Shown here: positions 1 through 64,000 of the stretch, in pieces
Position numbering within the stretch: the stretch's first letter is position 1
How the letters are laid out: each line of letters begins with the position of its first letter
The notes under the pieces: model-generated
Told to the model about the DNA's origin: nothing
Seen by the model: only the letters and a program-made list of their open reading frames with translations
Database searches by the model: none
Source: Leucoraja erinacea
Taxonomy: Eukaryota
Direction: 5' to 3'
Assembly: GCF_028641065.1 (NCBI RefSeq)
Contig: NC_073411.1
Span: 10,912,001-10,976,000 of the forward strand
DNA: 64,000 nucleotides
Made by a program: the position numbers and the translations under genes

Positions 1-970
1 GTCCAACCCCTTAAGAATTTTGTAAGTTTCTATAAGATCCCCTCTCAATCTTCTAAATTCTAGAGAGTATAAACCAAGTCTATCCAGTCTTTCTTCATAA
101 GACAGTCCTGACATCGCAGGAATCAGTCTGGTGAACCGTCTCTGCACTCCCTCTATGGCAATAATGTGACCTTTGTCCTTTGGGTGCTGTCTGTGCGGAG
201 TTTGCACGTTCTCCCCGTGACCACGTGGGTTTTCTCCAGGATCTCCCACGTCTCCAAAGATGTACAGGCTTGTATGTTCATTGGAGTGGCATAAATGTGA
301 TTTGTCCCTAGTGTGTGTGTGTGTGTGTGTGTGGAGGATAGCATTAATGCCCGGAGATCACTAATTGATGCGGTCTCGGTGGGCCGAATGGCCTGTTTCC
401 AAGCTGTATCACTAAACTAAAAACTAAAAACTAAACTAATAAGCAGGACTTGACTTGGTAACCAGTAACCCTAGTTTCTGAGATCATTCAGTCTCACCGG
501 GAACTGTATCATCATTGCTGCAAGGTTTTTCCCCTCCCCTAGCAATGACCTAGATGATTATCACACGCACCGACCTAGGGGCAAGGAATCAGCCAGTGTA
601 AACAATATCCACCATGTACGTCAGACATGCTCGGCTATCAATAGCTAGGATTACCACCTAGAATCAAGCAGAGTTGTGAACGCCACTGGAGTGTGTGATT
701 CAGCTTTCTTCAACCCACCACAAAACTATAACCCACTTGCACGGAAGCAAGAATGCTCACCTTCAAAAGTCACGCCTTGACATTTTTCCTTCAAGGCCAA
801 GTCAGCCAGTTCCTAATTAACTAAGTCTAAAGACCTGAAACATCACCTATCCGTTCCCTTTAAAAATATCGTCCGACTAGCATTTTGTGCAAGTAAGATC
901 CTCAGTAAGATGGAGACACAAGACACTGTAGATACTGGAACCAGGTGCAAAAAGCAACTCAGTGGGTCGA

Positions 971-1090
971 GGTGTGTGTGTGGTGCGTGAGTGTGTGTGT
1001 GGTGCGTGTGTGGTGATTGTGTGCGGTGCGTGTGTGTGGTGCGTGGGTGTGCATGTGTGATGATTGTGTGCAGTGCGTGTGCGTGGTGCG

Positions 1091-1121
<31 letters not shown>

Positions 1122-1181
1122 TGTGTGTGTGTGTGTGTGTGGTGCGTGAGTGGGTGTGTGGTGCGTGTGTGGTGATTGTGT
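971..1181. repeat. Compound (TG)n microsatellite running into an assembly gap
   Basis: Direct inspection. Confidence 0.95.
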
Positions 1182-1390
1182 NNNNNNNNNNNNNNNNNNN
1201 NNNNNNNNNNNNNNNNNNNNNNNNNNNNNNNNNNNNNNNNNNNNNNNNNNNNNNNNNNNNNNNNNNNNNNNNNNNNNNNNNNNNNNNNNNNNNNNNNNNN
1301 NNNNNNNNNNNNNNNNNNNNNNNNNNNNNNNNNNNNNNNNNNNNNNNNNNNNNNNNNNNNNNNNNNNNNNNNNNNNNNNNNNNNNNNNNN
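1182..1390. other. Assembly gap (N)
   Basis: Run of N. Confidence 1.
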
Positions 1391-4300
1391 CCATTCTCCT
1401 TCCATGACCATCACCTAGTTTGGTTTAGAGATACAGCATGGACACAGGCCCTTCGGCCCACCATGTCTGTGCCAACCGGTATCTCCACACACAAGCACTA
1501 TCCAACATCCTAGGGGACAATTTACAATTTTACCAAGCCAATGAGCCTACAAATCTGTACGTGTTTGAAGTGCAGGAGGAAACCGGAGCACCCGACAAAA
1601 ACCCACGCAGGTCATGGGGAGAACGTACAAACTCCGTACAGACAGCACCTGCAGTCAGGATTGAACCTGGATCTCTGGCGCTGTAAGGCAGCAACTCTAC
1701 CGCTGTGCCACCATTCTCCTGCCTCGTACTTCTTTGTAGTTTAAATGTCTGCAAACCCTCTACAAGAGATAATTCCTCATCTCAATCACCAATGGAGACC
1801 CCGTCATATTGGACCTTGTACACGACAAACAAAATTGGGTCAGAACCTCTTGGCATTTCGTCAAGAGTCCCGTCTCAGTGACGCCTCCTCTCGTTCTTCC
1901 AACCTCTCGTGAACATGGGCCAATCTTACTCACCCTCTCCAAGGCCATGCTCTCTTCCCCGGAATCAAATCAGTGAATCAGCCAACTAATTGCAAAGGAT
2001 GTATATATCCTTCAGCAGGGCACAAGGTCATGAGAGGAACTTGGAGTTGCAAAGCCTCATTGACTTCTTGGTGTTGGTTCCGGAGACTCCCAAACAGAAT
2101 CGGCCCAAGTGAGAGTCAAGAGCCATTACTCAGTGAGAGGACGTGAATCAAAAGTTGTCAAACAAGGAGCCCGGACTTAAACCAGGAAACCACAACACTC
2201 AGCAATTAATAGCAGGCACACATTTACTTTGCAACCGGCTTCCCTTTCTTACTTCATCTCAATCACTTCCTCTACATTTCCACACGAGAGCTGTTACAGT
2301 TGTTGTGACATTACTGGTCAAGTCAACGGACTGTTGCAAAATCATTTCACAGCAGGTCGGAATGTTTCACGAAGGAACTGTGCAGATGCTGGAAAATGGA
2401 AGGTGGACAAAAATGCTGGAGAAATTCAGCGGGTGAGGCAGCATCTATGGAGCGAAGGAAATAGGCGACGTTTCGGGTCTCGACTATTCCACTGGATATT
2501 AAATCCTGTGGTTGTGAGAGGGGCTATGCAAATGCAACCTTTTGGAACATGAAGACATTGTATGCTGACACAAAAGTCTTTAGCAATTAGAATCTGCACT
2601 GGCCCTGTAAAAGCAAAATCTAACTCAACTCTAGTCAAATCAGCAACATATGCTGCAACTATGGCTGATAAACAAATGTAAGCATTGAAACCCAGTACTG
2701 CTCACTGTCAGAAATAATGGGACCACAGGCATGCTTCGTTCCCACATTACAGATCATTTCACACGCTGAAAATAAAGTAAAAATTGTCTATAACCTGAAC
2801 CAGATTGTGCAAGACGCACTCTCAGTAAATCTACACCAGCAAGCAGGCAATGGGAGACAAACGCATTCTTTTTTTTTAGAAATAATTCACTGATAAACAT
2901 TTGTGTGGTTATTGTTGATAGCAAAGAACGTCAAGGGACTGCTGCCCAGATCTCAAAACGCTGCATTTCCCAGAAATCCCAGTTAACCTTCAGTGGGAAA
3001 AGCAACAAATAAATATTGACAGGAAATCCTCTTTCCCCAGGAACATTTCCGTGTAACCAGATGACCACTAGAATGACCAAAGCATAGAAGGCCTCAAGAT
3101 TAATACAGATAGGGATGTGGTGGTCAGCCTGGATGTGGTGGGTCAAAGAATCTGTGTCGATGATTTTGGGAGTAAAGTTATGTTTCCTTGCAGAACATCC
3201 GTTTATTCAGCAACTCAGTTTCCACATAAAACGTTCCTTAAGGAAGGAGATGAGAAGGAATCTCTTTAGTCAGAGGGTGGTGAATCTGTGGAATTCTTTG
3301 CCACAGAAGGTTGTGGTGGCCAAGTCAATGGATATTGTCAAGGCTAGAGATTCTTGATTAGTACGGGTATCAGGGGTTATGGGGAGAAGGCAGGAGAATG
3401 GGGTTGGTGGGGGGGGAGGGAGAGATAGATCAGCCATGATTGAATGGCGGAGTAGACTTGATGGACCGAATGGCCTAATTCTGCTCTCACATGATCTTAT
3501 GGTTAAAAAAAAGATTAATTTATACAGTCTTCCACAGTCGATGCCATCCCAATGGATGCAGCAATTAGTATGAGTTGCTTTGTTATGGGTAAGAGTGATA
3601 TGCAGGTAGGACATCGCAACATAGGGCAGCACGCTGGCGCAGCAGGTGGATCTGCTGCCTCAGAGTGCCAGAGTCCCGGGAACAATCCCAACTCCTCGTG
3701 CTATCTGTGTGGAGTTTGCACGTTCTCCCTGAACCGCGTGGGTTTCCTCCCACATCCCAAATCCTCGCGGGTTTACAGATTAATGAACCTCTGTAAATTA
3801 TCCCTGGTGTGCAGGGAGTGGATGCATAGATCTTGTGTGAATGGATGCTCGATGGTCGACTGGAGGGCCCGCTTCCATGATGTATCATCCAATCCATCAC
3901 AAAGAACTGTTTTAGAGATGCATTTCAAGGGAAAATAAACAGTGCACCAGGGAAAACTCAAAAACAAAAATCTGTGGAGAGAAATTAAAAAATCACCAAC
4001 CTGAAACATTTGTTTGGCTTCTCTCTCTACTGATGCTCTTTGAATTGCTGAGTATTCCCAGCCTCTGATCGACCACACAATGATCAACCACTTTACGTTA
4101 CTGTACCATTCTACTGTGTTTTTTTTTTAAATTGCTGTTTTTTTCCTTTTTCCATTCCTCGTATGTGTTTTTTTTTTAATTTTTTTTTTTTACCACAATA
4201 TGTAAAATGTAAAAGGATATGTGATTCTGGTCCATTCTGTTGTAGTTTGTTTGTTTTTTGTACAAACTCAGCGAAAAAGAAAATAGGAACAATCGCTCTA

Positions 4301-7300
4301 TTATAACATTAAACTCCGCAGAAAGGGGACTACCAACCAATGAGCCTACAAATCTGTACGTGTTTGAAGTGCGGGAGGAAACCATCTCGTATGTGTATGT
4401 GGCGAATAAACTTGACTTGACTTCACAATGCAACACTGCTGTTCTCATGTTCACTTGAGTTTAGTTTAGAGGTACAGCGCGGAAACAGGCCCTTCGGCCC
4501 ACTGAGTCCGTGCTGACCAGTGATCCCCGCACACTAACACTGTCCTGCACACACTAGGGACAATTTGCAATTTTTACCGAAGCCAATTTGATGCGTTCAG
4601 GTAAATTCTTTTTGGCATGCTGAAACATAGTCTAAGGTTATTTTATCCGAAGAAACATCGCCTCTGCTGCAAGTGTTACATATTTGGACAGCCCATGTCA
4701 ACATTGGAAGAGCAACCACAAAACACGCAGACTGATACAGAGATAGCGGGGAAGGAGATTTAATTAGCCTTGTGGTCCATTTGAACCTCAGCTGCAACTT
4801 ATGTAACACACAGGCCTTCGACAAAAGCCATCTTAACAAGAGTGGAATAAACCAGTTTGGCCACAGATAAACAAGTTAAAAATATACCGAAAAATAATAT
4901 TAAAAAAAATTGTCATTCATTTGACTGCACATTCCATGCCAAGGCTCGTTTTGTCATCGAAAATACTGGCCAAAACACTAACAGATTTATCCACTTTGTT
5001 TTGAGTTACATCCAAGTAAGTGAATATAAATTCCTTTTTAAGTACATGTTGAAAGTTTTACTGAAATGTTTCCCTCTCTCTGTCCTGATGCCCCCTAAAA
5101 CAAACCCTCAGGACTAAACACACAAGGGATAATATTTGACTGTCAAATGGGCTGCACACATCAGTGGACCTTCTTACAATCTCAAGTTACTGCACCTCAT
5201 CAACCCATCCAGTGAAAATTCCACTGTGTCTCGCTAACAAGCAACAAAAGCCTTGCTGAAGCATCAAAACAAGTTAAACTTTGCCAGGCAAGTCTTGACA
5301 GTCAGAGGAACCTTTAAGCGCCACGTTAGTTGAGCGGCCTGTGGAGAATTTCAATTAGTTGTATTATGTACAGAGTACAATCCCCTTCAGCATTGCTGGG
5401 GAGGACTGGCAGCCTGCCAGCTTCAAGCTGACTTAAGCGAGGCGCAAGGACATGCAACGTTTATGCCTGCACGTTGGAATAAAAGTGGGTCCAAAGTACT
5501 TTGAAAATAAGTGCTGGAAGGAGGAGGAATGTTTGGTGAGACGTCTCATTGTAAAACATCCCAAGCCGCTTCTCAGGGCTGCAAACGTCCAAACCGGTTT
5601 CTCGAGGTTAAGAAGCTGAAGCAATAGGCAGTAGAAAGATATTAAATATGATACGATAAAACATTATTTTTCCCAAGAGGGAAATTGAGGGATGTGCAAA
5701 GATTGGGGAGGGAGGGGTGCGGGGGGGAATTCTGTCTCAGTCTACCCCACGACAGAAAGGGTAGGTTGTAAAGTTGTAAATGCTGGAGCAACTCAACAGG
5801 ACAGGCAGCTACTCTGGAGAGAAGGAATGGGTGATGTTTTGGGCAGTGATCCAGATTCAGTCTGAAGAAGGGTCTCGACTCGAAACGTCGCCCATTCCTT
5901 CAGTCCGGAGATGTTGCCCGTCTGGCTGAGTTACTCCGGCATTTTGTGTCGGCCTTCGGTGTAAACCAGCATCTGCAGTTCCTTCCCACACAGGATGTTC
6001 TGACACAGCTTTATCGGACTTGTGTTAGGCAGCATTTGTGAGGACACATTGTGTACAGTTCTGGTCGCCCCATTACAGGGTGGATGTGGAGGCTTTGGAT
6101 AGGGTGTAGAGAAGGTTTAACAGAATGATGCCTGGATTAAGGAGCATTGGCTACAGGGAAAAGTTGGACAAACTTGGAATGTTTTTTCTGGAATGCTGGA
6201 AGTTGTAGGGAGAGCGGACAGAAGTATGCACAAATTATGAGGGTCAAACGTCGGGTAGATGGGCAGAATTTTTTTTCCCAGGATGGAAAACAATCAAATA
6301 CTAGTGGGCATAATTTTTAGGTAAGATGGGGAAAATGTCAAAGGGGATGTGTGGGAGAGTCTTTTTACAGAGGGTTGTGAGTGCCTGGAATAAATTCCAT
6401 GGGTGTTGGTTGAGGCAGATAAACGAGAATGGCATTTAAGAGACAATAGGTGCAGGAGTAGGCCATTCGGCCCTTCGAGCCAGCACTGCCATTCAATGTG
6501 ATCATGGCTGATCATCCCCATTTAAGAAACTTTTGGATAGGCACATGGATAGGTAAGGAATGGAGGGATATGGATTATTTGCATGCAGAAAAAATGTGAT
6601 CTTGGCATCATGTTCGGCACAGACATTGTGGGCCGAAGGATCTGTTGTGCCCTCATCTCTGTTCTATGAGGGACATTCTAAATAACTGAAAATGATTTTA
6701 AATAAGCAGTCTGAAAGAGGGCCTCGACCCGAAACATCACCTATTCCTTCGCTCCATAGATGCTGCCTCACCCGCTGAGTTTCTCCAGCATTTTTGCCGA
6801 CCTTAAATAATCCCTGATGAGTTTCGGAGTAACCTTGGGGGAGTAAGATTAGCTACATTCAAAAGCTTTCAAAACATATTCATTAGTAAATTTGCACCCA
6901 AGTGCTTAATTACTGGAGCCTCACGAACAAGCAATTAATGGATATTCCCAATGGTGATTAATTTATCTTCAGCGCTGGTTTATTTCTAGAGCAACAATGA
7001 ACCAGTGCAAGATATCACGGAAAACTATTTGGCAACATAAACTCCAATTCCAAATTGCACACAAGCAAAGATCATAGGTGAGTAATGAACAGATCCCTGG
7101 AGAATCTCAGTGGGTCAGGCAGCATCTGAGGAGGGAAATGGATGGAGGACAGTTCGGTTCAGGACCCAAAACATGTCTCGAGACACAAGGAACCGCTGAT
7201 GCTGCTGATGCTGGAGTAACTCAGCGGGACAGGCACTCTGGAGAGAAGGAATGGGCGACGTTTTGGGCCGAAGTCTGAAGAAGGGTCTTGACCCGAAACG

Positions 7301-8060
7301 TCACCTATTCCTTCAGTCTGAAGAAGAGTCTCGACCTGAAAAGTCACCTATTCCTTCTCTCCAGAGATACTGCCTGTCCCGCTGAGTTACTCGGGCTTTT
7401 TGTGTCTATCTTCGGTTTAAACCAGCATGTGCAGTTCCTTCCTACACATCTCCATTACAAGACACAGCATAAGAATCTAGGCTGGTGTTTGAGTGGAGGT
7501 TGGGTTTCTGACTGACTCTAAGAAAGAAGACAGGTCATGTTGGCAAGGTACTGTGCAAGCACTTTCATTTTTATGGGACTCAGTGGGGAGTGACTGCTAG
7601 CTGACTGCCTCATTAATGATTCAAAGCCATAAAAACAATCTACCAGGAAGAGGGGAACCATCAGACATAATGGGAAACCACGGGAAAAGCAATCGAAGAA
7701 AGGATATTAATTTTGAAGGTGGGAGCATTTATTCAGTAACAGTAGCCAGTGGTGCAGCAGGTAGAGCTGCTGCCTCACAGTGCTAGAGACCCTGGGTCAA
7801 TGCCGACCGATCTCAGATGCTGCCTTTGTGGAGTTTGCACGTTCTCCTTGCGACCACGTGGGTTTTCGCCGAGTGCTGTCTCCTCACACATTCCAAAGAC
7901 GTGCAAGTTTGCATGTTAAGAGGTCCTCTGTAAATTGGCTCCAGTGTGGAGGGTGTGGATGAGAAGGTGGGATAACATTGAACGAGAGTGATCGGGGGTG
8001 AGTAGTCAGTATGGACCCGACTTGTTTCCTAACACTTTGGCCATATCGCTAACGCTTCTT

Positions 8061-8791
8061 CTTGACTTTAGGAGGGCACATCATCCGAGGACGTACACTC
8101 CATTGAGTATAAATGGGGATCCAGTGGATAGGGTGAACTGTTTTAAATATCTGGGAGTCCACATCTCTGAGGATATGACATGGTCATCACACGCCTCAGC
8201 ACTGGTGAGTAAGGCAAGGCAGCGCCTTTACCACCTCAGGCAACTGAGGAAATTCAGAGTGTCTCCGAGGATCCTCCAGTGCTTCTACGCAGCGGCGGTG
8301 GAAAGCATCTTGTCCGGGAACATTACCATCTGGTTCGGGAATTGCTCTGCCAAGGACAAGAAGGCTCTGCAGAGAGTAGTGCGTTCGGCCGAACGCACTA
8401 TGGGAACTTCACTCACCCCCCTGCAGGAACTATACAACAGGAGGTGCAACTCCAGAGCAAACAAAATCATGAGAGACCTCTTCCACCCCTGCAACGGACT
8501 GTTCCAGCCGCTACGGTCAGGCAAACGCCTCCGTTGCCATGCAGTGAGAACGGAGAGGTTGAGAAGGAGTTTCTTCCCAGAGGCAATTCGGACTGTAAAC
8601 GCCTTTCTCACCAGGGACTAACTGTACAGAACGTTTTTCCTTCTATTATTTATTATGTAAAATAATATGTGTGTTATGATTGTGTTTATAATTTGTTTGG
8701 TTGTTTTGTTGTTCCGCGAGCATTGCCACTTTCATTTCACTGCACATCTTGTATGTGTATGTGACAAATAAACTTGGCTTGACTTGACTTG
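8061..8791 (+). mobile_element. Rex1/Babar-clade LINE, 5'-truncated 3' end
   Basis: RT C-terminus FKYLGVHI..KARQRLYHLRQLRKF..VESILSGNITIWFGN..SFFPEAIR, followed by a 3' UTR and (CTTGA)n tail. Confidence 0.88.
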
Positions 8792-11700
8792 TCGAGTCCC
8801 CACACAAGATTAGAAGTTGTTCACCCAGAGCTGAACACACTTCTTGGCATCTGCACACAATGGTGTCCGGCTTGTCGCTTCTTGTGCGTGGTGGCGGGCA
8901 GATTGGTGGAAACAAGGCCTTGAGGTGAACGATCTTTCCTTGACCCCATCTTTAACACTAAACTGAACTAAATAAGCTGTTTCAAAAACTGTTTCTTGGA
9001 CTTTTAGAACTTGGTGCAGCAGTGATTCTTTCAAGCCTTTTTATTTACAGGGGAAAAGTTTGGCACATTAGTAGGGACATTAGTAATCTGCCACAATGGC
9101 ACAAGAACGTGGCACGGTGGTGCAGCGGTAGTGTTGCTGTCTTACAGCGCCAGAGAACCAGGTCTAATCCCGACTCCGGGTGCTGTCAGTACAGCGTTTG
9201 TTCGTTCTCGCTGTGACCACAGGGGTTTTCACCAGGCGCTCCGGTTTCCTCCCACACTCCACAAAAGACGTACAGATTAGTAGGTTAATCGGCTTTGGTA
9301 AAAATTGTACATTGTCCCTAGTGTGTGTGTAGGATGGACTCAGTGGGCCGAAGGGCCAGTTTCTGCGCTGTATCTCTAAAGTAAACTAAACTCAAAACCT
9401 CATACTGAAGATAGACACAAAATGCTGGAGTAACAGCGGGTCAGGCAGTATCTCTGGAGTGAAGGAATTGGTGACGTTTTGGGTCGAGACCCTTCTTCAG
9501 ACTGCTCATACTGACAACTGTCAAATGCAGTGGGCCTGAACCACACTAACAGAGGTGACCTGATGCAGGAGTGAGCCAGAGAGAGTTGTTTATGAAGGAA
9601 CTGCAGATGCTGGTTTAAACCGAAGATAGACACAAAATGCTGGAGTAACTCAACGGGACAGGTAGTATCTCTGGAGAGAAGGAATGGGTGATGTTTCGGG
9701 ACGAGACTGAGTCAGGGGGAGAGGGAGATACGGAGACAAGGACGTGTCAGGTGTGAAAACAAGACAACAGCTCAAGAAGGAACTGCAGATGCTGGAGAAT
9801 CGAAGGTAGGCAAAATTGCTGGAGAAACTCAGCGGGTGCGGCAGCATCTATGGAGCGAAGGAAATACTCGTATTTCCTTCGCTCCATAGATGCTGCCGCA
9901 CCCGCTGAGTTTCTCCAGCAATTTTGCCTCCCAGCAATTTATCTCTGTTTGTTTTATTGTTACCTTCCCCAAGCCAACAATGATCAGTGCCCGCTTAATA
10001 ACATACAACCTAACTGGTCCTGTATGCCTGAGATCTGAGGAAGGGTCTCGACCCGAAACGTCACCCATTCCTTCTCTCCAGAGATGCTGCCTGTCCCGCT
10101 GAGTTACTCCAGCACCGTGCGTCTATAGCCAGAGAGGGCAACAGCGGAGCTGGGCCAATATAACCGCCAGTTTCACTGGGAATAATGTTTACTCTCACGG
10201 CTTCTTGACCTTGGATCTGTGTTCGTCATTGGCCGGACAAGAAGCCTTAAAAAGGTTTTAGTTCACAGCTCTTCAAAACCAGCGAGCCGTACGCGAGGTG
10301 GAGATTGTTTACCAACAACCCTCAGTGTCATAGAGGAGCAGTGTTTACAGTTAAGAGAAACATAGAAAATAGGTGCAGGAGTAGGCCATTCAGCCCTTCG
10401 AGCCAGCACCGCCATTCAATATGATCATGGCTGATCATCCAACTTAGTATCCTGTACCTGCCGTCTCTCCAAACCCCCTGATCCCTTTAGCCACAAGGGC
10501 CGCATCTAACTCCCTCTTAAATATAGCCAATGAACTGTGGCCTCAACTACCTTCTGTGGCAGGGAATTCCACAGATTCACCACTCTCTGTGTGTGAAAAA
10601 AAAATGTTTTTCTCACCTCGGTCCTAAAAGATTTCCCCCTTATTCTTAAACTGTGTGACCCCTTGTTCTGGACTTCCCCAACATTGGGAACAATCTTCCT
10701 GCATCTAACCTGTCCAACCCCTTAAGAATTTTGTAAGTTTCGATACATGCTTTAGTTAAATCTCAGGTCAAGGGAACTTCACGACTTTACAACACCTGGT
10801 TTGGATTTTTTCGCCTTAATTTCAAGATTCAAGAGAGTTTATTGTCATGTGTCCCTGATAGGACAATTAAATTCTTGCTTTGCTTCAGCACAACAGAACA
10901 TAGTAGGCATGACTACAGAACAGATCAGTGTGTCCATATACCCTTATATAAATATATACACACACACACATGAATAAATAAACTGATAAAGTGCAAATCA
11001 CAGATAATGGTCTATTAATGATCAGAGTTTTGTCCGAGCCGGGTTTAATAACCTGATGGCTGTGGGGAAGTAGCTATTCCTGAACCTGGTCGTTGCAGTC
11101 TTCAGGCTCCTGTACCTTCTACCTGCTAAGTGAGATGATTTTGGAGAAAGCGATCTTTGTCGCTTTCATTTACCTGACAGATTTAACAGTGAGCTTCTAG
11201 GAGATGGGGAGAGCAGTTGGGAGTCCTGGTGTCACATAGGGGTGAAGCATAAATCCAGGCCCTTTCACCCATCAACCATCCAGCACCCATCTACACAAAT
11301 ACTAGATCATGTGGCCATAAGAAATTGGAGCAGTTAGGCCATTCGGCCCGTCGAATCGTCCATTCGATCACGGCTGATCTATCTTTCCCTCCCAACCCCA
11401 TTCTCCTGCCTTCTCCCCGTAACCGTTGGTGACCGTACTAATCAAGAACGTATCAATCTCCGCTTTAAAAACACCCAATGACTTGGCCTCCACAGCCGTC
11501 AGTGGCAATGAACTCCAAACATTCACCGAGAGTCAAGAGCGTTTTATTGCCAAACTTACCGATATGGAACATTAAAATGTCCACTTGCAGCAGCACAACT
11601 GATATGTAAACCGATATATACTCTGCAAGCACCATAATGAACAAAAAATAACTTCAGTATGCCCCCAAGTATATGTAGTTCAGAGCTTATTTGGAGGTCG

Positions 11701-12339
11701 TAATCAAGTCTGAAGAAGGGTGTTGGCTCGAAACGTTGCCTATTTCCTTCGCTCCATAGATGCTGCTGCACCCGCTGAGTTTCTCCAGCACTTTTGTCCA
11801 CCTTGGAGGTTGTGATGCTTACTAACCTGATGGTTCTCTGGCTAAAGACGTCCATTCTAAAGGTACATCCTTTTATTCTGAGACTGTACCCTCTAGTTCT
11901 AGACTCTCCCACTACTGAAAACATCCTCTCCACATCCACTCTATCCAGGCCTTCAGTAGGTTTCAATGAGAACCTCTCCCGCCCCCTCATTCTTCTAAAC
12001 TCTAGCGACCACAGGCCCAGAGCCTTCAAACACTCTTCATACATCAACCCAATCATCCCCAAGATTATTCTTGTAAACCGCCTGAGTATGACATCAATCC
12101 CATTTGTATATAAATACTTCCCCACATTCTTACACACAACCTTCGCCCTCCACCATCACTGCCCAGATTATACAACACACCCACACACTCACGACAATGT
12201 ATCGTGACCAATCATGCTACCGACCCACACGGGTTTTGCGATGTGGCATGGAGCCAGAGGCCCTGGAGGAAGCCCACAGGGTCACAGGGAGAACGTGCAA
12301 ACTCCACATAGACAGCACCTGAGGTCAGTGCAGAACCTT

Positions 12340-13019
12340 GTGAACTGTTTTAAATATCTGGGAGTCCGCATCTCTGAGGATATGACATGGTCATCACACG
12401 CCTCAGCACTGGTGAGTAAGGCAAGGCAACGCCTTTACCACCTCAGGCAATTGAGGAAATTCAGAGTGTCTCCAAGGATCCTACAGTGCTTCTACGCAGC
12501 GGCGGTGGAAAGCATCTTGTCCGGGAACATTACCATCTGGTTCGGGAATTGCTCTGCCAAGGACAAGAAGGCTCTGCAGAGAGTAGTGCGTTCGGCTGAA
12601 CGCACTATGGGAACTTCACTCACCCCCCTGCAGGAACTATACAACAGGAGGTGCAACTCCAGAGCAAACAAAATCATGAGAGACCCCTTCCACCCCTGCA
12701 ACGGACTGTTCCAGCTGCTACGGTCAGGCAAACGCCTCCGTTGCCATGCGGTGAGAACGGAGAGGTTGAGAAGGAGTTTCTTCCCAGAGGCAATTCGGAC
12801 TGTAAACGCCTTTCTCACCAGGGACTAACTATACAGAACGTTTTTCCTTCCATTATTTATTATGTAAAAGAATATGTGTGTTATGATTGTGTTTATAATT
12901 TGTTTGGTTGTTTTGTTGTTTGTCTTTTGCACAAAAGTCCGCGAGCATTGCCACTTTCATTTCACTGCACATCTCGTATGTGTATGTAACAAATAAACTT
13001 GACTTGACTTGACTTGACT
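12340..13019 (+). mobile_element. Second, near-identical Rex1/Babar LINE 3' fragment, nested in an HE1-type SINE
   Basis: Almost the same peptide and UTR as 8061-8791; (CTTGA)n tail; the SINE sequence resumes after the tail. Confidence 0.88.
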
Positions 13020-14884
13020 CTGGCACTGTGAGGCAGTGTACAGCCAGCATCAGAGGGTAAAATATAAAATAACATATCTAAGGACGTGGTGGGAAGAGGA
13101 GGATTGTAATAGTTCTCGAGGCAGCTCACCACTACCTTTAGACTTTAGAGATACAATGAGGAAACAGGCCCTTCGGCCCATCGGCCCAGCGATCGCCCCG
13201 TTCATTAACGCTATCCTACACGCTAGGGACAATTTACAATTTTACCAAAGGCAATTAACCTACAAACCTGCACGTCTTTGGAGTGTGGGAGGAAACCGGA
13301 GCACCAGGAGAAAACCCACGCAAGACACGGGGAGAAGGTACAAATTCTGTACAGACAGCACCCGTAGTCAGGGTTGAACCTGGGTCTCTGGCCCTGTGAG
13401 GCAGCAACTCTGCCGCTGTGCCACCGTGTGCCACTTTCGAAGGATGGAGAGTAAATGCTGACCTTGACAGCAATGGCTAGAAAAAAGGAATTGAAAAGAT
13501 ACATAGAAAATAGGTTCAGGAGTACGCCATTCAGCCCTTCGAGCCTGCATCGCCGTTCAATAGCTGATCATCCAAAATCAGTATGTTTAAGAAGGAACTG
13601 CAGATGCTGGAAAATCGAAGGTTGACAAAATGCTGGACAAACTCAGCGGGTGCAGCAGCATCTATGGAGCGAAGGAAATAGGCAATGTTTCAGGCCAAAA
13701 CCCTTCTTCAGACTTTCTCCAGCACTTTTGTCTACCTGTCTATCCAAAATCAGTACCCCGTTCCTGCTTTCTCCCCATATCCCTCGATTCCATTAACCCT
13801 GAGAGCTGCATCCAACGGATCCATAATATTTAAACTTCGAAGCTGAAAGGACAGGACTAATAAAAGCAGTCATACCTTTCAAAAGCAGTATGGGTACATT
13901 CACCCAAGGGATAGTAGTTACTCAGGGCTATGAGAAAAGTACAGACTGACTGCATACATAGTACAGGGCCAGTGGGCCAAATGGCCTCATGCTGCACTGT
14001 ACGCTTGTTTGACTTCATGTTTGGCAGCTTGGACACTGGCCAAAACTTGGGCAAATGGGAGTACAAACCTCAGAATTGGCTGGCCTCAATGTTTAAAGAT
14101 AGCAGTTTCTTGCATGCATCAGTGTACAAACTAAATTAACAGCTACTTGTGCTGTTATCAGAGTGATAACCCGCAGTTATTTATACTGCCAATACTGTTG
14201 GAATCCACCACTTGATTGATGGAGGTTGAATTACAAAGGTCTTCCTCAGGTCAACAGCTCCCTATTAAAAGGCGCTGGGTTTTTTGAGGCCTTTTACGTT
14301 GCGATTAAAAGTTCCTGTCTGTTCCACGGGGGAGGTGATGTTAACCTTTGGAGTGGAACTTTCAAGGCAAGCAACGGCCTTGTGCTTATAACAAACTGGT
14401 AACTCTGCTGCCAAATATTCTGTGTAGGAAGGAACTGCAGATGCTGGTTGCTGGTTGCAGATGCCATTCGGCCCAACTGAACCATGCTGGCCTTTCGACA
14501 GTACCCACACTCCTTCTGGACTTCATTCAATCTCAGCTGTGGCATGTTTAGTTTAGTTTAGAGATACAGCAGGGAAACAGGCCCTTCGGCCCACTGGTAC
14601 CGTGCCGACCAGCGATCCCCGCACTTTAGCACTATCCTACACGCACTAGGGATAATTTTTACATTTACCAAGCCTGTACGTCTTTGGAGTGTGGGAGGAA
14701 ACCGAAGATCTCGGGGGAAACCCACGCAGATCAGGGGGAGAACGTGCAAACTCCGTACAGACAGCACCCGCAATCGGGATCGAACCCGGGTCTCCGGCGC
14801 TGCATTCGCTGTAAGGCAGCAACTCTACCGCTGCGCCACCGTGAGTCTTGGAAACATGAATCTGGGTGTTACAGGTTTCAAATT

Positions 14885-15215
14885 CCCATACCTTCTCCCC
14901 GATGGCAGGAGTGACATGACAGCATGACCAGGGTGGTGTGTTTCCGTGATGAAGTTGACTGCCATTTAGAGGCAGCGCCTCCTGTAGATCCCTTCAATGG
15001 TGGGGATGTCAGTGCCCTCAATGAACCCGGGCAGTGCCCATCACCTTTCATAATCTCTGTCATTTCTGGGGGTTCGAGTTGCCAAACCAGGCCGATGCAA
15101 CCAGTCAATATGCTCTCTACCGTACTTCTATAGAAGTTTAAGAGGATATTCTTCAGCATATCAAATCTCTTCAATCTTCTGAGTAAGTTGAGGCATTGAT
15201 GGGCTGGCATCAATG
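14885..15215 (-). mobile_element. Older Rex1-like LINE fragment
   Basis: Degenerate LRRLKRF..LLNFYRSTVESILTGC peptide. Confidence 0.6.
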
Positions 15216-16053
15216 AGAGAGAATGAATGGTGATGGGGAGCGTAGTTCTGGATCGTATCAAGTTTCTCGAGTACCATTGGACATATCAATGATGTCCTTG
15301 GTTGTTGATTGAGAATGGTGGACAAGGACTACCAACTCTGACCAGCATTAGTTGGTAGCCTAGTCACCATCCGTACCGACTAAATTACTCTCTCAGCTCG
15401 AGATGCTTCGCCAATGCACGACAGTCTGACCACACGGCCCTAACCCCACAGGGTGGAAACGCAGCCTACCCAACAAAGTCGCAGGGACTTACTGCAGTGA
15501 GTGAGTTAAAGCCAATGCCAATTGTTAATGTGATATGAAGTGCATCATCGCTGCAGACCTATCCCCAGATGCATTGTAAAATCATTACTGGAAACTACAT
15601 TAGGATGAAACCAGTCGTTCAACGTCCATAAAATATAATGGATGTCTATAAGGGCAGAGGAAGAAGCGCAGAGAGTGATCATTTGGTCGATGGTACATTT
15701 TGCCAGTCGGATGCAACTGTGACCTGACCATACATTGCGACAGTCCTCACCTCATCATCTCACATCTCAACAGGTGGAGGCACTAAAAACTGCATCAGCG
15801 GGCAACTTTGGAAAGTGATCAGAAGCAATTGTTTAGATGCATGCTCCCAGTAATTTAGGGTTGTTATTGTCATGTGTAACGAGGTACAGTCAACAGCCTC
15901 GTTTCACACACTATCCAAACAGATAACACCGGAAATAAATGCAATCAAGTCCACATCCATAGATGGAACAAAGAGTTTAGTTTATTGTCGCATGTACTAA
16001 GGTACAATTAAAGTATTTTTGTTGCGTGCTAACCAGTCAGCAGAAAGACAATG

Positions 16054-16083
<30 letters not shown>
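16054..16083. repeat. (ATA)n microsatellite
   Basis: Direct inspection. Confidence 0.9.
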
Positions 16084-16085
<2 letters not shown>

Positions 16086-17100
16086 GGGATATCCGTAATC
16101 CATAACCATTCATTCATGGAGTGAGAGCAAAGATCAACCTCAGAATATCAATGGCAACAAACTTCAGCAGCCAGTACTGGGGGAAGCTCTGATGATAGAC
16201 AATAGATAATAGGTGCAGGAGTAGGCCATTCGGCCCTTCGAGCCAGCACCGCCATTCAATGTGATCATGGCTGATCATCCCCAATCAGTACCCCGTTCCT
16301 GCCTTCTCCCCCATATCCCCTGACTCCGCTATTTTTAAGAGCCCTATCTAGCTCTCTCTTGAAAGCATCCAGAGAACCTGCCTCCACCACCCTCTGCGGC
16401 AGTGAATTCCACGGACATATTACCTTACAGAGCTATAGACCTGGATTCGATCCTGACTACAGGTACAGGTCCTGACTGTCAGTACGGAATTCTCTGTGTG
16501 ACCATGTGGGCTTTCTATGGGTACTCCGTTGCCTCCAAAGACGTGCAGGTTTGCAGGTTAATTGGCCTCTGGACATTGTAAATTGTCTCTAGTGTGTAGG
16601 ATAGTGTGGGTGTATCAGAATCGCTGGTCGGTGCGCTGTTTCCATGCTGTATCTCTAAAACTAATGTTATTACATTATACTGCGTGGATGTTTAGTTGGT
16701 TAAAATTCCCAGTGGGAGACTAACTGCACTGTAGAGCAGCCCCGTCTGCTCACATAAAGCCATTTGCCATCCTACGCAATGAAACCTTGCAGCCAGCGTC
16801 GGGAATCTCATGACCCCCTCCTCTCCTTCAGCCACCTGTTCTACTTAATGACGCATTCGCCAAGGTTAGACGCAGGATTGAATGAATGAAAGACATGGCA
16901 TGGAAACAGGTCCCTTAGCCCACCGAGTCCACCAGACCATCGATCACACTAATTCGATGTTATCGCACTTTCTCATCCACTCCTTGCACATAACAGGCAA
17001 TTTTACAGGGACTGATTAATCCACAACTCTGCACGTCGTTAGGGTACGAGAGGAACCCCACGCGTTCGGGGGCAAACTTGGGCAGCACAGCGGTAGAGTT

Positions 17101-17311
17101 GTGATTTTTTTCGGCGACTGCCAGCGTCATATCAGTGTCGCCAATATATTTTGAACATTTCAAAATCCAGCGGCAACAAAAAATTGTTGCGACACTTGAA
17201 AAAACACGGCACATCATACGACATCACGCCAAAAGTTTTTCAGTGACCTGACATGTCAGTCAATGATGCCGGCAGTCGCCAAAAAAAATCTCCAAGTGGG
17301 ACAGGTCCTTA
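17101..17311. mobile_element. MITE with terminal inverted repeats (Harbinger-like), nested in a SINE head; related copy at 22307-22481
   Basis: gattttttt.ggcgactgcc.gcgtcat is inverted against atgatgccggcagtcgccaaaaaaaatc; ends aagtgggacaggtcc-tta. Confidence 0.6.
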
Positions 17312-17601
17312 ACTGCCTTACGAACCCACAGACCCGGTTCGATCCTGACTTCAGGGTGTAGTCTGTATGGAGTTTGTACCTTCCCCCTGTGACTGCGTGG
17401 GTTTTCTCCAGGTGCTCTGGCTTCCTCCCACACTCCAAAAGCATACAGGTTTGTAGGTTAATTGGCCTCTGGACATTGTAAATTGTCCCTAGTGTGTAGG
17501 ATAGGGACCACTGGTCAGCGCAGACTCAGTGGGCCAAAGGTCCTGTTTCTGCGCTGTATCTCTAAACTAAAGAGACTGAACAAGTATTTTGTTTTCCTAA
17601 T

Positions 17602-17700
17602 TACTCCATCTACAAAGTGGTGAAGCAGGTTTACCCCAACACTGACATCGCTTCAAAGGCCAGGAATATCCTGAATACCTTTCCTAATGATACCTGGAAA
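17602..17700 (+). pseudogene. Decayed histone H2B-like fragment
   Basis: Translates YSIYKVVKQVYPNTDIASKARNILNTFPNDTWK versus H2B [35 protein letters not shown]. No start codon, N-terminal tail or C-terminus. Confidence 0.75.
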
Positions 17701-20223
17701 ATGGTCATCATATTCCAATGCCTTTATCTTTGATGTCCCTTTTCAACCAGTGCGTTGAAAGCTATCGTTTGAAAGAAAGACAGCTAAAGACACCTTATTT
17801 ATCCACTCTGCTATTTCATAAGTGATAGGAACAGAATTAGGCCATTTGGCCCAGCAAGTCTACTCCGCCATTCAATCATGGCTGATCTATCTTTCCCTCT
17901 CAACCCCCATTCTCCTGCCTTCTTATACATCGGCTGGTAAGTTTAGAAGTTTAGTTTTAGTTTAGAGATACAGCGCGGAAACAGGCCAAATATCTGGACC
18001 GTAACTAAGGAAAATAAAAAAATGCACAGTGAATGGCACGCTCAAAATGAGCCAAATGTTGGGCTGGTGAGAGCAACAAGCGAGTCACACCTTCACACCT
18101 TGTGAGATGTGAGGGTCCCGCCATGGACTCTGCATCGGGTCCTCGCCTTTCAGCACGGAAGTCCCTGATGCAGACCCTGGGTCAAAGACATTTACAGATC
18201 ACAATCAATCCAATTGATTAGATTGGAAGGTTTCTATTAGATTGGAAGGAAGGACTTGCCATCGCCCGGTGGGGTAACAACATCGGAGGCCTGGATCGCC
18301 TCAGCGCAGGGGGAGAATAAGGAGGGAAGAGGCAGAGACTTTAAGGCTTTTGCCTCCATCACAGTGAGGAGTTGCCTGGTGAACTCACTGTGGTGGATGT
18401 TAAATTTGTGTTATTGTGTGTTTTGTTGTTTGTTATTATATGTATGACTGCAGGCAACGAAATTTCGTTCAGACCAAAAGGTCTGAATGACTAATAAAGG
18501 AATCTAATCTAATCTAATCTAAGATAGGGGACCCGACGTGGGGGGGACTGCCGTGAGGGGGGGGGGAGAACAAAGGGGACCTGACGCGGGGGGAATTTGT
18601 GGCCCTTTAAGGGCGACTATCTACATACCTTGGGTACGCAAGCATAGAATTTCGCTGTGACTCGTCACATATGACAATAAAGAATTCAATTAATTCCCAA
18701 AGTATTATATCCTCAACTCGGTCAAGCACAAAACAGCGGTCGGAAAAATAAAGTGAGTTTGGAATTTTCTGTTTATAGCAGTCCACAACTGTGTCTCTTT
18801 ACATACAAGAGAAAGCTTTCAATGCTACTCCAACTAAAAAACCCAATCGAAACTAACTGACACACACAATGCCCTAACTATCTCACTCGGCGAGCCATTG
18901 AAAGTGCAACACCAGGAAGAGAATATGCGACGAAACAGCTGCCAAAACAACCACATATCCAAGTGCCAAATGGCAAGAGAAATTCACAGCGGGTTCCAAA
19001 GAAAATAGCTGTGGAGAAATTCAGCGACAAATACAAACAAAGAGAAAACATGCAGTTAACTGGGAGGTCAGAAATAAACCCTCAGCATCACATGTGGACA
19101 CTAAATGCTGGAGTAACTCAGCAGGACAGGCAGCAACTCTGGAGAGAAGGAATGTGTAACGTTTCGGGTCGAGACCCTTCTTCAGACTTTCTTCCCTCAA
19201 CACCGCACGTGCCAGACCCAATGCTCAAAGACTTAACATGAGGACTTTTGAGAGCACTATGACATATCTCACACAGCTTCTCAATTAACCAAATGCAATG
19301 ATTAACAATGACGGCCTTTTTACTTCAAGTCTTCCTGAGTTGGCGATACTGCCGGCACGACCTTCTTTCAACCACAACACATCCAGGCCTGGATAGAGTG
19401 GACGTTGGAGAGGGTGTTTCCACTAGTGGGAGATTCTAGGACCAGAGGTCACAGCCTCAAAATTAAAGGACATTTCTTTAAGAAGGTGAATAGGAATTTC
19501 TTTAGTCAGGGGGTGGTGAATCTGTGGAATTCTTTGCCACCGAGGAGGCCGGAGCACCAGGGGGAAATCCACGCGGTGATAGGGAGAACGTGCAAGCTCC
19601 ACATGGACAGCACCCGAGGTCAGGACCCGTGTCAGGTCTCTGGCTCTGCGAAACAGCAGCTCTACCCGCTGCGCCACAGTGTTCGCTGGTCGGGCTGTGG
19701 CATCCACATCTCGTCAGGAATAAACAATGGTTCACATTTACTACAGCACAGCCAGAGGCCATGTGGCCGAGACATCTGTACCAGTAGTTACGTTCTACAC
19801 GAGCCTCAACATTTTGCTTCATCGCACCCTCTGCACAGAGCTAGCTGCCCAAGTCCCAGGTGAAACACAGGCAGAGGCAGAGAACAAACAATGCCTGCAA
19901 CTAATTAGCATCCAGCACCCTCCCACACGCACCCAATAATGGGACAAGTGAAACATGCATCGGGCAAAGCTGTAATCACAGCCAACAAAACGTAACCAGC
20001 AACTTCCCACCCACATTTACAGAGAGCGGCCCAACATATTGTTGCGAAACCTCAAAGCCAATGTGGTTGCAATGAGGTTTAAAGGTGATAATTCTCAGCT
20101 CATCCAGCAATCTTCGCCCATGTCTAGGAAGGAACTGCAGATGCTGGTTTAAATGGAAGATAGACACAAAAAGCTGGAGTAACTCAGCGGGATAGGCAGC
20201 ATCTCTGGAGAGAAGGAACAGGT

Positions 20224-20845
20224 TAGAATGTCCTTCCTCAAATTAGGGGACCAAAACTGCACACAATACTCCAGGTGTGGTCTCACTAGGGCTCTGTACA
20301 GCTGCAGAAGGACCTCTTTGCTCCTATATTCGATTCCTCTTGTTATAAAGGCCAACATGCCATTTGCTTTCTTCACTGCCTGCTGTACCTGCAATGCTTA
20401 CTTTCATAGACTGATGTGCAAGGACCCCCAGATCCAATTGTACTTCCCCTTTTCCCAACTTGACGCCATTTAGATAGTGTTCAAGAAGGAACTGCAGATG
20501 CTGGAAGATCGAAGGTACACAAAAACAACTCAGTCTGAAGAAGGGTTTCGGCCCGAAACGTCGCCTATTTCCTTCGCTCCATAGACGCTGCTGCACCCGC
20601 TGAGTTTCTCCAGCAATTTTGTGTACCTGCCATTTAGATAGTAATCTGCCTTCCTGTTTTTGCTACCAAAGTGGATAACCTCACATTTATCTGCATTAAA
20701 CTTCACCTGCCATGCATCTGCCCACTCCCCCAACCTGTCCAAGTCACCCTGCATTCTCATAGCATCCTCCTCACAGTTCACACTGCCACCCAGCTTCGTG
20801 TCATCTGCAAATTTGCTAATGTTACTTTGAATCCCTTCATCCAAA
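20224..20845 (-). mobile_element. CR1 RT fragment interrupted by a Penelope-derived fold-back insert (20479-20628)
   Basis: ISKFADDTKLGG..LQGDLDRL-type RT motif; target duplication gccatttagatagt. Confidence 0.85.
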
Positions 20846-21580
20846 GTTTCGGGTCGAGACCCTTCTTCAGTAATATTTGCATTTTAGTTCAGTTTAGTTT
20901 ATTGTCACATGTACCGAGGTACAGTGAAAAGTTTTGTTGCGTGCTAACCAGTCAGCGGAAAGACAATACATGATTACAATCGAGCCATTTACAGTGTACA
21001 GATGTATGATAAGGGAATAACGTTTAGTGCAAGGTAAAGTCAGTAAAGTCCGATCATCCGAGGGTCACCAATGAGGTAGATAGTAGTTCAGGACAGCTCT
21101 CTAGTCGTGGTAGGATGATTCAGTTGCCTGTTCACAGCTGGGAAGAAACTGTCCCAGAATCTGGAGGTGTACGTTTTCACACTTCTGTACCTTTTGCCTG
21201 ATGGGAGATGGGACAAGAGGGGGGTGGCCAGGGTGCAACTTGCCCCTGATTATGCTGCTGGCCTTGCCGAGGCAGCGCGGGGTGTGAGTGGCAGCGTGCA
21301 AGACCAAAGGCTCATTTGCTTAACTATCGTACCATGCAGAGAAAAACACACCGAGGTGGCCAAGTGTTAGCTACAAGCCGGTTCACGTCAATTCCACTGA
21401 TCCGCCACAGACGCAGCATATCTGAAGCTCCCCAGCATCAAGAACTCCAAGAACAGTACATACTGTGAGGAGGGAGGGAGGGAGGAGGAGGAGGAGGGGA
21501 GGGGAGAGGAGGAGGGGGAGAAAGATATTTCCTTGCAAGAGATTTGGATTTCACAAATAAAAATTTGTGAATCACAAACT

Positions 21581-21861
21581 GGGCAGCACGATGGCGCAGC
21601 AGTAGAGTTGCTGCCTCACAGCGCCAGAGACCCGGGTTCGATCCCGACTACGGGTGCTGCCTACACGGAGTTTGTACGTGCTCCCCGTGGGTTGTCTCCG
21701 CAGTGCCCCGGTTTCCTCCCACACTCCAAAGACGTGCAGGTTTGTCGGCTAATGTGCTTGGTAACATTGTAAATTGTCACACTTGTGTGTGGGGATCGCT
21801 GGTCGGCGCTGACACGATGGGCCGAAGGGCCTTGTTTCCATGCTGGATTTCTAAACTAAAC
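21581..21861 (+). mobile_element. HE1-type tRNA-derived SINE (representative; other copies at about 1415-1712, 9108-9395, 13135-13428, 14546-14841, 51280-51558, 58981-59275)
   Basis: A box tggcgcagcagtag, B box gggttcgatcc, conserved central domain, CR1-like tail gggccgaagggcc..ctaaactaaac. Confidence 0.88.
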
Positions 21862-24800
21862 CACAGAAGGATTGAAGGACACTCTCTGCAAGAGTGAAGC
21901 AGTTAGTTCCCCTTTACTTCCCTCTCTATTCACTCATCCGGTTCCCCTTTCGAATGGCACGGTTTAAATCTGTCTTCACCACTCCACCGTCAACAGATTC
22001 TGCATCCTCGGCACTCATTCTATGAAAACATCTTTTCCTTCATGTTGTGCCAGGATTCCTTCCCTTTCCCTCCCCCCCTGCCAATGATCAAAGCTCCTTG
22101 AAGAGTTACTTCCTTAAAGTGCATGATCAGGCACCTCAGCACTGATTCACAGAATAATCAATTCTCACTTGTAACTTCCCCCACTGACATTTCGGGTCGG
22201 GATCTTTCTAGTCAGTCCTGCCTGCATCCAGTCTGAAGAACGAGTCTGACCCAAAAAAAGTCACCCATTCTTTTTCTCCAGAGAGGCTGCCTGGCCCGCT
22301 GAGTTATGGGCCGGTCCCACACAGGCGACTGCCAGGGACTAATCTTAATGCGATTCACCTGGGGACAACTGACAACAGCAAAAATTGTCGGCACTGTCAA
22401 CGAAAATGTTTCCACATGTTGAATATTTTGTGGCAGTCGCCTGTAGTCGCCCAAAAAGCTGCCTAAGTGGGACTGCCCCATAACTTCAGTACTACGTCTG
22501 GCTTCTGTGTTCAGTTGAGGTTGCCTCTGTTGCACAGTGGCATGGTGGGTGGAGCTGCTGACTCACAGCACCAGAGACCCGGGTTTGATCCAGCCCTCGT
22601 TAATGCTACTATCGTAGCTGCCTCCACCATCGACCCTGGCTGTGTATTCCAGGTAGCAACCACTGTGAAAAAGAGTTGAACCTCTCCTTTCAACTTTTCC
22701 CCCTCACCTTAAAGCTATGGCCTCTGGTCTTTCACTATTCTATGCTTGGAAAAAAGGTTCTGACCATGTACGCTATCTGTGCCTCAATATTATACACCTC
22801 GATCAGGTCTCCTCTCACAAGGAAACAATCCAAGTCTGTCCAAACCCCTCCCCTAGTAGCTCATACCCCTAATAATAGAAACATAGACAATAGGTGCAGG
22901 AGTAGGCCATTCGGCCCTTCGAGCCTGCACCGCCATTCAATATGATCATGGCAGATCATCCAACTCAGTATCCCGTACCTGCCTTCTCTCCATACCCCCT
23001 GATCCCTTTAGCCACAAGGGCCACATCTAACTCCCTCGTAAATATAGCCAATGAACTGGGCCTCAACTACCTTCTGTGGCAGAGAATTCCACAGATTCAC
23101 CACTCTCTGTGTGAAAAATGTTTTTCTCATCTCGGTCCTAAAAGACTTTCCCCTTATCCTTAAACTGTGACCCCTTGTTCTGGACTTCCCCAACATCGGG
23201 AACAATCTTACTGCATCTAGCTTGTCCTATCTAATCCAGCCGGCAAGCTGCTAAACATTTTGCACCCTTTGCTTGTAGAAACAAGATGCCGGTTTATACG
23301 TAAGGACACAAAATGTCACCTATCCATGTTCTCCAGAGATCCTCCCTTACCTGCTGAGCTACTCCAGCACTTCTTCTGCACCCTGTTTAAGAAGGAACTG
23401 CAGATGCTGGAAAGTCGAAGGTGGACAAAAATGCTGGAGAAACTCAGCGGGAGCAACAACATCTATGGAGCGAAAGAAATAGGCAACGTTTCGGGCCGAA
23501 ATGTTGCCTATTTCCTTCGCTCCATAGATGCTGCTGCTCCCGCTGAGTTTCTCCAGCATTTTTGTCTACCTTCTTCTGCACCCTTTCGTTTCCTGCTGAA
23601 ATCCAGTCACGTTGTGGAATTCTGCACTGCTTCATAAGTTCATAGGCTCTAGGGGCAGAATTAGGCTTTTTTGGCCCATCAAGTTTCTCCAGCAATTTTG
23701 GCTGATCTATCTTTCCCTCCAACCCCATTATCCTGTTCGCTGCTGAAATCTTCCCCCCCCCACCCCCGTACCCGTACTAATAACTGGTTGAAGGAAGGGT
23801 TAATTTATCAGCTGAAGTTCAGAAAGATTGGGTGGCAAGATCGGAAAATTCGACTGTGTGTCATTTGGGCAGAGTGCTCTCTAAACCACGCACAAAGCAA
23901 CAGCTAAACTCTTTGCCAGTGGCAATTGAAACAAATACTCTCCACTCTTGATAGCAAAACAATTCACGATCAAACAGGCCAGCCGGCCATGCAGGCTGTT
24001 GGAACAGCTGAGAGGAATTACTTTTCCACTTTATTTCCATTCACTCTACGCAAACCACTGTGTCGTCAATACTGTGCAGCATGGAATTTACTCCCAAGGC
24101 CAACCTTGTGTTGCTCAGGCAGAGAGCTCTGCCCTTTCGGGTACAAACTACATGTACAGCTGTGTTTGTGGACAACCAGAAACATGGCAATCCCAACTAG
24201 TCACATAGAGTCACAAAGCACAGAAACAGGCCATTCGGCCCACCATGTCCACACTGCCCATTGTACCTATCTGCACTAATCTCATTTACCAACATTAGAC
24301 CAGCAATCTCCTATGTCTTGCCAATCCAAGTGCTTCACGAGATGCCTCTTTAATGTTTTAAGAACATTTACCTCCATCTCCCCAGGCAGTCTACAACCAC
24401 TGAGAGAGAAAAATACCCCCCTCAGATCTTCTTAAAACCTCCTACATCCCCCCTTATATTCTCTGCCTCAGCGGGCAGTGGAGGCAGGTTCTCTGGAGGC
24501 TTTCAAGAGAGAGCTAGATAGGGCTCTTAAAAATAGCGGATATGGGGAGAAGGCAGGAGCGGGGTACTGATTGGGGATGATCAGCCACGATCACATTGAA
24601 TGGTGGTGCTGGTTCGAAGGGCCGAATGGCCTACTCCTGCACCTATTGTCTATTAAATCTGTGGAATTCATTGCCCCAGGCTGTAGAGGCCAGAGTTAGT
24701 GGATATTTTTAAGGCAGAGATGATAGATTCTTGATTAGTGCGAATGTCAGGGGCTATGGGGAGAAGGCAGGAGAATGGGGTTGAGAGGAAAAGATAGATC

Positions 24801-27319
24801 AGCCATGATTGATCGGCAGGGTAGACTTGATGGGCCGAATGGTCTAACTCTGCTCCTATCACTTATGATAGGTGTTAAATAGATTAAAATAACATGGATA
24901 GATATTTGAAAGGTAAATATATCTAATATTATGGGTGAACAGCAAAATTTGCAAAAGTGGGGATTGAGCAGATGAGTAGAATGAATTGAGATGCTATTTG
25001 AAAGAGATAGCACAAACATGATGGACCAAACGACCTCCACCACTGTGAGATTCTCTGTGAGAATTGAAGCAGAAATCAGCGACCACAGACGTCCTTTCGT
25101 TTGCTAGATCTCTCGAACCGCGTTCTCAATATGGTGCAGTGTTTTAAAAAAAGACTCCACTCATAACACAAACGGTCATGTGTGTCGCCGAGGGCAGGAT
25201 TCTTCTCCTCCCAGCTGATGCTAAACAGAGAGGGTTATCTGCTTCATCAAAGCAAACGGACGAGCGTGACCACGTCGAAGGAAAACAAGTTGCGTTGAAA
25301 TAGCATCGTGTGTAACATCTGGTACTCATAAAGCACCATCCAGTTAAAAAAAAAAGACACAAAATGCTGGAGTAACTCAGCGGGACAGGCAGCATCTCTG
25401 GAGAGAAGCAATGGGTGCCGTTTCGAGTCGAGACCCTTCTTCAGACTGAGAGTCAGGAGAGAAGGAAACTAGAGATATGGAAGGGTACACAGAGCATGTT
25501 AGATGTGAAAAGGATGGATCAAAGCAGAGCATGCTCAAGGAAATGTGCAATGGTTTATTGTTGCACCCTCATCTCCGTATCCTGCCTTGTCTCTCGTTTC
25601 CCTCTCCCCTGACTCTCAGCGTGAAAAGGGTCTCGACTCGAAACGTCACCCATTCATTCTTTACATCCACAAGATGCTGGAGTAACTCAGCGGGACAGGC
25701 AGCATCTCTGGAGAGAGAGAGAGATAGAGGGGAAAAAAAGAATGAATGGGTTTAAGAGGAAACTGCAGATGCTGGAAAATCGAAGGTAGACAAAAATGTT
25801 GTAGAAATTCAGCGGGTGCAGCAGCATCTGTGGAGCGAAGGAAATATGAGTTTCTCCAGCATTTTTGTCTGCCTTCGATTTTTCAGCATCTGCAGTTTCT
25901 TCTTAACCCCATTCGTTCTCTCTCTCTCTCCAGAAATGCTGCCTGTCCCGCTGAGTTACTCCAGCATTTTGTGTCTACCTTCGGTGTATATCAGTATCTG
26001 CAGTTCCTTCCTACACAGAAGGGGAAAAACGACCCATGTTATAAAATGGGCCATTTTGCAATGCAAGAAAAATAGCAGCCACACACAGTTGCCCATGGCA
26101 GTTCCTCAGGCACCAAGTTGGTTACTAGGTTCTGTCAGCAGTTACTAAGTTGGTTCTGTCAGCAGAAAAACATTCCTGCTCTTTTCTGACGCCTGGTGCG
26201 ATATTCATATGGTGTTAAAAACAACGAACCACCAGTCAGTCACTGGACAGAAACCGTGACAAGGGCGCTCACCACAACTCACAAGCTCCAGCGCGCACAC
26301 ACGCAGCAACTGGGGCGGACAGACCGACAGACACAAAATGCTGGAGCAACTCAGCGGGACAGGCAGCATCTCTGGAAGGAATGGGTGGCCGCAGTGACTG
26401 AGATCACCCTCCTCCCTCTTGAAGGAATGCTGTCTCTCCCGCTGAGTTACTCCATCATTTTGTGCCTATCTTTGGGACGGAGAGACTGCCAAGTTTTAAT
26501 TTAACTTAATAAATCATTGAATGGAAACAAATGTATTTCACCCCCCAGAAATAATCGAATCGATTGGCAACTTTTGGGCACATATTGTGTGATCATTTGT
26601 ATAACTACCTCCAATAAAAAAACGTTCTGCTATTCAAGGGTTGATATTATCAATAACTTTGTGCCCTCAAATATTCAAACTCCTGTCGAAATTCTGACTG
26701 GAGACTTTTTTTTCGGTCTGGACTCCGTTCACTGCCAGTCTAGCTTGAAATTAACACCTGGTTCCATACGGAAGTGTTTTCACCCACAGCCCAATAACAA
26801 TGACCGTTTAGCGGCACCTCCTCTTCCGAACAGAACAACAATGCTACAGGTCTTTCGTGTGACCTGCTGGATCACAACGACGGTAACAACACAGCGATGC
26901 CCCCCTCTCCTCCCTCCCTCTCTGTGTCGGCTACCGTGAGTTACACACAGGGGAAACACATCCACATTGTCCTCCAGAAAAAAAAAACACCAAGAAAAAA
27001 AAACGCGGCACACAAACAGGAAGGAGGCCAGGCTGCACATACCGCGACCTGTCACCCTCCACCGCACCGCAGCAGCTCCTTCCCACACACACACACACAG
27101 TGAACGTTGCATTTCCGGGGTCCACAAAACACCACTCTAACCTGGGGCAGGCTGCTAACCCCGTTCCCTCTCACCTCACTCCGGGTAGCCCCGGCCGCAG
27201 GGAAGGTGCTCTCTCGGCTGAGAGCACCCTCCTCCCATTTGAAAACGCCAATAAAGTTTAAAGCGCCCTATGCAAAGGGGGAGGGGAGGAGGGGAGGGGG
27301 ACTCTCCGTCCCTGCTTAC

Positions 27320-27371
27320 CTTCCCTCGCTTTGAGCAGCACCGTGTTGGCTACGATGTTCTCTAACTCCAT
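27320..27371 (-). CDS. G protein-coupled receptor kinase, GRK4 subfamily (GRK5/GRK6/GRK5L-type), coding exon 1: MELENIVANTVLLKARE(G)
   Basis: 52 nt followed by gtaagc. The peptide is the conserved GRK5/GRK6 N-terminal helix. The paralog cannot be resolved from this exon. Exon 2 was not found in 1-27319, so intron 1 is probably >27 kb. Confidence 0.95.
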
Positions 27372-27810
27372 TAGAGGTGCGGCGGTTTCGGCTGGGGTTG
27401 AAGGGAGGGGGGTGGGGGCGCGTTCTTGCTGCTGGTGATGGTGGGTGAGGGGTATCTGAAGCGGCTGCCCGGTTGCCCCGCGGGTTGTGTGTGGGGGGAG
27501 AGGAGGGGGGGGGGGGGGGGGCTGGTGGGTATATCGGGCTTGGCTGTGCAGGTTCCCTGTCGCTGTGTGTCCGGGCTGCGCTGAGCTGCGGGGATTCCCT
27601 CCTGTCCGGATACAATGTATCCGTCACTGACAGCGCCGCGTTCCAATTGGAATTCCCCCCCCGGGCACTCGATACACCGCGTTCCAAAGGCGCCCGCGCG
27701 CTCCACACCGGGGGGCGGGGCCGGCCTGCCATGACGTCACCCCGTGCGTCATTCCCACCCACGCCCGCCCTGCCGCACAGACCCCCGGGAGTTGTAGTCC
27801 TGCCTGTGTA
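27372..27810 (-). promoter_or_regulatory. GRK 5' UTR and CpG-island promoter
   Basis: High GC/CpG; GC box 27711-27720; palindromic CRE TGACGTCA 27732-27739; half-CRE TGCGTCA 27745-27751; ACTACAACTCCC (ZNF143/THAP11-type motif) on the minus strand at 27787-27798. Confidence 0.8.
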
Positions 27811-30800
27811 TAGCATGCAAGGGACTTTTTATTTGTCATTTGTCTCAGTTAGAACAATGAAATTCCGACTTGCAGCTGCACAGCAGAATATGTAAACCTA
27901 GAGCAGGAAATAACTGAATGATACTGGTGTCAGGGTTTACTGGGTGAAGGCAGGAGAAGGGGGTTAGGAGGGAGAGATAGATCTGCCATGGTTGAATGGC
28001 AGAGCAGGCTTGATGGGCCGAATGGCCTAATTCTGCTCCTATACCTTATGATCTTTACATCAAATCTCAAGTCGTTAAGTTTATTTGTCACATACACATA
28101 CGAGATGTGCAATGAAATGAAAAGTGGCAATGCTCGCGGACTTTGTGCAAAAAGACAAACAAACAAACAAACTATAAACAAAAAAATCACATATTCTTTT
28201 ACATTTTAAATCTTGTGGGCGGAAGGAAAAACGTTCAGTAAAGTTAGTCCCTGGTGAGATAGGAGTTTACAGTCCGAATGGCCTCTAGGCAAAATGCTGG
28301 AGAAACTCAGCAGGACATACCAGACTGCACCTACTCTGTGTGAAAAAATTCCCCTTCAAATAAACAAATAGACACATCCCAGCCAAATGTCTCACATGTC
28401 GCCTTAAATGGCTTCCTTGTGTCTTAGACATCTCCACTATATCACAGTATGCAAACTGGCTATTCGGCCCAGATTGCCCATTCCGACCAACGTCCCATCT
28501 ACACGAGTCTCCCTTTCTTGCGTTTGGGAAAATTTTCACAATTCATGATCGTGGTTGATCGGCATATAAAACAAGGAGGTGGTTGAGACAGATAATATAA
28601 CAACATTATTATAATAATATAACAAAGACAAGTGGACAAGGATAGGAAAGATTTAGAGGGATATCAGCCAAATGCAGGCAGGTGGGCCTAGTGTAAATGG
28701 GGCATCTTGATTTAGCATGGGCAAGTTGGGCCAAAAGGCCTGTTTCCGTGATGTATGACTTTATGGCCTCATGTAAACCTCTATCAGGTCACTCTTCAGC
28801 CTCCAATGTTTAAAGGGCAACAACCCAGCCTAGAGTCTCCCCCCATGATCTAATCCAGGCAACATTCTGGTGATTCTCCTCTGCACCCTCTCCAGCACAG
28901 ACGTATGGACTCATCTAGCGACAGTACTCCCAGATATCGATTATCACAAGAACAATATGAAAATAATAAACCACACTTTGAAGCAGGCAGAGCCGAGGTA
29001 AATCTACCACTAAAATAAATACATTGTATCAGACATTGGTGAGGCCACATTTAGAGTGTTGTGTTCAGCTTAGCCATGTTATCGGTAAGATGTTGTCAAG
29101 CTTGAAAGAATGCTGACAAGACCTATGAGGACATTGCCAGGACTCGTGGGCCTTTCGGGAGAAGCGGAGCAGGCTTGGACAGTATTCCTTGGAGCACAGG
29201 AGGATGAGGAGTAATCTTATAAAGGTGTACAAAATCAGGAGGGGAATAGATCAGGTTAATGCACAGCATCTTTTGCCCAGATTAGGAGAATCCAGAACTA
29301 GAGAAGATAGGTTTAAGGTGAGGGGTGAAATTTTTAATAGGAGTGACTTTTTACACAAAGAGTGGTGTGCAAATGGAACAAGCTGCTGGAAGAGGTAGTT
29401 GAGGCAGGTACTATCATAATGTTTCAGAAACATTTGGACACGTCCATAGGTTTAGAGGGCTATGGGCCAAGCACGGGCAGATGGGACTAGTGTAGATGGT
29501 GCATGTTGGTCGGTGTGGGCAAATTGGGAAAAGGGGGCCTGTTTCCACGCTGTGCGATTCAATGACTCAAGGAGAAATTCTGTTCTTTCCAAAATTCTTC
29601 CCATGCCACGGGCTCAGAAGTGAGCAAGGCGAAGAAAATTTATGGCAGGCTAAATAATGACAAGATTGTTTCCATTTTTGGACACTTGGTCACAACAGGT
29701 CAGGCATTTACGAATATAAATTTCTTTACATTCATTCAAATTTTACATTTTCTACGAGCTAGAGGCATTCCTGGAGCATAATACGAATACTGTTTGGACA
29801 GGAAGTTATTCAGTTGAAAAAGAATGTTGAAAGAATGAAGAACCCATATGAAGAAAAGAAGAGGAAATTTGCCACCATTTTAGTCCCTCTTCATGGCATC
29901 TCCAACAGTGTCACATCCGACCCAAACACAAGGTTCACAGCACTTGTGTGCCACAGGTATGACTATCGGAACTGCAGATGCTGGTTTAAACCCGAAGATA
30001 GACACAAAAAGCTGGAGTAACTCAGCAGGACAGGCAGCATCTCTGGAGAGAAGAAATCGCAGGTCGAGACCCTTCTTCAGATGGAAGCCACCAACCCCTC
30101 TTCCAATAAGAAATTGCCAGGACTCTGTTTCAATGTCTACATGTGACCTCATCTGAAACAATGCTGCCCCGACCTGCATCAAGTCGCATTGCACCAAGTT
30201 CCAAGACCGCAAGAAATTGCAACAAATTGTGGACGCAGTCCCGACCAACCTCCCTTCTATCGACTCCATTTACACCTCATGCTGCCTCGGCAAGGTCAGC
30301 AGCATAATCAAGGATGAATCACACCCTGGCCACCTAGATAGCAGTTCACATTCAGCCCCTCGAGTCTACTCCGCCATTCAATCATGGCTGATCTCTGCCT
30401 CCTAATCCCATTTTCCTGCCTTCTTCTCCCCATAACCCTTGACACCCGTTCTAATCAAGGATTTGTCTATCTCTGCCTTAAATATATCCACTGACTTGGC
30501 CTCCACAGCCCTCTCTGGCAATGAGTTCCACAGATTAACTATCCTCTGACTGAAGAAGTTTCTCCTCACCTCTTATCTAATAGAGTGCCGTTTAATTCTC
30601 AGGCTATGACCACTGGTCTTAGACTCTCCCATCAGTGGAAACATCCTCCACACATCCACTCCATCTATGCCTTTCATTATTCAGTCAATTCTGATCAGCC
30701 ATGACACTCGGTGCTTCAACTTGACATGCTGTCGCGATTCCATTCTGCCATCCAATTAAGGACTAGCAGATGGGTAGGCAACTGACTCAGGCCTGAAGCG

Positions 30801-32066
30801 AATTGGAGACTGATCTCCACTCTGACCGTAGAATAGCATCAGGTCGAACAATTAAAACGATTGTCCGTAGAACGTTGAACTATTCAGCACAAGAGCAAAC
30901 CCTTGACCATAACATTGTGCCAAACATGATGCCAAGACAAACTCTTATCTGTCGCACGCAATCCAAAAATCCAAAGAAAAATGAACAGGAAAAAGGGAAA
31001 GGAACTTAGGAAACCCAAGTGAGCAAAGCCAGAGAATGAATCATCCATAGTTACTGTCGGCCGGCCATTGTGGAGGAAATGAGGTCACGTTGAACGCAGT
31101 TTGGCAACTTGCACAGGAAGTCGAAGATGCCAAATTCCATGGAGCATTGAAGTGAAACATCGACACAGGTGCCATTGTTGAATAAAATACCAATAAAACC
31201 AGCCAGCCTGGAAAGCATTTTATCAGGATGTGTCACAGCTTGGTTTGGGAACAGCTCCATCCCAGACCGCAAGAAATTGCAGCAAATTGTGGACGCACCT
31301 CAGACCACCACAAACAAACCAACCTCCTGCTGCCTCGGCAAGGCCAGGAGCATAATCAAGGACGAGTCGCACCCTGGCCACTCCGTCTTCTAACCTCTCC
31401 CATCAGACAAAAAAGTATAGAAGTATGAAAACGCACACCTCCTGATTCAGGGACAGTTTCTTCCCAGCTGTTATCAGGCAACTGAATCATCTTACCACAA
31501 CCAGAGAGTAGTCCTGAACTACCACGTTGGTACCCTTGGACTATCCTTGTTCATAAAACGTTGATGGCTTTACCTTGCACTAAACGTTACTCCCTTATCA
31601 TGTATCTGCTGTATACACTGTAAATGGCTTGATTGTAATCATATATTGCTTTCCTACTGACTGGATAGCACGCAACAAAAGCTTTTTACTGTACCTCGGT
31701 ACGCGTGACAATAAATAAAACTGAACTGAAAATAAAACTGAATGGAATGGACAGGCAACGTTTCAGGTGGTGCCCCATCTTCAGAGCCAAAGCGTCGCAT
31801 GTCCATTCCCACCTCAGATGCTGCCTGAATGCTTGGGTTTCTCCAGCACTGTTGTTTTAGTCAAGACTCCTGATCTGCAGTCTCATGAGTCTCGGTCTTG
31901 AGGGATATGGATTATGTGCAGGCAGATAAGAGTTGGTCTTGGCATCATGTCCGGCATGGATATTGTGGGCTGAAGGGCCTGTTCTTGTGATGTACTGCTC
32001 TATGTTCAATACTTACTTCATGTTGATGCAATTTCGTTCAGACTTCGGTCTGAATGACAATAAAAG

Positions 32067-32110
32067 GCTATCTATCTATCTATCTATCTATCTATCAATC
32101 TATCTATCTA
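32067..32110. repeat. (CTAT)n microsatellite, probably a retroposon tail
   Basis: Follows the ttcagac-ttcg-gtctgaa hairpin and AATAAA. Confidence 0.85.
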
Positions 32111-32530
32111 TGAATTGTCATTGTCAGTGTACAGTACAGAGACAACGAAATGCATTTAGCATCTCCCTGGAAGAGCGACATAGCTAACGATTTGAATAAA
32201 TAATATTAAGTGTCCGGGGGGGGGGGGGGGGGTGGTGATTGGCAGTCACCGAAGTACGCTGTTGAGTAGAGTGACAGCCGCCGGAAAAAAGCTGTTCCTC
32301 GACCTGCTGGTTCGGCAACGGAGAGACCTGTAGCGCCTCCCGGATGGTAGGAGGGTAAACAGTCCATGGTTTGGGTGAGAGCAGTCCTTGGCGATGCCGA
32401 GCGCCCTCCGCAGACAGCGCTTGCTTTGGACAGACTCAATGGAGGGGAGCGAGGAACCGGTGATGCGTTGGGCAATTGTCACCACCCTCTGCAATGCCTT
32501 CCGGTCGGAGACAGAGCAGTTGCCGTACCA
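32111..32530 (-). mobile_element. Rex1-like LINE 3' fragment, second subfamily (another copy at about 56512-56858)
   Basis: QRVVTIAQRITGSSLPSIES..HPNHGLFTLLPSGRRYRSL..NSFFPAAVTLLN. Confidence 0.8.
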
Positions 32531-33241
32531 AACTGTATCTATCTAGAATTGTTCGTACACTGGGAGGGGAAGGAGGGAGAAAGCAAGGACTACCTGAAAT
32601 TGGAGAAGTCAATGTTCATACTGCTGGGGTGTAAGGCAAGCATACCATGAGGTAGCTGTGAAGGAAGGCAGGAACGGGGTACTGATTGGGGATGATCAGC
32701 CATTATCACATTGAATGGCGATGCTGGCTCGAAGGGCCGAATGGCCTACTCCTGCACCTATTGTCTATTGTCACTGCATTTCCCCATTTTATTAATTGCT
32801 CCCAACTTTGAAGCCTCGGATGAAGACAGTCACTTTGTAAAGGAATAACCACAAATGACAATGTCACGGCTTTAAACAAAAACCCAGTCGGGAAACACAT
32901 CCAGCAAAGGCTAATTTAAGCGAGGAAACAGCCAACAAGATAGACCGAGAAGGATATTGCAAACATGACTGGAGGACCTTGATAACAGATGTTGTTATCA
33001 GAGGCTTTAGCAACAGAACAACAGAGAGAGATGCAATAGGGTGTCAGGGCTTTCCACGTCAGCCCGGCTGCGAATTACCAAGTCTTTCAAAACACAGCTG
33101 ACCTTTCCTCGCCCAAACATGGGGCGATGAGATGGGGGAGGGGGCGGCTGGGGTTGGGAAGAGGCTCAAAAATAGGCCACTGGAGTGCAGCCAGAAGCTG
33201 CCGCTGTAGCTCACAATGTGCCCGTGACATTAGGGAACTTA

Positions 33242-33490
33242 GAAGGTAGACAAAAATGCTGGAGAAACTCAGCGGGTGAGGCAGCATCTATGGAGCGAAG
33301 GAATAGGTGACGTTTTGGGTCGAGACCCATCTTCAGACTGATGTGGGGGTGGGGTGGGGGGAAGAAATAAGGAAGAGGCAGAGACAGTGGGCTGTGGGAG
33401 AGCTGGGAAGGGGAGGGGATGGAGGGAGAAAGCAAGGACTACCTGAAATTGGAGAAGTCAATGTTCATACCGCTGGGGTGTAAGGCAAAC
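33242..33490 (-). mobile_element. Penelope-like 3' end: ORF terminus (HPSGMNIDFSNFR*) contiguous with the abundant short repeat
   Basis: Shows that the dispersed 'gctggagaaactcagcggg..cccttcttcagac' repeat is the PLE 3' UTR/pLTR. Confidence 0.8.
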
Positions 33491-34802
33491 ACACCATGAG
33501 CGTAGAGGTAGCTGTCAGAGGCACCCAGCTTTATGTGAGCATTTACGGTGTGGATCTGTGGCAGAGTTGCTGCCTTACAGCGCCAGAGACCCGGGTTCAA
33601 TCCTGGCCGCGGGTGCTGTCTGCACGGAGTTTCCCTGTGATCGCGTGGTTCCAGCTTCCCCCCACACTCCAAAGACTTACAGGTTTGTTGGGCAATTGAC
33701 TTCCTCAAATTGTAAATTGTCCCTAGTGTGTAGGATGGTGCAAGTGTGTGGGGTGATCGCTGGCCAGCGAGGACTCGGTGAGCCGAAGGTCCCGTTTACG
33801 AGCTGCATCTCAAATGTTTCAGGCAATATTATTATTTACTGGTACACAAAAATGCTGGAGAAACTCAGCGGGTGCAGCAGCGTCTATGGAGCGAAGGAAA
33901 TAGGCAACGTTTTGGGCCGAAACCCTTCTTCAGACTGAAGGAAATAGGCAACGTTTCGGGCCGAAACCCAGAAGGGTTTCGGCCCGAGTTTCTCCGTTGC
34001 CTATTTCCTTCGCTCCAAAGATGCTACTGCACCCGCTGAGTTTCTCCAGCATTTGTGTACCTTCAATTTTCCAGCATCTGCAGTTCCTTCTTAAACATTA
34101 TTATTTACTGCTTTTGTTCTCGCACTACTTCAATTGAAGATCAGCCATGATCACATTGAATGGCGGTGTTGGCTCGAAGGGCTGAATGGCCTCCTCCTGC
34201 ACCTATTGTCTATTTGTACAAATTCATCATCTCGCATTCGTCAGAGTTAAATTCCATCTAGCAATGCTCTCCCCAACTTTCCATCCGATTCATATCCTGA
34301 TGTAGCCTCAGACAACCTTTCCCACAACCGGCTAACTATTGTGCCATCCACACACATAATACCTTCGACGTGTGTCCTATCTTTGTTACTAGAAGCCTTT
34401 AGAATATTGGTGTTTGAATAATTCCGAGTTGGCCTTGCCCGTTAAGATGTGCTCCCGTTGTGAATGTACAAAGAGTCGGAGAAACGCTGCACGGAATAGT
34501 GAAAAACCTGGATAGAGTGGATGTGGAGAGGATGTTTCCACTAGTGCAAGAGTCTAGGACCAGAGGTCATATCTTCAAAAGGTCATTCCTAGAGAAAGGA
34601 TGAATTTCTTTAGTCAGAAGGTGGTGAATCAGTGGAATTCATTGCACACAAGGCTACGGAGTTAATGTGCAGGGGTTGCTGGTTGGGGCAGACTCGTTGG
34701 GCCAAAGGGCCTGTTGTCTCACTGTATCTCTAAACTAACAAGCCATCGTTCTTTTGGACAGGAACAAACCAGAGGCAATTCCACTGAAGATGAACTGAAG
34801 AA

Positions 34803-35702
34803 TTTATTTGAGAGTTACAGTGAAAACAAGCAAGCATCACATTCTCATTAGAACCAAATCAAATCTTTAAGCTAAGGGAGTGCTGTTACTATCTTTCTGC
34901 CTGTGCACAAGAAAGCCAAACCTGGCCCCATCGACCAAATGTACTGGTGTGCAGTCTTCCCTCTGCCACTGTTTATCTTGTTACAAACCAGAAGTCTCCA
35001 TCCAGAGCGATCATGGGAGCACCATCACCCCCAAGACCTTCGGTCTTCTAAAGCACACGCCCCTGCCTTCTATTGAAAATTAATATGCCTTTGGTATCAT
35101 TAACCAAATAGTTCCTTTCAGAGGGGGAGAGAGCAAAAAAAAAAAAATAATCACACCAGTTTGCTGCTTGATATGTCGAATCTAGTATCTGGAAAAGAGT
35201 GAAGTCAAGTTTCATTTCAACTCAACTTTGAACAGATCGATGAAGGGATCGGGTCTATTATGTGTAAACTTCCTTCTATACTGGACTTGGAATTTAGAAC
35301 TGGTAGTTCTCGATTGGTAGCAATGAATCCCTTCTATCACAACCATAGCCAGGTCCTTGTGATGCATTATGTCTGACAATATTTGTGGGCTATGTATCTA
35401 TGGGGAAAGATCAAATAAACATCAGGAGGGCTCCAAACTTCTACCATGCAATACAGACAGACCACTCTTACCTCAGTGTGGAAATCCTGCAACTCCCTCA
35501 CAGTATATATGGAGCCCCTTTGCCACAAAATGTAGCCAAGTCAAAAGAATGTCAACCCAACTTACTGGACTAGTTTGGCAAGATCATACTGGCCAAAGCC
35601 ATTTGATCAATGGTGGTGGGAGGTCACAATTGCAAGCAGCTATCCAATTAACACTGAGGGGAGGAGATCACATCCCTGCTTTACTGGATCCAATAATTTA
35701 TT
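34803..35702 (-). terminator. LSM1 3' UTR with candidate proximal (35697-35702) and distal (34803-34808) AATAAA signals
   Basis: tttatt on the plus strand at both sites, in unique sequence downstream of the LSM1 stop. Confidence 0.45.
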
Positions 35703-36031
35703 GACCAATAAGCCCACATTTTCTTTCATTTAAGAGACCCTTCAGGTCTTCAATCAATTTCGAAATTGGATAATCATCCCTCCACACCTTGTGGCCAACG
35801 ATGAGAAAGCCAGTCCAGAGAAGGTTTTAAGTTTGAAATGTATATTTTCCCCATATATCCTCCGAGGTTAACTTCAGGAGATATCATGGTGGAGCAGCAT
35901 TGTCAGCTGCTAACACTATCTCCAACAGCTTCAATAAATGCTAACGTTACAGGAGTTGGGAATATTTACACCAAGTTATGTCCTCAGGTTTTCAAGTTAT
36001 AGACGGCGTGCTTGTTCCCACTCCATCGTCT

Positions 36032-36202
36032 CTAGTAATCATCCAGGGAGTCCGGGTAGGGAAGCATTAGCCCACGCTCCTTGGATGCCTGTATCTTCAG
36101 CTTCTCCGCCCTGCTCCTGGCCTCCTTCTCCTGCCGCAGATCTGCCAGAATTTTCTCGACGGTCACACACTGGAGGGTGGATGCGCTCTCCTTGTCCAGA
36201 TC
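36032..36202 (-). CDS. LSM1: LSM1 exon 4 (C-terminal helix, TAG stop)
   Basis: Acceptor tctctttcag; 56 aa, the same length as the recalled human C-terminus. Confidence 0.94.
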   Translation of the reverse strand, partial: DLDKESASTLQCVTVEKILADLRQEKEARSRAEKLKIQASKERGLMLPYPDSLDDY

Positions 36203-39200
36203 CTGAAAGAGATACTGCCCATTATTGGCTGTCTCCACAGGGCAGGGGCACTTGCCAAGTGTCAGCACGCAACCATCTCCGTACAGCACCCGTGGTCAGG
36301 ATCGAACCCAGGACCCTGGCGCTGCAAAGCATCCGAACTACTGCTGTGCCACTGTGCCGGCCCAAATCTTACTGGTACATTCAGTACTTTATACACAGCT
36401 GTTCCTAATCGCTAGAAAGAGGAACAAAGTGGTTACACAATAGACAATAGGTGCAGGAGTAGGCCATTTGGCCTGTCAAGCCAGCACCGCCATTTAATGT
36501 GATCATGGCTGATCATCCACAATCAGTACCCCATTCCTGCCTTCTCCCCATATCCCCCGACTCCGCTATCTTTAAGAGCCCTATCTAGCTCTCTCTTGAA
36601 AGTATCCAGAGAACTGGCCTCCTGAGGCAGAGAATTCCACAGACTCACAACTCTGTGTGAAAAAATGTTTCCTCGACTGAGTTCTAAATGGCTTACCCCT
36701 TATTCTTAAACCGTGGCCCCTGGTTCTGGACTCCACCAACATCGGGAACATGTTTCCTGCCTCTAGCGTGTCCAAACCCTTAATAACCTTATTTGTTTCA
36801 CTAAGATCCCCTCTCATCCTTCTAAATTCCAGAGTGTACAAGCCCAGCCGCTCATTCTCTCAGCATATGACAGTCCCGCCATCCCGGGAATTAACCTTGT
36901 AAACCTACGCTGCACTCCCTCAATAGCAAGAATGCCCTTCCTCAAGTTAGGGGACCAAAACTGCACACAATACTCCAGGTGTGGTCTCACTAGGGCCCCG
37001 TACAGCTGCAGAAGGACCTCTTTGCTCCTATACTCAACTCCTCTTGTTATAAAGGCCAACATGCCATTTGCTTTCTTCACTGCCTGCTGGCTCCAGCAAC
37101 ATAGACCACAGGAAGGGGTGAATCACAGCAACCGAAGGCCGTTGTGAATAAACAGTGCAGACTTACAATCTCGCCCACCAGGACAACATTCTCGCCTCTC
37201 ACAATGAATATTCCACGAGGGATGTCTCCGTACTTTTGACCCACATAAATCCGTTCCAGAGTCTGATGGAGCACCAAATTAGCTGCGGAGTTCCAATAAT
37301 TCAGGTAGTTAAGGTCTATGCAGTAGTCACAAAACAATCTGAAATATTGAATAAATATGCCATTCATCTGAATGAATGAATATATATACATTGGAATAGA
37401 TAAGAGTGAATGCACAGGGTCTACTACCCATAAGAGAGGAATCAAGAACCACATGACATTGGTTTAAGGTGAGACTCAATAGACAATAGGTGCAGGAGTA
37501 GGCCATACAGCCCTTCATTTAATGTGATCATGGCTGATCATCCCCAATAGTACCCCTATCCTGCCTTCTCCCCATATCCCCGGACTCTGCTATCTTGAAG
37601 GTAGACAAAAGTGCTGGAGAAACTCAGCATCAATGAAGCGAAGGAAATAGGCAACGTTTCGGGCCGAAACCCTTCATCTTTAAGAGCCCTATCTAGCTTT
37701 CTCTTGAAAGTATCCAGCGAATTGGGATAGATTTTATCTAGGGGAAAGATATGAGAAATTGAAGAGAGAATCCTCACGGTCACTGGGACAAGGTACAAAC
37801 TCTGTCCAGACAGCACCCGTAGACAGGATCGAACCCAGGTCTTGGGTGCTGCAAGCACTGTAGGGCAGCAACTCTACCGCTGTGCCACCAATGTCTCAGA
37901 CAATGTTCATGGTGTGGAAGCCTCCACCTGCAGGGAATTTGGGCACATATGTCCTGCCACGGGAGGAGAAGGAGCCCGGATACTGTAACTGTTACTCACC
38001 AAACTGATCGATGCTCCTCAGGAATCCGATCAAGGTCCGTCCATCTCGCAACAGCACCAGGTGTTTCTCTGCAACGTGGTGAGAAGGACAATACGTCCAA
38101 TACGATTAGGGGCCAGAGATAGAAACATAGAAACATAGAAATAGGTGCAGGAGTAGGCCTACATTCGGCCCTTCGAGCCTGCACCGCCATTCAATATGAT
38201 CAGTGGGGTGATCATCCAACTCAGTCTGATCCCGTACCTGCTCCTTCTCACCTCCATCACCCCAATCGTATCCCCTTAGCCACAAGGGCCACATCTAACT
38301 CCCTCTTAAATATAGCCAATGAACTGGCCTCAACTACCCTCTGTGGCAGAGAGTTCCAGAGCGATTCACCACTCTCTGTGTGAAAAAAGTTCTTCTCATC
38401 TCGGTTTTAAAGGATTTCCCCTTTATCCTTAGGCTGTGACCCCTTGTCCTGGACTTCCCCAACATCGGGAACAATCTTCCTGCATCTAGCCTGTCCAACC
38501 CCTTAAGAATTTTGTAAGTTTCTATAAGGTCCCCTCTCAATCTTCTAAATTCTAGAGAGTATAACCCAAGTCTATCCAGTCTTTCTTCAGAAGACAGTCC
38601 TGACATCCCAGGAATCAGTCTGGTGATTCAGTCATCATTGAATGGCAGAGTGTACTCGATGGGCTGAATGGCCTAATTCTACTCCTACAACGTGTGGACG
38701 TGAATAGAGGGAGTGAGGGTTACCTGCAAGAGGAGAATTCGCTGTTGGTGCAGTTGGGTTGTAGACTACTCAGTCTGAATAAGAGATATTGCTCCTGATG
38801 GTGCACCTCCATCAGCACAATCGTAGCTACAGGAAAACTGGAATTGCCACGGACCAGACATACAAGGATCTGTCAATGCTGGGTTATAATAGTGTTGCCC
38901 GGTGTAAATGGCCGGGATGGTGACAGTACAAACTCATACCAAATTGTGGCGACATGGGACCTCCTACAGTGAATGGAGCGCAAGTGCCCTCTGGTGGCAA
39001 GCGCAATGAATGCAAGGGCAGTCGGACACCAAGGACAAAAGAAAAATAACCTTTTCGTTTAGTTGATTATGGCCAGGTGGAAATTAATCTCGTTGAAGCT
39101 TCATGGCTTGAGAAGCAGCGCAGTGAACAGTGAATGGCACCTCCTCCTACATTAGCCCTGCCCACGATCAAGAGGTATTCAGGTGACTGCAATGTTTAAT

Positions 39201-39724
39201 ATTAAACACAATATTAATGTCGACATCTCATTCCATTTCTGGCACCTCATGGTCAAACAGGTCGAGAGATACAGCGTGGAAACAGGCCCTTCAGCACACC
39301 GAGTCCAAGCCGGCTATCGTTCACACTGTTCTATGTTATCCCATGTTCTCACCCAGCTCCTTGCACAACACACCAGTGACAGCTTTACACATTACCCTGG
39401 AAACCCACACACCTTGTGGCAGTGGGCGGAAAGCGGAGTAACCTGGGAGAACATGCAAACTCCACGCAGACAGCACCCGCGGTCAGGGACGAACCCGCGT
39501 CTGTGGCACAACGAGTCAGCGGTTCTATTCACTGCGCCGCTGGTCTCAATCAGTATAAAAAAACAAATTTGGTTTTGTATAATGTTACCGATTAAAACCA
39601 GGGGTGGGGAGAAAGAGTGGGGCGGGTCCCGGAGAAAGAAGAGGGTGGGGTGGGGAGAGGGTGGGGTGGGGAGAGAGGGGGGGTGGGTGGGGAGAGGAGG
39701 AGGGGGGGGGGGGGGGGGGGGAGA

Positions 39725-39770
<46 letters not shown>

Positions 39771-40116
39771 GGAGGGGGAGGGGGGAGAGGGAGGGGGGGG
39801 AGGAGGGAGGGAGGGGAGGGGGGGGTGGGGGAGAGGGAGGGAGGGGGGGAGAGGGGGGAGAGGAGGTGGGGGTGGGGAGAGAGGGGTGGGGAGAGAGGAG
39901 GGGGCGGGGAAAGTGGGGGTGAGGTAAGATTAAGGGGGAGAGAGGGGTGGGGTCGGAGGAAGGGTAGAGTGGGATTGGGATGGGGGCGGGGGTTGGGAGG
40001 GGGAGGAAGAAGGAATGGTGGGCGACCCATGAGTAGCCCGAGGCCGGTCCCTACAACGGGACCCACTCACTGTCTAGATCCTCGATCAGCCTGGCGGTCC
40101 CTGGCATGTAGTTCAT
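36032..40116 (-). CDS. LSM1: U6 snRNA-associated Sm-like protein LSm1 (133 aa), 4 coding exons
   Basis: join(40071-40116,38000-38068,37167-37282,36032-36202) = 46+69+116+171 = 402 nt, all GT-AG. Protein MNYMPGTARLIEDLDKKHLVLLRDGRTLIGFLRSIDQFANLVLHQTLERIYVGQKYGDIPRGIFIVRGENVVLVGEIDLDKES..DSLDDY contains Sm1/Sm2 motifs. Confidence 0.96.
36440..37088 (-). mobile_element. CR1 (HER1-like) LINE 3' fragment in LSM1 intron 3
   Basis: KKANGMLAFI..LVRPHLEYCVQFWSP..IEGVQRRFTRLIPG plus the conserved CR1 3' UTR. Confidence 0.9.
37167..37282 (-). CDS. LSM1: LSM1 exon 3 (ANLVLHQTLERIYVGQKYGDIPRGIFIVRGENVVLVGEI)
   Basis: Sm2 RGENV motif; acceptor ctccgcag, donor gtaagt. Confidence 0.96.
38000..38068 (-). 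CDS. LSM1: LSM1 exon 2 (KKHLVLLRDGRTLIGFLRSIDQF)
   Basis: Sm1 motif; acceptor cgttgcag, donor gtgagt. Confidence 0.96.
38984..38997 (-). promoter_or_regulatory. Candidate CTCF binding site in LSM1 intron 1
   Basis: Minus strand CCACCAGAGGGCAC fits the CTCF core CCASYAGRKGGCRS. Confidence 0.6.
39601..40010. repeat. G/purine-rich low-complexity tract in LSM1 intron 1
   Basis: Long G homopolymers and GGAG/GGTG runs. Confidence 0.9.
40071..40116 (-). CDS. LSM1: LSM1 coding exon 1 (MNYMPGTARLIEDLD)
   Basis: ATG at 40116 in context gcagcaATG; donor gtgagt. Confidence 0.95.
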
Positions 40117-40330
40117 TGCTGCACCTTTTACACACATTCTCGGTAAGGGACAACACGGCCTCTCCCCTGCGGTTTTAACCCTTTCACAACGGGCGGGGCG
40201 AGGGGTGTGGATGGGGAGGTCCCTTTCTTTAAAGGCACAGCCCCCCCCCCCCCCCTGTCAGTTGTGGAAAAAGCCGAGGCCATTCGAGCCATCGCGCCTG
40301 TTCTCCCCCACTCTCTCAGGGAGATACCAG
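40117..40330 (-). promoter_or_regulatory. LSM1 5' UTR/proximal promoter with GC box
   Basis: CpG-containing unique sequence directly upstream of the ATG; GGGCGGGGCG at 40191-40200. Confidence 0.55.
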
Positions 40331-41182
40331 CGAGTCAGGACTCGGTTGGAAGGAACTGCAGATGCTGGTTTACACCGAAGATATGACAAAAATGCTGGAG
40401 TAGCTCAGCAGGTCAGGCAGCATCCCTGGAGATAAAGGAAGAGGTGAGGTTTCGGGTCGAAACGCTTCTTCAGACCGAGGGAAACTAGAGGGAAGAAATT
40501 GGTACAGAACAAATCAGAGCCAGCACAGATGACTAAGGAGCCCACAATGATCCATTGTTGGTTGTGAGAGAGATGATAACGGAGGGATGCAAACCGTGAA
40601 GCTACCAGGCTGACTAGGATGGGGGAGGGAGAGGGAATGCAAGGGTTACTTGAAATTGGAGAAATCCTTCTCTCCAGAGATGCTGTCGGCATTGTGTGCC
40701 TATCAAGTGTATGTTAGTCCGCTCTCCCTCACTCCCATGCGAATCAGTCAGCAGAATGACAATATACAATTATTAATCAATTTACAGTGTATAGCTGCGT
40801 GGATACATACATACACTGTTTGTATCCCTGTGTTATTGCCTCTTCCACAACCAACAATGGACCATTGTGGACTCCACCCATCTCTAAGGCAGATAGACAG
40901 ATAGATTCTTGATTAGTATGGGTGTCAGGGGTTATGGGGCGAAGGCAGTAGAATGGGGTTAGGAGGGAGAGATAGATCAGCCTGATTGAATGGCGGAGGA
41001 GACTTGATGGGCCGAATGACCTAATTCAGCCCCTATCACTTATGACCTTTCCTCAATTATCTGTGCTGGGTCTTATTTGATCCCTGCGTTTGCATCCATC
41101 TAGTTTCTCTCCACCCCCCCCACGCTCAGTCTGAAGAAGGGTGACGACCCGAGACGTCCATCTTTCCTGCGATGCTGCCCGG

Positions 41183-41790
41183 ACAAGAGGAGTTGAGCAT
41201 AGGAGCAAAGAGGTATTTCTGCAGTTGTACAGGGCCCTTGAGAGACCACACCTGGAGTATTTTGTGTAGTTTTGGTCCCCTAGTTTGAGGAAGGACATTC
41301 TTGTTATTGAGGGAGTGCAACGTAGGTTTACAAGGTTAATTCCCAGGATGGCGGGACTATCATATGTTGAGAGAATGGAGCGGCTGGGCTTGTACACTCT
41401 GGAGTTTAGAAGGATGAGGGGATCTTATTGAAACATATAAGATTATTAAGGGTTTGGACACGCCAGAGGCAGGAAACATGTTCCCGATGTTGGGGGAGTC
41501 CAGAACCAGGGGCCACAGTTTAAGAATAAGGGGTAAGCCATTTAGAACGGAGACGAGGAAACACTTTTTCTCACAGAGAGAAGTGAGTCTGTGAAATGTG
41601 GGTGGTGGAGGCCAGTTCTCTGGATACTTTCAAGAGAGAGTTAGATAGGGCTCTTAAAGATAGCGGAGTCGGGGGATATGGGGAGAAGGCAGGAACGGGG
41701 TACTGATTGGGGATGATCAGCCATGATCACATTGAATGGCGGTGCTGGCTCGAAGGGCCGAATGGCCCACTCCTGCACTTATTGTCTATT
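41183..41790 (+). mobile_element. CR1 LINE 3' fragment between LSM1 and the INPP5F-like gene
   Basis: Same CR1 ORF2 end and 3' UTR (..gctcgaagggccgaatggcc..tattgtctattg). Confidence 0.88.
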
Positions 41791-41960
41791 GACCCGTTGA
41801 GTTACTCCAGCACTCTGTGGCTACCTATCCCGTCCCTCTCCTTTTCTGAGTCCTCCACTGCCGGACAATCGCTGACTTTCCGTATTCCCAGCACCGGCTG
41901 CTGGCCACTGTCATCACGAAAAGGAAATACAAAACTTCTCTTCAAATGAAAACAAAAATC

Positions 41961-42061
41961 TTTAATCCTTTTTTTAATTACATTACAAGTTTGAATAATT
42001 TAAGGTCGCCATCCATCTCCAAAGATGGATTTGACAAAGTGGAATACCGTAATAATTTATT
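41961..42061 (-). terminator. Candidate polyadenylation signals of the INPP5F-like gene (AATAAA 42056-42061; ATTAAA 41961-41966)
   Basis: Hexamers on the minus strand in unique AT-rich sequence, with a T/GT-rich tract downstream of ATTAAA; located between the terminal exon and the LSM1 promoter. Confidence 0.4.
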
Positions 42062-43235
42062 TTTTCTCCCAGCTGTTTTAGGATGCAAATGAAGTTTCCA
42101 AACAGCAACAGAAGAGATAAAGTATAAAATATATTGCACTTAAAATAGAAAGTGATGGGTTTGTACATTGGTTGAATATGGGGGGGAGGGGAGGGGTTGC
42201 TAAATGTAGCTAGTCTGACGTGGTCACTGGAGAGAGCTGGGTTGGACATCCCCTGCTTCTCCAAACCCCCGTGTGCACCTTGTCCAATGTCCCGAAATAT
42301 TACAACTCCTCTCCTAACTGGGAACAGTGGATAGTTTGGAGTAACAGGCGATAATAAATAACAATTTTCTTAATATAAAAATACAGAGGAAAGAAAACTA
42401 GAATTTTTTTTCAGCGGGTCGGGCAGCATCTGTGGAAGGAGAAACAAAGTATCTTCCACCTGTATCGTGTCGGTCTCCCATCAGGTAGAGAAGTAGGTTT
42501 GGAGAGGCACAAGGAACTGCAGGTGCTGGAACCTCAAACAAAACACAAAGTGCTGGAGGAACTCAGCAAAAAAAAGGCGGCATCTGTGGAGTGTGTGGGA
42601 AGGAACTGCAGATGCTGGTTTACACCGAAGATAGACACAGAATGCTATCTCTGGAGAAAAAGGAATGGGTGACGTTTGGGGTCGAGATGTCTGAGTTCTT
42701 CATGTCTGGAGAAGGGTCTCGACCCGAAACGCAACCCATCCCTTCTCTCCACAGCTGTTGCCTGACTCACCGAGTTACTCCAGCTGTTTGTGTCTCTCTA
42801 CCGTGGACTGCTGAGTTCCTCCAGCACTTTGTGTTTTCCTCGGGTTCCCAGCATCTGCAGTTCCCGGTGGTTCACGACAGAAGAAGGAGTCCCTCTAACT
42901 GAAGGGAGACAGTCAGGTCCCAGCTGAAAATTGGTTCGTCTATTCGCCGTTGATTCTTCCTTCCCATATAGATGCTGCCCGACCCGCTGGGTTTGTGTTG
43001 GTCCACACGACGTTTCAGATTGACATATTTTCTCTCCCCATAATAACACAAGTCTCAGGAAAAAGGGGTTTGGCAGACAGATTTGCGCCTCTCGGGGGAA
43101 AGGCTGTGTGTGGGGGGTGTGGGGTGGAAGGTGAAAACTATTTGGGGAAAGGCCAAGTGAAATAGGCTGTCCCCAGGTACCGTTGCGTTTGTCAATGTGA
43201 AGTCCTTGTTGCAAACGCAACCCCCCCGGAGTTGT

Positions 43236-44122
43236 TTAGCCCTCGTCACTTGCCGGGCTTGGCGTTGCTGTTGCGTTCCGTGGCCAGCGGGTAGACAGCA
43301 CCGGGGAGGGTCGGCGTTGAGCCCCTGGAAGAGTCCTGGGAGTCGTCATGCAAACTCCGCCGCTTCTTAGCTTGAAGCTGCGAGACGCCGAGCTTGCCCG
43401 CTTGGGTGGGCTGGAGCCGGGGCTGGGGGCCGCTGCGCCCGGGGGTGGGGGTGGGCGAGGGGCTGGCGCCGGGGGTGGGGGGGCGGGCGAGGGCGGGGGG
43501 GCGCTGGCCGGGGGGGCGAGGCGGGGCGGGGGGCTGGCCGGGGGTGGGGGGGGGGGGGGGGGCGCTGGGCGGGGGGGGGGGGTGGGCGAGGGGCGCTGGC
43601 CGGGGGTGGGGCGCGAGGGCTGGGGGCCTCTGCGCCCGGGGTGGGCGGGGGAGGGCTGGGGGCCTCTGCGCCCGGGGGTGGGCGAGGGCTGGGGGCCTCT
43701 GCGCCCGGGGGTGGGCGAGGGGCGCTGGGCAGGGGCAGGGGCTGGCGGAGGGGGCTTCTTCTCGTCCTCCTCCGAGGAGATGGAAGAGGAGGAGGCGAAC
43801 GAGGTGCAGGAAGAGCCAGATACTGACACAGACGGGGTGGTGGACGGGGAGCTCCTGATGGAGACCAACCCCGAGTCTTCGGCCGAGACCTGCGACTGCG
43901 AACTGGCGGAGCTGGTGGCCGAGACACGCCTGGTGTAGTTCACCTGCAGCTTCGCATTGTCGTCCCCATGGCTGGTAGATGGACAGTATCTGGTCGCGGT
44001 AAGTTCGCCTCAACACCGGCTCGCACGGCTCCGAGATGCGAGGGGTGCCTTTGCGTGGCGCGGGCGTCACGATGCGGGGAGATGTCTTAGCTCGCTCCTT
44101 GCCCTTGGAGGGCTCCACCTTC
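43236..44122 (-). CDS. Probable terminal exon of the INPP5F-like gene: basic, Ser-rich, acidic, then Pro-rich repeat tail
   Basis: CpG-rich island. Phase-2 acceptor ctgtctccattacag opens KVEPSKGKERAKTSPRIVTP. The Ser/Pro-rich frame (VNYTRRVSATSSASS..SEEDEKKPPPPAPAP..DEG*) needs a frame change near 43965. Confidence 0.55.
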
Positions 44123-47100
44123 CTGTAATGGAGACAGTCGCGGTGAACGTCTAGGTGACCCGGAAAGCAACGACCCGCTACTCCCTGGGACGCCCGAATG
44201 TGACCACCATGCCCACATCTCCAACCTCTATCCATGAACCACCCTCCCCGCATCTCCAACCTCTCTCCATAGACCACCATGTCCACATCTTAAACCTTTC
44301 CTCCGTGACTCCCGGCAGCCTGACCAAGGGAGATGGTGGGGAAAAAACTGAACCCAAGCAGGCTGCAGACCATTAGGAGAGAAGTGTTTAAGAGGGAACT
44401 GCAGATGCTGGAGAATCGAAGGTTACACAAAAAAGCTGGAGAAACTCAGCGGGTGCAGCAGCATCTATGGAGCGAAGGAAATAGGCAACGTTTCGGGCCG
44501 AAACCCTTCTTCAGACGTCTGAAGAAGGGTTTCGGCCCGAAACGTTGCCTATTTCCTTCGCTCCATAGATGCTGCTGCACCCGCTGAGTTTCTCCAGCTT
44601 TTTTGTGTAACCATTAGGAGAGAAGTCTCAGGGGAAGAGAACACCACGGCTCCTCTGAATGTCCATAGTTTAGTTAAGCTTGGAGATCCAGCACGGAAAC
44701 AGGCCATTCGGCCCAACACCGACCTTCGATTTGAAAAAATATTTTTTTAGAGATGCAGGGTGAAAACAGGCCCTTCGGCCAGCGATCGCCCCATCCCCGG
44801 GCACCATCCTACACACTGGGGACAAATTACAATTACAATTTACAGAAGCCAATTAACCTACAAACCTGCAAGTTGACAACATTCTTCCTGGAGCAGGGTG
44901 ACCAAAACTGGATAGAATACTCCAGATGTGGACTCACCAACGTCTTGTACAACTGCAACATAATATTCCAACCTCTATACTCACTACCCTGACCGATGAA
45001 GACCAATGTACCAAAAGCCTTCTTGCCCACCCTATCTATCATTGACTCAACCTTCAGAGAACTATGTGCTTGCACTCCTGTACCCCTGTGCTCTACAACA
45101 GACCCCAGGGCTCTGCCGTTCACTGTGAAGGTCCACCCCTGGTTTGACTTCCCAAAATGCGACACCTTGCACTTATGCGGACAGTCCGCATGTGGAATAT
45201 TGTGTGGGAAGCAACTGCAGATGCTGGTTGAAATCGAAGGTAGACACAAAATGCTGGAGTAACTCAGCGGGGCAGGCAGCATCTCCGGAAAGAAGGAATG
45301 GGTGACGTTTTGGGTTGAGACCCTTCTTCAGATTGATGTCAGGGGAGTGGGCGATCCATCCCCTCCCCTTCCCGGTTCTCCCACCAGTCTTACTGTCTCC
45401 GACTACATTCTATCTCTGTGCTGCTCACATGCGTGTCAGGGATTAGGGCTAGTCTCCTTCGACCGGTCCGTTCACAAGCTACTAATATCTGAGGAACCGG
45501 AAAAAAGGATACCCTGATGATATTTCTACTATGATTGGTTCACATGCTATAACCAATCTACAAGTCTGAAGAAGGGTCTCGACCCGAAACGTCACCCTTC
45601 CCTGCTCTCCAGAGATGCTGCCTGTCCCGCTGAGTTACTCCAGCATGTTGTGACTGCCGCCCAACATGTCCACATGTGCACTGCCATGTGCGTTGAAACT
45701 GGGAAGCTAGACAAGTTACTGGGAACCTGTACATCTGTACCTGGGCTGCCTCCGGTGACATACGTTGACGATGCACTTGACCCCAGCCATGAGGAAATGA
45801 ATGAAGGAGATCAGTATGGTCCAGACGCCTTCCATGAAATGTCTACTGCAAGGCACCAAGACATCGATACTGCGTTATTTACCAGACACAACCCTCCCCC
45901 TCAGAACATTCCCCGCAGTGTCTCCTGCGCGGGAACGTCCTTTTCCCGAAACTCCTAACCCTGGAAGAGGATAATCAAGGTCTCCCCCACTGGCCACAGC
46001 ATTGGAGCTGGATTATTTGCTTAAAGCCGACTGGATCTTCTCACTGGGTGAGAGACATAAGCGACTGCAGATGCTGGGATCTTGGAGGAACTCAGCGGGC
46101 CAGGAAGTATCTGTGGGGAAGTGCGCAGATGGCGTTCTGGGTACAGGCCTTTCCTTGGACTGGAAGGACATTGCGCAGTGCTAGCAAGTCCGGGTACGGA
46201 AACTTGAAGAAAACTTCCTCAAAGAGTAGGGCATCCATTGGAATCATAGAGGGGAAGCAGTGGGAGGGAACTCATGTTGGAGAGAGGAGGAGGACTTCTT
46301 CAAAGTGGGAACACTTTTGAGGAGATTTCATAGAGCTGTTGAAATCTGGAGAAAAATACGACACAAAGTGCTGGAGGAACTCGGCATGTCAGGCAGCATC
46401 CGTGGTGGGGAATGGAAAGGTTATGATTCGGGTCGGGACGTTCCTTCAGACTCCCACTGAGGGACTGGGTCACGGGGTCACGAGAACCCACCCCAAACTC
46501 TGTGGGCAGACAGCCAATGTCTTCATACAGTGGCTTATGTGGGCGCCAAAGGTTATCGGGAGAAGACAGGAGAATGGGGTTGAGTGGGAAAGATAGATCA
46601 GCCGTGAAATGGTGGAGTAGACTTCATCGGTCGAATGACAGAATTCTGCTCCCATGACTTATGACCACAGTTCTCTCCGATCCGAAACCAGTCAAAGAAA
46701 ATACTTGGAACAAATGAGGAAGTATTTTGCGTTCCATGCAAACCCCGGCCCCCGGCCTCCAAAGATGTCATGACACAGAGGCAATCTCTTCACAAAAGGC
46801 AGCAGTGGTTGTAGGAATGGCTGGACCCCTTGGCATGGGCAGGTGGGCAAAGGTAGTAAAACGCGAGTGGGACCCTTGGCTTGTAAACAAATGGAAAGTG
46901 CCCTCTGAGTTCCCCCAGCACTCTGGGTGCAGAAAGCATGTGAAGGAATCGAAAGGCAGACCGGGTAGGATTTTGTGTGGATCAGGCGCGTCCCACTCAA
47001 TAACTCACGTGGATCTCTTCTCCGCATTGATCGGCAGTTCTGTTCCTGTGATCGCTCGTCTGGCCCTCCGAATGACCGCAGCTACAGTGTAGAGGTTGTC

Positions 47101-50100
47101 TGAAAAACACTACACATTAGCCATCTACTCCTCCCGATGGCTGACCAAGCCATGGGTCAGCTGTACGTCAATGGAACTGCCCATGCTGGTTTACAACCGA
47201 AGATCGATACAGAATACTGGAGCAACTCCGTGGGTCAGGCAGCATCTCTGGAGAAAAGGAATAGGTGACGTTTCGGGTCGAGACCCTTCTCCAGGCGGAG
47301 AGACGGGGGAGAGGAAAGCTAGAGGTATGAATAGGTGCAAAAGAACAAATGAATGAAAGGTGTGCAGAAGGACAAATCAAAGCCAGCAACGTTAACCAAG
47401 GAAAGATGGAGCCCACAATGCTCCATTGTTGGCTGAGGAGAAGGTTGAACTAAGCAGGACAACAGTGAAACCAGTAGGCTGACTAGGGTGGGGGAGGGAC
47501 AGAGAGAGAGGGGGAAAGCAATGATTACGAAGTTAGAGGCATCAATGTTCATACCGCTGGGTTGTACCCTGCCCTGGAGAATACGATAGGTGACGTTTCG
47601 GGTCGGGACACTTTTTCAGACTGATTGTCGGGGGAGGAAGGGAAAGAAAAGCTGAGAGACAGGATGGGGCAACCTTCGGTTTCGGCCCAAATCTCCTTCG
47701 CTCCATAGATGCTGCTGCACCCGTTGAGTTTCTCCAGCATTTTTGTGTACCTTATAGTTCAGAGGAGATCTGGTAAAGACTTTTTCTCACTCGGAGGGTG
47801 GTTCAATTTAGAACACACTGCTTCAGATAGGTACTCCAAGAACATGAGTGACCATCTAGCCTGGAAGGTTACAGATCAAATGCCAGGGGATTAGCATCGG
47901 GTTCGATCCTGACAGCGGATGCTGTTTGTATAGAGTCCGGACTCTCCCTGTGACCTGCGTGGGTTTTCTCCGGGTGCTCCGGTTTCCTCCCACACTACAG
48001 AGACCACGGGGTGTGATCTCAAGAGCGATACAACGTGGTGAAGTGTGGAACTTGTTAAATGGCTTGGGTGGAGGAAGAGGGCAAGGGGAAGATTCGGTGG
48101 GTAGTTTAGTGTTGTATCTCTAAACTAAACTACACTGAACCAAGTGACAAGGTGCTTGCTTACCTTGAACGACGCCATGCTGGTACTGAAGAGCTGGCCT
48201 CAGTACGTACAGATTGGTGCCCTTTCCAGTGATGGTGTAATAAATATTCATACAAATCTTCCCCGCCTTTTCCCTGGTGTAGTGGTGATGACCTTCAAAA
48301 ATAATATATATATTTTTTTTTTTCCTCCTCTCCATCCCCTTTTACCTTTTCCCCGGCCTTTCTTTACTATCTCACGAACTAACACGATCATCACTGCTTA
48401 TGATACTCCTTTCTTTCGGCTTGTTTTCCTCATCTCGGTCCTACAAGATTTCCCCCTTACCCTTAAACTGTGACCCATATAACCATATAACAATTACAGC
48501 ACGGAAACAGGCCATCTCGACCCTTCTAGTCCGTGCCGAACACATATAATCTCCCTAGTCCCATATACCTGCGCTCAGACCATAACCCTCCATTCCCTTC
48601 CCATCCATATAACTATCCAATTTATTTTTAAATGATAAAAACGAACCTGCCTCCACCACCTTCACTGGAAGCTCATTCCACACAGCTACCACTCTCTGAG
48701 TAAAGAAGTTCCCCCTCATGTTACCCCTAAACTTCAGTCCTTTAATTCTCATGTCATGTCCCCTTGTTTGAATCTTCCCTACTCTCAGTGGGAAAAGCTT
48801 TTCCACGTCAACTCTGTCTATCCCTCTCATCATTTTTAAAAACCTCTATCAAGTCCCCCCTTAACCTTCTGCGCTCCAAAGAACAAAGCCCTAACTTGTT
48901 CAACCTTTCTCTGTAACTTAGTTGCTGAAACCCAGGCAACATTCTAGTAAATCTCCTCTGTACTCTCTCTATTTTGTTGACATCCTTCCTATAATTAGGC
49001 GACCAAAATTGTACACCATACTCCAGAATTGGCCTCACCAATGCCTTGTACAATTTTAACTTGTTCTGGACTTCCCCAACATCAGGAACAATCTTCCTGC
49101 ATCTAGCCTGTCCAACCCCTTAAGAATTTTGTACGTGTCTATAAGATCCCCCCTCAAACTTCTAAATTTAGCAAGTACAAGTCGAGTCTATCCAGTCTTT
49201 CTTCATATGAAAGTCCTGACATCCCAGGAATCAGTCTGGTGAACCTTCTCTGTACTCCCTCTATGGCAAGAAAGCGTCTCGTCTGTAGAAGTGTCTCGAC
49301 CCGAAACCTCACCTTTTCCTTCTATCCAGAGACGCTGCCTGTCCCGCTGAGTTACTCCAGCGTGTTGAGTCAGTGAGCTGAACTTGGTTCCCCGGATTTG
49401 GGCACCAGAGCAGAGTTTGCCTCTACTCCCCGACACAGACCCACAGCCCCAAATGAGACGAGACTCACACTTACCAATTTCTATTTTGAGCAAGTCTGGC
49501 AGAACGATGCGCTTTGTTTTAGAGACTTGGCATTTTTTGGTGATGCTGCAAAGAAAAATGTGGTCAGAACACACAAGGCCGAATCAAGAGTTTCCTGGAT
49601 ATTTCTGCTTCATACTTTTGAGACCGCAACTGTATGACCATTTGACCTTTCATACCCATATGTTCAAAGTTCATAAGTCATAGGGTACAGATTTAGGCCA
49701 TTCGGCCCATTGAGTCATCTACGCCATTCAATCATGGCCGATCTATCTTTCCATCTCACCCCCATTCTTCTGCCTTCTCCCCGTAACCTTTGACACCCTT
49801 AGTAATCAAGAACCTATCCATCTCCGCTTTAAAAATACCCATTGACTTGTCCGCCACAGCCCTCTGTGGCAACGAATCCCACAGATTCACCACCCTCGGA
49901 CTGAAGCCGTTCCTCCTCATCTCCTTCCTAAAGGTACGTCCTTTTATTCTGAGGCTGTTCCCTCTGGTCCCAGACGCTCCCACTAGTCCCACCATCCTCT
50001 CCACATCCACTTTATCCAGGCCTTTCAAGATTCGGTAAGTTTCAATTAGTTCCCACCCACCCCCACCTCCCCCCCCCCCCCCCCCCCCCCCCCCCCCGTT

Positions 50101-53100
50101 CCTCTCATCCTTCTCAGTTCTTTGAAAGAGTGTTCCAAATTATCCCACTTTCTCATAAATTTAAGGAGCAGAATGAGGCCATTCAGCCCATCAAGTCTAC
50201 TCCACCGTTCAATCACGGCTGATCTATCTTTCCCTTTCAACCCCATTCTCTTGCCTTCTCCCCATAACCTCTGACACCCATACTAATCAAGAATCTGTCT
50301 ATCTCTGCCATAAAAATGACATTGACTTGGCCTCCATAGCCTTTTGTGGTAATGATTTTCACAGATTTCCCTCTTAACCCCTTATCCTCTCTTCGCCCCA
50401 TAAGCCTTGACACCCTTACTAATCAAAAGTCTTCTTCATTACTTTCCATTAAGAATGACCTCTTTCCAAATATTTATCTAATTCCGTCATGAACATAGAA
50501 ATATAGAAAATAGGTGCTGGAGTAGGCCATTCAGTCCCAGATGGCTGACCATCCAGAATCAGTACCCCGTTCCTGCTTTCTTCACATAGCCCTAAGCACT
50601 ATATCCAACCCTCTTTTGAATACATCCAATGAATTGGCCTCCACTGCCTTCTGCGGCAGAGAATTCCACAGATTCAAAACTCTCTGGGTGAAAAAGCTTT
50701 TCCTCATCTCATTCCTAAATGGCCTACCCCATATTCTTAAACTGTGACCCCTGGTTCTGGACTCCCCCAAAATGGGGAACATTTTTTCCTGCATCTTTTC
50801 CTGCATCTGTCCAATCCCTTAATAATTTTATATGTTTCTATAAGGGCCCATTTTTCCTTCCAAATTCCAGTGAATATAAGAGCAGTCAATCCATTCTTTC
50901 ATCATATGTCAGTCCTGCCATTCCAGGAATTATCCTGGTAAACCTACACTGTACTCCCTCCACATTACCGGTGGACCTTCTGAGATTGGATGAAATATTT
51001 TACAGTTACTCACTGAGCAAAGTAACAAGCTTCATCGGTAAGCAGGAGCAAGATGTCCAGATTCTGCCTGTGCCATCTCTTCCCCCTGAAACAAGAAATG
51101 AACAGCAAGGGCAACAAAACAATGAAGAGATTGGCAGAAAGGCAGAGAAAGTGCAGCCCCTCAACTTCTGAAAGAAGTGGAAAATGCTGGTGATATTCGT
51201 GAGGTCAGGCAGCAACCGTGGAGAGAGAAACAACCTTTGACTGAAAAGGTTGGAATACCGCCATTGTTTTAAGTTTATTTTAGTTTAGTTTAGAGATATG
51301 GCGCGGAAACAGGCCCTTCGACCCACCGAGTCCGCGCCGACCAGCGGTCCCCACACATTAACACCATCCTGTACTAGGGCCAATTAACCTGCAAGCATGG
51401 ACGTCTTTGGAGTGTGGAAGGAAACCAAAGTTCTCGGGGAAAACCCACGGGGAGAAGGTAAAAACTCCGTACAGACAAGCATCCGTAGCCAGGATCGAAC
51501 CCGGGTCTCCGGAGCTGTAAGCGCTGTAAGGCAGCAACTCTACCGCTGCGCCACCGTGTCGCACAGAGTTGCAGAGAATGGGGAGGGTGTCAAGAGAGTG
51601 AATGGGGGGGTGGTGACCATGAGGGAAAATGGATGACACAGGTTGCCAATGGTGGTGAAGGTATTAAAGGCAACAAATGAGTCCAGTCGAGGTGCAAATA
51701 AGGAAGGATGAAGGAGGGTACAGGAGGCAAGGTGAGGGGATGATAAAGAATACTGCTGCAAAACACAACCAGGTCAGGGAGCATCCTCTCTGGACCAACC
51801 TCGCCCATTTCCCCTTGATCTCTGTCCTAGCATAAACATTCCCCTTCTTCTCTTTATCCCAACCACTCTTCTCTGTAATTTCAAACAAGCCTGCATTCGA
51901 ACCTTTACAATTCTAATGAAAGGTCAGAAACTCGAATCCTCAACTCTATTTCTCTGTCCACAGTTGCTGCTTGATCTGTAATAGTCTGACGAACATGGCT
52001 GTTTCTGTAGGTACAATTCCAATTCCCCTTTAGACTTTAATTTGGCGATTCAGCATGGAAACAGGCCCTGCGACCCACCGAGTGTGCGCCGACCAGCGGT
52101 CTCCCCGTACGCGAGCACTATCCTATACACGTTGTGGCCAACTTACAATTGACAGAAACCAATTTTTACCAAAGCCAATTGACCTACAAACCTGCACGTC
52201 TTTGGAGTGTGGGGGGAAACCGGAGCACCCGGAGAAAACCCACATGGTCACGGGGAGAACGTACAAACTCCGTACAGACAGCACCCGTAGTCAGGATCGA
52301 ACCTGTGTCTCTAGTGCAGTAAGGCAGCAACTCTACCCTGCACCACTGTGCCATCCCTGTGCCGGACTTGATGTCAAGAGGAACTCACTCACTACAAATA
52401 TTTCACACGACACAAACTCGCAGCCATTTTTCCAAAACCCATGGGATTCACTTGAACTTGTAACATCAGCTTGTGGTGGTTTGTATCGACATACAGCATG
52501 GAAACAGGCCCTTCGGCCCACCGAGTCCACACTGACCGTCCATCACCCGTTCACACGAGTTCCATGTTATCCCATTTTCTCATCCACTCCCAACGCACCA
52601 GGGGACGATTTAGAAAGCCGATTAGCTTACAGGCGCTCATGTCTTTGGTATGTGGGAGGAAAATGGAGCACCTGGAGAAAACCCACGCGGTCATGTGGAG
52701 AACGTGCTAACTCCACGAAGACAGCACCCGAGGTCAGGATTGAGGTCAGGGAGGCAGCCATGCCATTGTGCCTCATGTTCACAGTTACAATTGCAAAACC
52801 AACCTCACGTTTTCATCAGGAGACTCATATTCTAAAGTAACTCTGTTAAAAAATATTAGTTTTGGTTCATTTGAGGCTTTTGTCGCCCCTCCCAACTCTC
52901 AGTATCACATCATAAACAGTTTATCTTGCCGCGAATATGACAGTCTTAACTTAACACATTCTCTGTAACACCCTGAACCTAATCTGCTGATATTTTCAGG
53001 CAGCATTTTTGTTCATTAATGAGGCGCAGAATATCACAGAGTGTTATAGAGTCATACAGTGCGGAAACAGGCCCTTCGTCCCAACTTGCCCATGCTGACC

Positions 53101-56100
53101 AACATGTCCCATCTACACTAGACCCACCTGCCTGCGTTTGGCCCATATCCATCTAAACCTGCCCTACCAATGTACTTGGTCATCCAATCAGTCTGAAGGA
53201 GGGTTTCGGCCCGAAACGTCACCTATTTCCTTCACTCCATAGATGCTGCTGCACCCGCTGAGTTTCTCCAGCATTTTTGTGTACCTACCAATGTACTTGT
53301 CTACATGTTTCTAACAATGTTGCGATAGGTCCCGTTAATATCATAGAAACATAGAAACATAGAAATTAGGTGCAGGAGTAGGCCATTCGACCCTTCGAGC
53401 CTGCACCGCCATTCAATATGATCATGGCTGATCATCCAACTCAGTATCCCGTACCTGCCTTCTCTCTATTCCCCCTGATCCCCTTAGCCACAAGGGCCAC
53501 ATCTAACTCCCTCTTAAATATAGCCAATGAACTGGCCTCAACTACCCTCTGTGGCAGAGAGTTCCAGATTGAAATCCAAATCATATTGAAAGAGCATATT
53601 CCCCAATCACTGATATAAAGTAGCATTGCCATGCAAGGCATTCCTAATTACATAGAAAGCTGTGCACCGATGAGCTACTATGTTGAGAAATGTATCCTAC
53701 ATCTTGCACTCTGTATCTTCCCCTTTGCTTTACCTATTGTACTGGAGGTAGACTTGATTGTATTTGTGTATAATGTTATCTGATCGAGACACAAAAAGCT
53801 GGAGTAACTCAGCGGGACAGGCAGCAAACCTGGAGAGAAGGAATGTGTGACGTTTCGAGTCAAGACCCCCATCTTCTGTCCGCAGAACCGAAGCAGGATC
53901 TCGACACGAAACGTCACCCATTCCTTCTCTCCAGGTTTGCTGCCTCTCCCGCTGAGTTAATCCAGCATTTTGTGTCTTTCTTTGGTTTAAACCAGCATCT
54001 GCAGTTCCTTCCCTCGCTCCGCACTGCACCTCGGTATACATGACAATATTAAACTTAAGTCTAATTCTCAACGAAGTATTAAAACACAGACTCTTACTGA
54101 ATACTAATTGCTTCAAAACAATGAGCGTCTGATAGACCTTGGATTACAGCTAACAAACAGCCAGCCTCCCAAGAACGCCTCGGTCAGTGGTATCAGGAGT
54201 GCACTAAAGCTGCTGATTAAAACTTCGATCTCCTGCTTCTTTAGTTTCTGCTGTTCCTTAACGAGCAAAGCTCTTGCGGGCTTCTGCTTTCCGATCAGCG
54301 CCTGGATGTTTATGCTCAATTGAGCCCCGTGCATCAGATCTGTGAGCAAATGGAAGACTACTCGATTACTATCATCGTGCCTGGGACAAAGACAACAAAA
54401 GAACTGCAGAGTTTAAGAAGGAACTGCAGATGCTGGAGAATCGAAGGTTACACAAAAAAGCTGGAGAAACTCAGCGGGTGCAGCAGCATCTATGGAGCGA
54501 AGGAAATAGGCAACGTTTCGGGCCGAAACCCTTCTTCAGACTGATCGGGGGCGGGGACAAGAAAGGGAAAAGGAGGAGGAGCCCGAAGGCTGGGGGATGG
54601 GAGGAGACAGCAGGGGGGCTGAGGAAGGGGAGGAGACAGCAAGGATGTCAGCAGATCTATATCGGTGAGACCAAGCGTAGGTTGGGTGATCGTTTCGCCG
54701 AACACCTCCGCTCGGTCCGCAATAACCAAGCTGACCTCCCGGTGGCTCAGCACTTCAACTCCCCCTCCCACTCCGTCTCCGACCTCTCTATCCTGGGTCT
54801 CCTCCATGGCCACAGCGAGCAGCACCGGAAATTGGAGGAACAGCACCTCATATTCCGTTTGGGGAGTCTGCATCCCGGGGGCATGAACATCGAATTCTCC
54901 CAATTTTGTTAGTCCTTGCTGGTGCTGGAGTAACTCAGCTGGGCAGGCAGCATCTCTGGAGAAGAGAGAACAGGTCGGGACCTTTCCTCAAGCTGAAAGT
55001 CTGAAATCAGGCGGATCGATATTCCATATCTATATTCTCCAGCGATGCTGCCTGACCAACTGAGTTATTCCAGCACTTTGTGTCTATCATTGGTCTGGGA
55101 CCCTGTTGTGTTCGTGTTACGTACTGGCGCCACTGTTAATGTTAAGAAATCAAAGCCATTCCCATGTGGCTGTAGTCCATCCTTGGTTCCCTCTATGAAG
55201 GCAGCTCTGAACCTTCTGCACAGTAGAAGGAATGGAAGGGTGGACTACTGTCTAAATGTGGAGAGCATTCGGAAATCAGAGGTGCAAAGGGAGTGGTGTA
55301 AGATTCCAAATGGGTTCATTTGCAGTTTGAGTCGGTGGCAATGACAGCAATTGCAATTATTTCAAGCATTCATTTCAAGGGGACTTGAATATAAAACCCA
55401 GCTGAAGCTATATCGGGCGCGGGTGTGGCCACATTTGGAGTATTGTGAGCAGTTTTGGGCCACGTAACTGAGGAAGGATGTGTTGGCTATGGAGAGGGTC
55501 CAGAGGAGGTTTACGAGAATGATCGGGGGATGATTGAGTTAATGTACGAGGAGGGTTTAACGGCACTGGGCCCGTACTCCCTGGAGATAGAAGGATGAGG
55601 GGAAGGGGGGTGGGGGGGGATCTCATTGAAACATACCAAATGGTGAAAGGCTTCGATAGGGAGGACATGGAATGGATGTTTCCAGTCATGGGAGAGTCTA
55701 GTACCAAAGGGCGCAGCCATCAGAATAGAGATGAGGGGGTATTTCTTTGAACCAGAGGATGGTGAATCGGTGGAATTCATTGCCACAGACGGCTGTGCAG
55801 GGCAAGTCATTAACGCAAAGATTGGTAGGTTCTTGATTAGTAAGGGTGGCAAATTGGCAATGGTTAGGGGGGGAGAAGGCAGGAGAATGGGGTTGAGAGG
55901 GAAAGATAGATCAGCCATGACTGAATGGCGGTGTAGACACGATGGGCTGATTAGCCTAATTTTGCTCCTATCACATGAACACGAGTCTTTCCGTGAAAAG
56001 CCATCTCAGCAGCCACCCTGTCACCCCCCCACCCCCACCCCCACTCCCCCAGGTTCTTACATGTTTGAATAAGGACATCCTTATTGTTCCAAACTCCAAG

Positions 56101-59100
56101 CTCACAGACAAGGGTCCTGGCCCCTGTGCAGAACTAGGCTGCCAACACCAGGTGTACAGGCGTTGAAATAGGATGTGGTGGAAGGGGGGGGGGGTAGAAA
56201 GGTGCCCAGGTCCTTAAGTTATAGGAGCAGAATTAGGTCCATTCAGCCCATCAAGTCTATTCCGCCTTTCAATCATGGCTGATCCATCTCTCCCTCTCAA
56301 TCCCATTCACCCGCCTTCTCCCCGTAACCCCTGACACAGATACGATTCAAGAACTTGTCCATTTCTGCCTTGACAATTTCCATTGACTTTGCCTCCACAG
56401 CCGTCTGTGGAGATGCATTCTACAGATTCACCACCCTCTGGCTAAAGATATTCCTCCTCATCTCCTTTCCAAAGGCCTCCTTTCATCGAGCCAGCACCGC
56501 CATTCAATATGATCAGATTCAGATTCAGATTCAATTTTAATTGTCATTGTCAGTGTACAGTACAGAGACAACGAAATGCATTTAGCATCTCCCTTGAAGA
56601 GCGACATAGCAAACGATTTGAATAAAAAAAATAATAAGTGTCCGGGGGGGATGTGGTGATTGGCAGTCACCGAGGTACGTTGTTTAGTAGAGTGACAGCC
56701 GCCGGAAAGAAGCTGTTCCTCGACCTGCTGGTTCGGCAACAGAGAGACCTGTAGCGCCTCCCGGATGGTAGGAGGGTAAACAGTCCATGGTTGGGGTGAG
56801 AGCAGTCCTTGGCAATGCTGAGCGCCCTCCGCAGACAGCGCTTGCTTTGGACAGACTCATGGCAGATCATCCAGAATCAGTGCCCCGTGGCTGCCTTCTC
56901 CCCATATCCCTTGATTCCGTTAGCCCCGAGAGCTCTATCCAAGTCTCTCTTGAGTACATCAAGGGCAATGCTGTACAGAGTGCCCAGTGAGATGGGTCAG
57001 CAGGTCCCCTCACACCAATGTCTACTATTGATAGGGAACCCTGGAGGTAGGAAGCGTTGGCCTCAGCTGCGTACTCACCGATCACAGTCTGCCTGTACGC
57101 GTGTCTGAAGTGGTGGAGGTAATATCTGTTGGCCGATCGACAACCATCCTTCATTGCCCCCGAAAATTTACTCTCTCCGGTTCGAGTGAAGTCACTCTAA
57201 CAAAACAAGCAACACATTTTAGAAACATGGAAACATAGACAATAGGTGCAGGAGGAGGCCATTCAGCCCTTTGAGCCAGCACCGCCATTCATTGTGATCA
57301 TCCCCAATCAATAACCCTTCTCCCCATATCCCTTGACTCCACTAGCCCCTAGAGCTCTATCTAACTCTCTCCTAAATCCATCCAGTGACTTGGCCTCCAC
57401 CGCCCTCTGTGGCAGGGAATTCCACAGATTCACACAACTCTCTGCGTGGAAAAGTTTCTCCTCATCTCAGTCCAAATGGCCACAGATTCACAACTCTCTG
57501 TCTGGAAAAGTTTCTTCTCATCTCCCAAATGGCCACAGATTCACACAACTCTCTGGGTGGAAAAGTTTCTCCTCATCTCAGTCCCAAATGGCCACAGATT
57601 CTCACAACTCTCTGGGTGGAAAAGTTTCTCCTCATCTCAGTCCCAAATGGCCACAGATTCACACAACTCTCTGGGTGGAAAAGTTTCTCCTCATCTCAGT
57701 CCCAAATGGCCACAGATTCTCACAACTCTCTGGGTGGAAAAGTTTCTCCTCATCTCAGTCCCAAATGGCCACAGATTTTGTCTTAGTACACTGATGTCTT
57801 CTGATATTAAACATAACAAGAACACGGAGTCAACGTGTCCCTTGCTCTCCCATATCTAGCCCCTAGACTGTGGACCAGCATCCCTCTTCCCATCAGAACT
57901 GCCCCCTCCATCGACTCCTTAAAGTCGAGACTTAAAACTCATCTTTACTTTCAAGCCTTTCTTGACGTCCTCTGAGGGAGGCTATATGTATGTATTTATG
58001 TATGTACTTAATCTATGAACTAATGTTGTATAACGTTAGTACCTCCACCAATGTAAAGCATTTTGGTCAACGAGAGTTGTTTTTTAAATGTGCTATAGAA
58101 ATAAAAGTGACTTGACTTGACTTGACACTCCGCTAAGACAACAGCTGATCTTTTAGCTCAGTCCCACAGCCCTGCACTAACCCTCTGGCCCCTTAATCCT
58201 GTAGTACCTGAAACGCTAAGGGTTGGGATGAACTTCCATCACGTTCTTTGAAACTGAGCCAAGAGGCTATTCTTTGGGGGGCACAGTGATACAGCGGGTA
58301 GAGCTGCTGCCTCACAGCGCCCGAGACCCGGTTTCGATCCTGGCGATCTGAAGAAGGGTCTCGACCCGAAACGTCACCCATTCCTTCTCTCGAGATGCTG
58401 CCTGTCCTGCTGAGTTACTCCAGCATTTTGTATCTCTCTTCGATTTAACCAGCATCTGCAGTTCCTTCCTACACACATTCATCTTTGGTTCCTTCTATGT
58501 GTAATTTGTATGTTCTCCCTGTGACCGCGTGGGCTTGCTCCGGTTTCCTCCCACATTCCAAAGATGTGCGGGTTTGTAGGTTAATTGGTTTCCTTGAGAA
58601 TTCGCGCAGGCATGTAGAATAGAACTTGTATATGGGTTATTGCTGGTTGGCATGGACTCGATGGGCTGAAGGGCCTGTTTCCATGCTGTATCTCTAAACT
58701 CCGCTGACTAGATAGCAGCAGCAAAAAAGCTTTTCACTGTACCTCGGCACACGTGATAATAAACTAAACTTAGCCTATAAATCTGTACGTCTTTGGAGTG
58801 TGGGAGGAAACTGGGCATCCTGGAAAAAACGCACGCAGCTCATGGCACCCGTAGTCAGGATCGAACCCGGGTCTCTGGCGTAGTAAGGCAGCAACTCTAC
58901 CACTGCGCCACTGTGCCGGCCTCTGATGATAGTCAGTGTAAACACCATTTCCATGCTGGATCACTCTAAGAAATATTGCAGGGCAGAAGGTGGAGCAGTG
59001 GTAGAGTCGCTGCCTTTCAGCGCCAGAGACCCGGGTTCGATCCTGACTACGGGCGCTGTCTGTACGGAGCGTGTACATTCTCCCCGTGAACTGTGTGGGT

Positions 59101-62100
59101 TTTCTCCGGGTGCTCCGGTATTCTCCCACACACCAGGGACGTGCAGGTTTGTAGGTTAATTGGCTTTGGTAAAAATTGCAAATTGTTCCTAGAGTGAAGG
59201 ATACTGCTGGTATACACGGACTCGGTGGGCCGAAGGGCCTGTTTCCGCACTGCATCCCTAAACCAAACTAAACTAAGCGCAGGTTGATGGATTAATTAGC
59301 CTCTGCTAATGGATGAATGAATATTTTGTTGCCTCATGTGACAAGTCACAGTGAGATTCTTTGCTTGCGTAGCTAATGTATCCAAATAGTCACCACATAG
59401 AGGGCGCTTACTGTTACAAAGTACCCCTGGCCAGGTCCCCCTTTGTTCTCCTCCCCTCCTCCTCCCCCCCCCCCCCCCCCCCCACCCAGGGAGGTCCCCC
59501 ATGCAGTTCCTCCATTGTACCTTTCCCTAGTGCATGGATGAGTGGTGAAGAGTTGATCAGTGTGAGATGGTTGGTGAGGTGAGGACAGTTCGAGGAGAGG
59601 AGGTCCTACCTTCATGGCAGCTGTGCCCGCGTACTGCCTGCTGATGGCATCTCCGTTATTCGCCCACATGTTCTGGAACGTTTTCAGACTCTTGTGGGAG
59701 AGGCGGCAGTGTGCGGGGAGGAGGCTGAGCACCTTCAGCTGCAAGAGAGGAGCGGAGGGGAAAAAAATGGAGTTGGGTTGCGGCAAAAAGCCGTGTGTAG
59801 CTCGACACCGCTGAGCCGGAGGACGCGAAACTGAGGGGTGAATAATCCAGATGCATGCTCCCCTCCGCGCACCAACACTGGAACAAGCACCAAGGACAAA
59901 CCCGGAGGACTTCCACCCACAACTACAATGCTATCATTCAACAGGGGCCCACTTGCCATCACTTGTTATCACTTCACTCAGGGGCCCACTTGCCATCGGG
60001 CAAGCTGACACCCTGGCCAGTCCTCCACTGGTTCTAGGAGCATGATGGGCCAAATAACCATGCAGCTGGTCACAATGATGGGGGGGGGGGAGGTGAGCAT
60101 GGGTTAAAGGTTTAGTTTGGGAGGGGAGGGGGGGGGGAATAAAGAGGTTTGGATGGAGAGGGGAGGAAGGGAAGGGAGGACGTGGGGCAAAAAGGAGGAG
60201 GAGCGAGTGAGAGTGAGAAGGACAAGAGTGGAGAGATGGAGGAGGGAGAGGGTTTGGGGAGGGGTGGGGGAGAGGAGGAGAACAGGATCAAGATGGGGTT
60301 TGGGAGGGGGGGGGGGGGGGGGAGCAGAGGCGGCTTTACCTGCTGCTGCCCAGGATGTGGCGGGAAATGGCGGCCTGCACGATGTTGGTGCGATCCAGGC
60401 TGTCCATGCAGTTGGTACGAAACACTCCCTCCTGCTCCATCATCACCACGCCGTTGTGGGCGCTGCAAAACAAAATGGTGGAGACGGCGTAACGGCAGCG
60501 AAGAGTGGCGGATTAGTACGGGGGGGGGGACGGGGAAAGAGAAAGGGGAGACGGTGATGTAACGAGATATGGAACAAGTGAATGAAAAATACACAAAAAA
60601 GTACACGATGATAACAGAGACAGGCCATTGTTAACTGTGGTCTAGGTCAAAACGAGTTACAGACAACGAGACTCAACCAGATGACTTTGAAGCTAGTAAA
60701 CATAGACAATAGGTGCAGGAGTAGGTCATTCGGCCCTTCGAGCCTGCACCGCCATTCAATATGATCATGGCTGATCATCCAACTCAGTATCCCATCCCTG
60801 CCTTCTCTCCATACCCCCTGATCACTTTAGCCACAAGGGCCACATCTAACTCCCTCTTAAATATAGCCAATGAACTGTGTGGCCTCAACTACCTTCTGTG
60901 GCAGAGAATTCAACAGATTCACCACTCTCTGTGTAAAAAATGTTTTTCTCATCTCGGTCCTAAAGGATTTCCCCCTTATCCTTCAACTGTGACCCCTAGT
61001 TCTGGACTTCCCCAACATCGGGAATAATCTTCCTGCATCTAGCCTGTCCAACCCCTTAAGAATTTTGTAAGTTTCTATAAGGTCCCCCCTCAATCTTCTA
61101 AATTCTAGCGAGTACAAACCGAGTCTATCCAGTCTTTCTTCATATGGAAGTCCTGCCATCCCACGAATCAGTCTGGTGAACCTTCTCTGTACTCCCTCTA
61201 TGGCAAGAATGTCTTTCCTCAGATTAGGAGACCAAAACTGTACGCAATACCTGTACTCCAGGTGTGGTCTCACCAAGACCCTGTACAACTAGGGTAAAAC
61301 AACTAGGGTGAGGGAGGGATGGAGAGAGAGGGGATGCAAGGGTCACTTGAAGTTAGAGAAGTCAATATTCACACCACTCGGTTGTAAGCTGCTTAAGCAA
61401 AATATTGCCATAGAGGGAGTGCAGAGAAGGTTCACCAGACTGATTCCTGGGATTTCAGGACTGTCTTATGAAGAAAGACTGGATAGACTTGGTTTATACT
61501 CTCTGGAATTTAGGAGATTGAGAGGGGATCTTATAGAAACTTACAAAATTCTTAAGGGGTTGGACAGGCTAGATGTAGGAAGATTGTTCCCGATGTTGGG
61601 GAAGTCCAGGACAAGGGGTCACAGCTTAAGGATAAGGGGGAAATCCTTTAAAACCGAGATGAGGAGAACTTTTTTCACACAGTGAGTGGTGAATCTCTGG
61701 AACTCTCTGCCACAGAGGGTAGTTGAGGCCACAGTTCATTGGCTATATTTAAGAGGGAGTTAGATGTGGCCCTTGTGGCCAAGGGGATCAGAGGGTATGG
61801 AGAGAAGGCAGGTATGGGATACTGAGTTGGATGATCAGCCATGATCATATTGAATGGCGGTGCAGGCTCGAAGGGCCGAATGGCCTACTCCTGCACCTAT
61901 TTTCTATGTTTCTATGATGAGGTGCTGTTCGAGTGTAGATGGGACATGTTGGCCAGTGTGGGCAAGTTGGGCCTGTTTCGATGCTATGTGGCTGTACGCC
62001 TACATGTAATGCTCACCTGAACCATCGCTGATCGCTGATGATGTTGCTAATTCCTTCAGTCAGGAGCTCCACGTTTTCAAACCGCCGGCCCTGGCTGCAC

Positions 62101-63890
62101 AGAGAGAAGAGTTGATGTTGCAGGATAGAGACAGCTGCGTTATATATTTCCCCCCCACTCCCGTCAGGCAGAAGATACCGAAGCTTGAAAGCATGCACCA
62201 CCAGATTCGGGAACTGCTTCTTCCCCACTGTTATCAGACCACTACACCCTCCTCCCATAAACTTGGGTGTAATCCCAATCTTCCAACCTACCTCGTTGCA
62301 CACCTGGCGCTTTTTTAATATCGGCGCTTTCTCTTTAATTGTAACGCACTTATGCCGCAACACTATACTCTGTACTCGGGTATTTTTAACATAGAGTACA
62401 GCACAAGAACAGGCCCTTCGGCCCACAATGTCTGTGCCGAACATGATGCCAAGACAGCACTGCTCTGCGGTAGATTTGCTGACTTACAGCACCATACACC
62501 CAGGTTCGATCCTGACTAGGGGTGTTGTCTGTACGGAATTTGCACCTTCTCCCTGTGACCATGTGGGTTTCCTCTGGGTGCTCCGGTTTCCTCCCACATC
62601 CCAAAGACTTGGATTTCGTTTCCTCCTGGTTAATTGGCCTCTGTAAATGTGTAGGACAGGACTAGCGGACAAGTGATCGATGGTCGGCGTGGACTCGATG
62701 GGCCGAAGGGCCTGTTTCCACACCTGTATCTCTAAATGAACTATACTACAACACCCCAGGACCAAAGGGCGAGGAGTCTAGTGGGGGCAAGAGTGTTGCC
62801 TAATCCCAGCCCTAGCCAGCCCTTCACTGCGTTCCCCGGGCACCCGTCACCTAAACCCAAAAGGGAATTGGTGGAATGACGTGGAGTAGGGAGTGGAGAA
62901 AAATACCTTGTGGCGTGAAGAGGAGGGGGGGGGACCTCATTGAAACCCACTGTATAATGAGAGTCCTGGATAGTGAATGTGGAGAGGATGTTTCCACTAG
63001 TGGGAGAGTCTAGGACAAGTCATAGCTTCAGAATTAAAGGATGTTCCTTTAGAAAGGAGATGAGGAGGAATTTATTTAATCAGAGGGTGGTGAATCTGTG
63101 GAATTCATTGCCACGAAAGGTTGTGGAGGCCAAGTCCATGGAGNNNNNNNNNNNNNNNNNNNNNNNNNNNNNNNNNNNNNNNNNNNNNNNNNNNNNNNNN
63201 NNNNNNNNNNNNNNNNNNNNNNNNNNNNNNNNNNNNNNNNNNNNNNNNNNNNNNNNNNNNNNNNNNNNNNNNNNNNNNNNNNNNNNNNNNNNNNNNNNNN
63301 NNNNNNNNNNNNNNNNNNNNNNNNNNNNNNNNNNNNNNNNNNNNNNNNNNNNNNNNNNNNNNNNNNNNNNNNNNNNNNNNNNNNNNNNNNNNNNNNNNNN
63401 NNNNNNNNNNNNNNNNNNNNNNNNNNNNNNNNNNNNNNNNNNNNNNNNNNNNNNNNNNNNNNNNNNNNNNNNNNNNNNNNNNNNNNNNNNNNNNNNNNNN
63501 NNNNNNNNNNNNNNNNNNNNNNNNNNNNNNNNNNNNNNNNNNNNNNNNNNNNNNNNNNNNNNNNNNNNNNNNNNNNNNNNNNNNNNNNNNNNGGGGGGGT
63601 GTCAGGGGTTATGGGGAGAAGGCAGGAGAATGGGGTTTGGAGGGAAAGCTCGATCAGGCATGATTGAATGGCGGAGTAGACTCGATGGGCCAAATGGCCT
63701 AATTCTGCTCCTATCACTTATGGACATGAACTTGAACCTTTGACCATGTGCTTCAGCGCTCTTACCATTGATGGTGGAAATCAAAGGCCACATAGATGAG
63801 ACGCGGGTCATTGAAAATCTCAACCTGCCTCCGGTAGGCGTCGCTAATCACCTTCTCTGGCCCCGTCTGTTTCACAAGATTGATGATAAC
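43236..63890 (-). CDS. INPP5F/SAC2-like phosphoinositide phosphatase, divergent, 5'-partial (upstream exons lie beyond the window); about 13 exons listed individually
   Basis: Hand-translated exons are collinear with the recalled INPP5F sequence from VIINLV through the SAC C-terminus and hSac2 domain. Boundaries are GT-AG and phases match, except at two G-run sites. Too diverged to call the canonical INPP5F ortholog. Confidence 0.88.
43430..43730. repeat. GC-rich 33-nt tandem repeat plus degenerate 21-nt units within the terminal exon
   Basis: Unit gggcgagggctgggggcctctgcgcccgggggt encodes PSPTPGRRGPQ on the minus strand. Confidence 0.75.
44386..44612. mobile_element. Penelope-derived fold-back insertion with perfect 96-bp inverted arms
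   Basis: Arms 44421-44516 and 44517-44612; direct repeat accattaggagagaagt at 44369-44385 and 44610-44626. Confidence 0.9.
45566..45593 (+). ncRNA. Minimal hammerhead-ribozyme-like motif (representative of many PLE 3' UTR copies)
   Basis: CTGAAGA-A-GGGT(CTCG)ACCC-GAAA-C-GTC: CUGANGA core, stem II, GAAA and an NUH triplet; stems I and III are rudimentary. Confidence 0.6.
45883..45960 (-). CDS. Candidate INPP5F-like exon (78 nt): VRSFGKRTFPRRRHCGECSEGEGCV
   Basis: Good acceptor cctcttccag and donor gtaaat; open phase 2-2 frame linking the flanking candidates; no recognised homology. Confidence 0.4.
46705..46785 (-). CDS. Candidate INPP5F-like exon (81 nt): LPLCHDIFGGRGPGFAWNAKYFLICS(K)
   Basis: Weak match to PHEDIIG...GKNFLMSK. 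Splice sites are weak (gag acceptor, gtattt donor). Alternatively it reads through to the TGA at 46692-46694. Confidence 0.5.
47009..47099 (-). CDS. INPP5F-like exon (91 nt): (D)NLYTVAAVIRRARRAITGTELPINAEKRS
   Basis: Matches DTLQCIAEMLQITKQAMGSDLPIIEKK; acceptor gtttttcag, donor gtgagt; phase 1-2. Confidence 0.8.
48164..48292 (-). CDS. INPP5F-like exon (129 nt): (G)HHHYTREKAGKICMNIYYTITGKGTNLYVLRPALQYQHGVVQ
   Basis: Same codon count and register as the recalled segment PEPTLFGKPKFSCMRLHY..TLR..GK (CMNIYY vs CMRLHY); donor gtaagc; phase 1-1. Confidence 0.75.
48425..49270 (-). mobile_element. Nested CR1 LINEs: a second subfamily (about 48475-49060, ttatatgg-repeat tail) inserted into the first
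   Basis: ORF fragments YKALVRPILEYGVQFWSP and FFTQRVVAVWNELP; the host sequence ccttaaactgtgacc..ttgttctggac is split by the insert. Confidence 0.85.
49475..49545 (-). CDS. INPP5F-like exon (71 nt): ITKKCQVSKTKRIVLPDLLKIEI(G)
   Basis: Matches QRLSLENLEKIEIG; acceptor ttctttgcag, donor gtaagt; phase 2-1. Confidence 0.85.
51014..51085 (-). CDS. INPP5F-like exon (72 nt): GKRWHRQNLDILLLLTDEACYFA
   Basis: Matches DVDVLLLLSNSAYYVA; acceptor cttgtttcag, donor gtgagt; phase 2-2. Confidence 0.85.
54138..54339 (-). CDS. INPP5F-like exon (202 nt): (D)LMHGAQLSINIQALIGKQKPARALLVKEQQKLKKQEIEVLISSFSALLIPLTEAFLGGWLFVSCNP
   Basis: DLMxG start and FxGGWxxxxCxP end match the INPP5F hSac2 entry; acceptor gctcacag; weaker donor gtctat; phases 1-2 fit the neighbours. 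Confidence 0.85.
54646..54912 (+). mobile_element. Penelope-like element GIY-YIG endonuclease C-terminal fragment, joined in inversion to its own 3' UTR (54411-54645, minus)
   Basis: YIGETKRRLGDRFAEH..PVAQHFN..H..RKLEEQHLIFRLGSLHPGGMNIEF is typical of the PLE endonuclease. Confidence 0.88.
57079..57196 (-). CDS. INPP5F-like exon (118 nt): SDFTRTGESKFSGAMKDGCRSANRYYLHHFRHAYRQTVI(D)
   Basis: Aligns to GDFTRTGERKLAGVMKDGVNSANRYYLNRFKDAYRQAVID; acceptor ttgttag, donor gtgagt. Confidence 0.95.
57422..57777. repeat. 59-bp minisatellite (6 units) derived from CR1 sequence
   Basis: Unit ccacagattc(a/t)cacaactctctgggtggaaaagtttctcctcatctcagtcccaaatgg at 57422, 57480, 57533, 57592, 57651, 57710. Confidence 0.92.
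57881..58126 (+). mobile_element. L2-clade LINE 3' end
   Basis: IPLPIRTAPSIDSLKSRLKTHLYFQAF-type terminus, AATAAA and a (GACTT)n tail. Confidence 0.65.
59610..59738 (-). CDS. INPP5F-like exon (129 nt): LKVLSLLPAHCRLSHKSLKTFQNMWANNGDAISRQYAGTAAMK
   Basis: SAC-family WANNGDxISRQYAGT motif; acceptor ctcttgcag, donor gtagga; phase 0-0. Confidence 0.95.
60340..60462 (-). CDS. INPP5F-like catalytic exon (123 nt): AHNGVVMMEQEGVFRTNCMDSLDRTNIVQAAISRHIL..; SAC CX5RT motif
   Basis: Acceptor ttttgcag, donor gtaaag; the SAC signature RxNCxDxLDRTN is seen directly. Exon length is out of phase with the next exon (see findings). Confidence 0.92.
60700..61916. mobile_element. Two oppositely oriented CR1 3' fragments (60700-61290 minus; about 61403-61916 plus)
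   Basis: ORFs 60983-61288 (-) and 61308-61685 (+) encode almost the same peptide. The second copy interrupts a PLE fragment. Confidence 0.88.
62017..62094 (-). CDS. INPP5F-like exon (78 nt): (C)QGRRFENVELLTEGISNIISDQRWF
   Basis: Acceptor ctctgtgcag, donor gtgagc, phase 2-2; aligns to RGMKFENVQTLTDAIYDIILDMKW. Confidence 0.9.
63144..63591. other. Assembly gap (N) within a CR1 fragment
   Basis: Run of N. Confidence 1.
63766..63890 (-). CDS. INPP5F-like exon (125 nt): VIINLVKQTGPEKVISDAYRRQVEIFNDPRLIYVAFDFHHQ(C)
   Basis: Acceptor cctcctgcag, donor gtaaga; aligns to recalled INPP5F VIINLVDQAGREKIIGDAYLKQVLLFNNSHLTYVSFDFHEHC. Confidence 0.92.
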
Positions 63891-64000
63891 CTGCAGGAGG
63901 AACACAGAAACATGGAAATAAAGGTGCAGGAGGAGTAGGCCATTCGGCCCTTCGAGCCAGCACCGCCATTCAATGTGATCAGAGGCTGATCATCCAGCGC

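Follow-up and report, generated by a model that had tools for sequence, protein, structure and literature searches.

The window, by which we mean the whole 64-kb stretch of DNA, carries dispersed pieces of a Penelope-like element (PLE), among them parts of its GIY-YIG endonuclease open reading frame (ORF) and copies of a short motif with the minimal type I hammerhead order CUGANGA...GAAA...UH. Positions relative to the motif are counted from core C3 (position 0), with the predicted cut after +27. The features are the following:

5862–5889, plus strand: minimal hammerhead motif with intact core, a G-U pair in stem II and a 2-bp stem I; an inverted piece lies head-to-head with it
7275–7345, plus strand: two motifs in tandem at a distance of 43 nt; the first is intact, whereas the ACGT palindrome of the second is broken and its stem II has 3 bp
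10035–10062, plus strand: motif with intact core and G at N7; stem I has only 1 bp because the copy begins at −1
11710–11737, plus strand: motif in which core, stem II, ACGT and stem I (2 bp) are all preserved
19158–19185, minus strand: intact motif
20535–20562, plus strand: intact motif of the UUCG-loop subfamily
33242–33438, minus strand: pyrimidine-rich spacer, motif at 33309–33336 carrying the core change G12>A, and then the element's short 3′ end
33439–33520, minus strand: 3′ end of the GIY-YIG endonuclease ORF of the element, with stop codon TAG at 33441–33439
44383–44612, no single strand: young head-to-head insertion with two intact motifs (44487–44514, minus; 44519–44546, plus), both starting at −2; a tail of about 35 nt on the minus arm, the short end on the plus arm, and a flanking 16-bp target-site duplication
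45566–45593, plus strand: intact motif of the CUCG-loop subfamily
54412–54645, minus strand: inverted terminal repeat with tail and an intact motif at 54512–54539
54648–54912, plus strand: GIY-YIG endonuclease fragment of the young subfamily, its protein 99–100% identical to 150 scored genomic copies
58348–58468, plus strand: older stub that spans −1 through the end of the tail, with intact core and a 1-bp stem I

In long copies of the element, the endonuclease stop codon is followed by a C-rich spacer of about 116 nt, the motif, a short 3′ end at +92 to +95 and a tail end at about +130; in tandem copies the ATG of the next ORF lies at +164. Of 29 ORF-bearing loci, 15 have the motif between the endonuclease stop and the ORF that follows. 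The initial annotation had placed it on the sense strand just after the stop codon, and the copy it used for this (33309–33336) does lie 102 nt after the TAG and sense to the element, but it has the core change G12>A. The element has a single ORF with reverse transcriptase and C-terminal GIY-YIG domains (Pfam RVT_1, E 6e-6; GIY-YIG, E 0.005; both below the curated cut-off). Among 8,000 scored sequences, 1,544 are homologues at E ≤ 1e-30, and the best named relatives are shark and ray proteins (65–68%). Partial tandems, an inverted 5′ copy and a 30–40 bp tail, all hallmarks of EN+ PLEs, were seen, and long ORFs carry a CX2-5CXXC linker (CNRKRCNTC) before the endonuclease. For Neptune-clade EN+ PLEs, Craig et al. 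(2021; PMC8557442) describe the same domain order with a CX4CXXC linker, as well as partial tandems, inverted 5′ copies and a 30–40 bp tail. Judged by its sequence, the host is a young PLE, probably of Neptune type, the type being assigned by the Cys linker, a motif which Nematis elements also have (PMC8557442). A genome count gave 822 upstream-extended young copies, a number that is uninformative because the search pattern leaves out the commonest young spacer.

The exact motif pattern matches nine times in the window (six plus, three minus) and, with up to four mismatches, 31 near matches were found (15 plus, 16 minus), while 100 shuffles of the window contained neither. Thus the 'many' minus-strand copies of the initial annotation come to three exact and 16 near matches. 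Of the seven positions it listed, six fit the pattern exactly; that at 5862 has one change in stem II (ACTC, giving the G-U pair) and passes the structural descriptor. All 11 core nucleotides are kept in 16 of the 31 copies, and nine keep the core together with the 4-bp stem II, the ACGT palindrome and the 2-bp stem I. As to the search with hammerhead models that had been proposed, our structural descriptor found 11 motifs in the window against none in each of 100 dinucleotide shuffles, whereas the 17 matches of an Rfam scan at E ≤ 1 include no hammerhead family and are only chance hairpins from inverted repeats.

Stem II has 4 bp, opens with G10.1-C11.1 and is preceded by an extra base between 9 and 10.1. 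The U-A/U-G difference between the subfamilies keeps its pairing, as had been noted. Helix III is absent, and the ACGT palindrome at 15.1–16.1 is suited to a dimer, in agreement with the annotated self-complementarity; a nested double-hammerhead structure can be drawn. N7, described as variable, is A in 88% of 298 copies and has A as majority base in all five subfamilies. Across these subfamilies the majority core is unchanged and position 17 stays a cleavable C or U; the downstream flanks are unlike one another, and stem differences preserve pairing. Stem I, which the initial annotation had not discussed, has only 2 bp (U-A or U-G, then G-C) followed by a mismatch. This fold is also present, its stems covarying, in unrelated metagenome host DNA. 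There, stem I has at least 4 bp in 49 of 106 distinct matches, compared with a mean of 4.2 (maximum 12) in 1000 partner shuffles, and its pairs are of several types. Core, stem II and palindrome all point to a minimal type I hammerhead of the PLE terminal repeat, as first proposed, and on this comparative evidence we regard the fold as real.

This class of motif in metazoan PLEs (min-HHR) was described by Cervera and de la Pena (2014; PMC4209133). It has in common with the skate motif CUGANGA, one extra base, a stem II opening with G10.1-C11.1, GAAA, a palindromic 15.2–16.2, no helix III and UH, and also the location in the terminal repeat, the predominance of single dispersed motifs from truncated elements, and opposite-strand pairs. 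The host here is a cartilaginous fish, and shark or skate terms are absent from two searched supplements of the paper. The 40,789 exact copies in the skate genome compare with about 9,000 in Xenopus and 4,000 in coelacanth, obtained there by a different counting method, and the 2-bp helix I compares with 4–5 bp in the Schistosoma mansoni motifs. Cleavage of PLE hammerheads as dimers is attributed to Lunse et al. in PMC6765202. Both the motif and the class of element that carries it are already in the literature, which makes the finding as such unremarkable. Among the literature matches listed, no paper linked hammerheads to sharks or skates; a 2026 preprint with one chondrichthyan may list this family.

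Poseidon PAc of Anolis carolinensis (Frangieh et al., 2024; PMC11167929) shows protein-assisted cleavage with unprocessed RNA as the main insertion substrate. It shares with the skate element two 3′ ends about 35 nt apart (the tail), the tandem repeat-ORF-repeat layout, apparent copying from uncut RNA, and the lack of RNA-seq ends at the cut site. In contrast to Poseidon PAc, the skate element has a Neptune-type Cys linker, and has its ATG not at stem II but 164 nt beyond the core, so that both 3′ ends fall within the 5′ untranslated region. Vertebrate non-LTR retrozymes (bioRxiv 10.64898/2026.07.22.740005) are likewise non-autonomous, hammerhead-bearing pieces of Penelope repeats, and a few tandem arrays exist here (loci L232 and L435). 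Retrozymes consist of tandem units each with a type I hammerhead, whereas the skate copies are mostly single 95–130 nt stubs or inverted pairs, with a tandem neighbour in eight of 352 sampled copies. The arrays have uneven units, often without the core; most units of L232 begin at +31 and lack it.

The majority of stubs begin between −6 and +6, at the 5′ edge of the fold, and end 92–95 or about 130 nt downstream. AGT at −3 to −1 is missing in 15,561 of the 40,789 exact cores, and 61 of 352 copies extend into the C-rich spacer. Since the copies span the fold from its 5′ edge to +92–95 or about +130, they were likely copied from uncut RNA. At the base immediately ahead of the cut site, 678 copies differ from the element and 52,904 agree with it; the neighbouring positions show 485 differing copies on the upstream side and 629 on the downstream side, each at a distance of one base. 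The cleavage site was therefore rejected as a copy boundary, copy starts there showing no excess over the adjacent positions. Many of 30 inspected loci with a break at +28 proved to be point changes, small deletions or inversion junctions. Against copying from uncut RNA stand one of the 29 ORF-bearing copies (L037), which begins exactly at +28, and template-switch junctions at +28 to +31 in L441, L428 and L232. Splicing at the C-rich tract plus the CAG ahead of the core was rejected as a source of the 5′ ends because no GT-AG was found among the 15 joints listed (there are 69 further ones) and because target-site duplications adjoin the edge.

We consider it probable that this minimal type I hammerhead sits in the repeat of a young PLE whose stubs derive from uncut RNA, and that it does not cut host transcripts. 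The element's protein would prime reverse transcription inside the RNA at two 3′-end positions, as published for the Anolis element; copying would proceed back through the uncut motif and usually stop or switch template at its 5′ edge. The fold may be active solely in dimeric form, within the tandem transcript of the element itself and probably with the help of the element's protein, while isolated stubs, with a 2-bp stem I and no partner, would favour another hairpin.

The 5′ edge may be the transcription start of the element, in which case the stubs are complete run-off copies of the first 95–130 nt of its RNA, and transfer to the downstream repeat would give rise to the long copies; we put this forward tentatively. 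The 5′ ends cluster sharply at −6 to +3, although they are scattered across several bases within that interval, and target-site duplications of 8–17 bp adjoin the edge in 11 of 60 loci. TCAGT at the edge, with A at −3, resembles the initiator consensus. At −4, G is somewhat more frequent than expected, in line with a copied cap (1,728 G versus 3,203 A/T, a ratio of 0.54 against about 0.4 from flank composition), but the excess is small. In ten loci the terminal run is preceded by a jump from +189 to +310, so the template extended into the ORF; however, only four of them stop at −4 to +6 and four continue to −22 to −108. Nine of the 40 new stretches examined covered the downstream side instead of the upstream one; these were used for terminal runs only. 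Two papers (PMC2377424, PMC8557442) locate Penelope promoters in the repeat. On the other side, 16 ORF-bearing copies extend to +28 within the upstream repeat; 15 of them continue at least as far as −126, and not one ends at the edge. The stubs perhaps record the first step of PLE copying in vivo: priming within the RNA at +93 or +130, run-off where a capped 5′ end lies three bases ahead of the hammerhead core, and occasional forward template jumps. If so, the start site of the element would map onto stem I of the ribozyme, and the rebuilding of terminal repeats and partial tandems would be explained with no self-cleavage involved. Either way, the copy ends form a large in vivo data set on priming, stopping and template switching by PLEs, a mechanism studied mainly in vitro so far.

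Alternatively, the edge could be no RNA end but a hot spot for pausing or annealing, where reverse transcription stalls at the C-rich tract or at a bound protein and the TCAG-N-CTGA palindrome and microhomology set the junction. An inverted partner at the edge in 107 of 352 copies, several of them joined symmetrically within the palindrome, and microhomologies at the junctions of duplications and jumps agree with this. We find it possible but rather doubtful, as 15 of 15 long copies traverse the same sequence without stopping and 176 of the 352 copies are plain truncations without an inverted partner.

The motif might also be a dead relic in this lineage, kept only as a protein-binding or promoter sequence. 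Its 2-bp stem I, where 66 of 125 metagenome matches have 4–7 bp, and the absence of cleavage signs in RNA ends and copy ends would fit. This is unlikely, however, given that five subfamilies with unlike flanks keep the 11 core bases, ACGT, C/U at position 17 and the pairing of both stems, and that the helix I of Drosophila virilis Penelope is also 2 bp (PMC4209133).

The initial annotation saw the dispersed copies as latent self-cleavage motifs inside host introns. For the copies in the window, the intron location is only partly shown because few host exons could be mapped: a 31-aa GRK piece had no match in a search of representatives, and Pfam RGS and hSac2 had none in the window. Descriptor-intact motifs are dense (11 in 64 kb), and 1.4 Mb inside four large CUB-domain genes contain 50, about 36 per Mb of intron. 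These lie 24 sense and 26 antisense (sense share, 95% CI 0.34–0.63), core-covering pieces 134 and 128, and all pieces 282 and 296, in a test which excludes only strong depletion and in which the four genes were identified by CUB matches alone. As a passenger, the stub reaches high RNA coverage (about 2,900x in each mate direction, versus 1–5x on the 5′ part of the ORF), but RNA reads span the cut site without any pile-up of starts or ends there. No RNA data set was listed as containing the 5′ stretch of the ORF, a result to which we give no weight. Unstable cut products could escape detection, since the libraries were fragmented or single-cell, possibly from a related species, and 1–5% of each run was read. 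A rival hairpin is predicted at −10.6 kcal/mol versus −4.5 for the hammerhead monomer, and the double hammerhead at −7.1 versus −16.0 for two free monomers. Energy alone is weak evidence because the folding model also scores relatives with a longer stem I as unfavourable dimers (median gap 10–15 kcal/mol versus 16–22 here).

That the dispersed motifs, in tandem pairs, as nearby sense copies or with element protein in the germline, cut host pre-mRNA and affect gene output is thus highly improbable: despite tandem arrays with motifs about 210–290 nt apart (L232, L435) and the weak in vitro activity of min-HHR dimers (PMC4209133), introns show no strand bias, the core decays as fast as the flank in copies, RNA ends do not pile up, the 2-bp stem I faces a competing hairpin, and the sole close tandem pair in the window (7275–7345) has a damaged second motif. 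Extrapolation from the 1.4 Mb suggests that one vertebrate genome tolerates about 80,000 descriptor-intact hammerhead motifs. Together with the lack of strand bias in the sampled introns, this agrees with the idea that such ribozymes stay inactive unless a partner or the protein of the element is present. In two single-cell runs, antisense reads exceeded sense reads 2–5 fold, an excess we tentatively ascribe to internal oligo-dT priming.

The motif is a chondrichthyan member of the class of minimal hammerheads carried by the Neptune, Poseidon and Xena elements of fishes, where thousands of copies are dispersed singly (Cervera and de la Pena, PMC4209133). It differs from that class in its very high copy number and its short stem I. 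The activity reported for minimal hammerheads of Penelope-like elements (PLEs) is low and occurs as multimers only (PMC4209133). None of the papers listed by literature searches treats this motif in sharks or skates; supplements of the known papers may cover it.

Exact matches to the 28-nt core number 40,789 in the genome, and the reversed control gives none. An intron sample of 1.4 Mb from four large CUB-domain genes contained 578 repeat pieces, of which 262 span the core and 50 are intact by a sequence-independent minimal-hammerhead descriptor. Extrapolated from this sample, the genome would hold ~0.9 million pieces, ~0.4 million of them core-covering and ~80,000 descriptor-intact. In the window, where BLAST finds 68 pieces summing to 5.8 kb, intact motifs are about five times as dense as in the intron sample. 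The descriptor detects 11 copies there and none in 100 shuffles; an Rfam scan of the window gave no match to a hammerhead family. The pattern proposed in the initial annotation, CTGA(A/G)GA-A-GGGT(N4)RCCC-GAAAC-GT(C/T), has 31 matches in the window with up to four mismatches. Nine are exact, as found by pattern search:

7275, 10035, 20535, 44519, 45566 and 58348, plus strand, exact pattern matches
19158, 44487 and 54512, minus strand, exact pattern matches

All positions listed in that annotation are thus exact except 5862, where one stem II base is off. The copy at 33309-33336, by which that annotation put the motif after the endonuclease stop, is correctly positioned but has an altered core (G12>A). 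The full catalytic core is kept in 16 of the 31 copies; in nine of these, stem II and the ACGT palindrome are intact as well, with a stem I of 2 bp. Closely spaced tandem motifs, with one damaged member in each pair, occur at 7275-7345 and 33906-33990, where short duplications fuse the 3' CCTTC of the motif straight to AGTCTGA.

Judged from its sequence, the motif is a hammerhead by predicted structure. Five subfamilies were set by downstream flank only, which placed 155 of 298 copies and left 143 unassigned. All core bases are common to the five, which differ in loop 2 and at positions 11.4 (A/G), 17 (C/U) and 1.1 (A/G), and each change preserves pairing or cleavability. Metagenome host DNA (4 of 64 parts scanned) contains the same core, as fixed by the search pattern, amid unrelated flanks. 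Stem I, which is absent from that pattern, reaches at least 4 bp in 49 of 106 distinct matches, compared with 4.2 by partner shuffling, and a PLE protein match lies on the same strand in 19 of 125 matches and on the opposite strand in three. Stem I of the skate element has 2 bp only. In the predicted ground state, the core GAAGG pairs with a downstream CCUUC (-10.6 versus -4.5 kcal/mol for the hammerhead), and a double hammerhead (-7.1 kcal/mol) is predicted to be less stable than two free monomers (-16.0 kcal/mol); the folding model also disfavours longer-stem relatives, but to a smaller degree.

Long copies of the element encode a reverse transcriptase, a CX4CXXC linker and a GIY-YIG domain in one ORF, and the closest named proteins come from sharks and a ray (65-68%), which points to a cartilaginous fish as host. 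A first-look search with its endonuclease fragment (54648-54912) gives 95,312 candidates genome-wide; the 150 scored are 99-100% identical. Counted from core C3 (position 0), the endonuclease stop precedes the core by ~116 nt and cleavage is predicted just after +27. The 3' ends of copies fall at +92-95 or close to +130; where copies stand in tandem, the following ORF begins at +164. The inverted head-to-head pairs and two 3' ends match the published PLE layout (PMC8557442). At four metagenome loci (L302, L346, L348 and L365) the motif is paired with itself on opposite strands, and the inverted insertion pattern seems common to other hosts.

Among 352 copies reaching the core, classed from pyrimidine content and neighbours, 176 are plain truncations, 107 abut an inverted partner, 61 extend into the C-rich spacer and eight abut a tandem partner. 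AGT at -3 to -1 is missing in 38% of exact cores, compared with a departure of ~1% per base near the cut site (two of four bases counted), and 11 of 60 loci lacking it have target-site duplications of 8-17 bp. A possible transcription start at the initiator-like TCAGT would fit the clustering of 5' ends at this edge and the slight excess of G at -4, but all 15 ORF-bearing copies extending as far as the upstream motif read past it. At ten loci the last stretch copied runs from +92-99 or +130 back to a point where copying halts and is preceded by sequence from +189 to +310, so the RNA template extended into the ORF. These copy ends agree with what is described for the Poseidon element of Anolis carolinensis, which primes internally and uses RNA that is unprocessed (PMC11167929). 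Two loci, L232 (C1; ~2.5 kb) and L435 (C9; ~3.5 kb), are arrays in which 12-14 units of unequal extent each combine the repeat with the beginning of the ORF (for example, +31 to +208 and -39 to +247), apparently built by repeated template jumps. In some adjacent units there, intact motifs are spaced ~210-290 nt apart, which makes them natural candidates for dimers.

We found no sign that motif copies cut host RNA. Latent self-cleavage within host introns had been proposed; in the four CUB-domain genes, orientation is even for descriptor-intact copies (24 sense, 26 antisense) and shows no bias for core-covering copies (134/128) or all pieces (282/296), a test that rules out strong depletion only. 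Nor do flanks decay faster than the core, as single copies decay alike in both. Copy boundaries are not in excess at the cut site (678 departures, with 485 and 629 one base either side), and the base there is retained in 52,904 copies genome-wide. Raw reads from three RNA runs (1-5% of each) cover the dispersed short copies, or stubs, at ~2,900x in bulk poly(A) RNA versus 1-5x over the 5' part of the ORF, and continue into unrelated flanks at -2/-3. Read starts or ends pile up nowhere in these samples, from libraries that map ends poorly. In the single-cell runs antisense reads exceed sense 2-5 fold, for which internal priming could be the source. One ORF-bearing copy of 29 (locus L037) begins exactly at +28, the first base past the predicted cut, which is about chance level; template switches also have a small number of junctions between +28 and +31.

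The following host exons were recognized in the window by sequence match, the probable one at E 0.012:

about 27371-27320, minus strand, first exon of a GRK4/5/6-type kinase, with GT donor
36032-37307, minus strand, LSM1 exons, one at about 37167-37307
59607-59687, minus strand, probable SAC-domain phosphatase exon
63768-63893, minus strand, SAC-domain phosphatase exon

The repeat copies located between 5.9 and 25 kb and between 44 and 58 kb probably sit within introns of these minus-strand genes, so that most intact copies (six of nine on the plus strand) would be antisense to their host gene. The exons lie side by side on one strand (27320-27371, 36032-37307 and 59607-63893), and the cluster looks like a block paralogous to the GRK5-INPP5F and LSM1-BAG4 regions. 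A WD40 repeat match at 51009-51284 (minus strand; E 6e-4, under the cut-off) lies in a frame with no other assignment. The plus-strand segments 7992-8621 and 12208-12828 are a near-identical pair of 3' fragments of another retroelement ORF, and a tandem repeat at 57315-57860, CR1-like by eye, maintains several open reading frames.

Follow-up and report, generated by a model that had tools for sequence, protein, structure and literature searches.

Is the diverged INPP5F/SAC2-type gene on one contig (C35) of the Leucoraja erinacea genome the INPP5F of this skate or a separate gene, and does it still work? The window, a stretch of 64,000 nucleotides, contains the last 12 of its 21 exons on the minus strand; the other 9 lie upstream. 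An earlier note, made from the letters alone, had recognized INPP5F-type exons in INPP5F order, which our exon comparison with INPP5F bears out, but it counted ten of them rather than 12. We refer to this gene and its orthologs as SAC2b.

Gene structure and conserved domains

The gene resembles INPP5F exon for exon and shares its intron positions through exon 19, with one additional exon (exon 20). All 20 introns have GT-AG ends, although boundaries were picked among GT/AG sites, and the presence of 20 introns rules out a processed retrocopy. Exons 10 (63766..63890; 125 nt), 11 (62017..62094; 78 nt), 13 (59610..59738; 129 nt, with the motifs WANNGD and YAGT), 14 (57079..57196; 118 nt, with SANRYY), 16 (51014..51085; 72 nt) and 18 (48164..48292; 129 nt) have the same lengths as their INPP5F counterparts; KDGCRSANRYYLHHFRH starts at 57151, in exon 14. 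Lengths differ for exons 15 (54138..54339; 202 nt versus 199 nt), 17 (49475..49545; 71 nt versus 74 nt) and 19 (47009..47099; 91 nt versus 88 nt), and for the catalytic exon 12 (60340..60462), which as assembled has 123 nt versus 121 nt in INPP5F, so the earlier description of consecutive phases does not hold throughout. Exon 20 (45741..45845; 105 nt) has no separate INPP5F counterpart, and exon 21 (43244..44122) encodes a Ser/Pro-rich, low-complexity tail. The homologous stop codon is the TGA at 43244-43246, which matches the end of the thorny-skate protein and replaces the gene end previously set at 43236. The gene is compact (32 kb versus ~144 kb for the INPP5F of this genome) and its GC3 is 0.68 versus 0.49.

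Exon 10 encodes the end of the Pfam Syja_N domain (E 3.6e-8), a domain that scores 258-297 bits in orthologs. The CX5RT catalytic motif, CMDSLDRT (60387..60410, minus strand), retains its Cys, the Asp at +2, Arg and Thr; its second Cys has become Ser. Equivalents of C458 and D460, described as catalytic-motif residues of human SAC2 (PMC4395482, PMC4395491), are retained in all 11 SAC2b rows, and the second Cys is replaced in 6 of the 11. The predicted structure of the Rhinoraja ortholog (pLDDT 80.6) has yeast Sac1, Fig4 and hSac2 (PDB 4xuu) as its best matches.

The hSac2 domain starts in exon 15, continues through exons 16, 17 and 18 and ends in exon 19. Although it was at first judged barely recognizable, it is diverged yet plainly present: a custom profile built from canonical and invertebrate rows only finds it in the window model with E 1e-24, in keeping with the match of the Rhinoraja model to 4xuu. 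Pfam hSac2 scores above its cut-off in 6 of 8 SAC2b proteins, below it in the coelacanth model and not at all in the thorny-skate model, both of which were scored from models that lack exons. The order of Sac domain and hSac2, the tree grouping and the exon structure place the predicted protein in the SAC2/INPP5F subfamily, whose mammalian member is described as a PI4P-specific 4-phosphatase of endosomes or granules (PMC4395482, PMC4395491, PMC6829663).

A separate INPP5F and the age of the duplication

A conserved INPP5F lies elsewhere in the same genome (G000:C15), flanked by a BAG3-type gene and MCMBP, the setting in which the earlier note proposed to look for it. Since the C15 gene holds the BAG3-MCMBP position, the window gene does not. 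Over the Sac region the C15 protein shares 85% identity with that of chicken, and in trees it falls among canonical INPP5F proteins. That the window gene is instead the sole or true INPP5F ortholog, merely fast-evolving, would agree with its INPP5F-like exon structure and domain order, but we give this reading virtually no credence, as the C15 gene and the tree rule it out: the window gene is neither the only INPP5F in the genome nor a member of the canonical group. Its protein is 54% identical to the INPP5F of its own genome over the Sac region and 26% over hSac2, and the SAC2b branch is ~6-fold longer than that of INPP5F (1.20 versus 0.18). The high divergence noted earlier is thus real. The individual substitutions quoted for it fared unevenly: only the window branch has the Cys of KDGC, but the others are in part not specific to this paralog, as the skate's own INPP5F reads KDGYNS.

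The neighborhoods of the two genes are related. A BAG gene lies directly upstream, in the same orientation, of both the window gene and C15 INPP5F. On its other side the window gene is followed by an LSM1-type gene (36032..40116, ends approximate; minus strand) with 4 coding exons, whose motifs are of LSM1 type and one of which matches Pfam LSM at E 0.007, under the cut-off. Beyond it, at 27320..27371 on the minus strand, is the first coding exon (MELENIV) of a gene presumably of GRK4/5/6 type, with look-alikes on C15 and C3. C35 and C15 each carry BAG, GRK4/5/6-type, TACC and DDHD paralogs. If a BAG-INPP5F block had been transposed or segmentally duplicated, rather than copied with the whole genome, this could explain why gene order differs past the BAG-INPP5F pair: on C35 GRK is downstream, whereas on C15 it is upstream. 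We consider such an origin very improbable, given that TACC and DDHD paralogs lie 4.7-6.5 Mb away on C35 and no more than 1.5 Mb away on C15, that contig C1 carries a third TACC and that the age of the duplication agrees with the vertebrate genome doublings.

Among the 120 matches listed for the protein, the best 14 are elasmobranch proteins from 13 species. Proteins that NCBI calls "phosphatidylinositide phosphatase SAC2-like" in elasmobranchs (XP_032869712.1, XP_078285002.1, XP_067879504.1) are orthologs of the window gene, as is a coelacanth SAC2-like protein (P0147, H3AT83); coelacanth carries this gene and canonical INPP5F. Databases thus already list the gene, with an automatically assigned name, and our literature search found no paper treating these proteins as a separate gene. 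In trees under two models, the window gene joins the shark, ray and coelacanth SAC2-like proteins in a clade of their own (support 100/100 and 100/99), apart from ordinary INPP5F, as had been predicted. The vertebrate clade has support of 100/100, and hagfish, represented by one partial row with no lamprey, falls outside both copies (99/97 and 99/96). Under LG+G4, the tree tool flagged the join of coelacanth and elasmobranchs as long branches meeting. Approximately unbiased (AU) tests reject a duplication confined to chondrichthyans (p=1e-4) or to coelacanth (p=9e-6), as well as a recent one (p=2e-29), which also rules out a haplotype duplicate or recent copy.

The trees and AU tests place the duplication after the split from invertebrates and before that between sharks and bony fish. 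We favor the second, jawed-vertebrate genome doubling as the probable origin, for which a scheme of alpha-beta chromosome pairs has been outlined (PMC7269912); grouping hagfish with canonical INPP5F, as the first doubling would predict, is not rejected (p=0.087) with the one partial hagfish row. The separate INPP5F, the distinct clade and the paralogous neighbors support the original proposal that the gene is a retained whole-genome-duplication ohnolog rather than the INPP5F ortholog.

How widely was the copy kept? When the coelacanth protein was used as query, the other 119 of the best 120 of 1202 matches were neither SAC2-like by name nor near the self match. None of the 41 tree-placed representatives of 50% clusters joined SAC2b (the coelacanth copy is itself no representative), a BLAST screen of 378 proteins gave no further candidate and an Atlas search returned SAC2 clusters only. 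Among the matches listed there was no chimaera record, nor any SAC2b from tetrapods or ray-finned fishes, mammals included, which may have lost the gene.

Reading frame and constraint

With exon 12 at 123 nt, the assembled frame meets a stop in exon 13. The cause is two surplus bases (60348..60349) that are missing from a contig assembled from one DNA run, X1, in which exon 12 has 121 nt and the frame is open. This contig is single, has a depth of 5.8 and extends only 16 letters past the site; the X11 contig stops short of it. Exon 21 contains a +1 shift near 43965, for which a second shift in a GC-rich repeat compensates, such that its middle is in a different frame from that of relatives.

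One possibility is that the paralog functions in sharks and rays but is decaying in rajid skates, where the break would be real, fixed or common and the gene silent or truncated. In the assembly, the +2 in exon 12 and the pair of shifts in exon 21 would fit such decay, as would the database models of both rajids, since that of the closest species ends at 266 aa and that of thorny skate lacks hSac2 exons 16-18. Skate rows also have the longest branches, and exons 12-13 have zero reads in two RNA runs (X15 contigs; ~6% of X21, from a related species). No mention of the gene occurs in the preprint text of a paper on catshark tissues.

We nonetheless regard decay as improbable. Besides the X1 contig and the 20 of 20 GT-AG introns, exons 1-12 contain no in-frame stops, nor do exons 13-20 when read in the homologous frame. 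In runs X1 and X11, the four exonic differences listed are without exception synonymous (chance 0.002-0.005). Changes relative to thorny skate fall at 4 of 145 sites that are invariant in 19 outgroup rows and at 47 of 484 sites elsewhere (p=0.005); each of the 7 pairs that we compared shows avoidance in the same direction. On the window branch, only 2 of 22 changes touch invariant sites, one of them a reversion to the ancestral residue. These patterns argue clearly for constraint at the level of the predicted protein. In the few samples available, the gene shows neither mark of a pseudogene, disabling changes that are fixed or a loss of constraint: X1 lacks the break, and constraint is visible in both protein and reads. 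The assembled frame break probably reflects an allele or an error of assembly rather than a fixed loss.

A hydrophobic helix and the targeting of SAC2b

Canonical SAC2 is soluble and is recruited via PI4P, Rabs and its own hSac2 or tail. Exon 20 of the window gene specifies an amphipathic helix of hydrophobic character, after which come a Cys and basic residues. The helix is found in nine elasmobranch species and is absent from INPP5F and from the coelacanth copy. Its 100-degree periodicity is significant in 9 of 9 rows (shuffle p 0.003-0.03). In 8 of 9 rows its 19-residue hydropathy reaches 1.5-2.0, versus at most 0.87 for the same region of canonical rows. A Cys occupies a fixed place after the helix in 7 of 9 species. 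Model confidence for the helix is low (pLDDT 46-71), and neither the S. torazame model nor one of the Narcine isoforms includes its exon. From these properties, exon 20 may provide a membrane anchor for an otherwise soluble enzyme.

The tail has also changed. Two ancestral motifs, SCGI and the C-terminal CQT-II-I, have been lost from each of 7 full-length elasmobranch rows that we compared, and a canonical-tail profile gives no clear match to SAC2b rows (best E 0.054, coelacanth). The earlier note had the INPP5F C-terminus as replaced; "remodelled" fits better, since the coelacanth copy retains both motifs and the horn-shark copy a remnant.

It is also possible, though unlikely, that SAC2b is an ancient paralog and active phosphatase recruited as ordinary SAC2 is, with the exon 20 helix packing on hSac2 or on a partner protein. 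The helix would then derive, by remodelling, from the basic and mildly amphipathic helix found after hSac2 in INPP5F. An amphipathic segment (moment 1.15-1.33) lies at about the same place in INPP5F, the aligner sets the start of the helix against it, and the polar stripe is compatible with a protein interface. What such a derivation leaves unaccounted for is that mean hydropathy changes sign (+0.9 to +1.8, as against -0.7 to -1.1 in INPP5F), that in 8 of 9 rows no other stretch of the entire protein is as hydrophobic as the helix and that the fixed Cys follows it.

A precedent for anchoring is SAC1/SACM1L (yeast Sac1, PDB 3lwt, 4tu3, 8c81), which has the Sac fold and CX5R(T) motif in common with SAC2b and is described as a PI4P phosphatase held at membranes by hydrophobic, transmembrane C-terminal segments (PMC4395482). 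SAC1 lacks hSac2 and forms a family apart, encoded at another locus, and the SAC2b helix is single, amphipathic and followed by a long low-complexity tail, but by analogy it may achieve a similar outcome. A weaker genome match on contig C2 is presumably SAC1 itself. INPP5F shares Sac, hSac2, the CX5RT motif and the upstream BAG gene with SAC2b and differs from it in having no hydrophobic exon 20 helix.

Our preferred reading, which we hold to be probable, is that SAC2b, with its catalytic motif intact, is a likely remnant of whole-genome duplication that predates the split between sharks and bony fish, and likely a working PI4P phosphatase, predicted to be helix-anchored in elasmobranchs. The BAG-INPP5F pair would have been copied, with the jawed-vertebrate-specific round as the most likely occasion, and the copy adjoining LSM1 would then have evolved ~6 times faster than INPP5F. 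In elasmobranchs, the wide hydrophobic face of the helix would insert into the bilayer, possibly aided by lipidation of the Cys that follows, and the enzyme would strip the 4-phosphate from PI4P at that membrane. More tentatively, early jawed vertebrates may have had a sixth Sac phosphatase that elasmobranchs rebuilt to anchor itself, by dropping tail motifs that are otherwise retained all the way from amphioxus to mammals, adding a frame-preserving 105-nt cassette exon with a possibly lipidated helix (for membrane or lipid droplet) and repeatedly losing a second active-site Cys that may confer peroxide sensitivity.

Since retention of ohnologs is familiar in cartilaginous fishes and databases already hold the gene under automatic names, the surprise is limited. 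Vertebrate Sac-domain phosphatases are counted as five in two 2015 papers (PMC4395482, PMC4395491), to which SAC2b would add a sixth. Human INPP5F is described as a Parkinson's disease risk-locus gene (10.1101/2020.01.21.914317), and, as presented in the same 2015 papers, its recruitment to membranes is left open (PMC4395482, PMC4395491). The coelacanth copy, with the old tail and no helix, and the elasmobranch copy, with the new helix and without the old tail motifs, would together constitute a natural swap experiment in SAC2 targeting.

A second SAC2 gene and its reading frame

The SAC2/INPP5F-type gene of the window, here termed SAC2b, is a real, ancient second SAC2 carrying a lineage-specific extra exon. 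It runs on the minus strand from upstream of the window (G000:C35:10912001-10976000) down to 43244, and tblastn with relatives, combined with inspection of splice sites, gave 21 exons, 12 within the window and nine upstream. All 20 introns are GT-AG, exon boundaries having been picked among GT-AG sites. The closest named protein is a 266-aa Leucoraja erinacea database model, with 100% alignment to the upstream exons. As the earlier note had anticipated, a separate conserved INPP5F lies beside BAG3-type and MCMBP genes: this gene, on contig C15, has 20 exons, all intact, and shares 85% identity with chicken across the Sac region (window gene, 57%). The exon encoding SANRYY had two genomic matches, one to itself and one on C15 (76%), and a stricter first look with the full Rhinoraja protein gave 26 matches, 17 on the window's contig (C35), eight on C15 and one on C2.

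Window exons of 125, 78, 129, 118, 72 and 129 nt have the same lengths in SAC2b and INPP5F of this genome, and others differ by whole codons (202/199, 71/74 and 91/88 nt, respectively). The sole in-window mismatch not in whole codons is exon 12 (60340-60462), with 123 nt in SAC2b and 121 nt in INPP5F. The consecutive exon phases described previously fail at the next joint, since exon 12 as assembled leaves phase 2 where exon 13 requires phase 0. Two letters at 60348 are missing from one contig of DNA read run X1 (depth 5.8; 16 letters from the contig end); the X1 version of exon 12 is 121 nt, and the likelier placement restores the residues of orthologs. The contig from run X11 begins past this site. 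Exon 21 is a single open frame from its start through the TGA at 43244, yet its middle, as assembled, resembles relatives only in a different frame, so the exon holds two compensating shifts. Stretches rich in G/C homopolymers occupy 43450-43720 and 39590-39930; the first, where exon 21 contains a short tandem repeat, is a likely site of assembly errors.

Some observations concern INPP5F and the hSac2 family elsewhere in the genome. Canonical INPP5F of sharks and skates reads DPMQG (C15 exon 15, about 19,996,020) where other vertebrates have DLMQG, and on these sequences the Pro is cartilaginous-fish-specific. An 800-codon retroelement pol-like open frame (L044, G000:C15:20134726-20137224, minus strand) lies within a few kb of INPP5F exon 1, on its upstream side. 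Matches to the hSac2 family at G000:C30:27211649, C14:25460775 and C1161:98332, with no Sac-domain match among those listed there, are likely TPRG1/TPRG1L-type genes; these candidates number three, where two might be expected.

Age, neighbors and constraint

A search with exon 8 matched 439 proteins. The best 14 of the 120 listed represent 13 species of sharks, rays and skates, and 12 of the 14 are named "SAC2-like"; the coelacanth has both SAC2 and SAC2-like. IQ-TREE analyses of 736 columns (Sac plus hSac2) used LG+G4 with 30 rows and a mixture model with 20 rows, 10 having been dropped, including three long invertebrate rows. Both bore out the proposal that the window gene falls in its own clade apart from canonical INPP5F: SAC2b of elasmobranchs and coelacanth received support of 100/100 (LG+G4) and 100/99 (mixture), with hagfish outside both copies (99/97 and 99/96). 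Under LG+G4 the tree tool warned of long branches meeting at the coelacanth join, a warning absent under the mixture model. AU tests on 17 rows rejected duplication in chondrichthyans only (p=1e-4), duplication in the coelacanth only (p=9e-6), the window gene and its own INPP5F as sisters (p=2e-29) and hagfish with SAC2b (p=0.012). Hagfish with canonical INPP5F fell short of rejection (p=0.087).

On C35, SAC2b lies between BAG (10.995 Mb) and LSM1, beyond which comes a GRK first exon (10.939 Mb); a DDHD gene and TACC are at 6.24 and 4.45 Mb. This set presumably corresponds to human 8p11 (BAG4, LSM1, DDHD2, TACC1). Along C15, INPP5F comes after a GRK first exon (20.56 Mb) and BAG (20.16 Mb) and is followed by MCMBP (19.96-19.98 Mb), a DDHD gene (19.90 Mb) and TACC (18.49 Mb), a set that we take to correspond to human 10q26 (GRK5, BAG3, INPP5F, MCMBP, SEC23IP, TACC2). 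The C15 BAG has WW and IPV-like motifs and is of BAG3 type. Next to SAC2b, upstream of the window on the minus strand (L006:3320-3436 and L004:9390-9890), the C35 BAG has an N-terminal WW (Pfam E 3.5e-14) and a BAG domain; an IPV-like motif was not found in it. Since human BAG4 is not known to have a WW domain, this gene looks like a BAG4 retaining the ancestral WW. The LSM1-type gene (36032-40116, minus strand) lies tail-to-head with SAC2b, which occupies the spot where LSM1 and BAG4 directly adjoin in human. The GRK4/5/6-type kinase first exon (27320-27371, minus strand) resembles sequences on C15 and C3 and, weakly, on C8, and possibly belongs to a fourth GRK4/5/6 ohnolog. We favor the jawed-vertebrate round of genome doubling as the date of SAC2b, an event described in PMC7269912 as allotetraploidy with asymmetric gene loss.

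In this skate, the duplication node lies at a distance of 1.20 from the window gene and 0.18 from INPP5F; in coelacanth, the distances are 0.69 for SAC2-like and 0.15 for SAC2. Constraint was measured by avoidance of invariant sites and by synonymous read differences, in place of dN/dS. The window gene keeps 135 of 160 sites invariant among 19 outgroup rows, differences avoid such sites in all seven pairs tested (p 0.005 to 6e-18), and every exonic difference listed for runs X1 and X11 is synonymous (4/4; chance 0.002-0.005).

Catalytic site, hSac2 and the exon 20 helix

Human C458 and D460, required for PI4P phosphatase activity according to PMC4395482 and PMC4395491, have equivalents in all 11 SAC2b rows. 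The second Cys of the catalytic motif (CX5RT), present in 19/19 outgroup rows, is Ser in six of the 11 and Asn in Hemitrygon. Because this Cys is replaced, and its synaptojanin 2 equivalent was modeled as able to disulfide-bond the catalytic Cys under peroxide (PMC10924134), altered redox control in SAC2b is no more than a possibility. In the basking shark SAC2-like protein (P0013), Ala replaces the Thr after the catalytic Arg and nearby conserved residues also differ; this copy may be impaired. The hSac2 of the window gene matches a profile built without SAC2b rows at E 1e-24. A structure predicted for the Rhinoraja ortholog (118-row alignment, pLDDT 80.6) has confident Sac and PH-like hSac2 domains, whereas its helix at 728-754 is predicted with low confidence and its tail is disordered. 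Among PDB entries it most closely matches Sac1, Fig4 and hSac2.

Exon 20 (45741-45845, minus strand; 105 nt, with the same entry and exit phase) encodes this predicted helix, whose periodicity peaks at 100 degrees (shuffle p 0.003-0.03 in 9/9 species). Its 19-residue hydropathy is 1.5-2.0 in eight of nine species and 0.92 in Mobula, whereas values after hSac2 are at most 0.87 in canonical INPP5F rows and 0.38 in coelacanth SAC2-like. In 7/9 species a Cys occurs 25 residues past the start of the helix, and in Mobula it is 21 past it. Exon 20 ends earlier in the thorny-skate model, the S. torazame model and one Narcine isoform skip it, and four database models stop short of this region. Two tail motifs common to amphioxus, hagfish and INPP5F persist in the coelacanth copy and are missing from all seven full-length elasmobranch SAC2b rows. 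Exon 20 would be either new sequence or the remodeled start of the old last exon, separated by a new intron.

Expression and proposed function

Two RNA-type runs gave no depth over exons 12-13, so the gene may be expressed weakly or in a restricted set of tissues. Several isoforms per gene are listed for horn shark, Narcine and catshark, which under that annotation pipeline hints at transcript support. In literature on INPP5F/SAC2 paralogs, ohnologs and cartilaginous-fish Sac phylogeny, with mostly non-subscription coverage, we found no description of SAC2b; genome-paper supplements may list it.

Mammalian SAC2 acts as a PI4P 4-phosphatase; its punctate localization relies on Rab5 or Rab3 and needs the catalytic domain together with either hSac2 or the tail (PMC4395482, PMC4395491, PMC6829663). 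SAC2b is probably an active enzyme, predicted in elasmobranchs to be membrane-anchored and possibly lipidated. Because of its polar stripe, the exon 20 helix is predicted to lie in the membrane plane rather than across it. We infer that SAC2b would retain SAC2 chemistry but have a new cellular address.
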